Shown: positions 1 through 64,000, numbered from the stretch's first letter. The stretch: DNA of 64,000 bases from an uncultured Gemmatimonadaceae bacterium (GCA_963829055.1 CAWHHI010000004.1:544001-608000); one strand, 5' to 3'. Numbers and translations: made by a program. Notes: generated from the letters alone by a model not told the origin.

Positions 1-246
1 ACGAAGCAGCGCGGCACCGGACAGCACGCCGGCGAGCACCGCCGCCGCGAGTCCGACACGTACCCACCCGTGGAACACGCCCCACCACTCGGGCGCTTCG
101 CCGCCGCTGGCGATGCGCGCCATGATGCGCGATTCGAGCGTGTCCCAGTACGACGCGTTGGCCGCCGGCGACGCATAGACGTCGCGAAGCAGCTGCGTCA
201 CTTCTTCGTCGCCCCATTCGTGAGGCGTCCCACGTTCGATCTTCAT
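1..246 (-). CDS. Putative anti-sigma / membrane protein downstream of the ECF sigma factor (partial, runs off the window)
   Basis: Manual translation from ATG 246 gives MKIERGTPHEWGDEEVTQLLRDVYA...YWDTLESRIMARIA...WVRVGLAAAVLAGVLSGAALLR, which has a TM segment. ATGA overlap with the sigma stop. Confidence 0.6.
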   Translation of the reverse strand, partial: MKIERGTPHEWGDEEVTQLLRDVYASPAANASYWDTLESRIMARIASGGEAPEWWGVFHGWVRVGLAAAVLAGVLSGAALLR

Positions 247-839
247 AGCTGGCTCCTGACGGCACTCAACGCCTGGCGCAGACGCGCCCGCGCATGGTGC
301 AGATCCGACCGCGCGGTTCCCTCGGGAATACCGAGCAGCCGGCCGATCTCTGCGTGCTTGAATCCTTCCACGTCGTGTAACACGATCACCGCGCGCTGCC
401 GCTCGTTCAGCGTCGACAACGCGACGGTCAATCTTCGCCGCAGCTCGGCGGATTCAGCCGGGTCGCGAAACGGAGACGCGATCGTATCTGTCAGGGCGTC
501 GGCATCGCGGACCTTCTTGCGACGCGTGATGTCGAGCGCGGCGTTCGCGACGATGCGATTCAACCACGCACCGAACGCCTGGTCCGGCAGAAACCGATCG
601 AGCGCGCGGAACGCGTGCAGAAACCCTTCCTGCACGGCGTCCTCCGCGTCCTCGTGCGTGAGCACGATGGCACGCGCGACCGCATACGCCCGTCGCTGAT
701 GTAGACGCACCAGTGCCGCGAACGACTCGGTATCTCCGCGCTGGGCGGAAACCACGAGTTCGTGCTCGCGCTCGCGCGCCGTCGGTTCAGGCGGCGAGAG
801 CACGGCAGACGGAAAATCGAACGTCAGAGCAAGCGTCAC
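243..839 (-). CDS. RNA polymerase ECF sigma-70 factor
   Basis: Region 2 DAEDAVQEGFLHAFRAL...AWLNRIVAN and region 4 VIVLHDVEGFKHAEIGRLLGIPEGTARSDLHHAR. Start GTG 839 is inferred. Confidence 0.92.
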   Translation of the reverse strand: MTLALTFDFPSAVLSPPEPTAREREHELVVSAQRGDTESFAALVRLHQRRAYAVARAIVLTHEDAEDAVQEGFLHAFRALDRFLPDQAFGAWLNRIVANAALDITRRKKVRDADALTDTIASPFRDPAESAELRRRLTVALSTLNERQRAVIVLHDVEGFKHAEIGRLLGIPEGTARSDLHHARARLRQALSAVRSQL

Positions 840-866
840 GTAGGCGAGTGATCGGGTCGCCTTTAG

Positions 867-893
867 AACGCGGCGCTGGGGTGAAGCGTTGAC
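867..893 (-). promoter_or_regulatory. Putative ECF-type autoregulatory promoter
   Basis: Minus strand GTCAAC-N17-CGTT about 28 nt upstream of the inferred sigma start. Fits the generic ECF AAC/CGT consensus. Confidence 0.4.
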
Positions 894-901
894 CCGCCAA
901 C

Positions 902-1508
902 TCAACCTCCCGACGGCGATCCGGCGAGCCCCAACGACTCGGCCCGCGCCCGCATGGCATCGATCACAAACTGAATGTGCCAATCGAGGTCGACACCCAG
1001 ATCGGCGGCGCCGTTCACGACGTCATCCCGGTTCACGCCCCGAGCGAACGCCTTGTCTTTCATCTTCTTGCGCACCGACCGCGCGTCCACCTCGTGCACA
1101 CTCCGAGAGGGACGGACGAGGGCGGTCGCCGTGACCAGCCCGGTGAGCTCGTCGACCGCGAACAGGGTCTTGGCCATGCGTGTGACCCGCGGGACACCGG
1201 AGTAGCTGGCGTGCCCCAGAATGGCCTCGAGCACGTCGTCCGGGTAGCCCCGCTCACGCAGGACAGCGAACGCCAGCGGCTGGGTGCTCCTCCGTAGGCG
1301 AATGGGCGGCGTTGGGCCACCGCTCGTAGTCGAAGTCGTGCATGAGGCCCGCAAGGCCCCACCGCTCGACGTCTTCACCAAAGTGCTCGGCGTACGCGCG
1401 CATGGCTGCCTCGACCGCGTACATGTGCTTCCGGAGCGAGTCGCTCGCGGTGTATTCGTGCATGAGGGCCAGCGCGGCGTCGCGAGCTGGAAGCGCGGAA
1501 GTCGTCAT
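902..1508 (-). CDS. HD-domain (HDIG-type) phosphohydrolase, one frameshift
   Basis: SLRKHMYAVEAAM...GLMHDFDYE in one frame joins AILGHA...LFAVDELTG...KKMKDKAFARGVNR in another. Confidence 0.88.
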
Positions 1509-1623
1509 CGAACCGATTGGACTGAAGGTCGTACGACGGGGCCGGTCCAGTAAGATTACGACTGTCGCGCGGGCGTCCAACCCCGAGCTGCGAACGGATG
1601 GGCGCGGGTGGGTGAACTACGTG

Positions 1624-2178
1624 TCAGGCTCGCGGCGAGAAGATCGCTTCGACCCGACAGCCATCCCGGACGGCCGCCTCGAGGGCGCTGCCCGGACACA
1701 CCAGATACGAATATCGGGCGGCCCGGAACACCGGCACGTCTGCCATGCTGTCGCCCATATAGTCGAAGGGCTGCGCTCCAAGGTGGGCGCGGATCGACTC
1801 GAGCTTGCCAGGCCCCTTCGCGTTGTGTCTCCCGTCGCTCGCGATGACGAAGTCGAACAGCTCCAGGTGCGCTGCCACAGCGTCGGCGATTCGCCGATCG
1901 CCGCCGTCGCGAGCAGGACTGGTCGCGCGGACGCACGCTCTCGGCGGACGAATGCCAACACGTCGGGTCGATAGGGCAGGGCATCGCGCCGGAAGCACGA
2001 CCCGCTCGCTCACGTAGCGCTTGAACCGCGCGCGGCCAGTCAGCACGACGAACGGCAGCACGGGCACGAGCCACGGTCGCGTCCGCGCGAGCAATCGCGC
2101 GAGCGAGAGATGCAGGGTGTCGCCGTCGATCAGCGTTCCGTCGAGGTCCACGATCAACGGAACGGCGTCGGCCGTCAT
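1624..2178 (-). CDS. HAD-like hydrolase resembling the N-terminal domain of UbiA-family prenyltransferase fusions; internal compensating frameshifts
   Basis: PLIVDLDGTL motif I, ASDGRHNAKG, FDYMGDSMADVPVF motif IV. Confidence 0.8.
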   Translation of the reverse strand: MTADAVPLIVDLDGTLIDGDTLHLSLARLLARTRPWLVPVLPFVVLTGRARFKRYVSERVVLPARCPALSTRRVGIRPPRACVRATSPARDGGDRRIADAVAAHLELFDFVIASDGRHNAKGPGKLESIRAHLGAQPFDYMGDSMADVPVFRAARYSYLVCPGSALEAAVRDGCRVEAIFSPRA

Positions 2179-2335
2179 TCCGAGCGGAGCCGCGAAGCCT
2201 TGTCATGCCGAGCGAGCGAAGCCGGTGCCCACCGCAGGTGGCGCATGAGGAATCGAGACTCTGCTGGCTAGAGAGCCCTCTACCCGTATGGTCGCGATTC
2301 CTCGACTGCGGCCTGCGGCCTGCGCTCGGAATGAC
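2174..2335. repeat. Palindromic REP/MITE-like element, copy A
   Basis: GTCATTCCGAGCG...GAGGAATC...AGAGAGCCCTCT...GATTCCTC...CGCTCGGAATGAC. Related copies at 15526, 33021, 37039, 40395, 55663 and 58185. Confidence 0.88.
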
Positions 2336-2365
2336 ACGGCGCTCCACTCGCCGTTTCCGCCGACG

Positions 2366-3999
2366 TCAATGCGCGGGGCCGGTGCTGCCTCGGCCGCGGC
2401 CGGTCTTCCAGAGAAGCAGGAGCGGAAGGGCGCACAGCAGGATGATGCCGTTCAGCAGGTAGATCTTCGAGAACGCGAGCACGCTCGCCTGCGCCGAGAT
2501 CTGCCGGTCGAGGATGAAGAGCGCCTGCTGCTTGGCGACGATCGGGTTCACGCCGTGCGCCATGAGCCCGCGCGTGATCATGTCGAGGCGGCGCGCTGAC
2601 CCGCGATGTCGATCGCGCCGACGTGCTCGGTGAGCACCGCGTGGCGGGTGGCCGTGAAGCGCGACAGCAGCGTCGCCATGAGCGCGATGCCGAGCGAGCC
2701 GCCGAGCTGTCGCGTTAGGTTGTACAGCCCGGTGCCCTGCGCGAGCTGACGTGACCGATGAGCTCCGCCATCGACGCGCTCGTGAGCGGTACGAAGATGA
2801 GACCAAGGCCAACGCCACGGAGCACGAGTGGCCAGAACAGGTCACCGGTGCCGCTGTCGAGCGTGATCGCGACATCTGCCACATCGAAAACATGAACAGC
2901 CCCGACCCGGCGACGATCGTGTAGCGTGCGTCGAGCTTCTGCGCGTTCCTGCCGACGACCGCCATCGTGAACGCCGACGCGAGCGCGCCTGGCAGAATCA
3001 CCTTTCCCGTCTGCCACGCCGTGAATCCGTGCAGCGATTGCAGGAAGATCGGCAGCACGAACACGCCGCCGTAGAGCGCCAGACCGAGCACCGCGGCGAA
3101 CATGACGCCGGTCGCGAGCTGCCGGCTCTTCAGAACGCTGAAGTCGATGATCGGCTCTTCGGTCGTGAGCTCGCGCCAGATCAGCGCGACGCCCGACACG
3201 AGCGCCACGACGCCGAGCGTCGTCACGAAGCGCGATTCGAACCAGTCGTAACGCTCGCCGCGCTCGAGCATCCACTGCAGCGACCCGACCGTGAGCGCGA
3301 GCAGCAGGATGCCCGATGACGTCGATCGTTCTCGGCGCGCTCCTGATGCTCGGCGTTGCGCACGTACGCCATGACCATGATCGCGGCCAGGATGCCGAGC
3401 GGCACGTTGATGTAGAAGATCCACGGCCAGTTGTAGTTGTCGGTGATCCAGCCGCCTAACGTGGGACCGATCGTCGGTCCGACCATCACGCCGACGCCGA
3501 ACATCGCCTGACCGATGCCGGCCTCCTCCGGCGGGAACGACTCGAACAGCGTGGACTGCGCCGTGGAGAGCAGCGCACCGCCACCGAGCCCCTGAATGAC
3601 GCGCCACAGCATGAGCCCGCCGAGCGACGTCGCCGCGCCGCACATGAACGACGCGACCACGAACAGCATGATCGACCCGGTGAGATAGCGTCGACGGCCG
3701 AAGTACGCCGACAGCCATCCCGACATCGGGATCACGATGACGTTCGCGATGATGTAGCCGGTGGACACCCACGAGATCTCGTCGATCGTCGCGCCGAGGT
3801 TCCCCATCATGTGCGGGATGGCGACGTTCACGATCGACGTGTCGATGAGCTCGAGCACCGCCGCCAGCGTGACCGCGATGGCGATCAGGTACTTGTGCTT
3901 GTACTGGTCCTCGGCAGGCGCGACCGCCGGTGTGGCCGCCGCGGGCGCGTACGCCTCGGCGACCACGATCCCGGGGCTCTCGCTGACGGTCGTGCTCAT
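2366..3999 (-). CDS. emrB: DHA2-family MFS efflux permease (EmrB/QacA), frameshifted
   Basis: LELIDTSIVNVAIPHMMGNLGA...WVSTGY, RVIQGLGGG, GPTLGGWITDNYNWPWIFYINVP. Confidence 0.9.
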
Positions 4000-4004
4000 C
4001 GATG

Positions 4005-5129
4005 CTACTGTTGTTTGGTTACGACGTGAGCTTCGACCGACATGCCTGGTCTGAGCGGTCGGCCTTCGCCGCACCCTCGCGTCACCCGAATGCGAACCGG
4101 CACGCGCTGCACGACCTTCGTGAAGTTGCCCGTCGCGTTGTCGGGCGGCAGCAGCGCGAACTTGGCACCGGTCGCCGCACCGATGCTCTCGACCTTGCCT
4201 TCCGCCTTGCAGCCTGCGTAGGCGTCGACGTCGATCTCGGCGGGGCTGCCGACGCGAACGTCGGCGAGCTGTGTCTCCTTGAAGTTCGCGGTCACCCAGA
4301 TGCCCGTGTCGGCGACGATCGTCAGCAGCGGCTGCCCGGGCTGAACGAGCTGACCGACCTCGACCTGCTTTCGCGACACGATGCCGGCGAGCGGTGCCGT
4401 GACCGACGTGTACGACAGCTGGAGCGCAGCGTTGTCGCGCGCAGCCTGTCGCGGCGCCGAGTCGGGCCGTGCGCGAAGCGCGCACCTGCTTCGGCGTTCG
4501 TGACACCAGCACCGGCGGCGCCAGCCTGACGCTGAACGGCATTCTCGTTGGCGATCGCGGCGTCGGCGGCGGCCTGCGCCGCGTCCAGCTGCTGCTTCGA
4601 CACGATCTGCTTGTCCGCGAGCTCCTTCATCCGCGCGAGATCGGACACCGCTTTCTGGCGGTTCGCCGCGGCCGCGGCGATCTGCGCATCGACGACCTGT
4701 CGCTGGCTCGCGGCGGTCTGCACCTGCGCTTCGGCCTGGCCCGTCACGCCTCGGCTTCCAGCGACGGACACCGCGGCAGCAAGGTCGGCGTCGGCCTGCG
4801 CGAGTCTGACCTTGTACTCGGCGTCGTCGATGTGGACGAGCTCGGCGCCTTCCTTCACGTGGTCGTTCTCACCGACGCGGACGGCGGTGACGAAGCCGCC
4901 GACCTTCGCGAGCACAGGCACCAGGTGCCCGTCGACCTGAGCGTTGTCGGTGGACTCGTGCGCGCGGCCGTAGCTCCATTTGCGTACGGCCCAGATGATG
5001 GCGAGCAAGCGCGAGGATGCCGACGATCGGCAGGATGAACTTTCGACGCGACGGCTTCGGCGGCTCGGAGGCAGGTGCAACGCGGAAACCGGACGGAGCG
5101 GATTGTTCTTCAGAGAGAGCGGTAGCCAT
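4005..5129 (-). CDS. emrA: HlyD/EmrA membrane-fusion protein, frameshifted
   Basis: ESTDNAQVDG, WVTANFKETQL, ATGAKFALLPPDNATGNFTKVVQRVPVRI. Confidence 0.92.
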
Positions 5130-5173
5130 GGATCGTGTCGTTATGCGAGTGATTCAACCATTCCGATCGAACG

Positions 5174-6573
5174 TCAATTCAGTTCCCGCGCACCGCCCTG
5201 CGAACGCGCGAGCGCGATGCGTGCGGCCTGGTACGCGGCGAGCGCGTCGACAACCTGCGTGCGCGCGCCGTTCAGCGAGAGCGAAGCGGTGAAGACGTCG
5301 GCGTTGCCGGCGACTCCCGCGCGGAAGCGCTCGCTGGCCTGGGCAACTTCCTGTTCCGCGAGTTGCACGCGCTCCCGAGCTGCAGCGACGGCTTCACGCG
5401 CGGATGCGAGATCGAGCAATGCGGTCCGTACTTCGACAGACGCCTGTTCGCGAAGATCACGCCGTCGCACGTCGATTTCGCGACGCAGCGCTGTCTGCTC
5501 CTCGGCGCGCCCTTCGCGACGAAGGCCGTCGAAGATCGGCAGGGACAGCTGGACGCCCCAGTTGTACGTCGGGAGCAATGCGCCGCCGTTCTTGCCAATG
5601 GATCCGTAGTCGCCGAACGCCGACAGACTGGGCAATCGCTCGGCGCGCACGGCGCCCGAGCTGTCGCTCGACCGCGGTGAGTTGCGCCTCGATGCTGCGC
5701 AGATCGGCGCGCCCACGTAGCGCCTGGTCGATCGCCGCTTGATCAGTCGGCAGCGCCTCGTCCATCCGCAACGCTGCGAGCGAGTCCGTCAGCGTCAGGG
5801 TGTGTCGAGCGGAAGACCGAGTTGCCGAAGCAGGTCGAGGCGAGTGCGGCCCCGGTCGTTGCGGGCAACAATCAGCTGGGCGCGGATGTCGCGAGCTGCG
5901 ACTGTGCGCGCGTGACGTCGAGGCCAACGCCAACACCGGCGGTGAGCTGGTCGCGTGCAATCGCGGAGCAGGTCTTCGGCGAGCGACGAGTCGGCGACAC
6001 GCGCGCCGAGCTGGGCATCGGCTCGCGCCGCGCGCACGTAGGCGACGGCGGCGTTCGAGGCGGCCTGCTCGGCGGCCTGGTCGGCGTCGAAGTCGCTCGC
6101 GCGTCGCTGAGGCCTTGGCGCTACGCACGCGTAGCGATAGCCGCCGCATCGAACAGCGATTGCGTGAAGTGGGCGCGCGCGTCGAACACGTTGACCGGAC
6201 CCTCGAGCTCGCCGTCGGGATCGAAGACCGGCGGTTGTCCGGTCGCCGTCGGGAAGTCGATACCGAACGTCGCGGTGTTGAGCGTGCGGCCGTTCTCGAG
6301 CGCCGACGCGGACACGTTAGGCAGCAGGTCGGCGCGGCGTTGCGTCACGCGCGCGTCCGCCTGTTCGGCGCGGAAACGTGCGGCCACGACCGTGCCATTC
6401 TGCTTCGCGGCGAGGCGGGCAGCGTCCCCTAACGAGATGCTGACGGGCGCGGCCGTCTGCGCGCGGACGCCCGAGAGCGCGAGCAAGGAAGCCGACACGG
6501 CGGTGACGATGGAGACGGCGACGCGGCGCGACGACGCGCCTTGGTGCGTGATAGCTGAATCGTTCACTGTCAT
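5174..6573 (-). CDS. TolC-family outer-membrane efflux protein, frameshifted
   Basis: Signal peptide, RRADLLPNVS, GVQLSLPIFDG, ASERFRAGVA. Sits in an operon with emrAB. Confidence 0.85.
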
Positions 6574-7279
6574 TTGTTGGACGGCGTCGCCGGAGCCGGC
6601 GCCGCGGGAGTCGCGCGGATCGCGTGAAAGAAGAAATCGGAGATCTGTTCGAACACCTGCTCGTCGGTGACGTCCGTCAGCAGCTTGAACACGTGGCGGC
6701 GAGCGCACCATGTCGAGTGCGTCATGGTCGTGGATGACAGGAAGCGGGCCGCGAGCACCGGATCGACCTGACGGAAGTCACCACGGTCGATGCCTCGACG
6801 AATCATCCCGGCTAACAGCTGCGTCGACTGGCATCACGACCTCTCGCCCGTAGAACTCGGCGAGGTCGGGGAAGTTGTGCAGCTCGCCAGTGACGAGCTT
6901 GAAGATCGTCTGGAATTCGGGTGAGCGAACGAAGTCCCAGTGCTCGCGCATGTAGCGCTCGAGCTCCTCGACCGGATCGCCTTCGCCCGCCTTGGCCGCG
7001 GCCTGGCGCAGTCGATCGACGACGACGGCGCGCACGACTTCGCGGAACAGCTCTTCCTTGTTCGGGAAGTACAGGTAGATGGTGCCTTTGGAGACGCCGG
7101 CACGGCGCGCGATGTCGTCGAGCCTGGCGCCGGCGAGGCCGCGCTCGTCGAAGACCTCGAGCGCGGCGTCGAGGATCTGGCGTGGCCGTTCCTCGGGCAG
7201 GCGGCGCCACCGCGGCGCCGGTGCGTCGTGGCGCGCGCGAGGCTGGCGGCTGAGGTGGGCGTTTGATGCGTTTGGCCAT
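6570..7279 (-). CDS. TetR/AcrR family regulator, frameshifted
   Basis: Joined frames give ERPRQILDAALEVFDERGLAGARLDDIARRAGVSKGTIYLYFPNKEELF. Confidence 0.88.
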
Positions 7280-7303
7280 GGGATTCGTATCCGCCAGTAG
7301 AAA

Positions 7304-7321
7304 TAACTGACTGGTCGGTAA
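7304..7321. promoter_or_regulatory. Putative TetR operator
   Basis: Imperfect palindrome ACTGAC-TG-GTCGGT in an AT-rich patch about 25 nt upstream of the tetR start. Confidence 0.55.
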
Positions 7322-7478
7322 CTTAATTGTGCCCTGGTCGCGTTCGCAACGCCGCGTCCTCGGACCCCACAATATCGTTACCGTCCAGTCCAAACCCGGG
7401 GAGCCGAGTGGCTGTCTCAGTCACGACGTCTCGTGCTCAGCTTGCGCGCTTCTCCGAACCGGCTCCGGTAACGTATTC

Positions 7479-8569
7479 ATGCGATTCCTTCTTTGGTCTA
7501 ACAGCGTCACTGGCTCTCTCGCTGGCTTGACCGCCGTGGTGCTCATCGGCGGTGCCGACCATCAGTGCCGCGCAGACACCCGAGCGCCGCACGCTCGCGG
7601 GCAACGACGTCGCCGTCTACAACATCGCCGGCATCATGCGCGTGGAGGGCGGCACCGGGTCGGAGGTGACCGTCGAAGTCACGCGCGGTGGCGGCGACGC
7701 GTCGCGGCTTCAGATCCAGAGCGGATCGCATCCGCGGCCGAGAGACGCTGCGCGTCGTCTATCCCGATCGGCGCATCGTCTACCGCCAGGGCGATTCGGA
7801 TCGCGTGGCGCGGGCGCACGACGCTTCGCGTGGACGATGACGGCACCTTCGGCGACAACCATCACGACGACGGCCGCAGCGTCGACATCGTCGGGAGCGG
7901 CGACGGGCTCGATGCGCATGCGGACATTCGCGTCGTTGTCCCGCGCGGCAAGCGCGTCTCCGTCTATCTCGGCGTCGGCGAAGCGAAGATCGAGAACGTC
8001 GACGGCGATCTGTACGTCGACGTGAGCGCGGCGCCGGTGACGACCACGCACACGCGCGGCAAGCTCTCGCTCGACACTGGGTCCGGCGAGGTCCGCGTCA
8101 CCGACGCACAGGGCGAGATCGATCTCGATACGGGGTCGGGCAGCGTCGAGGTGGCGAACATCACGCGGGCCGTTCCTCAAGATGGACACCGGCTCCGGAC
8201 GCGTGCGCGCGATCGGACGTCGTGGTCGACGAGCTGGAGATCGACACGGGTTCCGGCAGCGTGCGGCTCGGCCAGGTGCAGTCGAAGCGCATCAAGCTCG
8301 ATAGCGGCAGCGGGTCGGTGGAGCTGGACCTGCGCGCGGACGTGGAGACGCTGCACGTCGAGTCGGGGTCAGGCGGCGTGACGCTCGGCATCCCGGAGTC
8401 GTTAGGCGCATCGATCCGCATCGAGACCGGCAGCGGCGGCATCGATACGGACATCCCGGTTCAGGTTCGGAAGACGGAGCGGAACTTCCTGTCCGGGACG
8501 ATCGGGGATGGCAAAGGTGAGATCACGATCGAGACCGGGTCTGGAGGCGTGAGACTGCGACGGTCATGA
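7479..8569 (+). CDS. DUF4097-type beta-strand repeat (putative adhesin) protein, frameshifted
   Basis: Signal-like N-terminus and many DTGSGSV/ESGSGGV repeats. Confidence 0.82.
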
Positions 8570-8578
8570 AAACGGCCG

Positions 8579-8704
8579 GCTGGTAGCTGGTCGCTGGTGC
8601 TGGTGACGCTGGTCAGAACGAGAAACCCCGGGATGCCCGGTCGAACGACGTCCCGGGGCTTCTACTCTGACAAGTCGACCAGTCACCAGCGACCAGCAAC
8701 CAGC
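8579..8704. terminator. Bidirectional terminator hairpin with extended GCTGGT(N)/ACCAGC repeat arms
   Basis: Core AGAAACCCCGGGA...TCCCGGGGCTTCT between convergent genes; the flanking short repeats are inverted relative to each other. Confidence 0.65.
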
Positions 8705-8712
8705 ACGCTGCG

Positions 8713-8861
8713 CTACTTGGTTTTCTTCGCCTTTGCCTCGGCTTTTCTTCGAAATGCGCGTTCGTGAGCTTCACGATCGTGAAGGCCATCACGAACAGCA
8801 GGGCGGTCGTCACGATCATGCCGACGAAGGCGGCTTTCTTGTCTTCGAGGTGCAGCGACAT
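8713..8861 (-). CDS. Small single-TM hypothetical protein (about 49 aa)
   Basis: MSLHLEDKKAAFVGMIVTTALLFVMAFTIVKLTNAHFEEK with good GC3 codon usage. The end is inferred through a probable frameshift. Confidence 0.65.
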
Positions 8862-8889
8862 CGTCGCGGTCCGTTGGTTGGTGGTGGGG

Positions 8890-9349
8890 TCAGGCGACGC
8901 GCACGGAGTTCATCACGTCGTCCTTCTGGATCTTCTGCACGACATCAATGCCCTTCGTCACCTTGCCGAACACGGTGTGTACGCCGTTCAGGTGGCGCGT
9001 GTTGTTCTCGTCGAGCACGACGAAGAACTGGCTGCCGCCGGTGTTCTTGCCCGCGTGCGCCATCGAGAGCGCGCCGAGCTCGTGGGTGCGCGGGTTGCCG
9101 CTTCGTCTCGCACTTGATGGTGTAGCCGGGCCCGCCGGTGCCGATGCGCGGATCGCCTGACGGGAGATCGCGCGAGTTCGGGTCGCCGCCCTGGATCACG
9201 AAGCCAGGAATGACGCGGTGGAACTTCACGCCATCGTAGTAGCCCTTGTTCGCGAGCGTCTCGAAGTTCTCGACGGTCTTGGGCGCGTCCTTCTCGTACA
9301 GCTCAGCGACGATAGTGCCGCGATTGGTTTCGAAGGTAGCTGTTTTCAT
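8890..9349 (-). CDS. Cyclophilin-type peptidyl-prolyl isomerase, frameshifted
   Basis: APKTVENF...[21 protein letters not shown]...GTGGPGY, then [16 protein letters not shown]...[12 protein letters not shown]. Confidence 0.93.
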
Positions 9350-9418
9350 GGCCGGGAAACTAACCGGGAATCGGGAAGCAGGGACATCGGGAGACGTGGA
9401 CAGACGCTGCGAGGCTCA

Positions 9419-10142
9419 CTACCCGTCTCGGACGGGCACACGTCCGCCAGCGTACAGTCACCGCAGCGCGGGACTCTTCGCCTCGCAGACCCGGCGGCCG
9501 TGGAAGATCAGCAGGTGGGCGAGCATCGTCCAGCGGTCCCGCGGGAACAGGCCCATCAGCTCCTGTTCCACCTTCACGGGATCCGTCTCGCTCGTTAGGC
9601 CCAGGCGCATCGCCAGCCGGCCGACATGCGTGTCGACGACGACGCCCTCGTTCACGTCGAAGGCGTTGCCGAGGATGACGTTCGCTGTCTTGCGGCCGAC
9701 GCCGGGAAGCGTCACCAGCTCGGCGAGCGTCGACGGTACCTCGCCACCGTGGCGCTCGACGACCGCGCCGGCCATGCCGATGATGCTCTTCGCCTTGTTT
9801 CGGAAGAAGCCCGGTGCTCTTGATGATCTCCTCGACGTCCTCCTGCCGCGCGGCTGCCAGCGCCTCGACGGTCGGATACCGGGAGAACAGCACCGGCGTC
9901 ACCATGTTCACGCGCTTGTCGGTGCACTGCGCGCTGAGAATCGTGGCGACGAGCAGCTCGAACGGCGTCCTGAAATCGAGCTCGCAGTGCGCGTCCGGGT
10001 AGAGCGCCAGCAGCCGGTCGTAGAGAAGCGGCGGATTCGCCGGCGCGGTCGATCGCGCGACGCTTCGGCGCACGTTTCGCTTCGGCGTCACTTGGTTTTC
10101 GCCGTTGCTTTCGGCAGCCAGTTTCAGCGGCTTTCGCGCCAT
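9419..10142 (-). CDS. nth: Endonuclease III, frameshifted
   Basis: [18 protein letters not shown], Hh[27 protein letters not shown] and a C-terminal Fe-S Cys cluster. Confidence 0.93.
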
Positions 10143-10256
10143 GCGCGACCGATTTCGCGGCTCTTCTTCACTGCCACGACCTTCGGGCGCCGCTGCGAGA
10201 GCGGTTGCCGAGGACCCTGTCGGTTGTTTGCCATCGATCGTGCGAGATCAGGAAGA

Positions 10257-12078
10257 TCAGAAGGGGATGTCCGCGTCCGGATCGGTCTCTGCGGCGCGAC
10301 GGATCTTCGCGACGCCGTGCCCGGCGCGGCTGCGCCGTTTGCGCGACGAGCGCTTCGCGAACGCGAGAATGTCCGTCGGCCGACCGTGCATTCAAGATAT
10401 CATCGGCCTCCAGCCATCCCTTCCGCGCCATGTCCACGCCAATCGACGACGACATCGAGTCCAATCGTGGAGTGCGCGTCGGGCCCGATCTCGATCGGAA
10501 CGCCGAGCGCCTTCGCGCGGCGGCAGTGTCGCCAGTCGAGATCGAGGCGATGCGGGTCGGCGTTGAGCTCCATCGCGACGCCCACGTCCGCGGCCTTCTC
10601 GATCATCGCGACCATGTCCACGGGATAGGGCTCCCGGACGAGCAGCAGTCGGCCCGTTGGATGGCCGAGGATCGTGAGTCGCGGGTCATCGAGCGCGGTG
10701 AGGATGCGCGTCGTCATCTCCGACTCGGTCATGCGAAAGCGCGAGTGCACCGAGCCGATCACGTAAGTCGAACCGGTCGAGCGTTGCATCATCGTAGTCG
10801 AGCTGCCCGGACGCCGAGGATGTCGGCTTCGATGCCCTTGAGGACCGTGAAATCCGTCGAGCGTCGCGTTCAGCTCGTCGATCTCGTCGTGCTGGCGCGC
10901 GACGTCATCGCGGCCGCAATCCGCCGGCGTAGAACGCAGACTGCGAGTGGTCGCTGATGCCGAGATACGTCCAGCCGCGCGCGCTGCGCCGCTTCGGCCA
11001 TGTCGGCGATGGTGGCGGCGCCGTCGGAGTAGGTGGAGTGACAGTGCAGCACGCCGCGCACATCGGCTCCGGCCGTCACGAGACGTGGGCAGCGCGCCGG
11101 TCGCCGCCGTGAGCTCGCCGTCGCCCTCGCGCAGCTCCGGCGGGACGTACGCGAGAGTCGAGCCAACGCGTAGAGCGCGTCCTCGTCGGCAGCGGGAACG
11201 CGCTCGCCGCGCGCATCGCGGACGACGTCGTCCATCGAGCGAGAAGCCGACGGCGGCGAGGAGCGTCGTCATCTGTGCGACGTGCGCTGCGCTCCCGGTC
11301 GCGCGCCAGAACGCCACCGCGAAATCGTCCTCCGGGCACGCAGTACAGGTCGAGCATCGTGCCGTCCACGTAGCGAATGGAGGCGGAGCCGTCCAGCGAC
11401 GGACGCGTCGACGACACCGGGCACGCGCGCGAATGACGCCGCAACGCCGTTCGGGTCGCCGCGCACGGCGGCAACGATGTCGATGTCGCGGACCGACCTC
11501 GCAGCGGCGACGCACGGACCCCGCGATCTCCGCCGAGATGACGTCCGGGTGGCGGCGTACCGACGAGAGCAGGAGTGCGGCATCGGCGTGGGCGCGCGGG
11601 AATAGCACGAGCGCGTGCGTCCGCCGCTTGAACGCGATGGCGTCGGCCAGGCGTTCGACCGTCTTCTCGCCGAACCCTTTGACCGTGGCGAGTCGGCCGT
11701 CGCGAGCGGCGACCTCGAGGTCATCGATGCGACGCGACGCCTAACGTGTCGTGAGATCTGCTGCATCTTTTCGGGCGAGAGGCCCGGGACGCGCATCAGC
11801 TCGAGCAGCCCGTCGGGCACGTTCATGCGCAGCTGCTCGAGGTAGCGCGACTCTCCGTTCTCGACGAGATCGGTGATCACGGCGAGCGTTGCGGAGCCGA
11901 CTCCCTTCACCTTCGCGAGCTCACCGGAGCGCAGGAGCGGCGTGAGGTCGTCGGTGTCGAGCGCGAGCACCGCTTTGGCGGCGCCGCGATACGCGCGCGT
12001 CTTGAAGCGGTTCTCGGCTCGAAGCTCGAGCAGGTCCGCGATCTCTGACAGGACGTGGGCCGCGGAACGCGAGTCCAT
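10257..12078 (-). CDS. polX: DNA polymerase X with PHP domain, multiple frameshifts
   Basis: ENRFKTRAYRGAA, AGSVRR...RDIDIV, ATGSAAH, PPELREG, LHCHSTYSDG, ILGHPTGRLL, ELNADPHRLDLDW, GPDAHS. Confidence 0.9.
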
Positions 12079-12221
12079 GGTCGGCCGCCTAACGCTTCGA
12101 GGTGGTGCGCACGTCGGTCGGCCGCCTATCGGCGAAGGGCGGAAACGACGCGGGCGCCCGCGATCATCGCGGGCGCCCGAATGTTGTCCTGCCGTACAGT
12201 CGGCGCGCTAGCGCTCGAGCG

Positions 12222-12682
12222 CTAGCGCGCGACGCCGGCGACTGGACGAAGGCGATCGATCAGCTCGTGCAGGCGATCCTCGGTGAGATCGATCTCCGCG
12301 GCGGCCTCCTCCATGTCGACGAGCCCGGCGCGCATGGACGTCGCGAGCGCGTTCAGGTGGCGGATGTTGTCCAGCACCTCGACCGTGAGCTTGCCGCAGC
12401 GCGTGGAAGCGGCGGCGTTGCGCGAGCGCACGTCGGTAGCGCTGCACGAGCTCTCGTTCACCGAGCGACTGGGCGGTGGCCGATCACGCTCTCCGCGCTG
12501 CGTCCGGGCAGCACCCCCTGATCGACGATGCCGTCATCGTCGGCCCACGCTTCGTCGGAGAACCAGAGTCGACCCACGAACTCGACGCCGTCGTGGTCGA
12601 TGCGGAGCGCCACGTTGTAGCGCTCGCCTTCGACGTCGATCGTGGCGATGTGCGGCATTTCGAACTTCTCGAGCGTCGTCAT
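12222..12682 (-). CDS. Hypothetical protein, frameshifted
   Basis: Joined frames MTTLEKFEMPHIATIDVEG...GVEFVGRLWF...LTVEVLDNIRHLNALATSMRAGLVD with coding-like codon usage. Confidence 0.7.
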
Positions 12683-12696
12683 CAGGCTTCCCCTTC

Positions 12697-13627
12697 TCAA
12701 GCGGGGGTGGTGGTCAGGAACTCGCGCATGGCATCGAATAGAGACGGCGGTTGCTCCACATAGGGCACATGTCCGCAGTCTTCGAGGACGACGAGCCGAG
12801 CACCCAGCGCACGGCGGCTGCTTCCGACGACGCCAGCGGGATCGGATCCTGTCGTCCGTGGACGATCAAGCGTCGGGATTCGTCAGTTGCTGGAGCGACG
12901 GCAGGAGATCGAAATCACCGAGACTGCCCCACACGCTCTGCTGGACCCGACCGACGACGCGGAATGGCGTCAGGTCGCGTGCGCGGGCGGGATCCGCGAA
13001 GTAGCCGGCGACGCTCAGCTCGAAGCCGCGCTGGCGATACGCGTCGGGATCGCGCTCTCGCAGGCCGGACGCCGGCCAGCTCGCTGCGCAGCTGCTGGAT
13101 CGGCTTCGCCCTGTTGGCGTCGCGAGAACTCCGCCTCGAACTGCTCGCGGTAGTCGCGCGTGATCGGGGCAGGATCAATGAGAAGCAGGGACTGGGGACT
13201 GGGAATGCGGGAACTGGGAACCGGGAATCGGGAACCGGGAACCGCCGAACTGCTCCGCATCGATACTGCTGGCACGGACAGCGTAGAGCATCGCCAGCAG
13301 GCCGCCCCACGAGTAGCCGACGATCTCGAGAGGCGAGAGCCCAAGCTCGTGGACGACGGCGGCGAGGTCTTCGACGTGCGTCTGCCAGGTGATCGGCGCG
13401 GGATCGTCCGTGCGCGAGCGACCGCCGCCGCGCTGGTCGTAGAAAATCAGCTCGTGGTCCGCGGCGAGATCGAGCATCTGCGGCAGGAGGTACTGATGGT
13501 CGGCACCCGGGCCGCCGTGCAGCACGAGCAGCCGCCGCGCGCCGTCGCGACCGTAGGCGCACCAGTACAGGGGAACCGGGGTAGACGTTGTGAACCCGGA
13601 AGCTCGGGGGGGAGGAATCGGCGGCAT
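12697..13627 (-). CDS. Alpha/beta hydrolase (proline iminopeptidase-like), frameshifted
   Basis: VLHGGPG, FYDQRGGGRS, nucleophile GYSWGG, C-terminal CGHVPYVE. Confidence 0.88.
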
Positions 13628-13660
13628 TGATCGCTTTCCGGTTGAAGGCGGTGAATGTTT

Positions 13661-13676
13661 TGTGACGTACGTCACG
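13661..13676. promoter_or_regulatory. CRP/FNR-like box
   Basis: TGTGA-CGTACG-TCACG, containing the perfect 14-bp palindrome GTGACGTACGTCAC, in a divergent intergenic region. Confidence 0.45.
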
Positions 13677-13739
13677 CTTGCGTCACGAGCCGGTGTTGCG
13701 ACGCGGAATGTATCCGCGCGCGCGGGGCGGTTCGCGATT

Positions 13740-13767
13740 TTGACAGCGCGTCGATCTCTGGCATAGT
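13740..13767 (+). promoter_or_regulatory. Sigma70-like promoter
   Basis: TTGACA-N16-CATAGT with an extended -10 TG, upstream of ATG 13841. Confidence 0.5.
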
Positions 13768-13840
13768 GGCAGGGAAGCGTCGCGGCTGATAATGTCAGGG
13801 CGAAGCGCCTTACAACTGGACGGCACTCTTTGGAGGTCAT

Positions 13841-14522
13841 ATGCGAAAGACAGTGTTCACGTTTGCGTTCGGTGCGATGATCGCGCCGGCGCTGCTCGCG
13901 GCGCAGGATGCGACGAAGGCGGTTGCTGGCGGCGGCGAGGTCGCGCCGGGGTGGCAGATGCGGATCGATCCCCGCGCGGGCAGCGGCGACGCCACCGAAG
14001 TTCGTCGCGATGGGATCGGATTGCATGCGACGACCGGCTCGCGCGCGATCTACTGGCGCACCGGCGACGTCGGCGAAGGGCAACTACACGGTCGAGCGCG
14101 ACGTTCACGCTGTCGAAGCCGCCCGGTCACGCCGAGGCGTATGGGCTCGTCTTCGCCGGCAAGGACCTAACGACGCCGAAGCAGAACTACATGTACTTCA
14201 CGCTCGGCGGCAACGGCACGTACCTGATCAAGCACCGCGCCGGCGACGCCGACTCGCGAGATTCACACGATCGCGGACTGGACGCCGAGCGATGCGATCG
14301 CGAAGGCGGACGCGAGCGGGAAGAGCACCGACAAGCTCCGGTCGTGGTGGGCGCGCAGAAGATCCAGTACATGATCAACGGCAAAGAGGTGTACAGCATG
14401 GACCGCGCGAAGGCAGTTGGCGCGGGAACATGCTGGCGTCACGGATGGCATTGCGGGCATTCGCGTGAGCCACAATCTGGACGTGCATATTTCGGACTTT
14501 AAGATCACACCGAAGCAAGTAG
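13841..14522 (+). CDS. Secreted hypothetical protein (probable beta-sandwich, DUF1080/lectin-like), frameshifted
   Basis: GGAGG RBS, signal peptide MRKTVFTFAFGAMIAPALLAAQ, HAEAYGLVFAG, DGIAGIRVSHNLDVHISDFKI. Confidence 0.65.
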
Positions 14523-14625
14523 CTATCGGCCATCAGCTATCGGCTATCAGCTCCAACGGCGAACCCTCGGGACGTCCGAGTAGAGCGTCCCGGGGGTTCT
14601 CGCTTGATGCTGATAGCTGATAGCT
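14519..14625. terminator. Hairpin with GCTATCA/TGATAGC heptamer arms between convergent genes
   Basis: Core GAACCCTCGGGACG...CGTCCCGGGGGTTC, similar to the core at about 8624. Confidence 0.6.
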
Positions 14626-15530
14626 GTAGTACTGTCGCTGCGATCCGCACCGTGTTCAGATGCACCGCCACGCTGTCCTCGATATTCCGGCCGTAGCCGC
14701 CGGCGATCGTGATCGCGACCGGGATGCCGACCTCGCGACAGGCATCGAGGACCATCGCGTCGCGGCGCGCCAGGCCGTCGAACGTTAGGCAGAGACGGCC
14801 GAGCCGGTCGCCCTCGTGCGCAGTCGGCGCCCGCGAGGTAGATCACCAGGTCCGGCGCTGCCGCCGCGAGCACGCGCGGGAGCGCGTCGGCAAGCGCCGC
14901 GAGATAGACGTCGTCGCCGGTGCCGTCCGCCAGCTCGACATCGAGCGAGCCGGCGACTTTATGAAACGGGTAGTTGCGCCCGCCGTGCATGCTGAACGTG
15001 AACACGGAGTCGTCGCCGGCGAAGATCGCGTGCGTGCCGTTGCCCTGATGCACATCGAGGTCGACCACCGCAGCGCGTCGGATGCGACGGTCACGCTGCA
15101 GCAGCCGGATGGCGACGGCGACGTCGTTGAACACGCAGAATCCCTCGCCATGATCGGGGAAGGCGTGATGTGTTCCTCCGGCGAGGTTCATGGTGACACC
15201 GCGCTCGAGCGCCGCGGCGGCGGCCTCACACGTTCCACCAACGGCGCGAAACGAACGCTCGACCAACGACTCCGACCACGGGAGCCCAATGCGGCGCTGC
15301 TCGGCTTCGCTCAACTCGCCGGCGATGAGTGCGTGGACGTAGCGCTCGGTGTGCACGAGCAGTAACGCGTCGATCGATGCGCGCTCGGGTTCGTGCATGT
15401 CCTCGGGCGCTACGAGGCCGCTCGCGAGCACGGCTTCGCGCAACAGCGCGTACTTGGCGATCGGAAAGCGGTGGCCGGGCGGCAGGGAAACCGTGTAGCG
15501 CGCCGACGTCCAGCAGTGGAGCGGTGTCAT
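14537..15530 (-). CDS. Histone deacetylase family protein, frameshifted; 3' end approximate
   Basis: GHRFPIAKY, NLAGGTHHAF, GFCVFNDVA, DLDVHQGNGT, YLAGAD, AGGY. Confidence 0.92.
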
Positions 15531-15702
15531 TCCGAGCGAGCGACAGCCAGGTGCCCGCCAACGGCGGGCGCAGTCGAGGAATCCTTGGCGTCCGGGTAGA
15601 GAGCCCTCTGCCATGCAAGACCGAGGATTCCTCGACTGCGGCCTGCGGCCTCCGCTCGGAATGACACAGTCCGCTCGGAATGACAATCCCGCTCGGAATG
15701 AC
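15526..15702. repeat. Palindromic REP/MITE-like element, copy B, with three tandem right ends
   Basis: GTCATTCCGAGCG at the left; CCGCTCGGAATGAC three times at the right. Confidence 0.9.
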
Positions 15703-15705
15703 GCC

Positions 15706-17044
15706 CTACATCGCCGGCGTGCCGCCGGGCGTCTTGTAGACCACGCCGTTCTTCATCACGAACACCGGCTTCTCCATCGCCTTGATGTCGGCGATCGGGT
15801 CACCGGGTACCGCGACGATGTCCGCCCACTTGCCAGTCGTCAGCGTTCCCACGTTGCGGTCCCAGCCGAGCAGCTTCGCGGCGTTGCTCGTGCCGGCGAC
15901 GATCGACTGCATGGGCGACATGCCGCCCCACTCGACCATGAGCGTGAACTCGTGGCCGTTCGCGCCGTGCGGACCCACGCCGGCATCGGTGCCGAGCGCG
16001 ATGGGCACCTTGTTCGCCATGGCGATCCTGACGGCGTTTCGCATCGACTGCGCTGCGGCGAGCGCCTTCTCCGCGCGGAGCCCCTTGAGCACGCCGCTCT
16101 TCGCCGCGCGCTCCACCGCTTCGCCCGCGCGAGAGCGTCGGCACGAGGAACGTGCCCCTTCTGCGCCATCATGCGCGCGCCTTCCTCGTCGAGGAACGAG
16201 CCGTGCTCGATCGACGCGACGCCTGCACGCACGGCGATCTTGATTCCCTCGGCGCCATGCGCGTGGGCGGCGACCTTGCGCTCGAGCTTCGTCGCCTCGT
16301 CGACCATCGCCTTCATCTCCTCGTACGTGTACTGCGTCGCGCCGACGGCGTCACCTTCGGAGAGCACGCCGCCGGTCGCGCACGTCTTGATGACGTCGGC
16401 GCCGTACTTCACCTGGTAGCGCACCGCGGCGCGGATCTGGTCCGGGCCGTCGGCGATGCCGGTCTTGAAGTCGCCGTCGTCGAGACCGGGCTTGAAGCCG
16501 TTCTCGTCGCAGTGGCCGCCCGTGATGCCGAGCGAGTGCGCGGCGGTCTGCATGCGCGGACCGATCACCCACCCTTCGTTGATCGCCTTGCGGATCGCGA
16601 TGTCGTCGAAGTGCGGCGCGCCGACGTTGCGAATCGACGTGAAGCCGGCGATCAGCGTGTTCCGCACGTTGAACCGACGCCGAGGATCGCGCCGAACGAA
16701 TCGACGTCGCGGACGGCCGCGTCATCGCCAGCGGGGTCGCCTAACGTGCGTCCGATGACGTGCGTGTGCGCGTCGATGAACCCGGGCAGCAGCGTCGCGT
16801 TGCCGAGGTCGACGGTGCGTGCGCCGCTCGGGATCGTGACGGAGCTCGCCGGCCCGACGGCGACGATGCGATCGTCGGTGACGACGACGACGCCGTTCTG
16901 AATCGGCGCGGCGCCCGTGCCGTCGATCACGCGCGCGGCCTTGAGCACGACGGTGCCCGAGCCCTTGATGGGGTTCGTCGGGGCCTGAGCCCAGGCGAGA
17001 GTCGGAAGCGCCAGCGCCAGCGTGACCAGGGTTCGCATCGTCAT
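15706..17044 (-). CDS. Secreted amidohydrolase (Xaa-Pro dipeptidase-like), frameshifted
   Basis: TLLPGFIDAHTH, ITGGHCD, VIKTCATGGV, VAAHAHG, SIEHG, ALGTDAG. Confidence 0.9.
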
Positions 17045-17101
17045 GAGCGGGAAGAGAGTGGGTCCGAGCTTCAGGTCGAGCAGTGACGGCGGCAACCGCC
17101 G

Positions 17102-18469
17102 TCACGTGCCTCGTTTGCCTAGCGTCACCTTCAGTGTCAGCCGTTCGGTGCCGCGGAGCACGACGACGTCGACGGCGTCACCGGGCTGGTGTGCGTACAG
17201 CGCGTCGGTATAGGCGTACAGGTCCTTCACGGGCTTGCCGTCGAACTCGACGATGATATCGCCCGCCTTCATGCCCGCCTTGTCGGCGGGGCTGTCCGCT
17301 CGCACACCGGTGAGCCTAACGCCGGCGACCTCGGTCGCGCCCATGTCGGGGATCGACCCGAGGTAGGCGCTCGTGGCGTCGCGCGTCGAGGTCGTCGGCG
17401 CCGCGGCTGCGGCCCGCACGAACGTCAGCGGCTGCGGGCGATCGGCGATGTCCCGCGTCACGCGTTCCGCGAGCGCGACCACGCGCGCCATGCCGGCAGC
17501 GTTCACCTTGTCGGCATCGTCGCTCGCCTTGTGGTAGTCATCGTGCACATTCGTGAAGAAATGCAGGACGGGAAGATTCTTGGCGTAGAACGAGCTGTGG
17601 TCCGACGCGCCAAAGCCGTCACCCGTGGCGGTGAGCCGCAACGGCGTCACGGCATTGGCCCGGTTCACAATGTCTGGCAGCTCCTGCGCGGTCGCGACGC
17701 CATACACGATCATGCGGTCGTCGCGCAGGCGACCGACCATGTCGAAGTTGAGCATCGCGCGCACCTTCTCGAGCGGTACGGGCAAGTGGTCGACGAAGTA
17801 CTGCGATCCGAGAAGGCCCAACTCCTCGCCACTGAACGTGACGACGATCACCGACCGCTTCGGCGGATTCCGTCGCAGCAGGCGACCGAGCTCGATGACA
17901 GCAGCGGTGCCAGATGCATTGTCATCGGCACCGTTGTGAATCGCGTTCGGTGCCTCCGGATCGAGCGCGCCCATGATCGAGCGGCCAAGATGGTCGAAGT
18001 GCGCACCGAGGATCACGTATTCGTCGCGCAGTGCCGGGTCCGTCCCGCGCACGACCGCGGCGACGTTCTGCGTCGGCAGCTCACCGGGGAGCCCGGCGTG
18101 CGCGGCAGCGACCGATCGCGCGACGAAGTGCTGGATGAATCGGCCATCGCACGCACTCGCGCCCGAGGTGCAGCGCCGGCGCAGATACGCCCATCGGCCG
18201 ACCGCGAATGCTGGCGCAAGTCCGGTCGCCGCCAACCGTCGGGCAATGTAGGCGGCGGCGGAGTCATTGCCGGCCGTACCGGTCCCGCGGCCTTCCAACG
18301 CGTCACTCGCGAGGTACCGGACGTCGCCCATCATGAGCGCCGTGTCCGGCGTGGCGGAGGGCGCAGGGGCGGGTGTGGACGTAGAACCACGACAGCCGAG
18401 TGAGCCCAGCGCCAGCGCACCGAACGCGCTAGCTGCCAGTGCCCGCCAGGCTTGCGAACGACTGATCAT
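17102..18469 (-). CDS. M28 family peptidase with C-terminal PDZ domain (lipoprotein)
   Basis: GAHFDHLG, GADDNASG, FSGEELGL, LNFDMVG, SDH, DYHKASDD; PDZ YLGSIPD...SPADKAG. Confidence 0.93.
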   Translation of the reverse strand: MISRSQAWRALAASAFGALALGSLGCRGSTSTPAPAPSATPDTALMMGDVRYLASDALEGRGTGTAGNDSAAAYIARRLAATGLAPAFAVGRWAYLRRRCTSGASACDGRFIQHFVARSVAAAHAGLPGELPTQNVAAVVRGTDPALRDEYVILGAHFDHLGRSIMGALDPEAPNAIHNGADDNASGTAAVIELGRLLRRNPPKRSVIVVTFSGEELGLLGSQYFVDHLPVPLEKVRAMLNFDMVGRLRDDRMIVYGVATAQELPDIVNRANAVTPLRLTATGDGFGASDHSSFYAKNLPVLHFFTNVHDDYHKASDDADKVNAAGMARVVALAERVTRDIADRPQPLTFVRAAAAAPTTSTRDATSAYLGSIPDMGATEVAGVRLTGVRADSPADKAGMKAGDIIVEFDGKPVKDLYAYTDALYAHQPGDAVDVVVLRGTERLTLKVTLGKRGT

Positions 18470-18550
18470 GTAAAGGCCGGACAGAGGGTGGATCGGGAAG
18501 GAATGTTACGGGCCGCGTAGGGGCGAGAGAAGACCGAAGGGGGCGGCGTC

Positions 18551-20369
18551 GTGAGTATCCGCCAAGGCATGTCGAGCGTCATGCAGGGGAAGAAGTCTCC
18601 ACTCTCGGGATGGTCCGCCCTGGCATGTCGAGTAGCGCAACCACGTTTCCCGCTCGGTTCGCCGAGCTCGTGTATCTCCTTGCCCACTATCCCGCGCGGA
18701 CGTGGGAGCACGAGCAGGTGCTGGCTGCCGCCATGGCGGGTCTGCGCCAATGGTGACGCCTCGCTGACGACGAGCCAGCTGAACGTCGACCTGCTGGACG
18801 AAGGGCAGTCGAGCGACGCCGTGCAGCTGCACGAGCTCGTGATGCGCATGTCCGCGCACTCCGCGCACCAGATCGACTTTCCGGTGAACACCCCGCGCAG
18901 CGAGGTTCTGGGAGTCGCACGAATCCTGGCGGGTGACGCGCGGCCTAACGATGACGGCGCTGCATTCGATGACCGGTTGCTGAAGCTCGGCACGACCATC
19001 GTAGAGGTCCATCTCGGGCGCAGCGGGTTCGTGCGCACGGGCGGCATGACGCCGAGCTCCTCTCCGCGCGTGGCGGCTCCGACAGCGAGGACCGCCACAC
19101 CGTTTCGGGCGATGCCGGCATTCGGGTCGCTCACTCCTCCGCACCCCACACGGTCCGTTCCGACGCCACCAGCCGCCGCCTCGTTGCGCGCGACGCCAGC
19201 GCGACCGACGCCGGTGCGCGGAAGCGCACTGCCGACGGCCGGAGGAGAGCTGACGTTAGGCGCCTCGCTGCCTTCCGTGGCCCCACCGAGCCGTGGTGCC
19301 GGTCCTCCGCTCTCGAGGATCCGCGACGAGTCGGTCCGGATGATCGAGGGTGCCATCACGACGAAGCCGCTCGCCTCGATGTCCGATGACGAGTTGATCG
19401 AGCAGCTCCAGTCGCGCATCACGCCACAGAACGTGATGGCCCGGCTCGACGAGATCATGAGCGTCGCCGAAGCGCGTGCACAGGAGAACCGGTGGGAAGT
19501 CGTCGCTCGCGTGTTCGATGCCATCGTTCGCAACGAGGCGGCCGCCGAACACAATCCCGACCTGCGCCGGGCCTACACGATCGGGCTGCGCCGCCTGACG
19601 AAGCCAACGCTGCTCCGCGGCATCGCCGGGCTCCTGCCGCGTCGTCCCGAGATGCGGGATGTCCTGCACGACGTGCTCCTGCGACTCGGTCCCGATGGCG
19701 CCGAGGCGTTGATCGACCTGCTGACGGCGGCCGATTCGCTCACGGATCGCCGCGCGTATCTCGCGGCACTCGTGAAGTGCCGCGACGCCGTGCCGACGCT
19801 CATTCACCTCCTCGGTGACAAGCGCTGGTACGTGGTGCGGAACACGACGGACCTGTTGGGCGAGATGCGAGCCGTGGAGGCGGAGAGCCCGCTGATCGAG
19901 ACCGCGACGCATCACGAGGAGCGCGTGCGCCGCTCGGTCGCCACTGCCCTGGCGCGACTCGGCACGGCGCGCGCGATTCAGATCGTGCAGCAGATGCTCG
20001 ACGGACCCCGTGCCCGAGGTGCGCGTGCACGCGGTGCAAGGGCTCGGCGGTGTGACGATGCCGAGGGCAGTGTCAGTCCTCTCACGGGCGCTGGACAGCG
20101 AGCAGGATCAGGAAGTCCAGGCGGTCATCCTGGCCGCGTTAGGCCGTCAGGCGACGGACGAGGCGGTGGCTCGGCTCCTCAAGGCGGCCGAGCCGGACGG
20201 GCGCCTCTTCAAACGCAAGCCGACGGCGCTCCGCGTGTCCGCCGTGCAGGCGCTGGCCGAGGCGAACACACCGGCGGCGTTGGCGGCGCTCAAGCGATTC
20301 GTGGAGGACAAGGACCGCGACGTGCGGGATGCCGCGGCGCGCGCGCTCAGGCCGAAGTCCGAGGGCTGA
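18551..20369 (+). CDS. HEAT-repeat protein, frameshift near 20010
   Basis: DKRWYVVRN, EERVRRSVATAL, PEVRVHAVQGL, DRDVRDAAARAL; Pro-rich linker. Confidence 0.8.
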
Positions 20370-20420
20370 GTCCTCGAACCGACCGGCGGGAACGGGGAAC
20401 AGGGAACCGGGAACTGAGCT

Positions 20421-21489
20421 CTACCGGGCGGTAAAATCCGTTTCCGGGGTCACTGCTCGACACGTCTCGGCGATCAACTCCGCGGCGCGATCCAGATCCT
20501 CGAGGCTCACCATCTCGTTAGGTGAGTGCATGTAGCGGTTCGGGATCGACAGCAGCGCCGTCGCCACACCGTCGCGCGCCACGTGGATGGCGTCGGCGTC
20601 GGTCCACGACTCGCGCCCCGCCGCGTGTACCGTGAAGGGAATCGAGAGACGCGTTGCCGTGTCGCGCAGCAGCGAGTACACGACCGGCGAGATGATCGAC
20701 CCACGCGTGAGCACGGGCCCCCCGCCGATCTTGTGGTGGCCGTGCTCCTTCTTCTCGGCGCCCGGGTAGTCCGTCGCATGCGTCACGTCGACCACGATCG
20801 CCATTTGCGGGGCCGACGCGCGTCGCGCTCACGCGCGCGCCGCCACCCTGAAACGCGATCTCCTCCTGCGTCGTGGCCACCGCGACGACTCGTGCCGCGC
20901 CAGGCTTGTCGGCGTAACGGCGCAGCGCCTCGAGGACGATGAATGCGCCGATGCGGTCGTCGATGGACCGCGAGACGATGCAGCTATTCGGGAAGTCGAT
21001 CGTGCGCGAATCGATGACGCCGGGATCGCCGACACTGACGATGCGCTCCGCATCTTCGCGCGACGCAGCGCCGATGTCGATCCAGAGATCGGTCATCTCG
21101 GACGCCTTCTTCCGGTCGTCGGGCTTGATCACGTGAATCGGTTTCTTCCCGATGACGCCGAACACGTGGCCGTCGCGCGCCATGATGCGGATGCGCTGGC
21201 CGACCAACACCTGCGTATCCCAGCCACCGATGCCGGAGATGTAGAGGTAGCCCTCGTCATCGATGTACGTGATGATGACGCCGATCTCGTCGATGTGGCC
21301 GGCGAGCATGATGGTCGGCGAGCCCTCGGCGTTCACGACCGCCAGGCTGTTGCCGGCGACGTCGTTCGTGACTTCGGCGAAGGGACGGGCTTCGTCGCGC
21401 CAGAGTTTTGCGGGAGCCGACTCGAACCCGGACGGACCGGGCGTGTCGAGGAGGCGCTTGAGGAAGGCGATTGACGATTCGGAGAGCAT
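20421..21489 (-). CDS. M42 family metallo-aminopeptidase, frameshifted
   Basis: TPGPSGFE, LAGHIDEIG, IDDRIG, TTQEEI, VDVTHATD, TDAD, RYMHSPNE. Confidence 0.93.
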
Positions 21490-21508
21490 GTGGGCGTACA
21501 TTGGTTGA

Positions 21509-21865
21509 ATGACGATCCTCTACATCATAATCGGGCTTGCCGCCGGCGTGCTGTCGGGAATGTTCGGCATTGGCGGCGGCGTCGTGATCGTACCGGCACT
21601 GCTGTTCTTCGCGGAGATGAGGCCGCTCGCGGCGACGGGGACATCACTCGGCGCGTTGTTACTGCCGGTTGGGGCGCTCGGTGCGTGGACGTACTACAGG
21701 ACGGGCAATCTCGATGTTCGCGCGTCGGCGCTCATCGCGCTGGGATTGTTTTTCGGCGCGTTCTTCGGTGCGCAGGTCGCGCAACATCTCACGGCGGTGC
21801 AGCTCAAGCGGGCCTTTGCGGTCTTTCTGGTGCTCGTCGCCGTACGGGTCTGGACGGCGAAATAG
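21509..21865 (+). CDS. TauE/SafE (TSUP) family exporter, half-size
   Basis: AGVLSGMFGIGGGVVIVPAL, ATGTSL. Confidence 0.88.
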   Translation: MTILYIIIGLAAGVLSGMFGIGGGVVIVPALLFFAEMRPLAATGTSLGALLLPVGALGAWTYYRTGNLDVRASALIALGLFFGAFFGAQVAQHLTAVQLKRAFAVFLVLVAVRVWTAK

Positions 21866-21887
21866 CACACAGAGCTGCACGCTACCT

Positions 21888-21914
21888 TGCCGACGGCTGC
21901 ATGCTGCGGCCGCA
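21888..21914 (+). repeat. 27-bp intergenic repeat, copy 1
   Basis: TGCCGACGGCTGCATGCTGCGGCCGCA, identical at 43144-43170. Confidence 0.8.
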
Positions 21915-21994
21915 CGCTGCCCGCTGCTGCTATTAGCGCCCGGCACACCACGCGCTGCTCGCCGCGCAGCGGCGAACGACAACAGTACAGCGGC

Positions 21995-22912
21995 TTACGT
22001 AGCCGGCACCGGCGCGAGCCTCCGCGCGGAAGTGGCATCCGGCGGACCGAACAGCGTCGGGTGCAGAACCGCCGCGAGTACCTCGATGCCGTCCACCACG
22101 CGCGGGCCGGGGCGACTCAGGAACGCGTTCGCGTCGACCGCCCACACCTGCTTGTCGCGAGCCCACGCCCAGTCATCCGTCATCAGCACGCGCTCGCCAT
22201 CGGCCGCTGCGCGGTCGAGGTCGAAGCCGCACGGCGCGATCAGGATGAACTCCGGGTCTGCGCCGCGGACCGAATCGAGTGTCCGCGTGCGCGAGTGCTC
22301 GCCCGGCTCCGCCAGGATATCCTCGCCACCGGCACGGTAGACCATCTCCGGCACCCAGTGTCCCGCGGCGAATATCGGGTCGGTCCACTCGATGACGGCA
22401 ACACGCGGGCGCGGCGCTCGCGCCGCTTTGAGCGTCTCGTGGACCTCCCGCATGCGCGCTCGCGCCCGCTCGACGAGCGCGTCGGCGCGATCCGTGACAT
22501 GGAGCGCCGCTGCCACGCGGTGAATGTCCTCGAAGATGCCGTCGAGTGTCGTGGCGCCGAGCGTGACCACCTCGGGGCGCGGGCGAAGGCGCGCGGCGAG
22601 CGCGCGGACATCACCCTCGCTGACCGCGCACACCTCACAGACGATCTGTGTCACCATGAGGTCCGGCGACAATTCGCGGACGCGGTCCTCGCGCACGTCG
22701 TACAACGGACGTCCCGTATCGACGAAATCGCGAACGGCCGTGTCGATCGCGTCAGGCGCGGCTTTGGAGTCGATGGCGCTCGAGGTCACGATCTCGCGCG
22801 AGCGCACCGCGGGCGGGAAATCGCACTCGTGCGACACGCCGACGATCGCGTCGAGGTGGCCGAGCGCGGCCACGATCTCGGTGGCCGACGGGAGGAAGGA
22901 GACGACGCGCAC
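21995..22912 (-). CDS. BtuF-like / cobalamin-binding periplasmic-binding-fold protein
   Basis: VRVVSFLPSATEIV, VGVSHECDFP, TQIVCEVCAV, EWTDPIFAAGHWVPEM, SRPGPRVVDG. Confidence 0.85.
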   Translation of the reverse strand: MRVVSFLPSATEIVAALGHLDAIVGVSHECDFPPAVRSREIVTSSAIDSKAAPDAIDTAVRDFVDTGRPLYDVREDRVRELSPDLMVTQIVCEVCAVSEGDVRALAARLRPRPEVVTLGATTLDGIFEDIHRVAAALHVTDRADALVERARARMREVHETLKAARAPRPRVAVIEWTDPIFAAGHWVPEMVYRAGGEDILAEPGEHSRTRTLDSVRGADPEFILIAPCGFDLDRAAADGERVLMTDDWAWARDKQVWAVDANAFLSRPGPRVVDGIEVLAAVLHPTLFGPPDATSARRLAPVPAT

Positions 22913-22914
22913 GC

Positions 22915-23308
22915 CTAACGACCGTTGCGAACGGGAAAGATGAAGTACGTGAGCAGGAGACACGCGACGCCGTAAAGATACCACTGCGGGTCGCCGAGCA
23001 GCATCCAGAACAACCCGCCGTAGATCGCGGTCGCTTCGCCGAGCGCCCACGCGATCACGCTGAACGTCCCGCGGCGTTCGGGCGTCGCTCGGCCCGCGCC
23101 GAGGAAGAGCCCGAGCGTGCCGAGCGTCATGAACCCCCAGACGGCCTGGCCAGCGACGCGCAGCGCACGCGGAGTCGATGCCGTACGACTCGTACCCCGA
23201 GCGCCGGACGTACCAGACAATGCCGCCGAACGCCAGCACACCGACGAGGAGCGCGATGCGGATGAGCGCGAGCGTGCGTCTCGGAGCGGACGCCGGCGCT
23301 GCGGTCAC
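22915..23308 (-). CDS. Hypothetical membrane protein, frameshifted
   Basis: Four hydrophobic segments across two joined frames. Confidence 0.7.
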
Positions 23309-24981
23309 GGAACGGTCGCCCTGCGCTCGTAGACGACCTTGCCGCCGACGTACGTCGCGAGCACGTGCGTGCTGAGCACCTGCTCGGGTGCAATGCGCAT
23401 GATGTCCTGGTCGAGCACGACGAAGTCCGCGAGCTTGCCCGGCGTGAGCGATCCCATCAGGCTCTCCTGGAACGCCGCGGCCGCGGGCCAGAGCGTGATG
23501 GACTTGAGTGCCTCCTCGCGCGTCATCTTCTGCTCGGGATACCAGCCGTTAGGCGGCCAGTTGTGCGCGTCCTGACGCGAGAACGCCGCGTGGAACGAGA
23601 TGAGCGGGTTCACCTGTTCGACCGGGAAGTCGCTGCCGTTCGGGATGATCGAGCCGTTGTCGAGCAGCGAGCGCCAGGCATACGCGCCTAACAACCGTGT
23701 CGAGCCGAGCCGCGTCCCCGCCCAGTACATGTCGCTCGTCTGGTGGCTCGCCTGCATGGACGGAATGACACCGAGCGATGCGAAGCGCGGAATGTCATCG
23801 GGGTTGATGATCTGCGCGTGCTCGATGCGGAACCGATGGTCCGCGACAGGGACCGCCTTGAGCGCCTGCTCGTACGCGTCGAGTACGATGCGATTGCCGC
23901 GGTCGCCAATCGCGTGCGTGTTCACCTGGAAGCCAGCCTTGAGCGCGCGCTCGGCTACCGCTTCGATGTGCTCGGGCTTGGACACGAGCAGGCCGTTCGT
24001 CGTGGCGTTGTCGGCGTACGGATCGAGCAGCGCGGCGCCGCGCGAGCCGAGCGCGCCGTCGGCGTACAGCTTGACGCTGCGCACCCAGAGCGTGTTGCCG
24101 TACCCGCCGACGAGTGGCCCGCGCGCGAACCACCGCGCTATCGTGGCCGAATCATCGGAGATCATCGCGTACATGCGGAAATTGAGCGCGCCCGCCTTGC
24201 CGAGCTCTTCGTAGATGTCGAGCACCTGTGACGACGCGCCCGCGTCGTGCACGCCGGTGAGCCCGAACTTCTGCGCCTCGGCGATCGCCGCCTGTACCTC
24301 GGACTTCACCTCGGCTCGCGTCGGCTGCGGAATGACGCGCTCGACGATACCCTGAGCGTTGTCGACGAAGACGCCGGCGGGAGCGCCGTCGGCGGCGCGT
24401 TCGATGTGTCCGCCTTCCGGATCCTTGGTTTGAGCCGTGGCGCCGGCGGCCTTGAGCGCGGCCGCGTTCGCGAGCCCGGCATGTCCATCGATCCGCGTTA
24501 GGTACACAGGGTTGTTCGGCACGGCGGCCGAGAGCTTCTCGTGCGTGGGGAAGCGCGTATCGCCCCAGTCGTTCTGATCCCAGCCCCGTCCTATGATCCA
24601 TTGTCCCGGCGACGCGGTCTTGGCTCGCGCGATGACACGGGCTATGACCTCGTCGTATGACGTCGTGCCGGTCAGGTCGACTGTGCGCAGCGCGAGCCCG
24701 AGGTTATCCACGTGGCCATGGGCGTCGACCATTCCGGGGATCACCGTGCGGCCGCCGAGATCGACAACGCGCGTGGACGCCCCGCGGAGAGCCATCGCGG
24801 CGCCGGATGAACCGACGAACTGCACCTTCCCGCCGCGCACGGCCATCGCGTCGGCGAGTGGGTGCGCGTCGTCCACCGTATAGATGCGCGCGTTTGTGAC
24901 GATGAGATCGGCGGGCTGCTGTTGCGGTTGTTGCGCAGCGGCGAGCGCGGGGATCAGCAGGAAGAGAAGAGCGCGGTTCAT
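23305..24981 (-). CDS. YtcJ-like amidohydrolase (Amidohydro_3)
   Basis: PGMVDAHGH, KLYADGALGSRGA, HAIGDRGN, RIEHAQ, GSDFPVE. Confidence 0.93.
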   Translation of the reverse strand: MNRALLFLLIPALAAAQQPQQQPADLIVTNARIYTVDDAHPLADAMAVRGGKVQFVGSSGAAMALRGASTRVVDLGGRTVIPGMVDAHGHVDNLGLALRTVDLTGTTSYDEVIARVIARAKTASPGQWIIGRGWDQNDWGDTRFPTHEKLSAAVPNNPVYLTRIDGHAGLANAAALKAAGATAQTKDPEGGHIERAADGAPAGVFVDNAQGIVERVIPQPTRAEVKSEVQAAIAEAQKFGLTGVHDAGASSQVLDIYEELGKAGALNFRMYAMISDDSATIARWFARGPLVGGYGNTLWVRSVKLYADGALGSRGAALLDPYADNATTNGLLVSKPEHIEAVAERALKAGFQVNTHAIGDRGNRIVLDAYEQALKAVPVADHRFRIEHAQIINPDDIPRFASLGVIPSMQASHQTSDMYWAGTRLGSTRLLGAYAWRSLLDNGSIIPNGSDFPVEQVNPLISFHAAFSRQDAHNWPPNGWYPEQKMTREEALKSITLWPAAAAFQESLMGSLTPGKLADFVVLDQDIMRIAPEQVLSTHVLATYVGGKVVYERRATVP

Positions 24982-25055
24982 GTAGGAGCGGAGGTTGTAG
25001 CTGTAGCGTCGTAGCTGTAGCTGATGGCTGATGGCCGATGGCTGTCAGCTGCTTT

Positions 25056-25673
25056 CTAGAAAGGCATGTCGTACGGCGGTGGGGTCACCTTGTTCAGTCG
25101 CAGATACGGAATCAACTGACCAAACGTCCACGTCGCGTGCTCACGCGACAGCTCCAGCCAGCGCCAGCCTGGCGCCGCCGGCTGGTTGAACAGCGTGTGC
25201 GACTTCGCGAGTTGTGCCGGTGTCGCCGAGCGCAACGCCTCGAGCAGGTAGTCGTACGACTTGGTCGTGAAGTCAGTGAGCGCGGCCTTCTTGTGCAGAT
25301 ACTGGGCGGTATCGCCTAACGTTGGCGGGCGCTTGAGACCGCGCAGCACCACGGCGGCGATCTCCGTGTTCGTTCCCACGAAGTGCTCCACCTGCTGTGC
25401 GAACGTGCGGACGCCTGGCGTCGGCGCGAACGTCATCGCAGAGTCAGGCATGACGGCGATGTAGGCGAGCACGTTCTTCTTCTGCCGCTCCCAGTCCACT
25501 ACCATGGTCGCGAGCGGCGTGCCCGCGCTGGCGTCCGGCTTTGTCGCTGCTGCTTGCTTGGTCGCTGCTTGCTTGGTCGCTGCTTGCTTGGTCGCCTGCG
25601 CCACGAGCGGCGCGGCAGGCGCAATCGCGACCGTCGCGCACAGCGCGAGACGAATGAACGTAGCAGGCACCAT
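25056..25673 (-). CDS. Secreted DinB family protein
   Basis: MPDSAMTFAPTPGVRTFAQQVEH...EHATWTFGQLIPYLRLNKVTPP; GGAG RBS. Confidence 0.82.
   Translation of the reverse strand: MVPATFIRLALCATVAIAPAAPLVAQATKQAATKQAATKQAAATKPDASAGTPLATMVVDWERQKKNVLAYIAVMPDSAMTFAPTPGVRTFAQQVEHFVGTNTEIAAVVLRGLKRPPTLGDTAQYLHKKAALTDFTTKSYDYLLEALRSATPAQLAKSHTLFNQPAAPGWRWLELSREHATWTFGQLIPYLRLNKVTPPPYDMPF
25551..25595. repeat. Coding tandem repeat, 15 bp x3 (ATKQA)
   Basis: TGCTTGCTTGGTCGC in three perfect copies. Confidence 0.9.
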
Positions 25674-25846
25674 CAGAATCTCCGTGTGATTCATCTGTGG
25701 GGATGAAAGCGCAACGCCGAGGCGGCGCTGTGGTCGGCGCGTGCGCCGTCGGACGCCGAGATAGATGAACCTCGGCAAGCGAGGGCGCAACCAGCCCGCG
25801 CCCTAACGCTGCCGGGATGAGAGGTCGCTGGCGGTGTGGCCGCTTG

Positions 25847-26632
25847 CTACTGCTTTTTCAGCTGGCCCTGACGCGTCCAGATCGCGATGATGCCGCACGC
25901 GCTTTCCCGCCCGCCGAATTGCGGCGGCACCGTGGCACCGCCGGGATAGACCTCGATCGCGCCAATGTCGGCGACCTGGATCATCGTGTCGATCGACTGG
26001 CCGTACAGCGGATAGTTCGTGCCGTCGATGAAGTACCGCACGGGGCAAAACGCCATGTTGCCGAGGCGAGTCGAGACGACTGTCGGCGTCCCGTTCTCGC
26101 GCAGCAGCTTCACGCCGGACACGGTGCGAAACAGATCAGTCGTGACGCGCGGATTCTTCTTTTCGATCTGCTCTCGCGTGATGAACGTTCCAAAGCCGCG
26201 CGACTTCCGAGCCTCGAAGCCACCGAATGCCTTCTCGATGGCGGGGGCCTCGGCTACCACCGCGACCGAATCCATGACCATCGCCACCGGCGAGAGCAGC
26301 ACGCGAATGTCCCGCATTTCGCCCATCTCGAGCTCGAGCGGAATTTTCGCCGGCGAGAACCCGAGCCGTCGAACGACGACTTCGACGGAGCCGGATGGCA
26401 GCCCCGCGAGCTCGAATCTGCCGTCGCTCCCTGTCTCCGCGCGGAACGTCGTGTTGGAGACGAGGATCTCCGCCTTCACGATCGCGGCTCCTACCGCGTC
26501 CGCGACGCGGCCCGTGAGTCGAACGAGCCGCGCTTCGGCGGACCCAGCCTGCGCGATCGCGTTCGACGCCGTTCCACAGACGAGAGTGAACAGGGCGGCA
26601 GCGCGGCACATTCGAGATGGCAGATGCAGCAT
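25847..26632 (-). CDS. Carboxypeptidase-regulatory-like domain + TonB plug-like domain protein
   Basis: LTGRVAD...TGSDGRFELAGLPSG...RRLGF; FITREQI...DLFRTVSGV...DIGAIEVYPG...CGIIAIWTR. Confidence 0.8.
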   Translation of the reverse strand: MLHLPSRMCRAAALFTLVCGTASNAIAQAGSAEARLVRLTGRVADAVGAAIVKAEILVSNTTFRAETGSDGRFELAGLPSGSVEVVVRRLGFSPAKIPLELEMGEMRDIRVLLSPVAMVMDSVAVVAEAPAIEKAFGGFEARKSRGFGTFITREQIEKKNPRVTTDLFRTVSGVKLLRENGTPTVVSTRLGNMAFCPVRYFIDGTNYPLYGQSIDTMIQVADIGAIEVYPGGATVPPQFGGRESACGIIAIWTRQGQLKKQ

Positions 26633-26949
26633 GGGACTAGCTCCGCTTGAGGACCCGCTTTCCAACGATATACAGCGGGACCGCCATACGCACCACATAC
26701 ACGCCCGTTGCCACGAGGTTGTTAGCGGCGAGCCCGCCGAGCACGCGCGAAAGATCGAGGCCTGCGTCCAACCCTTTGGCCTGCAGACCCAATATGGGAT
26801 GCGGTGCGCGAGGGCGTCGAGGTGAAGCGTGACGATCCGCGATACCGCCCGGCACTCCGCCGCCCGTTCGTCCCCACTTTTCCGAGTTCTCGGCTTCGTC
26901 ACTACTTTAAGCGCGTCCTCTGCACTCCAGTTCACACCAGAGATCGCCC

Positions 26950-27549
26950 ATGATCCAACTCGGCCCCACGACCCTCGAGGGTGACGGTATCCGACTCGAG
27001 CCCCTCACCGCCGACCATCATGACGAGTTGCGAGCGGCGTTGTCCGATGGCCGGCTATGGGAGCTGTGGTTCACGTCGGTCCCTGAGCCAGACCGTGTCG
27101 CGGCGTACATCGAGGCCGCGCTCGAAGGTCAGCGGAAAGGGCACATGCTGCCGTGGGCAGTGCGCGAGCTCGAGAGCGGACTGATCGCGGGTACCACACG
27201 CTATCATGACATCGTGCCCGAGATCGACCGCGTGGAGATCGGGTATACGTGGTACGGCAAACAGTGGCAGCGCACACACGTGAACACGGTGTGCAAGATG
27301 CTGCTGTTCCAACACGCGTTCGACACGCTCGGCTGTAAGGTGGTCGGGCTGCGCACGGACAATTTCAACTTCGCGTCGCAGCGTGCGATCGAGGGACTCG
27401 GCGCGAAGCGCGATGGCGTGCTGCGGCATCACCAGGCGCGCCGCGACGGGACCGTTCGCGATTCATTCATGTACACTGTGTTGGCGACCGAATGGCCGGA
27501 CGTCCGGCGTCATTTACGGCTGCGTCTCGAGCGACACGGCCGAGGCTGA
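26950..27549 (+). CDS. GNAT N-acetyltransferase (RimJ/RimL-like)
   Basis: RVEIGYTWY...QRTHVNT...NFASQRAIEGLGAKRDGVLR. Confidence 0.92.
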   Translation: MIQLGPTTLEGDGIRLEPLTADHHDELRAALSDGRLWELWFTSVPEPDRVAAYIEAALEGQRKGHMLPWAVRELESGLIAGTTRYHDIVPEIDRVEIGYTWYGKQWQRTHVNTVCKMLLFQHAFDTLGCKVVGLRTDNFNFASQRAIEGLGAKRDGVLRHHQARRDGTVRDSFMYTVLATEWPDVRRHLRLRLERHGRG

Positions 27550-27582
27550 GTGGAGTAGTACTGCGGTTGCAGTGAGGTATTG

Positions 27583-28752
27583 ATGGCTTGCCCGAGTTTC
27601 GTCCGATTGGCGCTGCTGTTCTCGATCGGAGCGTGCTCCGACTCCGACGCGCCAACCACCCCGTCTTCCGCCGCTCAGATGTTCGAGCGCTTCGTCGCGC
27701 TCGGCACCAGCAACAGCATGGGCGTTCAGTCCGCGGGGATCTTCGCCGCGGGGCAGCGCGCGGCATGGCCTGCGCAGCTCGCGAGCCGCATAGGCGTTCC
27801 ATTCTCCGAGCCGCTGCTTCAGGACCCCGGCTGCGGCCCGCCGCTCGTCGCGCCGCTGGCGTCCGACCTGGCGCTTGTCGGTACGCTGGGCAGCGGCTTC
27901 ATCAACGCAGTCAACGGCACGTGCGCGCCGCTGCAGAACGGTATCACGCTGCCAACGAACAACGTCGCGATTTCGGGCGCCGACGTGCACGACGCGCTCG
28001 TGGCCACACCCGAGTCGAAGGGCGACGTACGTACGCGAACGCTCTACAGTCGGGTGCTGGCGCCGGGGCAGACGCAGGTGAGCGCGATGATCGCACAGAA
28101 GCCGACGTTCGTGTCGGTGGAGCTCGCGGCGAACGACGTGCTGCCGGCGAGCACTGGGCGCGTGTCCGCGATGACGCCGTACGCCAACTGGGAGCGCGAC
28201 TACGATGCGGTGCTCGACGCCGTGAGATCGACGGGCGCCCGCGCGGTGCTGGTCGGCGTGCCTAACGACGCTGCCCAGTTCCCGAGCATCCGTCGCGCGA
28301 GCGAGCTCGCCGCCGACGCCGCGGCGCTCCAGACGCTCGGCATCCGCGTGACCGCCGATTGTGCGCGCAGTTCGAACTATCTCTTCATTCCGGGCTACGT
28401 GCTCACGCTCGTGGCCCAGGCGCCCGCGAGCGCGACGTGCGCGGACGTGGCGGGCGCCGCGGACTACGTGCTGACGCCTGAGGACATCGCGGCGATCAAT
28501 GCGCAGATGGTGCGGATGAACGCCCACATGCAGGCGAAGGCCACGGAGCTCGGGTTCGCCTACTTCAGTCTCGACGCGGTGTACGCGCTGCCGAAGCCGG
28601 CGTTCAGTATCTCGGGGGTCCTCTTCTCCAACGCGCCATTCGGGGCGAACATCAGCCTCGACGGCGTGCATCCGAGTGCACAGGGGCAGGGGCTTCTGGC
28701 AGCGGCTGCGGCGCAGGCAATCACCGCGAAGTATGGAGTGGCGATCCCGTGA
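27583..28752 (+). CDS. SGNH/GDSL hydrolase lipoprotein
   Basis: Lipobox IGAC; block I VALGTSNSMG, NVAISGA, ELAANDVL, SLDGVHPS. Confidence 0.85.
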   Translation: MACPSFVRLALLFSIGACSDSDAPTTPSSAAQMFERFVALGTSNSMGVQSAGIFAAGQRAAWPAQLASRIGVPFSEPLLQDPGCGPPLVAPLASDLALVGTLGSGFINAVNGTCAPLQNGITLPTNNVAISGADVHDALVATPESKGDVRTRTLYSRVLAPGQTQVSAMIAQKPTFVSVELAANDVLPASTGRVSAMTPYANWERDYDAVLDAVRSTGARAVLVGVPNDAAQFPSIRRASELAADAAALQTLGIRVTADCARSSNYLFIPGYVLTLVAQAPASATCADVAGAADYVLTPEDIAAINAQMVRMNAHMQAKATELGFAYFSLDAVYALPKPAFSISGVLFSNAPFGANISLDGVHPSAQGQGLLAAAAAQAITAKYGVAIP

Positions 28753-28761
28753 CACTGATGA

Positions 28762-31700
28762 ATGCCGCCAGCTGACGGCACCGCACGTCGATTCGTAGTC
28801 GGCATCGGGGTGTCGACCTATGACGACCCCGAGCTCAATCTCGCGGCTGTGCCTGACGACGTGGCGAAGATCACTCGCTGGTTCGCCGAGCGCTCGAGCG
28901 TGCCGCACGAGCGAGCGCTGCCCGAGCTGGCGGACAGTCCGAGAAACGAAGACATCCGTCACGCGTCTGAGGGATGGCTCGAGGAGCGGGCCCCGAGGAT
29001 TACGTCGTTGTCTACCTCGCGGCGCACGCCGACGAAGAGGCGGGTACGCCGTACGTGCTTGGCAGAGACTCGGTGAGGCAGCGCTTCGCCGGCCGCGCGA
29101 TCGACGGCAACACGCTCGGCACCATCATCGGCCAGTCGCCGCCGCATAACGTGCTCTTCATCGTCGATGCCTGCGTCGCCGGAACGATCGGCAAGGCGAT
29201 CCAGCGTCGCGCCGAAGATGTGTCGGAAGCGATGAAGAACCGGCAGCCGCAGCTCAAATGGAGCCAGGCGGTGCTGTGCAGCACGTTCGGGCGTGACCCT
29301 GCGTCGGACGGCCGGTTCGCAGAAGCGTTTCTGACCGTCGTGACGCAGGAGCGATGGACGGGAACGTCGCGTCCGTTCATCGACATCGACCTCCTGATGA
29401 CGGGACTCAATCAGGAGCTCAAGAATCTCAACGCGCCACAGGTCGCCGAGCGCAAGGTGTGGGGACCCGGCGCCGCCGAGCTCATTCCCAATCCGAACTT
29501 CGGCGCGCGCCAGGTCTCGGCGTTGATCGCGGACGAAGAGCTGGCATTGCACTTCGATCCGTCGGCGCGCGGGGTCACGCGAGGGGAATCGGGATCGTAC
29601 TTCATCGGCCGACACGACGAGCTCGCGCGCATCGTGCGCTGGCTCCGGGCGCCGGCGGTTTCGGGAACGTCGCACCTGCTCGTGATCACCGGTTCGCCGG
29701 GCTCCGGGAAATCGGCGCTCATCTCGCGCGTCGTGCTGCTGAGCGATCCCGCGCTGCGCGCGCGCGTTCCTCGACTCCACGATCTCGCGCCGGAAACGGT
29801 TCCGCCCGATTCATCGATCACGGCAGCGCTCTGGTGTCACAACAAGACGCTCGAGCAGGTCGTCGTCGATCTCGGCTCGCGGCTCGGCCTGAACGCGCGC
29901 GCTGCCTCCGCGTTGCTGTACGCGATCGGTGCGCGGCAGCCCGCCGGATCGCCGTTGACGATTGCCATCGATGCGCTCGATGAAGCTGTGGACGGTCATG
30001 CGGCCCGCATCGCATCGGAGCTCATCGTACCGCTCGCGTCGCTCGACGGCGTGAAAGTGCTCGTGGCGACGCGGCCGCATCCCGTCCACTCGCTCGACGA
30101 GCCCCAAGACGCCACGAGTCTGCTCGAGTCGTTAGGCATCCCGGCTGGCGATGACACGATGACGCTGGTGGTGGACAACGCGGCGAATCGCGGGGCCGAC
30201 ATGCGAGCGTATGTGGAGGCGCGTCTCATGGGGACGGGCGACTCCGGCCGCCTGACGCCATACTCGGACAAGCCCGATGTCGCGGCGCGACTCGCGGAAC
30301 GCATCGCCGAGGCGGCGGGCAGTTCCTTCCTCGTCGCCGCGGTCACCGCGCGCGCTCTCTCGGCTCGGGCCGAGGCGGTGGATCCGGAGGCGATGATCAA
30401 CCTCCCCACGGAAGCGGGCGACGCCCTCGCGCGATACATTGAGCGGCTTCCGGATCCGAAGGTCGTGATCGACATCCTTCGGCCACTGGCCTGGGCGGCG
30501 GGCTCGGGGCTGCCGTGGGGACCGCTGTGGGCGCCAATCGCGAATGCGCTGGCGCGGGCACCGTTCCCCGACGCGGACGTGCACTACGACGACGACATGG
30601 TTGCGACGGTGCTCGAGCGGGCGAGTGATCTCGTCATCGAGACGATGGAGTCGGATGAACCCGTATACCGGCTCTTTCACGCGGCGCTCGCGGAGCATCT
30701 CCGTCGTGACCTGACGCCGCTGCAGGCCCACGAGGCCATCGCCGGCGTGCTCGACACGATCATCGACTCGGCTCCGTTCCGTACGGCGCCTGCCTATGTG
30801 CTGGCGCACATGACGACGCACCTCGCGCAATGCCCCAGCCGGTATCAGCAACTGTACGAGCTCGTCACCGATCCCGAATGGGAGCGGGCCAAGCGAGATC
30901 GGTTCCGGCGCTCGGAAGGGTTCTTTCGTGACGTAGAGCTCGCGATCAAGGGTGCGCTCGCGCGCGACCCGCAGGATCTCGCTTCACTCGCGGGCGCCTG
31001 TCTCGTCTGCTCGCGGCAAATGGCTGTTGCTCCCGCGCCCGTAATCGACGTGCTGGCGAAGGAACGGCAGCTCCAACGCGCGGAGGCGATGGCGAACAAC
31101 ATCACGTTCGCCGTGGAACGGTGCTGGGCCTACGCGCTTCTCGCGCCGACCTTCCATGCCGAGCGTGACGTCGGTGGCGCGCTTCGTTGCCTGGCCGAAG
31201 CCGAGCGGTCGATCGGCGCGATCAACGTCACGCACACGGCGATGGCCTGGTCATGGATCGCAGAGGCCGCGGTAGCGTGCGGGTTCGGCGACCGCGCGAT
31301 GCTCGCGTCGCGTCGCGCGGCCGAATCGCTCGATGCGCTGACCCGGGAGACCGAGTGGGAGCTGCCTAACGTCTTCTTCTGGGCCGGCATGACCGCGCGT
31401 CATGCACGAGACGAAGCGACGCGCGCGGCGCTGCGTGAGATGTTCGGCAAGCGAGTGGAATACGTACGCCGCAACCAGGAGCTGCAGGCAGCGGCAGTTC
31501 TCGGCGCCACGGACACGCTGCGCGAGCTGTGGCGGCAGTGGATGGGTGGCGAGCGAGACGGCTTCGTGCGCCACGGCAACCTCGCGCTCGCGCTCGCCGA
31601 CGCGGGCATGATGGATGAGCTCCGCGCGATGCTTGCCGTGTTCGAGACCGAGGGAGTAAACCCACGTCGCGAGGCGAACTCGAACAAGCACTTCGTGTGG

Positions 31701-33015
31701 GCGTTATGCAGGGCGGGACGCTTCGACTGGGCGCTCCGATTTCTCGAGACGGTCGATGAGCCCGAGCACTGGATCGGGGCGCTCTCGCGGCTCGTCTCCG
31801 AGGCCGTCGCGCAGGGGAACGCCGCTGCACTGGAAAGCGCGAAGGGCCTCGTGAATCGGATGGCGGGCACCAATGACGACCGCGTCAAGACGCGGATGGT
31901 CCCCATCCTCTATCGACTTGGCGACAAGGACGCGGCGCTGATGCTGGCGGAAGATCTCGTGCGGCAGGGCGCGGAGCCCTCGGCGACGAATAGCGTCGCG
32001 TTTCCGCTCCCGGACGAGGTGCAACCTGTTAGGCAACCCGTGCCGCAACCGGTTCGCAGCCGGCGGTCTCGCGTCGCGTCGCGGCAAGACGGGCCCGCGG
32101 CCCCTTCACACCGACATTCGCGCCCTGGCGGACGCGCGAGTCGCCGACGAGGCTGCGGCGTTCGCGGAAGCCGGCAAGATTCCGGAGGCGAAGGCGAAGC
32201 TGTCGGCGATCGTGGTCCCGCGATTCCGGTGGCGCGCGGCGCACGCGATCGCGTCCGCGGCCAGCGCTGCGGAGGCGGTACCGCTCTGGCGGGATGCGCT
32301 GCTCGAGGCACGGCTGGTGAACGAGCCGTCCGCACGAATCACGGCGGCGGCGTTGGCGACGGCCCTGGCGGAGACGTCCGATGGACAACTGCAGGTCGAT
32401 CGCCTAACGCGCAACGCTCGGGCGATCACCAAGGCATGGACCGAGTCGGCGTTCGCGGAACAGTACGAGACGCTTCGCGAGCTGCTGGCGTCAGGCGTGG
32501 GCCGAACGCGGCGCATGGACGAGCTCATTGCGGCTGCCACTCGCACGCTGAACTTCGGAGGGCAGACGGATTGGGTAACGGCGGCGTTCCAGCTGCCGTA
32601 TCAGCTGGTGGATGCGTCGGGTGGCGTGTCCGCGCGCGACCAGGCGCTCTTTCGATCCGACCTGTTGTGGGGAATCCGGTTCAGCCTGTCCACGCTCTGG
32701 AGCGTGGACGACGTGCGCGCGCTCATCGAGTCGGGTCGCCCCGGCAAGCGTGCGTTTGCACTGGCACTCATGAAGAGCCGCGCGGATCTGGCGCCGCTCG
32801 ACCTCGTTCTCGCACTGATCGAAACGTCACTCAGCGCGTTCGAGCAATTCCATGCGTTGACCATGGCACTGAAGGTCGCGCCGTCGCTCGATCGCCCGCA
32901 CCGATCGCAGCTCCGCGAGGCGATCGAGCGCGCGCGACGCACGCACCTGGTGCCAGACACGGATCGCTATGCGCTGTCGGAGCGCATTCTCGCCGCAATG
33001 TCCGACCGCGGGTAA
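28762..33015 (+). CDS. Caspase-like (C14) protease + STAND P-loop NTPase + helical repeat protein (NLR-like); frameshifts near 28990 and 32090
   Basis: FVVGIGVSTYDD..LNL, YLAAHA (His), FIVDACVAG (Cys), FIGRHDEL, Walker A GSPGSGKS, Walker B IAIDALDE, VLVATR, LFHAALAEHL, TPR-like C-terminus. Confidence 0.85.
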
Positions 33016-33020
33016 CGATG

Positions 33021-33166
33021 GTCATTCCGAGCGGAGGCCGGAGCCGTGTCATTCCGAGCGGAGGCCCGAAGGGCCGCAGTCGAGGAATCGCGATCATCCT
33101 GGGCAGAGGGCCCTCTACCGTGCAGAGTCTCGATTCCTCGACTCGCCTGCGCTCGCTCGGAATGAC
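33021..33166. repeat. Palindromic REP/MITE-like element, copy C (duplicated left end)
   Basis: GTCATTCCGAGCGGAGGCC twice, then ...GATTCCTCGAC...CGCTCGGAATGAC. Confidence 0.9.
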
Positions 33167-33239
33167 AACACTGGCTCCCCCATCGCGCGACCCATACGTT
33201 AGCCGCGTATTCCGTCCTTCCCAGAGACAACGACAACAC

Positions 33240-36200
33240 ATGCCTACTCGAGCCGCCCTGATCGCGCTCGCCGCCGGCCTGTGCGCGACGCCGACCCCCG
33301 TCGCGTTTGCGCAGCAGCAGCAACCCGACAACTCGCGCGCCTTGCACTGGCGTCAGATCGGCCCGACGCGTGGCGGCCGCGCACGCGCGCTGTCCGGCGT
33401 GCCGAGCCAGCCGAACGTGTTCTACATCGGCTTCGACAACGGCGGCGTGTGGCGCTCCACGGACTACGGCTCGACGTGGGTACCGCTGTTCGACGATCAA
33501 CCCACGGGTTCGATCGGCGCTATCGCGGTTGCGCCGTCGGACCCGAACATCATCTACGTCGGGTCCGGCGCGGGGATCATCCGCCCCGACCTCGCGACCG
33601 GTGACGGCGTCTACAAGTCCACCGATGCCGGAAAGACGTGGACGCATCTCGGTCTTCGCGACACGCAGATGATCGCGATGATCGACGTCGATCCCCGCGA
33701 CCCCAACCGGCTGTTCGTCGCCGCGCTGGGCCACCCGTACGGACCTAACGCGGAGCGCGGCATCTTTCGATCGACCGACGGTGGTCAGTCGTTCCAGAAG
33801 GTGCTGTTCAAGGACGAGTACACGAGCGGCAACGACGTGCGCATCGATCCGTCGGATCCGAACACCGTCTACGCGACGCTGTGGCAGCAGCAGCAGAGCT
33901 TCATCGAGGGGCAGGGCTTCGGCGGGGCAGGGAACGGCATCTACAAGTCCACGGACGGCGGCACGAACTGGAAGCAATTGACGGACGGGCTGCCGAGCGT
34001 GATCCAGGCGAACATTGCGCTGGCGCCGAGCAATCCGCAGGACGCTGTATGCCACCGTCGCGGGGACGATGCCTAACGCTGGCGGCGGCCGACCGGCGAA
34101 CACGACCACCGGTGTCGTGGGCTTCTTCAAGTCGACCGATGCGGGCGAGCACTGGACGCTCGTCGTCGAACAGCGCGCCGGGTGCGGGTGGCGGCAAGGT
34201 CGATCCAGCGTCCGCTCGCGCGCATCGGTGGCGGCGATCTCCCGACGGTGACCGTCGATCCGAAGAACGAGAACGTCGTGTACACGGCGTCCACCGTCAT
34301 GTGGCGCACCGAGGACGGCGGTGCGAACTGGTCCGCCGTGCGTGGCGCACCTGGCGGCGACGACTACCAGAAGATCTGGATCAACCCTAACGATTCGAAG
34401 ATCATCCTCGTCGTCGCCGACCAGGGCGCGGTCGTCTCGGCGAATCGCGGCGCGTCGTGGAGCAACTGGTACACGCAGCCGACGGGCGCGATGTATCACG
34501 TCACGACGGACAACGCGTTCCCGTACCGCGTCTGCGGCGGCCAGCAGGATTCGGGCTCGGCGTGCGTGGACAGTCGCTCCATGGACGGCCAGATCACGTT
34601 CCACGACTGGCATCCGGTGAACATCCAGGAGTACGGCGTGGCCGCGCCGGACCCGAAGGACCCGGACATGGTGTTCGGCAGCGCGCGCACGAACGTGTCG
34701 CTCTACAACCGAAAGACCGGCCAGACGACGAACGTCGGCCCGACACCCGATCAGCGCGCGGGCGGATTCGGGCGCAACGTGCGAACGATGCCGATCGCCT
34801 GGTCGCCGGTGAATCCGAGCGTCCTGTTCTACACGTCGAACGCGGTCTGGAAGTCGACCGACCACGCGCACACGTGGACGCGCATCAGCCCCGATCTCAC
34901 GCGCCAGACGTGGGAGGTGCCCGCGACCGCAGGCAAGTACGCCAGCACCGTGACGCCGGCCCCGCTAGGCAGCCTGACGGCGATGGCGCTCTCGCCGCGA
35001 GAGCCTCAACGTGATCTGGACCGGCAGCGACGATGGCATGATCCAGGTGACGATGGACGGCGGTGCGAAGTGGACGAACGTGACGCCGCCGGCAATCAAG
35101 CCGTGGACGCGCATCTTCAACATCGACGCCGGTCACTTCGACAATCTCACCGCGTACGCCGCCGCGAACACGATGCGCATCGACGACATGAATCCGCACT
35201 TCTGGCGGACGCACGACGGCGGCAAGACGTGGACGGAGATCAATACCGGCATCGCGCCGGGCGGCGTCGCGAACTCGATTCGCGAAGATCCGCGCAAGAA
35301 GGGTCTGCTCTACGCCGCGACCGAGTTGCAGGTGTGGGTGTCGTACGACGATGGCGATCACTGGGAGTCGCTCAGCTACGACATGCCGGCCATCTCGGTG
35401 CGCGACATCCAGGTGAAGGACGACAGCACGTGCCTGTGCGCGGATCTCGTCGCCGGCACGCATGGCCGAGGCTTCTGGATCCTCGACAACCTCACGCCGC
35501 TGAGGCAGATGGCCGACGCGCGTGCGGCGCAATCCGCCGGCAATGCGTTCCTGTTCAAGCCGGCGACAGCCGTGCGCGTGCGATTCGGCACGAACGACCC
35601 GACGCCGTGGCCACCCGAGCTGCCGGCGGGTGAGAATCCGCTGCCCGGTGGCGATCATCGACTACAACCTCGCGAAGGACGCGTCGTCGCCCGTCACGCT
35701 GGACGTCGTCGACGCCGCGGGGAAAGTTGTGCGTCACTACTCGAGCGAGGATCGTGTTCGCGACCCGAACCCGGCGCTCAATCCGGCGGCGTACGACAAG
35801 CTGTGTCAGGCGACGCCCAGCGCGCCGGACTGCGCGTTGCCGTTGTACTGGCCCGCGGCGCCGATCCGGTTGTCGACGCGCGCTGGCTTCCATCGCTTCA
35901 CGTGGGATCTGCACTTCGACGCGATCGGTGAGGACCCCGACGCCGGCGGACGAAGGGCGCGCAGGGCGCCGTGCCGCATCACACGTACGACATGCCGTAT
36001 TCGCCCTGGGCTCCGCCGGGCACGTACACCGTCCGCCTAACGGTGGACGGCAAGCGATACACGCAGCCGATCACGCTCAAGCTGGATCCACGCGTGAAGA
36101 CGCCGGCGACGGCGCTCGCGCAGCTGAATGCGGTCACGCGCGAGACGTACGACGCGGCGGTGGCGGCGCACAACGCCTACGAACAGGCACGTGCGCTCGT

Positions 36201-36567
36201 GGCGCAACTCGACAAACAGTCGGGCGAGGACGTCGTGGCGTTCAAGGCGCAGGTGGAGGCGCTTGCCCCAGGCGGTGCGGCGGGTCGTCGCGGCCGAGGA
36301 TTTGGAGGTGGCGGACCCGGGGGCGGAGGTGCCCCGCCCCCGCCCACGCTCGAGAGTGTCAGCACGGCGATGATGGCGGCGGCTATGGCGATGCAGGGAG
36401 CGGACGTCGCGCCTACCGCGGGTCAGGTGGCGGTGGCGGCAAAGGCGCGTGCGGATGGGGCCGGCGTCATCCGGTCCTGGACGACGCTTCGGACGACCGG
36501 GTTGGCGGCTCTGAACGCGAAGCGGCGAGCGGCGGGGCAGCCGGCGATTGTCGTTCCGGGCGCCTAA
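33240..36567 (+). CDS. Secreted BNR/Asp-box (VPS10-like) beta-propeller glycosyl-hydrolase-like protein, frameshifted
   Basis: WRQIGPTRGGR, repeated S-T-D-x-G-x-T-W Asp boxes, GGQQDSG, AGTHGRGFWILD, APPGTYTVRLTVDG. Confidence 0.88.
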
Positions 36568-36591
36568 CGTACAGAGAAGCCGTTGTGGGAA

Positions 36592-36630
36592 AGGAAGTTA
36601 CGCCGCGCTGGGCCGGCGGCGTAACTTGCC
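36592..36630. terminator. Hairpin downstream of the BNR protein gene
   Basis: AAGTTACGCCGC...GCGGCGTAACTT 12-bp stem, no U tract. Confidence 0.5.
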
Positions 36631-36677
36631 GGGCGCGAGTCCGTAGGGCCAACACGACCAATTGTGGAGCTGAGACG

Positions 36678-36998
36678 ATGGAAGGCGATGTCTTGATGTT
36701 TGCGCAGGTCATGACGGTGATCCTGGCGTCGGTTGCCGCGCTCGTGGGGATAGGATTGACCGCTCGCGTGGTGTGGATGAAGGGGTCGCGTGTGAAGCCC
36801 GGCGCGGGGCCGCGCATAGACGATGGGCGGCTGGACCGCCTGGAGGCGGCGGTGGACGCGATCGCGATCGAGGTCGAGCGGATCTCGGAAGGGCAGCGGT
36901 TCACGGTCGGGTTGTTGACGGAACGGCTGCCTGCGCGTTCTCCGGATCGTCTTGGCGAGCTTGCGTCTCCCACGAAGCGGACGAACACGCCGCACTAG
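36678..36998 (+). CDS. Small membrane-anchored coiled-coil hypothetical protein
   Basis: GGAG RBS; TM segment followed by RLDRLEAAVDAIAIEVERISEGQRFT. Confidence 0.78.
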   Translation: MEGDVLMFAQVMTVILASVAALVGIGLTARVVWMKGSRVKPGAGPRIDDGRLDRLEAAVDAIAIEVERISEGQRFTVGLLTERLPARSPDRLGELASPTKRTNTPH

Positions 36999-37038
36999 AG
37001 CCGGAGGGCGAGCGGAGGGCGGAAGGCGGACGGCGGTT

Positions 37039-37195
37039 GTCATTCCGAGCGGAGCGCCGAAGGCGCGGGGGTGCCCACGAAGTGGGCCCATCGAGGAATC
37101 CTTGCTGTCTGGGTTGAGGGCCCTCTACCGGGCACAGTCTCGATTCCTCGACTTCGCTCGGAATGACAAGCCTTCGGTGCTCCGCTCGGAATGAC
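37039..37195. repeat. Palindromic REP/MITE-like element, copy D (duplicated right end)
   Basis: Same termini and GAGGAATC/GATTCCTC inner stem as copies A-C. Confidence 0.9.
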
Positions 37196-37198
37196 AGC

Positions 37199-38267
37199 CT
37201 AGTCGCCAGAGACCGCAGTCGAACCCGCCGGCGTAGTGGGCGTCGGCGGATGCCAGGGCGGCAACCAGCGACGCACGACCAGCCAGCCCACCAGCGCCAG
37301 CGCGCCTAACGGGATCGAGCACACCGAGGCTGGCGACGAACGCCGCCACCAGGCCGACGAAGTTGCGCCACGCCTGACGGAACGCCACCAGGATCGGCCC
37401 GTCGCCCGCCACCGGCACGATGATCGGCGCGTGCTCGTGCACCGCGATCGTCAGCGTGCTCATCGCGGCGCGCGTCTTGAGGAAGCGCAGCCGGCCCTCG
37501 TACCGCTCGATCTCCTCACGCACGCGAGCCAGCTCGTGTTCCACGGACAACACATCCTGAAGCTTGCCCGTGCGGTTCGCGAGCAGATCGATGATCCGCG
37601 CCTCGAGCCGATGCGCGTTCTCGACGCGAGCCGAGATGTCGACGAATTCCTCGCTCACGTCCTCCGCGTTCACGTTCACTGACTCGACCTTGCCAATGGG
37701 CGTGAGTCCGGCGAGCGCATCGTCGAAGCGCTCGGCGGGGATCTTCACCTCGAGCGACGCGGTTCTGGCCTGATCGCGGCCTCCCTGGATCGCGGTATTC
37801 GCGACGAAGCCACCGACGCGCCCCGCGACGAGGCGGACGCGCGCGATCGCGGCATCGAGCGAGTCGACCTCGATGCTGGCCGTGCCATTCCGGACGATCA
37901 TCGATGCGGCCGACGATGTCAGCGCAACCGCGGTTGCCGCAGGCATTCCCGGCTCTGCTGCCGTCGAGCCGTCCGCGGACAAGGGTCTCGCCGCGTCCAT
38001 CGATTTGCGCCCCGACGCGCTCGAGTACCCAGCGGAGCCAGCCATGATGCCGCGTCCGGCCTCGTTTTGCGGCGCCGGCGCCATGGCGGCCACTTCGAGT
38101 TTTTCCGTGACAGAGCTGGACAGCGCGCTCGGAGCGCGGTCACTGCAAGCGACGATGAGGCCGCCCGCCGTCAGGACGGCGACGACGAGAATGGCGGGGC
38201 CGGGACGACGCGCGGCGAATCGGAGGCGTGATGAGCGATGCCGGGGACGAGGCGATGACGGGCGCAT
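37199..38267 (-). CDS. DUF4349-type lipoprotein, frameshift near the C-terminus
   Basis: IVRNGTASIEV, AEDVSEEFVDISARVEN, LSVEHELARVREEIERYEGRLRFL, C-terminal TM. Confidence 0.85.
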
Positions 38268-38473
38268 GGGATGGGACGTATGGGGCCGGCCAGGTAATAC
38301 CGAATGACACCGAGTCGCAGGCCGCCGGATGCTGCTCGCGCTCGGAGCGCCGAACGGTCGTTCAGTCGCTCAGATGGGAGACGTCGCGACAGCCCGATTC
38401 ATGCACACATCACGGCGCCGTACATTCCAACCAGCCTCGTCCCCTCTCAAACTCGCTCAAACTCGAGCCTCGC

Positions 38474-40300
38474 ATGCTCCTGTCATTCCGTTTGCTTCCC
38501 GCGGCCGCCACGGCCGCGTTCATCCTTTTGCTGGCCCCCGGCGCTCGCCTCAGCGCACAGGCGGCGGTGCAGTCGGCGCCGATCAGTGCTGTACGCTACG
38601 AGGTCACGTTCGACCAGAGCACGGCGCCGACGCGCACGCTGCGAGTTGGCATGACGTTCGACGTGACGGGTCCTGGGCCGGTGCTCTTGTCGCTGCCGGC
38701 GTGGACGCCGGGCGCGTACGAGATCTCGAACTTCGCGCGCTGGGTATCCAACTTCTCCGCCACGTCAGGCGGCCGCCCACTCGGCTGGGACAAGCTGGAC
38801 TACGACACGTGGCGCGTCCGCGCCGATGGCGCAAAGAACGTCACCGTCACATTCGACTATCTCGCCGACTCGCTCGACAATGCGATCGCGTGGGCCAACG
38901 GGAACTTCGTGTTCTTCAACGGCACGAACGTCTTTCTCTATCCCGAGGGACGGCCCACCGATTTCGCGGCGACCGTCTCCGTGAAGACGGATCCATCGTG
39001 GCTCGTGACGACGGGCATGAAGCCCGCTGGCGCGCCACGCAGCTACTCGGCCACCAATTACCACGATCTCGTCGACATGCCGTTCTTCGTCGGCGTGTAC
39101 GATGTGGACAGCGCGCAGATCGCGAACAAGTGGGTGCGCATGGCGTCGTGGCCCAAGGGCGGCCTGAAGGGCGAGGACCGCACGACGTTCTGGGATCACC
39201 AGAAGAAAGTGCTGCCGGCGATGGGCACGGTGTTCAATGACATCCCGTTCGACACGTACACGACGTTCATCGTCTTCGATTCGACGTCAGGCGGCGGCAG
39301 CGCGCTCGAGCATCAGAACTCGCACCTTGGCATCTACACGCCGCTGCTCGCGCAGAGCGTGCTGTTTCCGTCCATCACGGCGCACGAGATGATTCACGCA
39401 TGGAACGTGAAGCGGCTGCGTCCCGCGGACATGGTGCCTTACAAGTACTCGCAGCCGCAGCCGACGACGTGGCTCTGGGTGAGCGAAGGGATCACGGACT
39501 ACTACTCGGACGTGGTGCTCACGCGCTCGGGCGTCGTGGACTCGACGGGGTTCATCATCCTCACGCAGGGTAAGGTCGAGGAGGTGAACGCGTCCCCGCC
39601 GGTGGCGCTGGAGGATGCGTCGCTGTCGACGTGGATCCATCCGACCGATGGTTCGGGCTACATCTACTACCAGAAGGGATCGCTCGCCGGATTCCTGCTC
39701 GACATCATGATCCGCGATGCGAGCGACAACAAGCGAAGCCTGGACGACGTGTTCCGCGAGCTCTATCAGTCGGCGTACAAGCAGAAGTGGACGGGCTTCA
39801 CTGGCGAGCAATGGTGGGGCGCGGTCAGCCGAGCGGCGGGCGGGAAGTCGTTCGATGACTTCAACGCGAAGTACATTGACGGTCGCGAGCCGATGCCGTT
39901 CGCATCGGTGCTGCCGCTCGGCGGCTTCCGCCTAACGGTGGATTCCATTCGCGAGCCGCGTCTCGGTGTGACCAGCGCGCCGGACTCGTCGGGCGTGCGC
40001 GTAGCGGAAGTGCAGGCGGGCAGCCCGGCGGAGGCGGCCGGAATCAAGCCGGGGGATCTCCTCCTGCAGGTCGGCGACATCCCGGTGCGCGACGCGTCGT
40101 TCGGCGAGCAGTTCCGCACTCGTTATGCAAAGGCCGAGGGGACGAACGTTCCGGTGAAGGTGCGGCGCGGAGATCAGACGGTCGACCTGCAGATCGCGGT
40201 GCGGATGGCGGTGCGTACGGAGCAGCGCCTGATGGTGGATCCGAATGCATCGCCGAAGGCGGTGCGCATCCGGAATGGGATTTTGAAGGGGACGACGTAG
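38474..40300 (+). CDS. M61 glycyl aminopeptidase family protein with PDZ domain
   Basis: LPAWTPGAY, ALEHQNS, AHEMIHAWNVKRLRP, LWVSEGITDYY, YYQKG, PDZ. Confidence 0.93.
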   Translation: MLLSFRLLPAAATAAFILLLAPGARLSAQAAVQSAPISAVRYEVTFDQSTAPTRTLRVGMTFDVTGPGPVLLSLPAWTPGAYEISNFARWVSNFSATSGGRPLGWDKLDYDTWRVRADGAKNVTVTFDYLADSLDNAIAWANGNFVFFNGTNVFLYPEGRPTDFAATVSVKTDPSWLVTTGMKPAGAPRSYSATNYHDLVDMPFFVGVYDVDSAQIANKWVRMASWPKGGLKGEDRTTFWDHQKKVLPAMGTVFNDIPFDTYTTFIVFDSTSGGGSALEHQNSHLGIYTPLLAQSVLFPSITAHEMIHAWNVKRLRPADMVPYKYSQPQPTTWLWVSEGITDYYSDVVLTRSGVVDSTGFIILTQGKVEEVNASPPVALEDASLSTWIHPTDGSGYIYYQKGSLAGFLLDIMIRDASDNKRSLDDVFRELYQSAYKQKWTGFTGEQWWGAVSRAAGGKSFDDFNAKYIDGREPMPFASVLPLGGFRLTVDSIREPRLGVTSAPDSSGVRVAEVQAGSPAEAAGIKPGDLLLQVGDIPVRDASFGEQFRTRYAKAEGTNVPVKVRRGDQTVDLQIAVRMAVRTEQRLMVDPNASPKAVRIRNGILKGTT

Positions 40301-40394
40301 GCCTTGGGAAGGAGGCCTTAGGAAGGAGGCGCGGACGGCGGAGGGCGGAAGCGGAGGGCGGCAAAAAGGCGTTGTCAGCCCGAGCGCAGCAGTC

Positions 40395-40493
40395 GTCATC
40401 CCGAGCGGCAGCGAGGGATCTCCTGTGAAGTACTCGTAGCCGGTCCAGCCACGATGACGTTCGAGAAGATCCCTCGCTGATGCTCGGGATGAC
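40395..40493. repeat. Palindromic element, variant copy E
   Basis: GTCATCCCGAGC...CGAGGGATCT...AGATCCCTCG...GCTCGGGATGAC, with compensatory changes relative to A-D. Confidence 0.82.
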
Positions 40494-40569
40494 ACGCCGT
40501 TTCTCCGCCCTCCCGTCCTTCCGCCGTCCTCCTCCTTCCCACGGCCTCCTGCCCCAGCCCCGGCCGGCC

Positions 40570-40643
40570 CTGACACGCCGCTGACACTCCGACGGGCGCC
40601 ACGCTACCGTGAGTTGCCGAGATCTCGACGGGCGATGTAAGGT
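40570..40643 (+). promoter_or_regulatory. CTGACAC direct repeat (11-bp period) + sigma70-like promoter, probably leaderless
   Basis: CTGACAC at 40570 and 40581; TTGCCG-N18-TAAGGT, then 6 nt to ATG 40650. Confidence 0.45.
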
Positions 40644-40649
40644 CTAGTC

Positions 40650-42425
40650 ATGTCAGACCCCCGGCTCCCGCGATCTCGTACCACATCGCTCGTCGCGATT
40701 CTCCTGCTCACCGTGGCCCTGGCCGCGTTTCTCGCCTACGAGGCGTGGGACGCCGGACGGTCGCACCGGGCCACCGCGAAGCGCGCCATCAACGACTACG
40801 CCAAGTTCGCCGCGTGGGAGTTCTCCGTCAGCGCGAAGGAAGTCCTCTACTCCACGTTGGCGTGGGCGTTCAGCCCTATCGGAATGCTCGACGCCCGCGA
40901 CCTCGATCGGCCGCTGCCGGGGCCGTCGATTCTCGATCACGAGAAATCCTCACACCTTCTTTGCGCGCGGGATTCGTCGCGCTACTTCTTCCGCCTCGAC
41001 CTGCGTGACGCGTCGTTCGTGACGAGCGGCGACGTGCCGGCCGCGTCCATGCGGAAGTGGATGCTCGACACGCTGCCGAAGAACGCGAAGACGTACAAGC
41101 CGGACTGGAGCTACGAGGTCGTGTCCGGGAGCGTGGACGGGCCATCCGCGCGCGATCGTCTACCAGCTCAAGCACGACCGGGCGGGCCACCCCGCCGTGG
41201 CCTACGGGTTCGAGCTGTGCTTCGCGCAGTTCGCGTCCATCGGCCTGCAGAAGGTCATGGCGTCCTACGCCATCCTGCCGCCGTCGCTCACGGGTGGCGT
41301 GCCTAACGACTCGGTGTCGAACGACTCGATCTTCTCGGTGAAGGTGTTCGACGGCGGCGGGCACCTCGTGTTCAAGTCGAACGTCCAGTACCCGGATACG
41401 TACACCGGGGCCTACAAGCTCGACTACTTCGGGGGGCTCAAGAGCGTCATCGCGCTTCGGCCGACGCTCGCGAAGACGCTGCTCATTGGCGAACTGCCGA
41501 GTGAGCGACTGCCACTCCTGCTTGGGGTGCTCGCGCTGAGTGTGGGTCTCGCCGCGATCGGCGTCATGCAGCTGCGGCGCGAGAGCGAGCTGGCGCGCCT
41601 TCGATCGGATTTCATCGCGAGTGTATCGCACGAGCTGCGCACGCCACTGGCGCAGGTTCGCATGTTCGCGGAAACGTTGCTCCTCGGTCGCGTACGGAGC
41701 GAGGAGGAGCGATTGCGATCGCTGCAGATCGTCGATCAGGAAGCGCGACGCCTGACGCATCTCGTCGAGAACATCCTCCAGTTCTCGCGCGCAGAGCGTC
41801 AGGCGATTCGACTATCGCCCGTGCCGGTCGAGCTGGGCGCGCAGGTGCGAGAGGCGGTCGAGGCGTTCGCGCCGGTGGCACGGGCGCGACACGTCGTGGT
41901 GGAGACGACGCTCGAGAGCGACGTGGTGTGCGTCGTGGATCCGGCCGCACTGCGGCAGATCCTGCTCAATCTCCTCGACAACGCGGTGAAGTTCGGTCCA
42001 CTGGGGCAGACGGTGGCGATCACGCTGCAGCGGAGCGGTGACAACGCGGTGATCATCGTGGATGATCAGGGACCGGGCGTCCCTCGTGAGCATCGCTCAC
42101 GTATCTGGGAGCCGTACCAGCGTCTCGAGAGCGCGGTGACCGCGGCGGTCGCCGGCAGCGGCATTGGCCTCGCGGTGGTGGCGCAGCTCGTCACGTTGCA
42201 CGGCGGTCGCGCGTGGACCGATGCAGCGCCCGGCGCCGGAGCCCGGTTTGTCGTTGAAATCCCGACTGGCGCCGGACGGGAACAGGGAACGGGGAACGGG
42301 GAACCGCGATGGCGCGACAGGGAACCGGCGGGACGACGACGTCAGCGCGGCAGCGCGCAGCCTCCGTTCCCGGTTCCCAGTTCCCGGTTCCCGAGCACCG
42401 ACTCTCCTCCAGGAAGTAGTGCGCA
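40650..42425 (+). CDS. Sensor histidine kinase 1, frameshifted; 3' end approximate
   Basis: Two TMs; SVSHELRTPL, NLLDNAVKF, DQGPG, GSGIGL. Confidence 0.9.
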
Positions 42426-43115
42426 ATGTCTCGCGTTCTCGTCGTCGAAGACAATGCCGATCTGGCTTTCGGTCTCCGCAACAATCTCGAGATCGAGGGC
42501 TACGAAGTCATCGTCGCCGACGATGGGCCGACCGGCCTAACGCGGGCGCGAGAGGGCATGCCCGACCTCGTCATCCTCGATCTCATGCTGCCCGGCATGG
42601 ACGGCTACCGCGTGCTGCGCGCGCTTCGCGCCGAGGGCTTCGAGCGGCCGGTGCTGATCCTCACGGCGCGCGGGGAGGAGGCGGACAAGGTCATCGGGTT
42701 CCGGAACGGCGCCGACGATTACGTGACGAAGCCGTTCGGCGTGCTGGAGCTGCTCGCACGCATCGAGGCGTTGCTGCGGCGCTCGACGGGCGCGGTGCGC
42801 GCGCAGGCATCAGCCGCGGCTGAGCGGTTCGGCGACGTCGAGGTCGATCGTTCGGCACGGACGGTGACGCGACAGGGAGTGCCTGTGTATCTCGCGCCGA
42901 TGGAGTTCGAGTTGCTGCTTGCGCTGCTGCAGCGTCGCGGAGCGGTCGCGACACGTCAGGAGCTCATGCGGGAAGTGTGGGGACACCGGGCTGTGGTCGT
43001 GAGTCGCACGGTCGATACGCACATCGCCGAGCTGCGGCGCAAGCTCGAGCATGATCCGGCGGAGCCGCGTCACATTCTGACCGTGCGAAAGGCTGGATAC
43101 CGACTGGAGCGCTGA
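42426..43115 (+). CDS. OmpR-family response regulator 1
   Basis: VLVVEDN, LDLMLPG, GADDYVTKPF, SRTVDTHIAELRRKLE. Confidence 0.95.
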   Translation: MSRVLVVEDNADLAFGLRNNLEIEGYEVIVADDGPTGLTRAREGMPDLVILDLMLPGMDGYRVLRALRAEGFERPVLILTARGEEADKVIGFRNGADDYVTKPFGVLELLARIEALLRRSTGAVRAQASAAAERFGDVEVDRSARTVTRQGVPVYLAPMEFELLLALLQRRGAVATRQELMREVWGHRAVVVSRTVDTHIAELRRKLEHDPAEPRHILTVRKAGYRLER

Positions 43116-43143
43116 CTGCGAGCAGCTGCACGCTGGGAACATC

Positions 43144-43170
43144 TGCCGACGGCTGCATGCTGCGGCCGCA
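43144..43170 (+). repeat. 27-bp intergenic repeat, copy 2
   Basis: Identical to 21888-21914. Confidence 0.8.
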
Positions 43171-43217
43171 GCTACCCGCTCTGCCAATACCGCCCGGTCA
43201 CCCATCGCGCTGAGCAA

Positions 43218-43297
43218 CACCCAGCGTCACCCAGCAACCAGCACGAGCCACCCAGCAACCAGCCGTTCCAGTCCCCAGTCCCCAGTCCCCAGTCCCC
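43218..43297. repeat. Heptamer tandem repeats (CCAGCAA-like and CCCCAGT)
   Basis: CCAGTCC units x4, preceded by CCAGCAA/CCAGCAC units. Confidence 0.75.
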
Positions 43298-43311
43298 GTC
43301 CTCGGCAGCCC

Positions 43312-45743
43312 TCAACCATTGCGGAGCGCAATGACCGGATCGACCGACGTCGCACGCCGCGCCGGACCGAGACTGGCGATCACGCCGACCGCCGCCAACG
43401 TTAGGCACGCGGCGCCCAGCGTCAGCGGATCACGCGCCTCGATGTTGTACACGAGCGACTGCATGAACCGAGACAGCCAGAGCGCCCCTATCGTTCCCAG
43501 TGCCAACCCGAGCACGACCATCGTTCCGCCCTGACGGAGCACGAGCGACAACACCTCGCCACGTTGGGCTCCGAGCGCGAGTCGCACGCCGATCTCCCGC
43601 GTGCGCTGACTCACCGAGAACGCGAGCACGCCGCCGATACCGGTCGCCGCGATGAGGAGCGCGAGCAGCCCGAACAACGTCAGCAGCGACGCCGTGAGCC
43701 GGCGCGGCGCGAGCGAGTCGAGTCGAATCTCCGAGAGCGTCCGAATGGCGTCCACCGGAAGGTCGGGGTCGATCGCGTGCACCGCGGCGGTGACGTTCCG
43801 CGCGAGCACGAGCGGGTCCGCGCTGCTGCGAATCAGCAGGTTGCCACCGGTCGGGTACTGACCGAAGGGCACGTAGAACGCGTCGGTCGGCTCCTTGTCC
43901 AACGCCTGATCGCGCACGTCGCCCGCCACGCCGATGACGCGAATCCAACTCGCGCCGGCGTCGCCGGAGATGCGCTTGCCGACTGGATCCGCATCGCCCC
44001 AGAAACGGCGCGCGAACGAGCGGCTGATGACGGCCACCTCTTCCGTCCCCGTGCGGTCGCGATCGTCGAACGTCCGCCCTCGCAGGAGAGGCACGCCGAC
44101 GGTCTTGAAGAACGACCCCGTCACGATGCGCATCTGCGCCTGCGGTGCCGTGGCAGTATCGAGCGTCGGCTGTCCCTCGGCGATGAAGCCGAACGACATG
44201 CGGTGGCCCTCGGTTAGCGGCACGTTGGCGGTGAACGTCACCGAGGTGACGCCAGGCTGTTGCTCCACGGCGCTGAACAGGCGCTGTCCGAGTGCCAGCT
44301 GCGACGGCCCGTTCGTATACCGCTCCCGCGACGGCGTGAACCGAACGCTCAGCACCTGCTCCGAGCGGTATCCGGCATCGACGCGACTGAGCTCGATCAT
44401 GCTGCGGACGGACAGCCCGGCTGCCGCGAGCAGAACCACGGACACCGCGACCTGTGCGACGACGAGCGCACGTTCGGCGCGGCCGCGTCGGCCGCCGCTC
44501 TGGCTCGCGTCGCCGCGGGCACGCAGCCCACTCGCGAGGTCGCGCGTCACCGCCAACAAGCGGAAGCGTCCCGGAGATGATCCCGACGACGACCGACACG
44601 CCTAACGTGAAGGCAAGCACCGGCGCGTCCAGCCCGATCTCGAACGCGCGCGGCGTGAAGCGTGCCGCGTACGGGACGAGCAGCCGCAGCAGAGCCGCCG
44701 CGAGCCCCACTCCCAGCACTGCGCCGGCAACCGCCACGACGATGCTCTCGGTGAGCAGCTGTCGGGCGAGCCTGCCGGGAGCCGGCACCCAACGCGGCGC
44801 GGACCACCAATTCCGCGCGGCGATGGACCAGGCGCACCAGCGTCAGGTTCGCGACATTCGCACAGGCAATGAGAAGCACGAAGCCGGACGTCGCCAGCAG
44901 CAGGATGAACGTCTCGCGCGCCGGCCCAGACAGCTCTTCGAGCAGCGAGTTCGCTCCGAGGCCAAAGCCCTTCGCGGCGAGGTAGCTCTCGGCATGCTCG
45001 GCGTGCATCTGCGTCGCGATTCCCTCGAGCTCCGCGCGTACGGTCTCCAGACCGACGCCCGGTCGCACGACGCCGAAGACACTGATTTGCCGAAGCTCGC
45101 GACGCGTCAGCCATGCGTCCGACGTGCGGAACGGGCACGACGAGATCGGCATGAACACGTCGTTCTCGTTAGGAAAATCGGGGAGAGGCGGAAGGATGCC
45201 GACCACGGTATGGAGTCGGTCTGTCATCTCGACGGTCTTCCCGATGATTGCGGTATCGCCGCCCATCCGCTCGCGCCAGAACCGATAGCTCAGCACGATC
45301 ACCGGGTTCGCGCCGGACTGATCGTCACCAACGCGAAGCGTGCGGCCAAACAGTGGCTTCACGCCGAGCGCATCGAAGTAGTTGGCGGACACGACGCCAG
45401 TCTGCACCCGCTGCGGCTCGCCGCGCCGCAAAAGGTTGAACGACATCGAGTGATACTCGGCCAGTGCATCGAACGAGCGCGTCTTCGCGCGAAGGTCGGC
45501 GAGCTCCTGGACGGAGAACCCGGCGTCCGCGATCTGGCCCAGCGCGATGGGCTGTTGAATGCGGACGACCCGGTCGCCGTTCGCGAACGGAAGGTCCTTG
45601 AGGAGCACACCGTGAATGACGCTGAAAATCGCCGTGTTCGCGCCGATCCCGAGCGCGAGCGTCAACACGGCGACAGCGGTATAGGCGCGTGCGCGACCGA
45701 GTGTGCGCACGGCGTATCGAAGGTCCTGTAGGACGGTCTGCAT
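43312..45743 (-). CDS. ADOP-type duplicated ABC permease (MacB_PCD/FtsX x2), frameshifted
   Basis: QDLRYAVRTL...LTLALGIGANTAIFSV, LLIACANVANL, QRTREIGVRLALGA, ARRATSVDPVIALR. Confidence 0.92.
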
Positions 45744-45926
45744 TGATGGCTCCTCTCGTGGTGCGCCCAGGGTACAGGCCTCGGAGCCGGCGGTGGCGAA
45801 CGTTTGGTCGCGCCTGTGTGGCGATTTCGTGTCCCGGTAGCCACCAAATCGCGACCGGTCTTCCACAGATCTCACACAATTTGCTGTTGCCGGGCCCACG
45901 ACGATGGGCCCATCGTAGAGCGTGAG

Positions 45927-46048
45927 TGGTGATGGCAGGCGATTCCGGCCTCAGAGCCAGAATTGGCAAATGCGCCACGCATCCGCCTGTCACGGGAGGT
46001 TCCGCTTTGCCAATTCTGGCTATAGGCCGGCCTCGCCTGCCATCACCA
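45927..46048. repeat. 122-bp long inverted repeat (arms about 43 bp)
   Basis: TGGTGATGGCAGGCGA..CCGGCCT..AGCCAGAATTGGCAAA pairs with TTTGCCAATTCTGGCT..AGGCCGG..TCGCCTGCCATCACCA. Confidence 0.85.
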
Positions 46049-46070
46049 TTGACACGCCAGTCCACTACTC

Positions 46071-47828
46071 GTGCGGTCTTCCCGGCCCGCCGGGCGCTTC
46101 CGGCTCCCGCTTCGATTCTCGTGGCCGCTGCTGCTGTTGTTGGCCAGCGTCGGCGCGACCACCGTTGCTGCGTTCAATGCCCAGCGCGCGGTCCGGTCGC
46201 ACCAGCGAACCGCGGAGCGCCTGCTGAGCGACTACGCGTCGTTCACGGCGTGGACGTCGCAACGCCAGGTGATCGGGACGCTCGAGGGCGCGGTCATGGC
46301 GTCGCTGCAGTACATCATGCACGGACGCGAGCTACACAGCAGGCCGCGCTACGGCCCGATTCCTAACGCGGACGACCTCTGGCGCTACTACAACAATCAG
46401 GAGCGCTACACCACGCGATTCTGCACGCCCAAGAAGTGCCCGGAGTCGTTCCCTCCCTCCGTCTACTTCGGTTTCGCGCTGGGGGCCGACACGCTGCGCG
46501 TGGCCCCTCGTGCTGCCACGCCCGAGGCGGATGCGTGGCTCGAGGTCGCACCGGCGGCTGACCGGAAATGGCTCGTCGATTCGCTGACCACGCACATCCG
46601 ACGTGTGCACAGCTTCGAACAGAACTACGAAGTGCTCGTGTCGCCGCGCTTTGGCACCGGCCGGATGATCGCGTACGCACTCATGCCGACGGCGTACGGT
46701 GACACGATGGTCTATGGCGTGGAGTTCGGCGCCAAGACGTCGCGTCACATCTTCCGCGATGCGTTCGCCTACGCGCCGCTGCTCCCGAAGGCGCTCATGC
46801 TCGGCAAGAAGAACGAGGACCTACTCGGCGTGAGAATCGTCGGGCCCGGATCGCTGCCGTTGTTCGAGTCGCCGAACTGGCCCAACACGCCGTACGTGGG
46901 CTCGTTGCAGTTCGAACCGCAGTTCGGTGGACTCACCGTGCAGGCCGCCATCCGGCCGGAGTACGCGAATCAGCTGGTCATCGGTGGATTGCCGCGCTCG
47001 CGGCTACCACTGCTGATTGGGATGCTGATCGTGTCGGGTGCACTGGCGGTTGTCGCCGTCATCCAGTTGCGTCGCGAAGAGGAGCTCGCGCGCTTGCGTT
47101 CGGACTTCGTGTCGAGCGTGTCGCACGAGCTGCGGACGCCGCTCGCGCAGATCCGCCTTTTCCTCGAGACGCTTCGGCTCGGCCGCTTCACCACCGACGC
47201 GCAGCGAAAGTGGTCGCTCGACAACATTGACCGCGAGACGAACCGTCTCGCTCAGCTCGTCGAGAACATCCTGCACTTCGCGCGCGCGGGCCGAGGCCCG
47301 TCGACGCCCGCGACACCGGAGTCGACGGATCTCGCCGTCGAGATCGAGCAGATCACGCGGGCCTTCGAGCCACTCGCCGCGTCACGCCGCGCCGCCCTTC
47401 GCCTGGATCTCGCGCCTAACGTCGTCGTGCCGCTGCCGCGCGAGGCGTTCCGGCAGGTGCTGCTGAATCTCCTCGACAACGCGGTGAAGTACGGCCCCTC
47501 GGGGCAGACGGTGCGCGTGTCCCTCGTCGTCAGCGGCGCGGTGGCGCGCGTGACGGTCACCGACGAGGGCCCGGGAGTCCCGGCGAAAGAGCGCGAGGCG
47601 ATCTGGACGCCGTTCTTCCGCGGTCAGGCCGCCGTCGCACAGGCCGCCGGTGGCAGCGGCATTGGCCTCGCGATCGTGAAAGACCTGGTTGCGCAGATGG
47701 GTGGTCGGATAGCGATTGTGCCTTCACCCCACGGTGGCGCGGCGTTCCAGGTCGAGTTGCCGGGCGTCGCGGTGCGCGCGTCGTCGGTGGAACACGCAGA
47801 GCCCGCGTTGACGCTCAGGCCATCATGA
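46071..47828 (+). CDS. Sensor histidine kinase 2
   Basis: Two TMs; SVSHELRTPL, NLLDNAVKY, DEGPG, GSGIGL. Paralog of kinase 1. Confidence 0.93.
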   Translation: MRSSRPAGRFRLPLRFSWPLLLLLASVGATTVAAFNAQRAVRSHQRTAERLLSDYASFTAWTSQRQVIGTLEGAVMASLQYIMHGRELHSRPRYGPIPNADDLWRYYNNQERYTTRFCTPKKCPESFPPSVYFGFALGADTLRVAPRAATPEADAWLEVAPAADRKWLVDSLTTHIRRVHSFEQNYEVLVSPRFGTGRMIAYALMPTAYGDTMVYGVEFGAKTSRHIFRDAFAYAPLLPKALMLGKKNEDLLGVRIVGPGSLPLFESPNWPNTPYVGSLQFEPQFGGLTVQAAIRPEYANQLVIGGLPRSRLPLLIGMLIVSGALAVVAVIQLRREEELARLRSDFVSSVSHELRTPLAQIRLFLETLRLGRFTTDAQRKWSLDNIDRETNRLAQLVENILHFARAGRGPSTPATPESTDLAVEIEQITRAFEPLAASRRAALRLDLAPNVVVPLPREAFRQVLLNLLDNAVKYGPSGQTVRVSLVVSGAVARVTVTDEGPGVPAKEREAIWTPFFRGQAAVAQAAGGSGIGLAIVKDLVAQMGGRIAIVPSPHGGAAFQVELPGVAVRASSVEHAEPALTLRPS

Positions 47829-48523
47829 CGCGCGTGCTGGTGATCGAGGACTCGAGCGATCTCGCGGAGGGGCTGCGCTTCAATCTCGAGCTCGAGGGCT
47901 ACTCGGTGAAGGTTGCCGAAGACGGCAACACCGGCCTGGCGGCCGCGCGCGAATGGGAGCCTGACCTCGTGATCCTCGATCTGATGCTGCCGGGAATCGA
48001 CGGGTATCAGGTGCTGCGGTCGATGCGGGCCGACGGACGTCAGACGCCGGTGCTCATCCTCTCCGCTCGCGGCGAAGAGTCGGACAAGGTTCGTGGCTTC
48101 CAGCTCGACGCCGATCAGTACGTGACGAAGCCGTTCGGTCTGATCGAGCTCCTCGAGCGTGTGAAGTCGCTGCTGCGTCGGACGCGAGCGCGCAGCGACG
48201 TGAGCGAGAACGGCGCAGGTGTGGGACACGTCACCTTCGGCGACGTCAGTATCGATCCAGCGTCACGAGCGGTCATGCGATCGGGCGAGGCCGTGAGCCT
48301 GACGCCGAAAGCGTACGAGCTCATGATGGCGCTCATCAAGCGGAAGGGCGCCGTTGCCACGCGCGTCGAGCTGCTGCGCGAAGTGTGGGATCATCGCGCG
48401 ATCGTGCTCACGCGCACCGTCGATTCCCACATGGCCGAGCTGCGCAAGAAACTCGAGCACGATCCGGCGGATCCGAAGCACTTCATCACGATCTGGAAAG
48501 TTGGCTACCGCTTCAATCCCTGA
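47825..48523 (+). CDS. OmpR-family response regulator 2
   Basis: VLVIEDS, LDLMLPG, YVTKPF, TRTVDSHMAELRKKLE. Confidence 0.95.
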   Translation: MTRVLVIEDSSDLAEGLRFNLELEGYSVKVAEDGNTGLAAAREWEPDLVILDLMLPGIDGYQVLRSMRADGRQTPVLILSARGEESDKVRGFQLDADQYVTKPFGLIELLERVKSLLRRTRARSDVSENGAGVGHVTFGDVSIDPASRAVMRSGEAVSLTPKAYELMMALIKRKGAVATRVELLREVWDHRAIVLTRTVDSHMAELRKKLEHDPADPKHFITIWKVGYRFNP

Positions 48524-48530
48524 ACGAATC

Positions 48531-49458
48531 ATGAGGCTCGTTATGCATCGTATTCGCATTCTCCGCTGGTCGGCCATCGCGCCGGCCATTGCGCTGTCTG
48601 CTGCGCTCGTCGCCCCAACGGCGTTCGCGCAGTCGCCTGCGTTCGACAGCCCGGTCGTCTCGCCGGAATGGCTGTCGCAACATTCTGAACGACCCCGATC
48701 TCGTGATCGTGAACGTGGTGAGCAATCGACGTGAGTACTCGGGTGGTCACATTCCGGGGGCGCGCATGGTGTGGTTCGGCGCTCTCGCGCCCGGCAACCC
48801 CGATCTGTCGACCGAGCTTCCGCCGCTCGCGCAGCTCGACTCGATCGTCGAGTCACTCGGGATCTCGAACAACTCACGGATCGTCGTCTACGCCTCGGCG
48901 CTCAACCCCGCCGCCGGGCGCGCATACATGACGCTCGACTACCTCGGCTTGGGCGACCGCACTGCGGTGCTCGACGGCGGATTCAGCGCCTGGAAGGAAC
49001 GAGGGTTGACCGTGAGCACCGAGACGCCAACGGTCAAACGTGCGAAGTTCACACCGAAGCTCAACGCGTCAGCGGTGGTGAACGCCGAATTCGTCAACGC
49101 GAACATCGACAAGTCTGGAGTGAAGATCCTCGACGCGCGCACACCGAACTTCTACAACGGCGAGGGCGGCGGCATGCCGCGGCCCGGGCACATCCCGAGC
49201 GCCGGCAACGTGCCGTTCACGTCGCTGGTGGACGAGAAGGGGATGCTCAAGTCGCGTGAAGCCATCAGCGAGATGCTCGCCTCCGCCGGCGTGAAGCAGG
49301 GCGATCGCGTGGTCACGTACTGCCACATCGGACAGCAGGGCAGCCTCCTGTACTTCGCGTCGCGTTATGCAGGCTACCAGACGAGCCTCTACGACGGATC
49401 ATTCGAGGACTGGAGTGGACGGAGCGAGCTGCCGCTCGTCGGTCCGGTGAAGAAGTAG
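48531..49458 (+). CDS. Secreted tandem-domain rhodanese / sulfurtransferase, one frameshift
   Basis: Signal peptide; GHIPGA, LDGGFSAW, ILDAR, GHIPSA, active-site YCHIGQQ, YDGSFEDW. Confidence 0.88.
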
Positions 49459-49640
49459 GCGTCGCCCATCGTCGGTCGTGTGCGGCTTCTTCGGCCGCTG
49501 CCGCGCCGTCGGTACCGGTTTCGGTACCGGTTCGACGAGATCCAGCCCCTGCATGGCGCGAGCGAGCCGGCTCCGTCCCGAAGCCCGCTGGACAGACGGA
49601 GCCTCCGGCGCGACACTGATCAGCGTGTGGAATTCGAAAT

Positions 49641-50558
49641 TTGGTACGCGTCGCCGGACAGTTCGTTTCGGTCGCGCCGGTCTCGCTGGCGTTCGTCGCG
49701 CTCGCGTGCTCGCGCGAGCAGCCCGCGCGTCCAGCAATTGACACGGCGAAGAAGCGGCCCGAGGCCGTAGCCGCCGCGGTACTCGCCACGCGTGGCGTCA
49801 GCGTTCCGTTCCGCGTGCCCGCGGAGTCGGAGATCCGGGACACGGTGGTGCTGGCGGCGGTGCGACGCGGTCGTGCGCTGCTGCTCGCCACACGCGACAG
49901 CCTGCCCGCGAACGTCGGCAGCCGATTGCGATGCGTGAGCTGCCACCTCGGTGATGGTCTCAAGGCCAATCAGATGCCGTACGTCGGTGTCTACGCGCGG
50001 TTCCCGCAGTACCGCACGCGCAGCGCGACTGTCGAGATCATCGAGGACCGCATCAACGATTGCTTCGAGCGGAGTCTGAACGGCAAGGCGTTGCCGCGCG
50101 ACAGCCGCCCGATGCGGGACATTGTCGCGTATCTCGCGTTCCTGTCGTATGGCGTCCCGGTGGGCATGCAGGTCGAGGGGCAGGGGCTACCGCGTCTCGA
50201 TCCGCTGACTGGCGACACGGCGCGGGGCCGCGATGTCTTCTCGACGCGCTGCACGCTGTGCCACGGGACCGACGGCCAGGGCACGAACGCCGCGCCGCCG
50301 GTCTGGGGTCCGCACTCGTACAACATCGGCGCGGGGATGGCGCGCATCCGCACGGCGGCGGCGTTCATTCGCGTCGCGATGCCGTTCGACAAACCGGGCA
50401 CGCTCACGCCGCAGGAGGCGTTCGACGTGGCCACGTTCATCAACACGCGCCCACGCCCGGACTTCGCCCGTAAGGCGGGTGACTGGCCCAAGGGTGATCC
50501 GCCTCCTGACGTCGCGTACCCAACGACCGCCGCGACGAAGAAGAGGAAGGCTCGTTAG
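49641..50558 (+). CDS. tsdA: Diheme c-type cytochrome, thiosulfate dehydrogenase (TsdA)-like lipoprotein
   Basis: CVSCH and CTLCH; FPQYRTRS...EDRINDCFERSLNG; PPVWGPHSYNIGAGMAR; AMP; lipobox ALAC. Confidence 0.8.
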   Translation: MVRVAGQFVSVAPVSLAFVALACSREQPARPAIDTAKKRPEAVAAAVLATRGVSVPFRVPAESEIRDTVVLAAVRRGRALLLATRDSLPANVGSRLRCVSCHLGDGLKANQMPYVGVYARFPQYRTRSATVEIIEDRINDCFERSLNGKALPRDSRPMRDIVAYLAFLSYGVPVGMQVEGQGLPRLDPLTGDTARGRDVFSTRCTLCHGTDGQGTNAAPPVWGPHSYNIGAGMARIRTAAAFIRVAMPFDKPGTLTPQEAFDVATFINTRPRPDFARKAGDWPKGDPPPDVAYPTTAATKKRKAR

Positions 50559-50682
50559 GCGCTGGTATCGAGCGTACGGATTCTGTATGCTCTGCGCCTG
50601 CCGATGACTCAGAGTCCTCGCTGTCGCTCGATGACACGCTTCTCCGCCTTCCGCCCTCCGCCTTCCTCAGGCCCGCTCCGCG

Positions 50683-52785
50683 TTAGCTCGCCGTCTTCGG
50701 CGCCAGATACTTCGTCAGCCAGCCCTGCACCTCGTTCCACCACAGCCGCTGGTTCTGCGGCTTCCCGATCCAGTGACCTTCGTCGGGGAACACCACGAGA
50801 CGGCTCGGGACGCCCTGCCGCTGGAGCGACGTGAACATCGACAGGCCCTCCGTATACGGCACGCGGTAGTCGAGCTCGCCGTTCGTCACCAGCGTCGGCG
50901 TCTTGAACTTCCCGGCGTAGAGATGCGGCGAGTACACGCGATACTGCTCGCGCATCGCCTTCGGATCCCAGAACGGGCCGCCGTACTCCCACTCCGGGAA
51001 CCACAGCTCCTCCGTCGCCGCGTACATGTTCTCGAGGTTGAACGGACCCGCGTGCGACACGAGCGCCTTGAAGCGCGTCGAGTGACCGGCGATCCAGTTC
51101 ACCATGTAGCCGCCGAACGATCCGCCCGCCGCGCCCATGCGCGTCGAGTCCATCCACGTGTTGCGCGCGAGCGCGGCGTCGAGGCCGTTCATGAGATCCG
51201 TGTAGACCTTGCCCGCCCCACGCCTTCGACACGTCGTCGACGAACTTCTGCCCGTAGCCCGTCGACCCGCGCGGGTTGATGATCACGAGCGCCGAGCCCG
51301 TCGCCGCGAACATCTGGTAGTTCCAGCGGCCGTGCCAGTTGTCGAGCCACGCGCCCTGCGGTCCGCCGTGGATCAGCAGGATCACCGGATACTTCTCGCC
51401 CGGCGTGTATTGCGGCGGCTTCACGATGAAGCCCTGCACGCTGTCGCCGCCCGCGCCCTTGAACCAGAAGTCCTCGGCCGGATTGAGCGCGAGCTGCGCG
51501 ACGAGCGCGTCGTTCACGTGCGTCGCCTGACGAGTGTCCGTCGCCCGCGCGCCATCGAGCGACGCCGCGTACACCTCCGGCGGCCGGTTCGTCGCGTCGC
51601 GCATCCAGACGACCGCTTTTGCATCGCGCGAGAACGAGAACCCGAGGTTGTTGGACTCTCCGATCACGAGTGCCGGTGCGCCGGTCGCGACGCCGTCCGC
51701 GCCTAACGTGGCGCGATACAGCTTGTCGCGTCCGGCGTCGGTCGTCGACACGTAGACACCGCTTTGCCGTCGGGCGCAAACGTGTACGCCGTCCGCGTTC
51801 CGATCCCACGTCGGCAGCGCCTCGGTCGACGTCTTCTTCGCTCGATCGTAGAGCATGAGCCGGAACCGGTCCGACTCGAACCCGCCACGCTTCTGCGATC
51901 CGTACGCGATGTACTTGCCGTCCGGCGAGTACACCGGGTTCTGGTCCGCGCCGACGTTGCGACTTCGTGATCACCGTCGCGCGTGCCGCCGCTGACAGGC
52001 ACGACGTACAGGTTCACGTCCGTCGTCCACGCGTCGGCGCGCCCCTGATCCTTCGCCGTGTACGCGATCTCTCGGCCGTCGGGCGAGAACGCGTAGCCCT
52101 CGCTGCCGCCGAACGGACCGGGCGGCACGTCGTACTTGCGCGCCGGCGTCAGGTCTCGCGGCGTCGTCACCGTCGAGCGCCGACGACGAACAGGTGCGAG
52201 CGCGTGCCTTCATCCCACGCGTTCCAGTGGCGGAACAGCAGGTTGTCGGCGACGTGCGCCTTGACCTTGTTGTCTTCCTTCGCCTTGTCCTTCTGCGGCG
52301 TTGCACGCGTCGGTCGTGCAGTCAGGCCACACGGCGGACACGAACGCGAGACGTTCGCCCGTTGGCGACCACACGGGGCCGCTCGCGCCGCCGTTGAGCG
52401 TCGTGAGCTTGCGGCGCCCGCTGCCGTCGGCGTTCGCCACCCAGAGTTGCCCACCCGCGGTGTACGCCACGCGGCGCCCGTCCGGCGACCACCGCGCCTC
52501 GGCGGCGTGCGTCGTGTCGTCGGGGAACGCTCGGGCAGCGGAGCTGCCTAACGTCTGGACGTACGTCGTTGCCGCACGTCGATTCGCTTCGACATCGGTC
52601 GTCCGCACCGCGTACAGCATTGTTCGTCCATCCGGCGACAGCTGCGGGTCGGACACCGACTTTATCGCCGCGAAGTCGTCGAACGTCATCGGGCGGCGTG
52701 TTTGCGCGCCGAGCGTCGTGACGCACGTCGTGACGAGCGTGCCCGGAGCGAACAACGCGAGAACGAATAGCGATCGTACAGTCAT
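50683..52785 (-). CDS. S9 family (dipeptidyl/acylaminoacyl) peptidase, frameshifted
   Basis: PD40-like SPDG repeats, IHGGPQ, NPRGSTGYG, GGSFGG, DYRVP, FPDEGHW. Confidence 0.92.
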
Positions 52786-52850
52786 CGCGAGTCTTCCTTG
52801 TCGCCGCGTGTGAGCGGCTCGGTCGTTTATCCGGTCGTTAGGCCGATCCG

Positions 52851-54361
52851 TCAGGGAGCCTGCGGTCCGGCAGTGCGCTTGTACCAGTCCACCTTGGTCT
52901 GGTCGCGCTTCGTTCCGCCAGCCAACGTCTCCTTCATCATCGCCTCGACTTCGGCGATCTCCCGCGGCGCCCGCGAGATCCACTCGACGCCCTGCTCGGT
53001 GCCGATGTAGTCGTCCTCGATGCGAACGCCGATGTTCTTGAACTTCTCGACCGCCGGCCGGAGCTTCGCGATCAGCGCATCGTTCTTCGCCGTCTTCGGC
53101 AGGATCTCGAGCAGGTTCTCACGCACGTAGATGCCGGGTTCGATCGTGAACGCGCTGCCGGTGGCGATCGTACCGGTGAAGTAGAACTGATCCGGGTCGT
53201 GCACCTCGAGTCCGATGCCGTGCCCCAGCCCGTGCATGTAGTAGAGCTCGAGCTGCGCGCACTGCTGCGGCTGTTGGGCCGAGCCGCAGTCGTACGTCGC
53301 GTTAGGCGATTCGATGAGCCCGACGCGCGCGAGGCCCGCGGCCAACACCGCTGACGCCGAGTCGGACATGAGCGATGCCTTGGCGCCGAGCTTCGCCTGA
53401 CGCTCCGCGGCCGCCTGCGCGTCGCGCACGATCTGGTAGATCGCGCGCTGGTCGGCTGTGAACGTGCCGCTCACCGGCACGGTGCGCGTGACGTCCGCCG
53501 CGTAGCCGCGGTACGACGCGCCAATGTCCATGACGACGACGTCGCCGGCGTTCATGAACCGATCGTCGGCGTTGTAGTGGAGCGTCGTCGAGTTCGGACC
53601 CGAGCCGACGATCGTGCCGAACGACGGGCGGTCCGCTCCGTTTCGCCGGAACGTGTACTCGATGAGCCCCTGAATCTCGAACTCGTTCATGCCCGGCTCG
53701 ATGGCGCGCATCGCTTCCTTCTGCGCGTCGACCGTGACTCGTGACGGCTTTACGAATCAGGTCGAGCTCGGCCGGGCTCTTCGTCCCGCGAAGCATCATC
53801 ACGTACTGGTTCGCCGACGCGAGCTTCACCGACGGGTGCGTCGCCGCGAGGGCGCGAACGAACTGATCATCGCGGCTCAGGACGCGCCGCTTCCTCACCC
53901 TGGCGCTCGCCCAGCCGCACGTCGCCGACCACGTACAGCTGCGACGTCGAGCTGAGCAGCGAGTCGAGCACCGGCGCGAAGCTGCTCAACCGGTCGAGCG
54001 TCGATGCCGGTTGCCTTCGTCGCGCCCTCGGGTCCGAAGCGCTTGCCGGTCCAGACTTCCGCGGCAGGGTTCGCGATCCTCGACGAACAACGTCGAGCCG
54101 ACGTCTGGCCGCCGCGCTTCACGATCACGAGCGCGGCGTTCGGCTCGTTGTAGCCGGTGAGGTACGTGAACGGCTCGTTCTGATAGAACGACAGGTAGTC
54201 CTGCGCGGGCTCCTGCGCCCCGATCGCGAGGAGTACGCCGTCCTGCATCTTCGCGGCGAGTGCCGCGCGCCGCTGCGCATACTCGGCTGCCGGAACCTGG
54301 GCGCCGAGCGACGAGATCGCAGCGGCGAGACCGAGCGAGCGAGAGAAAGACGGAGCCGCAC
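52851..54361 (-). CDS. pepP: Xaa-Pro aminopeptidase (M24B), frameshifted
   Basis: FTYLTG, KSPAEL, TLHY, MDIGA...ADVTRT, HGLGHGIGLEVHD, TIEPGIY, GVRIEDD. Confidence 0.9.
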
Positions 54362-54393
54362 GAGAGTCCTCCGGTGGAGTCAGATTCCACAGT

Positions 54394-54463
54394 GGGGTCA
54401 GATTCCAATTCGCGAGACCACGCTGCTGGGCGCCTCCACGTGATCGAATTGGAGTCTGACCCC
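54394..54463. repeat. 19-bp inverted repeat of GGGGTCAGA...TCTGACCCC type (REP-like)
   Basis: GGGGTCAGATTCCAATTCG / CGAATTGGAGTCTGACCCC, plus an extra partial arm at 54376. Confidence 0.75.
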
Positions 54464-54538
54464 GGGATCTGAACGATCTGACCTGATCTCTCTAACCTAC
54501 TGGGCGGGAGCCGGTTCCATCGAGAGCGGTCTGCGTTG

Positions 54539-55667
54539 TTATTCCCGCTTCCATGCCAGTGTCCGACCGCCACGCAGCGCGTGGTACATCCCGAGAAACG
54601 CCGCCGCGTTGATCATGCAGAAGTAGTACGGCAGGCGAAGCACTTTCGGCCTGAGGCGGACGAGCGCGCCCAGCAGCACGAGCGCGTAGAACGCGAGCTG
54701 AAGCGCGAACAGCGCGCGATAGAACGGCCGGTCGAGCAGGAAGAGATTCGCGCCGAGCATCGCGAGCATCGCAATGGGCACGACGAGACGTCCCGCCTTG
54801 TGGGACAGGAAGAAGAACAACGGGCCGGGTCGCAGTGGGCGGATGAGCGCCTTCATCTCGCGCAACTGCTCGAAGTTCCCGGTCATGATGCGGACGCGAC
54901 GGCTGAAGCCGCCCATCTCGTGCGCTTCCTCGTACGCAACGGCCGCAGGCTCGTACGCGACGCGATACCCGCGCGACAGGATGCGCATCGGAATCACGTA
55001 GTCGTCGTTGATCGTGCCCGGCTTCGGGAACGGGTACAGCGCGCGTCGGATCGCGTAGAGCGAGCCGTGACAGCCAAGAATGGAGCCGACGTCGGCTTCG
55101 GCGAGCTTGAGATACGTCTCGTACTTCCAGTAGAAGTCTTCCTGCTTGCCGAGCGCGGCTTCGTCGCCACGAAGCACGCGGTAGACGCCGCTCGCGGCAC
55201 CGACGTCCTCGTCGGCGAAGTTCGCCACGAGCAGCCGCATCGCGTCAGGCGCCAGCATGCTCGACGCGTCCGAGAACGCGACGATGTCGCCCGTGAGTTG
55301 CGGTATCGTGTCGTTGAGCGCGTGGAGCTTGCCGCGATTCACGGGATACGCGAACACGCGAACGCGTCCGCCGCCGATCTGCGCCGCGACGCGCTGTGCG
55401 ATGGCTGTTGTGCCGTCGTTCGGCCCGTCGCACGCGATCGCGATCTCGAGGCGATCGGCCGGATAGTCGAGCGCGAGCGCGTTCCGGATCTTCGCCTCGA
55501 TGACGTCGGCCTCGTTGTACGCCGCGACGAGCAGCGACACGGTGGGCTCGATGGGTCGCTTGGCGACGGGATGCTTCGCCACGCGCCGGAGTACGGCGAG
55601 GAGGAGCGGATAGCCCGCGTAGACGTAGACGGCGAGCGCCGCGGACGCCCAGAAAGATGGCTGTCAT
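54539..55667 (-). CDS. Family 2 glycosyltransferase (CESA-like), frameshift near the start
   Basis: Joined MTAIFWASAALAVYVYAGYPLLL; VAAYNEA, RGKLHALN, FSDA, YWKYE, INDD, RRVRI. Confidence 0.9.
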
Positions 55668-55743
55668 TCCGAGCGAGCGTCAGCCGGGATGCCCGCCCCG
55701 AGAGGGCACCCGCGCCGCTTCGCGGACTCCGACTCGGAATGAC
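55663..55743. repeat. Palindromic element, short copy F
   Basis: GTCATTCCGAG...CTCGGAATGAC termini, inner stem missing. Confidence 0.8.
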
Positions 55744-55773
55744 AAGCGATCGCTCGGTCCGCCACCAGCAGCG

Positions 55774-56434
55774 TTAGGCAGGAACCGCGTCCACGCAGTG
55801 CAGCTTCCCGATCGTCTCGCATCGACACGACCTTGAAGCCCGACGCCTGCATGTACTTGTTCACATCCGTCTTGCTGAAGAAGTAGACCGGGCAGCCTAA
55901 CGCCGTGAGGCGCACCTTCCGGATCGGGGCACGCCACGTCCAGAGGCGCGGCCACGCCGAGAGGAACCGCCCACGCGTCATCTTGCGAATCATCTTGAGA
56001 CGCGACGTCGGGTCCGCGAAGTAGTCCCACAGCCCGATCGCGATCGTCTCGTCGAACACGTCGCTGCGGTTCCAGTCGACGATGTCCATCTGCGCGAAGT
56101 CCGTGCGACCCGCAACGCCTTCCTTCTTCGCGAGATCGCGCGCGAGCTTGAGCATCTCCGGCGCGACGTCCACGCCCATCACGCGCGTGGCGCCATGCTT
56201 CGCCAGGCTCGCCACGAAGCGCCCGGACCCGCAGCCGATGTCGCAGACCGTCTTGCCCGTGAGATCGCCGGACTTCCGCATGACCCAGTCGAATCGCTCG
56301 TAGATGTCACGACGCAGCCATTTGTCGAGCGATCGCGCGAACGCGCTCTTGTTCTCGCCGGTATAGATCGCGTCGAAGTCCTTGGCGACGTTGTTCCAGT
56401 ACTGCGCGACCTTGATGTCCTCGGTGGTCTTCAT
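55774..56434 (-). CDS. Class I SAM-dependent methyltransferase
   Basis: VCDIGCGSG, GVDVAPEML. The true stop is inferred as TAA 55774 after a frameshift. Confidence 0.88.
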
Positions 56435-56442
56435 TGGGCGGT

Positions 56443-57387
56443 TCAAACAGTCGAAGGGAAGGGAACAGCGCGGGCGGTATCAGCCAGCCCGCTGCCGCGA
56501 AAGCTCGAGAAACGCCCGAGGGCGAGTAAGCGACGTAACCGATCGTGCGTTTTCCCGAGATTCGTGTAATGGCGCAAGCGAGAACGCCTGCGCCCGCCAA
56601 GACGTGGTTGGTCGGGATCGACCTCCCACGGGTGGATATAGGCAATGAGCGGAAGGTTCTCCGCCCGCGCCCGCCGATAGCCGAGCTTCGTGTACCAGAA
56701 GGGTAAGATCCTCAGGTACCCGCCCCCGCCTACAGGCAAATTCTGTTCACCGACCATCCGGAACGTGGTGATCGGGAATTCGACGATTGGACCCGCAGGG
56801 GTCGTAACGAGGAAAGGCTGCCTTGGCGCGTCCGGAATGCCGTAGACATCGTGCCGGATGGGAAAGATGCTGGAGTCGTACGTGAATCCGGCCTCCGCGA
56901 GCACCTCGAGCGCCCAGAGCGACTTCATCGTGATGGAGTAGCTTGGCGCCCTGTAGCCGAATACAGCCTCGCCCGCGGCCTGCTCGATCACGTCCTTGGC
57001 GCGCCGGGTGTCGGCGGCAAACTCCTCGCGATCGAGCTTGTAGATGAGCCGGTGCCAGTACGAATGACAGGCAGGCTCGTGTCCTCGGGCGACGATGTCC
57101 CGGACCAATTTCGGGTACCGATCCGCGACCCAGCCGAGGATGAAAAACGTGCCCTTCACGCCGGTTTCGTCGAGGAGATCCAACAACCGTTGCGTGTTCG
57201 CCTCAACCCGGCACGGGTAACTTTCCCAGCGCTGTCGATCGACGACGTCCGAGAACGCCTCGACGTGGAAGTAGTCCTCCACGTCCACGGAGAACACGTT
57301 GCCGCTCGCGTCAGCCACGGGGCCTCGACTCGATCTCGAGGCCGCATTGGAGGCCCGACTGGGCGAGGCAACGTGTGGGACCGGCAT
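56443..57387 (-). CDS. Polysaccharide deacetylase (DUF3473 / PEP-CTERM-locus type)
   Basis: FSVDVEDYFH, TFFILGWVA, GYRAPSYS, YDSSIFP, PVGGGGYLR, YIHPWEVDPDQPR. Confidence 0.92.
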   Translation of the reverse strand: MPVPHVASPSRASNAASRSSRGPVADASGNVFSVDVEDYFHVEAFSDVVDRQRWESYPCRVEANTQRLLDLLDETGVKGTFFILGWVADRYPKLVRDIVARGHEPACHSYWHRLIYKLDREEFAADTRRAKDVIEQAAGEAVFGYRAPSYSITMKSLWALEVLAEAGFTYDSSIFPIRHDVYGIPDAPRQPFLVTTPAGPIVEFPITTFRMVGEQNLPVGGGGYLRILPFWYTKLGYRRARAENLPLIAYIHPWEVDPDQPRLGGRRRSRLRHYTNLGKTHDRLRRLLALGRFSSFRGSGLADTARAVPFPSTV

Positions 57388-57603
57388 TCAGGGGCATGGT
57401 AGGGGTACGATGTGACTGACGCCGCCGGGGAATCAGACCGAGGCGAGCGTCATTGATGGAGACGAGTTGGTGCGGCCGCGGAGCGGACGAGTGGACCGGC
57501 CGATTTTCCGGGTCGGACGGTTCCCGCCGCCCCGGGCACGCTCGGTGGGGGAGTGCAAAGGTCGAGCCGACGTGGGACGCCCGTCTCGACCTCCATGTTC
57601 AGG

Positions 57604-57950
57604 CTACCCGGGGCGGTCGGTCCGGTCGCCAGCCCGACTGTTTCTTTCCCGGGCCGCGCGGCTGTCCACCATGCGCTCGTAGTTCTCTTCGCTCGTGGTC
57701 CACAGGTACCGACCGAACAGATACCCGCAGAGCGGGAAGACGAGCATGGCGACCCCGATGCCGGTCTTCAGGTGCTGCGTCATGACGAGCCGCCAGACGA
57801 AGCCCTGCTCCTGGACGACCTGATAGGCGATGGTCACGAGCGCGACGGGGATGCCCCAGCCGAACACGCCGCGCCGCCAGATGAACGTGGAGCGCCCCAT
57901 GGCGCGGGTGCGCTCCCAACGAGCGACTGCCTGCGGACGTCCGTCCGTCG
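57604..57950 (-). CDS. Small two-TM hypothetical protein; start uncertain
   Basis: RWERTRAMGRSTFIWRRGVFGWGIP...GYLFGRYLWTTSEENYE. Confidence 0.6.
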
Positions 57951-58184
57951 ATTCTGTGGGGCCAGGAGCTTCGCCTGAGCGGGAGTCGCGAGCAACCATC
58001 GAGAACCCTGAGGGAGTGAGCCCAAGCCCACCGCAGTCGGCGCGGCAGCCCGTCGACGTAGGATGGCCTGGTGCCTTCCCCAAGGCAATCGGTCCCGGCC
58101 GTCAGTAGCCATCTCGGACGAATAGTGAACGGATGCAGGGGATCTGACGGATCGACTCCATGCACGAGGGCTCGCGCATGCGGT

Positions 58185-58260
58185 GTCATCCCGAGCGCCA
58201 GCGATTGTCATCCCTCGTCATGCACCCGCCTGCGGCGGGTTCCGCGCTCGGCGTGATGAC
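58185..58260. repeat. Degenerate palindromic element, copy G
   Basis: GTCATCCCGAGCG...CGCTCGGCGTGATGAC. Confidence 0.6.
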
Positions 58261-58385
58261 AAGGGAATCAATCCGCCAGATCAGACGAATCCGTTGCCCC
58301 TTCGTCTGAGATACTTGTTGACGCAGTCCTCGGCGTCCTCGGCGGTGACCTGGCGGTTGTCGTTGCAGTCACATGATGAGATCGC

Positions 58386-59554
58386 CTAACGCAGCAACAG
58401 CTTTGCGATCGTCTGCAGCTGCATGTTGGACGTCCCCTCGTAGATCGCGCCGATCTTCGCGTCGCGATAGAACTTCTCGACCGGATAGTCCTTCGTGTAG
58501 CCGTAGCCGCCGAACAGCTCGAGCGAGAGCGACGTCACGCGCTCGCGCGACCTGCGACGAGAACAGCTTCGCCATCGCGCCTTCGCATCGCGATGTCGTG
58601 GCCGGCGTCCTTGAGCCGCGCCGCGTTGTACACCATGAGCCGCGCCGCCTCGAGCTCCGTGCCGCCTGCGCGAGCTGGAACTGGATCTCCCTGGAACTCG
58701 GCGAGCGGCTTGCCGAACTGCGTGCGCTCCTTCACGTAGTCGTCGCCGCGCCGAGCGCGCCCGCGCCACGCCGATCATCTGCGCGCCGATGCCGATGCGG
58801 CCTTCGTTCAGCGTCTCGATCGCGATCTTGTAGCCCTGGCCCACCGGACCGAGCACGTTCTCCGTCGGGCACCTCGACGCCGTCGAGAATCAGCTCCGTC
58901 GTGCTCGACGCGCGGATGCCGAGCTTGTCCTCCTTCTTGCCGACGGCGAAGCCCGTGCAAGCTCGCGCTCGACGATGAACGCCGTGATCCCCTTGTAGCC
59001 CGGCTGACGGATTCGCGTTCGCGAACACGACGTAGATCTCCGCCTCGGCGCCGTTGGTGATCCACATCTTCCGGCCGGTGAGCACCCAGCGGTCGCCGCG
59101 CTGCTCGGCGCGCGTCGCGAGCCCGAATGCGTCGGAGCCGGACGACGGCTCGCGACAGCGCGTACGCGCCGACCGTGTCGCCGTCGAGCCGCGGCAGGTA
59201 CTTCGCCTTGAGCGCGTCGCTGCCGTACCGGCTGATCGGATAGTTCACGAGCGTGTTCTGCACGTCGCACACGATCGCCGCGGACGCGTCGACCTTGCTG
59301 ATCTCCTCGACGGCGAGCGCGACCATCATGCAGCGAGCCGCCGGCGCCGCCGTACTGCTCCGGCACCTCGATCCCCATGAGGCCCATCTCGAAGTACTTC
59401 GGGACGAGCGCGGGATCGATCTTCGCCGCGCGCTCCATCTGCCTGCACGCGCGGGCGAACTTCGTCGTTCGCGAAGCCGGCGACGGCGTCGCGGAACATC
59501 TGCTCGTCCTCGGAGAGGATCGTGAGCGGCGGATGTGCGGTCTGTTGCAGTCAT
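58386..59554 (-). CDS. Acyl-CoA dehydrogenase, multiple frameshifts
   Basis: GLMGIEVPEQYGG, KMWITNG, KKEDKLGIRASST, LNEGRIGI, ERTQFGKPL, FGGYGY...RDAKIGAIYEGTSN. Confidence 0.92.
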
Positions 59555-60701
59555 CGATCGAAAATCGATTTGAAGGAGAGTTCGGCGCGGGAGCCATCAA
59601 ACGACGGGACTGGAGCGCGCCGGAACGCCGTCGGCGGCATGGGTCGTAAGGTAATCGGCGCCGCGCGCCGCCTTCGAACCCGCGCAGCTCGTCGATCACG
59701 TACATGGGACGCTGCTTCACTTCGTCGTAGATGCGACTCAGGTATTCCCCGACGATACCGATCATGAGCAACTGAGCGCCGCCGAGCAGAAGAATGACCA
59801 CGAGCGTCGACGCCCACCCCTGCACGGTATCGGCACCGACCAGCCGCTGATACACCGCCCATCCGGTCAGAACGAGGCTGATCGTCGACGCGGTGAGTCC
59901 GAGGTAGGTGGCCACGCGCAGCGGGACCTTGGAGAATGACACGATCCCATTGATGCCGAGGGCGAGCGACTTCCAGAACGTGTACTTGGGCTCCCCCGCA
60001 TAACGCGGCGGCCGCTCGAACTGCACCGCGGTCTGACGGAATCCGAGCCAGGCCCGGAGCCCGCGCAGGTATCGATTGCGCTCGGGCATCCGGTTCAGCA
60101 GGTCCACCACGCGCCGATCCATGAGACAGAAATCGCCCGTGTCCGCGGGAATCTCGACGTCAGTGAGATGCTGGAGCAGCCGGTAGTACGTGAACGCGAT
60201 CCCGCGCTTGAACGCACCTTCCGCGCGACGGGCCACGCGTTGCGCGTACACCACGTGATAGCCTTCGCGCCACCGCGCGATCATGACCGCCAGCAGCTCG
60301 GGGGGATCCTGGAGATCTGCGTCCATGACGACCACGGCGCTTCCCTGAGCAAAGTGCAGCCCAGCCGTGACGGCCGCCTGATGGCCGAAATTCCGTGAGA
60401 AATGCACGCTCCGGAACCGCGGGTCTCGCCGCGTCATCTCGGCGATCATCTCCGCGGTGCGATCGCGGCTCCCGTCATCGATCAACACCACTTCATACGA
60501 CACGCCGAGCGTCGCGAGCCGGTCGCGAATGGTCGAGAAGAGCATGTCCAGCGTCGCTTCCTCGTTGAACACGGGAATGACGAGCGAGATGAGCACGGGC
60601 TCGGCTCTCGGTTCGGTTCCCGCAGCGAGCAATGGTATGAGCGATGGTGTGAGATCGCCCGTCATCGAGGAAGTGCCTGACAGTGGCGTGCTCGTATCCA
60701 T
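59551..60701 (-). CDS. Family 2 glycosyltransferase (GtrB / polyprenol-phosphate glycosyltransferase-like)
   Basis: VIPVFNEE, IDDGSRD, SRNFGHQAA, MDADLQDPPE, DTGDF, two C-terminal TMs, IYDEVKQRP. Confidence 0.93.
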
Positions 60702-60715
60702 GGGCGTCCGTCGAG

Positions 60716-62293
60716 TCAGGGCGCCGCGGCAGCCGCCGCCGGCGCGTTCCCTCGAAGTTGCATGGCGACACGCACGAGCGCGAGCACACGCTCGCGGAAC
60801 AGGAACCACAGCGCGCCCGCGTAACAGACGGCACCCGCCACGACCTTGATCACGAGCGTCGCCAGGCGCGGCGTCGTCGGCGGAATGACGAGGGCGATCG
60901 CGAGCACACCGACCGCCATGATAGCGGTCGATACGAGCGCGGGGCGGAGGACCGGCAGGTACGATCGCGGCCCGATTCCCAGGTGCGTCGCCACCCGCCG
61001 CAGCAGTGGGAACATGACCATCGGTGCGTGGCAGACGATCCACGCGGCGGCGATTCCATTGATACCCCATCGGGCCCCGACGGCGAAGCCTAACGGGAGA
61101 ACGATTGCCGCGATGACGCTCCGCTTCATCGTGTAGCGCGCGTCGCCGGTAATCGTGAGTGCTTGCGAGAGGATCGGTGTGAGTGAGCGGATGCCGGCGT
61201 ACAACACGAGCAGCCGCAGCGGCGTGACGGCCGGCTTCCACTTGTCGCCCACGATCGCCAACAGATCGTTGGCGACGAGCGCGAGCCCCATGGTCGCGGG
61301 GAGCAATGCGAGCGCGAGCGTCCCGGTGATCTGCGTGAGGTACCGCGTGAGCAGCGCCGAGTCATGCTTCGCCGCCGAGAAGATCGACGACGTCACCCCC
61401 GTGAGGAGACTCGTGACCTTGTCGACGATCGAATAGGCGAGGTTCCACGCAAACGTGTACGCACCGAGCGCGGCTGCGCCGAGCAATTTCCCGGCGACGA
61501 AGAAGTCCGCGTTCTGGAACACGTACCACGCGATCGACCCGATGATGATATCGCGACTGAGATGGAGCGCACCTCGAAGCTCGTCGAACTTCGGGCGTCG
61601 GAATGGCAGCGGCAACGACGTCAGCGCGATGACCGTCGCGATACTGCTGCCGAGCAGCGCGGCGAGGACCAGCGCCCAGTAGCGGAGTCCGGCGAACGCC
61701 AGCGTGATCGACGCCGTCGCGGTGACGAGGCTGTTCACACCGTCGAGAAACGCGACGCGGCCGAATCGCAGCTGTCGCTGAAGCGCGGCCTGGGGCACCG
61801 TGCGGAGCGACATGATGACGAAATTCCCGCTCAACACGATCACGACCCACCGGAGTTCGGGGGCCTTGAAGAACGCCGCCATCGGTCCGGCGATGATGCA
61901 CGAGAAGATGAAGCCCGCCACGCCGATGATCGTCGAGAGCGAGTGCATCTGGCCGAGTCGGTCGCCGCGCAGGTCACGCATGGCGATGATCGTCGTCCCG
62001 AGCCCTGCCTCGTTCATCATCGTGAGCAGCCCGAGGTACACCGCCGCCATGCCCACGAGACCGTAGTCTTCCGGCGACAACAGTCGAGCGACCGCCAGGG
62101 TCGATACCCACGCCGCGATCTGCGTGACCCACTTGATGGCCCCCGTCCACGCGACGCCGCGAACGAGGCTGCGGTCCAGCGTCGCGCGATCGTAATTCCG
62201 CCGCGCCTCGAGGTCGGCGTCGCTGGATTGCGGTGTCGCGGCCGTGCCAGCCGGTGGTGTGGTCACGATCGACGGCGGTTGCGGCGCGCTCAT
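60716..62293 (-). CDS. Wzx-type polysaccharide flippase
   Basis: RGVAWT...ARLLSPEDYGLVGMA, NADFFVAGKLLGAAALGAY; many TMs. Confidence 0.9.
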   Translation of the reverse strand: MSAPQPPSIVTTPPAGTAATPQSSDADLEARRNYDRATLDRSLVRGVAWTGAIKWVTQIAAWVSTLAVARLLSPEDYGLVGMAAVYLGLLTMMNEAGLGTTIIAMRDLRGDRLGQMHSLSTIIGVAGFIFSCIIAGPMAAFFKAPELRWVVIVLSGNFVIMSLRTVPQAALQRQLRFGRVAFLDGVNSLVTATASITLAFAGLRYWALVLAALLGSSIATVIALTSLPLPFRRPKFDELRGALHLSRDIIIGSIAWYVFQNADFFVAGKLLGAAALGAYTFAWNLAYSIVDKVTSLLTGVTSSIFSAAKHDSALLTRYLTQITGTLALALLPATMGLALVANDLLAIVGDKWKPAVTPLRLLVLYAGIRSLTPILSQALTITGDARYTMKRSVIAAIVLPLGFAVGARWGINGIAAAWIVCHAPMVMFPLLRRVATHLGIGPRSYLPVLRPALVSTAIMAVGVLAIALVIPPTTPRLATLVIKVVAGAVCYAGALWFLFRERVLALVRVAMQLRGNAPAAAAAAP

Positions 62294-64000
62294 CCGCCGC
62301 CGTCAGCGTTAGGCGTGAGCGTCCATCGACCGTTCGCGACCTTGTACATGTCCGTGAACGCGTTGGCGTAGTCCACGGCATACGCGTAATCGCCCACCCC
62401 CAGCCAATGCGCGACCGACGCGGCGAGGAGATAGCGTCGATCGAGCAGTGGCGTGGGGAACGTGCCCGACATGAGCACTCGCGCCGTCTCGCCGACAATG
62501 CTTCGCCGACGCTGCCGTCTCACGATGTCCTTCTGGCGATCGCCCCACTGATCGATCGCACTGGCAGGCAGCGGGATCGGACATGGCTCGTGTCCCGGAT
62601 AGGTCTGCCACGCGACCTGTTGGATGGTCGACGGGAAGAACTTCAGGGCCTCGTTGTACAGGCGGTGTCCCACGCCGAAGTCGGCCGGAGCAGCGGCCAC
62701 CGCCTCGATCAGTTCGTAGTCGTAGAACGGGAGATGGAACTCCAGCCGATGCAGGTCGACATCCTCGAAATGCAGCGTGAGATGGCGACGCTGGTCGTGA
62801 ACCATTCGGAAGAAGTAGAGCTCGCGGCCCGGCTCTGCCTCGCATCGCACCTCGTCGAACGCCTCACGCGTACCTTGATGCACGAGGTCGCGAACCGCGG
62901 CGGACATGTCGCGCCGGAAGACACGGATCGGGACGGCAATCTCGTGTTCGGCGAAATACCTGGTGACTGCTTCGTCGCGCTTGCCCGCGCGCAGCAACGC
63001 GATGACGCTCGCGTAGACGCCGACGAACCCGAGACCAACGCTGCCTCCGTCGCCGGACCAGATCAGGCCGGGCCGCTCGGGTGGCAGCGTCGCTCGCTTC
63101 GTCGACGCGCCCCAGACATCAGCCATCGTCATCGACCAGCGGACGGGATCGGGGGGCCGCGGTATGCGTGTGTGTATGGACTGCACGATACCCGCGAACG
63201 CGTCGCCGAGGATCTGATCCTTCGTGCCGTCGGTGGCGAAGTTGAACGTGTGCAGCTTGACGCCGCGGGCAACGAGCTCGGCGACGAGGCATCGCGAGTC
63301 GAGTCCGCCGCTCAGGAACGCGACCGAGGTTGTATCAGATCCCAACCGTCGGTCCACGGCGCGACTGAACAGCGCGTGCACCTTCTCGGCGGCCTGCGCG
63401 ATCTGGATTTTCTCCTCCGGCACCGCCGCAATGTTCCAGTACCTCGACCGACGGACCGCGCGGTTCTCGAACAGCACGACTTCGGCATCGCGAATCGCGT
63501 AGATGTCGCGGTACGCCGTGCGATCCGCCAACGGGTAGCCGAGCGCCAACGTCTCCAGCGCGCCGCGAACGTCCATCACTTTCGGCAGACTCCGAAGCCC
63601 TTCGAGGACGCGAAGCGCGCCGGCGAAGTACACGACGTCGTCGGTGACGGCGTAGTAGATCGGCCGCACGCCAAGTTTGTCCGCGATGAGCGCGACCGAG
63701 CCGCTACGCTCGTTGAAGTGCAAGCCCGCGAAGCAGCCGATGCTCCGCGCTGTCGTCGAGAAATCACCCCGGTTCCACGCGTCGTGAAGGCGCGCAATGT
63801 CGGCAGCGCGTCCCTGCATGAGTCCATCGGCAAGGAGCGGCTCGCCAGCGACGAGCGTCGCACCTACGCCAGCGTCGCAGCGAAGAGAGCTGGTGTCGAA
63901 TGCTCCGGTCTCGACGTAGACGATCGCCCCGCGACTGAACGGGACCACGCTCGCCGAGTCCTGCGGCCGGCGTGAGACCAACCCGCGGAGCTCATCGATC
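62290..64000 (-). CDS. Asparagine synthase-related amidotransferase (5' end outside the window)
   Basis: ADKLGVRPIYY, FLSGGLDSR, WSGDGG, LPFYDYELIE. Confidence 0.85.
   Translation of the reverse strand, partial: IDELRGLVSRRPQDSASVVPFSRGAIVYVETGAFDTSSLRCDAGVGATLVAGEPLLADGLMQGRAADIARLHDAWNRGDFSTTARSIGCFAGLHFNERSGSVALIADKLGVRPIYYAVTDDVVYFAGALRVLEGLRSLPKVMDVRGALETLALGYPLADRTAYRDIYAIRDAEVVLFENRAVRRSRYWNIAAVPEEKIQIAQAAEKVHALFSRAVDRRLGSDTTSVAFLSGGLDSRCLVAELVARGVKLHTFNFATDGTKDQILGDAFAGIVQSIHTRIPRPPDPVRWSMTMADVWGASTKRATLPPERPGLIWSGDGGSVGLGFVGVYASVIALLRAGKRDEAVTRYFAEHEIAVPIRVFRRDMSAAVRDLVHQGTREAFDEVRCEAEPGRELYFFRMVHDQRRHLTLHFEDVDLHRLEFHLPFYDYELIEAVAAAPADFGVGHRLYNEALKFFPSTIQQVAWQTYPGHEPCPIPLPASAIDQWGDRQKDIVRRQRRRSIVGETARVLMSGTFPTPLLDRRYLLAASVAHWLGVGDYAYAVDYANAFTDMYKVANGRWTLTPNADGGG

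Follow-up and report, generated by a model that had tools for sequence, protein, structure and literature searches.

A genome-wide octamer in some Gemmatimonadaceae, possibly an uptake-type DNA signal, with the letters of an integron attC core

Some Gemmatimonadaceae carry a short, non-palindromic word, GCCTAACG, throughout their genomes, and in the source genome of the DNA analysed here (G000, 7.78 Mb, from a soil bacterium) it occurs 5004 times, that is, about once per 1.5 kb or 0.64 per kb. We read the word, with a probability of roughly 0.45, as a lineage-specific, genome-wide signal under molecular drive at the level of the DNA, most likely biased uptake of self-DNA, as with DUS and USS. 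Our search found no published description of it.

The window, by which we mean the whole 64-kb stretch of DNA that was analysed, has a GC content of 0.65–0.68 along its length. An earlier note on it had counted 51 CCTAAC sites (32 on the plus strand and 19 on the minus strand), 49 CCTAACG and 39 exact 8-mers; our recount, in which the strands were counted by hand from the site table, returned the same numbers, and the 8-mer coordinates match its list exactly (Table 1). For the hexamer, 5.8 sites are expected, and the 39 exact copies on both strands compare with a mean of 0.85 in dinucleotide shuffles of the window (maximum 4, with none of 100 shuffles attaining 39). The 12 remaining hexamer sites depart from the 8-mer at position 1 or 8 only (ACCTAACG five times, CCCTAACG three times, and TCCTAACG and GCCTAACA twice each). 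Reading frames and stops were assigned on ORF calls made in this analysis, and all four frames that had been named (xCG-TTA-GGC, xxG-CCT-AAC-Gxx, xGC-CTA-ACG, and xxC-GTT-AGG-Cxx) are present in these ORFs. The word also forms stop codons, namely TAA at 34071, 36562, and 42535, TAG at 50553, and the TAG of a minus-strand ORF at 22913; of the stops previously proposed, those on the minus strand at 55774 and 58386 matched no called ORF.

Table 1. Exact copies of the word in the window, followed by its outer-position variants
Site	Coordinates	Strand	Context
GCCTAACG	3454..3461	+	minus-strand MFS gene, ACG-TTA-GGC (TLG)
GCCTAACG	6315..6322	-	CTG-CCT-AAC-G (LPN)
GCCTAACG	8400..8407	-	TCG-TTA-GGC (SLG)
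GCCTAACG	9593..9600	-	GGC-CTA-ACG (GLT)
GCCTAACG	11739..11746	+	no called ORF
GCCTAACG	12087..12094	+	no called ORF
GCCTAACG	14783..14790	-	deacetylase-family gene, CTG-CCT-AAC-G (LPN)
GCCTAACG	16739..16746	+	ACG-TTA-GGC (TLG)
GCCTAACG	17314..17321	+	M28 peptidase gene, GGC-GTT-AGG-C (GVR)
GCCTAACG	18943..18950	+	CGG-CCT-AAC-G (RPN)
GCCTAACG	19254..19261	-	ACG-TTA-GGC (TLG)
GCCTAACG	20137..20144	-	CGC-GTT-AGG-C (RVR)
GCCTAACG	22913..22920	+	TAG stop of minus-strand ORF 22915-23130
GCCTAACG	23547..23554	-	Amidohydro_3 gene, CCG-CCT-AAC-GGC (PPNG); PPGG/PPAG in word-poor relatives
GCCTAACG	25314..25321	+	ACG-TTA-GGC (TLG)
GCCTAACG	28260..28267	+	GTG-CCT-AAC-G (VPN)
GCCTAACG	30130..30137	-	1700-aa AAA_16/Sortilin-Vps10 gene, TCG-TTA-GGC (SLG)
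GCCTAACG	31364..31371	+	AAA_16/Sortilin-Vps10 gene, CTG-CCT-AAC-G (LPN)
GCCTAACG	32402..32409	+	AAA_16/Sortilin-Vps10 gene, TCG-CCT-AAC-G (SPN)
GCCTAACG	34071..34078	+	GCC-TAA, stop of ORF 28974-34076
GCCTAACG	36035..36042	+	CGC-CTA-ACG (RLT)
GCCTAACG	36562..36569	+	GCC-TAA, stop of ORF 35971-36567
GCCTAACG	37304..37311	+	CCC-GTT-AGG-C (PVR)
GCCTAACG	39930..39937	+	M61 peptidase gene, CGC-CTA-ACG (RLT)
GCCTAACG	41301..41308	+	GTG-CCT-AAC-G (VPN)
GCCTAACG	42535..42542	+	GCC-TAA, stop of ORF 41197-42540
GCCTAACG	43399..43406	-	TGC-CTA-ACG (CLT)
GCCTAACG	44600..44607	+	CAC-GTT-AGG-C (HVR)
GCCTAACG	47414..47421	+	GCG-CCT-AAC-G (APN)
GCCTAACG	50553..50560	-	CGT-TAG, stop of ORF 49641-50558
GCCTAACG	51701..51708	+	no called ORF
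GCCTAACG	52546..52553	+	ACG-TTA-GGC (TLG)
GCCTAACG	52836..52843	-	no called ORF
GCCTAACG	53300..53307	-	M24 peptidase gene, TCG-CCT-AAC-G (SPN)
GCCTAACG	55772..55779	-	TGC-CTA-ACG (CLT)
GCCTAACG	55895..55902	+	GCG-TTA-GGC (ALG)
GCCTAACG	58384..58391	+	no called ORF
GCCTAACG	61088..61095	+	CCG-TTA-GGC (PLG)
GCCTAACG	62307..62314	-	ACG-CCT-AAC-G (TPN)
variant ACCTAACG	2713..2720	-	position 1 G>A
variant CCCTAACG	6427..6434	+	
variant ACCTAACG	14165..14172	+	
variant ACCTAACG	20516..20523	-	
variant GCCTAACA	23686..23693	+	position 8 G>A
variant ACCTAACG	24496..24503	-	
variant CCCTAACG	25801..25808	+	
variant GCCTAACA	32027..32034	-	
variant ACCTAACG	33743..33750	+	reads as the exact word in L008 and in L009, both congeners
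variant CCCTAACG	34385..34392	+	
variant TCCTAACG	45167..45174	-	
variant TCCTAACG	46361..46368	+	

That the signal is genome-wide, as had been suggested from the window, is borne out by the source genome, in which the word is the top 8-mer by observed/expected ratio (5004 copies where an order-3 Markov model with the motif masked predicts 15, or about 330-fold). The proposal that the constraint acts on DNA rather than on protein also survives the codon shuffle that had been suggested: called ORFs hold 3310 words, against 158.6 ± 13 in 20 synonymous shuffles that keep the protein sequence and codon usage, a 21-fold excess. The word occupies all four stop-free frames (1310, 934, 616, and 450 sites) and neither of the two stop-reading ones (0 sites), and it takes a large share of certain peptides and codons, encoding 22% of ALG, 25% of TLG, and 27% of PN, and supplying 1310 of 2898 TTA codons, 218 of 855 TAA stops, and 182 of 1752 TAG stops.

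The copies are bare 8-mers: past positions -1 and +8, the information content of the DNA around the 5004 sites falls to about 0. A dispersed repeat of the REP/MITE type was considered and rejected, there being no conserved sequence or hairpin outside the core. Among one-mismatch neighbours in this genome, only those altered at the outer positions are raised under the Markov model (ACCTAACG 78-fold, CCCTAACG 51-fold, and GCCTAACA 65-fold), and with the motif masked none is depleted, T-variants included. This profile, tolerant at its outer positions, looks like the logo of a DNA-binding protein and not like a repair footprint.

Codon alignment of orthologues shows GCG-TTA-GGC or GGC-CTA-ACG in word-rich lineages where the poor ones use CTC/CTG, together with amino-acid changes in the rich lineages (PPGG to PPNG, VPAE to VPNE, and ALK to ALG); an identical ALG position has gained the word in separate clades. 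Judging from these alignments, point substitutions create the sites, some of them silent (yielding the rare codons TTA, CTA, and CCT) and others replacing an amino acid. The sites turn over within the genus. Two congeners with about 79% nucleotide identity to the window keep 2 of 8 window sites (L008) and 6 of 10 (L009), so that the conservation among orthologues that the earlier note had wished to see checked stands at 8/18 pooled, above the baseline of 20% that holds for an arbitrary 8-mer. These relatives in turn have 5 and 6 sites, respectively, that the window lacks, and the near-matches from which sites arise carry about 2.5 mismatches on average.

The distribution of the word in the family is patchy and graded. 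All seven genomes of the source genus hold 2500–5100 copies, and 63 of 201 Gemmatimonadaceae genomes have at least 200 on the forward strand (hand count); among lineages, density is graded between about 0.05 and 1.3 per kb. Word-poor close relatives have 6–50 copies, G115 has 66 despite its membership of a rich genus, and the 119 genomes from the rest of the phylum mostly have fewer than 100. On a single-gene tree, the word was amplified in at least three separate clades, and no dialects of it were seen in the poor relatives. Within the source genome, three word-free stretches of 31–50 kb carry second copies of FtsK, TrpG, DAHP synthase, and peptidase M17 that are 47–60% identical, a contrast of self with foreign DNA that counts in favour of the uptake reading.

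The two orientations are balanced (2457:2547, i.e., 49:51) and do not differ significantly across 68 windows (chi-square p = 0.21); the correlation with GC skew, a point against the uptake reading, is weak and negative (Spearman -0.34, p = 0.004, 68 windows), and the arms of contig C16 carry 99 plus and 146 minus copies on the left and 182 plus and 164 minus on the right. Chi and the KOPS/AIMS octamers, which are likewise over-represented 8-mers read by DNA-processing machines, have a strong leading-strand skew and are only few-fold enriched, whereas this word is enriched tens- to hundreds-fold; the polarity expected on a Chi- or KOPS-like idea is not seen.

Spacing is over-even in the source genome. 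Gaps shorter than 200 bp between words number 215 against 611 expected, an approximately threefold deficit; gaps of 400–1500 bp are in excess, and those of 3–10 kb are again depleted (133 against 182 expected for 5–10 kb). Neighbouring sites interfere with one another, an effect that a per-site bias acting in situ does not predict. The relative orientations of neighbouring words are near random, and terminator-like inverted pairs, typical for Neisseria DUS, are not enriched among neighbours less than 100 bp apart (14 '+-' and 16 '-+' against 23 '++' and 18 '--'). Individual inverted pairs do occur, for example, at C18:97495.

Uptake sequences offer the closest parallel. The DUS of Neisseriaceae (10-12-mers) and the USS of Pasteurellaceae (a 9-mer core) are short, non-palindromic words found about once per kb in both orientations, in tolerant frames within genes; they originate by point substitution, including amino-acid changes, are spaced over-evenly, and are lineage-specific and absent from foreign DNA. 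The Gemmatimonadaceae word shares these traits, down to the encoded competence machinery, but it belongs to another phylum, is patchy at genus level in one family, shows neither inverted-pair enrichment nor dialects in the poor relatives, and is identical to an attC core. Of the analogues listed earlier, uptake-sequence-like drive fits best; Chi/KOPS-like polarity is not seen, and an origin with a methyltransferase (or a VSP-type process) is unsupported.

Under uptake-driven accumulation, a sequence-specific drive on DNA would build the word site by site through point substitutions, overriding codon preference and at times the amino-acid sequence. The biased step, we infer, is DNA uptake: the competence machinery (type IV pilus, ComEA, and ComEC) would prefer fragments bearing the word, homologous recombination would install the imported fragments and word-creating alleles would thereby be over-transmitted within the species, and accumulation would continue until there was about one copy per uptake-sized fragment. 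The source genome does encode ComEC, a ComEA-type HHH_3 protein, and pilin genes at a pilMNO locus. ComEC and ComEA are each found in 31/31 relatives, rich and poor alike, and the presence of the machinery should therefore be taken as permissive only. One orphan pilin, used as a query, gave N-terminal matches in 31/31 genomes and longer ones (to about residue 92, with downstream pieces in a separate frame) in only 3/6 congeners. In Neisseria, the uptake receptor is the minor pilin ComP; here, no candidate receptor emerged among ComEC, ComEA, and the pilins of the 31 relatives, all of which occur in rich and poor genomes. We found no report of natural transformation in this phylum in the literature searched, and to our knowledge it is not known there.

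The other strand of the word, CGTTAGGC, is letter for letter the R' core, together with its 5' C, in the attC sites that chromosomal integrons of this order carry (core sites R'' RYYYAAC and R' GTTRRRY). In word-poor relatives, the word lies mainly in integron attC sites, with one-strand arrays next to intI in L001–L003; in G021, 40 of 65 copies fall in three one-strand arrays (C43, C80, and C95), and C80 and C95, the two inspected, are attC arrays. Because the word is almost solely in true attC arrays in these related genomes, the link to integrons exceeds mere resemblance. As the word equals the R' core, its specificity probably derives from, or was adjusted to, this older repeated sequence. 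A plain uptake model would not lead one to expect the exact identity and has to be supplemented by a further assumption. It is conceivable, though we hold it doubtful, that some Gemmatimonadaceae evolved a self-DNA recognition, most simply an uptake receptor, tuned to the core site at which their own cassettes recombine; transformation would then favour cassette arrays and conspecific DNA, and the genome-wide word would be a by-product of the drive. If true, uptake sequences would for the first time be documented beyond the Proteobacteria, and uptake specificity would for the first time be linked mechanistically to integrons.

The identity with attC also feeds the best-surviving alternative, which we consider unlikely, in which no uptake is involved and an intracellular enzyme (an integrase-derived tyrosine recombinase or a nicking/repair endonuclease) nicks or binds near-matches, with repair or gene conversion biased toward the word. 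Integron integrases bind and cleave attC, whose R' core plus one base is the word, and in G021 one-strand arrays, the two inspected being attC arrays, hold 40 of 65 copies; amplification of the same word in at least three clades is as expected of a shared, pre-existing reader, and sites do come from near-matches by point changes. However, no integrase tracks word density among the 31 relatives: the integron integrase is above cut-off in 18/31, many of them word-poor, is not found above it in the rich genomes G002 and G004, and is fragmented in the rich G014. Arrays often contain the attC variant GTTAGAC, yet its 8-mer GTCTAACG is unenriched in the source genome (24 against 21 expected), and so the tolerance profile differs from GTTRRRY recognition. 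The deficit of short gaps stays unexplained by per-site bias, and there is neither a Vsr match nor a depleted neighbour.

One might instead suppose selection without drive, in which an abundant protein that organises or segregates the chromosome, or serves mismatch repair, binds or nicks the word and requires a copy every 1–2 kb. Depletion of both short and long gaps, retention of congener sites above baseline, and a sharp logo in which CCTAAC is strict are all in keeping with this, but at thousands of places selection for the individual site would need to be stronger than the cost of rare codons and altered amino acids, density is graded between lineages, and there is no strong replichore polarity of the KOPS or Chi kind. 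Since close relatives live with 6–50 copies, and G115 with 66, the word is not bound to any essential function, and we regard such a selected signal as rather improbable.

Very unlikely, in our judgement, is a word that is read by a methyltransferase or modification system and accumulates through modification-dependent repair or discrimination. The comparison here is HIP1 (GCGATCGC), which a preprint (bioRxiv 10.64898/2026.06.24.733823) describes as an 8-mer of similar abundance that occurs thousands of times in coding as well as non-coding DNA, spaced quasi-periodically and recognised by two methylases, its function being debated and a role in uptake among the proposals. On that description, over-even spacing is not unique to uptake words. 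HIP1 is palindromic, phylum-wide, and has cognate methylases, whereas the present word is asymmetric, confined to parts of one family, and has no tracking methylase. Being asymmetric and adenine-containing, it does resemble type IIG/ISP sites, and the source genome has two adenine-methylase candidates, an Eco57I/MmeI-like gene fused to an SNF2 helicase and a Dam-like gene. Neither follows word density, contrary to the idea that a methyltransferase might: the former is in 30/31 relatives irrespective of the word, and the latter in 13/31 and not found in the rich G014. No methyltransferase tracks the word among the 31 relatives, C5 DNA_methylase, N6_N4_Mtase, N6_Mtase, and Vsr have no match in the source genome (86% complete), and no T-variant neighbour is depleted.

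That the copies are integron debris (attC remnants) or landing pads (attG cassette insertion sites) is a reading largely refuted, and we give it little credence. The source genome does have an integrase (C20:208041-208958, 265.7 bits against a cut-off of 265) and about 9–12 attC-like inverted pairs (C20:119-205 kb) with the 8-mer at both ends, but CCTAAC...GTTAG pairs 35–140 bp apart number only 77 genome-wide, mostly without an attC-like interior. In folding, a true attC of a relative gave z = -5.8, and an attC-like site of the source genome -1.6 and -2.3. The 5004 sites lack the attC hairpin architecture (R''-L''...L'-R', about 55–140 bp), their flanks carrying no attC-like sequence or symmetry, and one-strand arrays adjoining intI are absent for the window sites and the genome-wide copies; as the earlier note had put it, the word matches the attC core and is not arranged as attC sites; the copies are solitary, without partner box, hairpin, or array, and lie inside conserved genes, where they were gained by point substitution and not by insertion. 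Published attG sites require only GWT (bioRxiv 10.1101/2022.09.11.507474). Insertion at most of the word's sites would break genes.

An artefact of a long-read-like assembly or its base calling can be set aside, although the source genome carries indel errors (single-base differences from contigs of three runs at 35001 and 35949, and many genes split across two frames), because the six other genomes of the genus (260–1170 contigs each) hold 2500–5100 copies, the word is also in dozens of other genera, and, as to the short-read check that had been advised, short-read contigs from four independent metagenomes of soil and rhizosphere show no difference at covered word sites among the best-supported 40 of 397 differences.

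The word GCCTAACG, non-palindromic with the core CCTAAC/GTTAGG, occurs 39 times in the window on both strands, at the coordinates that the earlier note had read by eye, whereas 100 shuffles that preserve dinucleotides average 0.85 and none reaches 39. The earlier counts of 51 CCTAAC sites (5.8 expected) and 49 CCTAACG sites were likewise reproduced, and the 12 CCTAAC sites that fall short of the full word are mismatched at the first or last letter only. The GC content of the window is 0.65–0.68. In the whole source genome, G000 (7.78 Mb, 20 contigs, 66.7% GC), there are 5004 copies, 2457 forward and 2547 reverse, against 15 expected from an order-3 Markov model with the word and its neighbours masked; the word has the highest observed/expected ratio of all 8-mers.

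A codon-preserving shuffle had been named beforehand as a test by which the enrichment might be refuted. Here, synonymous codons were permuted inside each of 6842 ORF calls, preserving proteins and per-gene codon usage, and the enrichment persists: 3310 copies observed in the ORF calls versus 158.6 ± 13 (maximum 189, 20 shuffles). The density is 0.56 per kb in coding sequence and 0.90 per kb outside the ORF calls, values that should be taken as approximate because the calls span only 76% of G000 and the assembly has frame breaks. On all the results together, we judge it established that a drive at the DNA level lies behind the word.

Independent ORF calls in the window place the word in four reading frames (xCG-TTA-GGC, xxG-CCT-AAC-Gxx, xGC-CTA-ACG, and xxC-GTT-AGG-Cxx), in agreement with the earlier reading. 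The word also provides the stop codon of five ORFs, although two of the five positions first claimed as stops (55774 and 58386) match no called ORF. The word skews codon usage in G000: 45% of TTA codons (1310/2898), 25% of TAA stops (218/855), and 182 of 1752 TAG stops lie inside the word, which also encodes 22% of ALG, 25% of TLG, and 27% of PN peptides.

An assembly or base-calling artefact can be excluded. Six congeneric genomes, in 260–1170 contigs each, hold 2500–5100 copies apiece. Contigs from four independent metagenomes (soil, rhizosphere, and sediment) cover window positions 30001–40000 at 90–99% identity, and in this short-read check none of the 40 best-supported differences, out of 397, falls on a motif site that they cover. 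Near-identical strains occur in many soil metagenomes.

Beyond the 8 letters, alignment of all 5004 sites yields essentially no information; the exceptions are a three-base periodicity of the flanks, due to frame preference, and a mild disfavour of G at −1 and +8. One-mismatch neighbours are tolerated at outer positions only: ACCTAACG is enriched 78-fold, GCCTAACA 65-fold, CCCTAACG 51-fold, and TCCTAACG 11-fold, while at position 8 either C or T gives about 16-fold. GCATAACG stands at 16-fold and all remaining neighbours at 0.7–3.7-fold, with none depleted in G000, and the CCTAAC core is strict.

Sites are spaced more evenly than at random. Gaps below 200 bp number 215 versus 611 expected, gaps of 400–1500 bp are about 1.1–1.3 times as frequent as expected, and gaps of 3–10 kb are fewer. 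The relative orientation of adjacent sites is almost random (2589 same, 2395 opposite), and no preference for inverted pairs was found in G000. Strand bias, a test proposed in the earlier note, proved to be without strong polarity: heterogeneity over 68 windows of 100 kb is not significant (chi-square p = 0.21) and the correlation with GC skew is weak (Spearman −0.34). Contig C16 has a clear switch in skew and gene orientation, consistent with a replication terminus, and therefore a polar signal would have shown. Apparent polarity in genus g51 was rejected, since sites on the two strands are interleaved (G151:C1, 23 + and 27 −; G061:C2, 25 + and 44 −) and the runs were an effect of listing.

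The origin of sites can be followed in the codon alignment of an Amidohydro_3 gene of the window with 20 relatives. Lineages rich in the word carry GCG-TTA-GGC or GGC-CTA-ACG where others encode the same residues with CTC or CTG, and some replacements create the word at the cost of the residue. In the window's genus PPNG stands in place of PPGG/PPAG; other lineages show VPNE for VPAE/VPPE and ALG for ALK, one ALG position bearing the word in two separate clades. Comparison with two congeners (nucleotide identity about 79%) finds 2 of 8 and 6 of 10 window sites to be identical, against a baseline of 20% for any 8-mer; 5 and 6 sites are private to these congeners, and where a site is not shared the mean difference is about 2.5 letters. 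From this alignment and the orthologue comparison, which had been proposed earlier, it follows that sites arise from near-matches by point substitution, are kept above baseline, and turn over.

Among 30 relatives, the rich genomes are all six congeners and G014, of another genus (6360 copies in 5.1 Mb), with G010 intermediate; most carry 6–60 copies, under the reversed-word control (100–400). The 201 genomes sampled from the family, Gemmatimonadaceae, range from 1 to 7821 copies; 63 (hand count), in about 25 of 68 genera, have at least 200 on the forward strand, and about 127 are poor. Contrasts occur within genera (895 vs 4469 in g43; 66 vs 3200–4100 in g52; also g22), though at about 75% identity over 2.6 kb the g52 pair aligned, G115 (the 66-copy genome) and G209, is too distant for site-by-site comparison, and the gene tried was not orthologous in four rich genomes. 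A FastTree of Amidohydro_3 orthologues (73 rows), a single-gene rather than a species tree, places rich loci in at least three clades, its starred branches requiring at least four changes of state. Outside the family, 119 genomes of the phylum mostly have fewer than 100 copies, one genus reaching 726 versus 293 for the control. These tallies include G013, G048, G094, G254, and G281, which are flagged as unpublished; all are motif-poor and no conclusion depends on them. No alternative 8-mer "dialect" stood out in the loci longer than 9 kb among 80 related loci, whose top 8-mers are ordinary GC-rich codon strings. The word is a strong lineage barcode. Sister lineages, both rich and poor, number in the dozens and offer a natural experiment for phylogenetic profiling of a reader protein.

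What copies the poor relatives have are clustered, all on one strand and about 550 bp apart; in G021, 40 of 65 lie within three one-strand arrays. Three such stretches, from G021 and G019 (L001–L003), are large chromosomal integron cassette arrays of the classical type, in which attC sites read GCCTAACA...CGTTAGGC, so the amplified word consists of the R' core together with its 5' C. An integrase adjoins L003, and the fold of one attC site of a poor relative's array is a hairpin (z = −5.8). G000 has an integron integrase of its own, and a scan for attC pairs found 77, with an attC-like appearance only in one region of C20, where the fold of the one site modelled beats shuffled sequence only slightly (z = −1.6 and −2.3). 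GTTAGAC, a variant of the attC core, shows no enrichment in G000. Of 31 relatives, 18 have an integrase that passes the cut-off, and many of these 18 are poor; no match that passes was found in rich G002 and G004, and in rich G014 the integrase is fragmented. This distribution differs from that of the word, and the integrase was ruled out as the reader. Identity with the attC core ties the word to the cassette gene pool; in Vibrio, transformation is reported to supply cassettes to chromosomal integrons (PMC12614218).

What step is biased toward the word? By analogy with DUS and USS, the uptake sequences of Neisseriaceae and Pasteurellaceae, we tentatively infer DNA uptake, at a probability of roughly 0.45. 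An uptake sequence would account for the density, equal orientation, and logo-like tolerance of the word, and also for interference between neighbouring sites, turnover, lineage specificity, and absence from foreign DNA. Our comparisons draw on the generally known properties of DUS, USS, ComP, Chi, and KOPS, and on a 2026 preprint for HIP1 and a 2023 preprint for attG sites; the origin of uptake words is still debated, and to our knowledge sequence-specific uptake is confined to two proteobacterial families. The density here is comparable to that of DUS and USS, in a soil phylum that is abundant and mostly uncultured. In the literature searched (subscription journals and supplements lay outside its coverage), we found no description of the word as a genomic signal, and for this phylum no account of either transformation or uptake sequences.

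Conversion in situ, biased toward the word, is the less probable alternative: it accepts the attC identity as it stands, but neither the even spacing nor the distribution of the integrase follows from it. Somewhat more doubtful still is a binding or nicking site under selection, which would explain the spacing and leave unexplained why sister lineages can dispense with the word.

Competence genes do not discriminate rich from poor genomes, as ComEC and ComEA-type HHH_3 (each in 31/31 relatives) and pilins are universal. Besides the pilMNO locus of G000, which includes three pilin-like genes (two major, one minor), there are three orphan pilins; the one searched has only N-terminal matches, in all 31 genomes. 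The C5, N6_N4, and N6_Mtase methylase families and Vsr have no match in G000, which is 86% complete with an estimated contamination of 3.95%. A Dam-like gene is present in 13 of 31 relatives, with no match in rich G014, and an Eco57I/MmeI-like adenine methylase fused to an SNF2 helicase occurs in 30 of 31, a conservation across the order that is unusual for a restriction-type enzyme. A gene-family correlation, as suggested in the earlier note, was run on competence, pilin, methylase, and integrase genes, and none of those tested varies with the word. A VSP or methylase footprint was ruled out, there being no depleted neighbour, no methylase among those searched that tracks the word, and no Vsr match in G000; a methylation-linked origin is very unlikely. 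An origin as attC debris or landing pads is less credible still, and the attC-like pairs of C20 contribute negligibly to the 5004 copies.

Coordinates of features in the window, in G000 (contigs C3–C20), and in the relatives G019 and G021
Location	Feature	Observation
Window 2366–3999	MFS transporter gene	Broken across frames
Window 15706–17095	Amidohydrolase gene	Broken across frames
Window 50683–52785	S9 peptidase gene	Broken across frames
Window 23305–24981	Amidohydro_3 gene	
Window 32020	12-base insertion, one metagenome contig	Inside 12-base near-repeats (CAACCnGT...) of a 1700-aa AAA_16/Sortilin-Vps10 gene
Window 33007–33340, 37015–37348	High-depth segments	Summed contig depth 75–2100 vs ~10 elsewhere (four metagenomes)
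Window 33047–33167, 37068–37076	Loose contig ends	Numerous
Window 35001, 35949	Single-base indels	Contigs of 3 metagenome runs differ from G000
C3:516826–517212 (L117:5826–6212)	Orphan type IV pilin gene	Directly downstream of polA, same strand
C6:5440–55037	Motif-free stretch	
C6:591808–623330	Motif-free stretch	
C11:1–46789	Motif-free stretch	
C8:73551–78317 (L097:5551–10317)	Methylase-SNF2/ResIII gene	Frame-broken in G000; ~1000–1100 aa in relatives
C16:500–600 kb, near 550 kb	Flip of GC skew and gene orientation	Gene-strand bias +0.7 to −0.8
C20:119–205 kb	attC-like pairs	~9–12, widely spaced, full 8-mer at both ends
C20:208041–208958, minus strand	Integron integrase	265.7 bits (cut-off 265)
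G021:C95:1–20000 (L001)	Cassette array	
G021:C95	attC sites	~27 in 24 kb, very uniform, two alternating types
G019:C3 (L002)	Cassette array	
G021:C80 (L003)	Cassette array	

Absence of the word also exposed probable chimeric segments in G000. Three stretches of 31–50 kb outside the window have no copy; they reach or lie close to contig ends, two have a GC content of 0.70–0.73, and they hold housekeeping enzymes, not mobile elements. For the FtsK, TrpG-type amidotransferase, DAHP synthase, peptidase M17, and FolD of these stretches, C16 encodes a second copy with 47–60% identity. Most simply, these stretches are probably chimeric joins or the DNA of another organism.

The G000 assembly seems to carry indel errors, the single-base indels in the table being consistent with its many frame-split genes. 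The high-depth segments may be short stretches common to many other organisms, or repeats, and the 12-base insertion is strain-to-strain variation in the length of a repeat unit.
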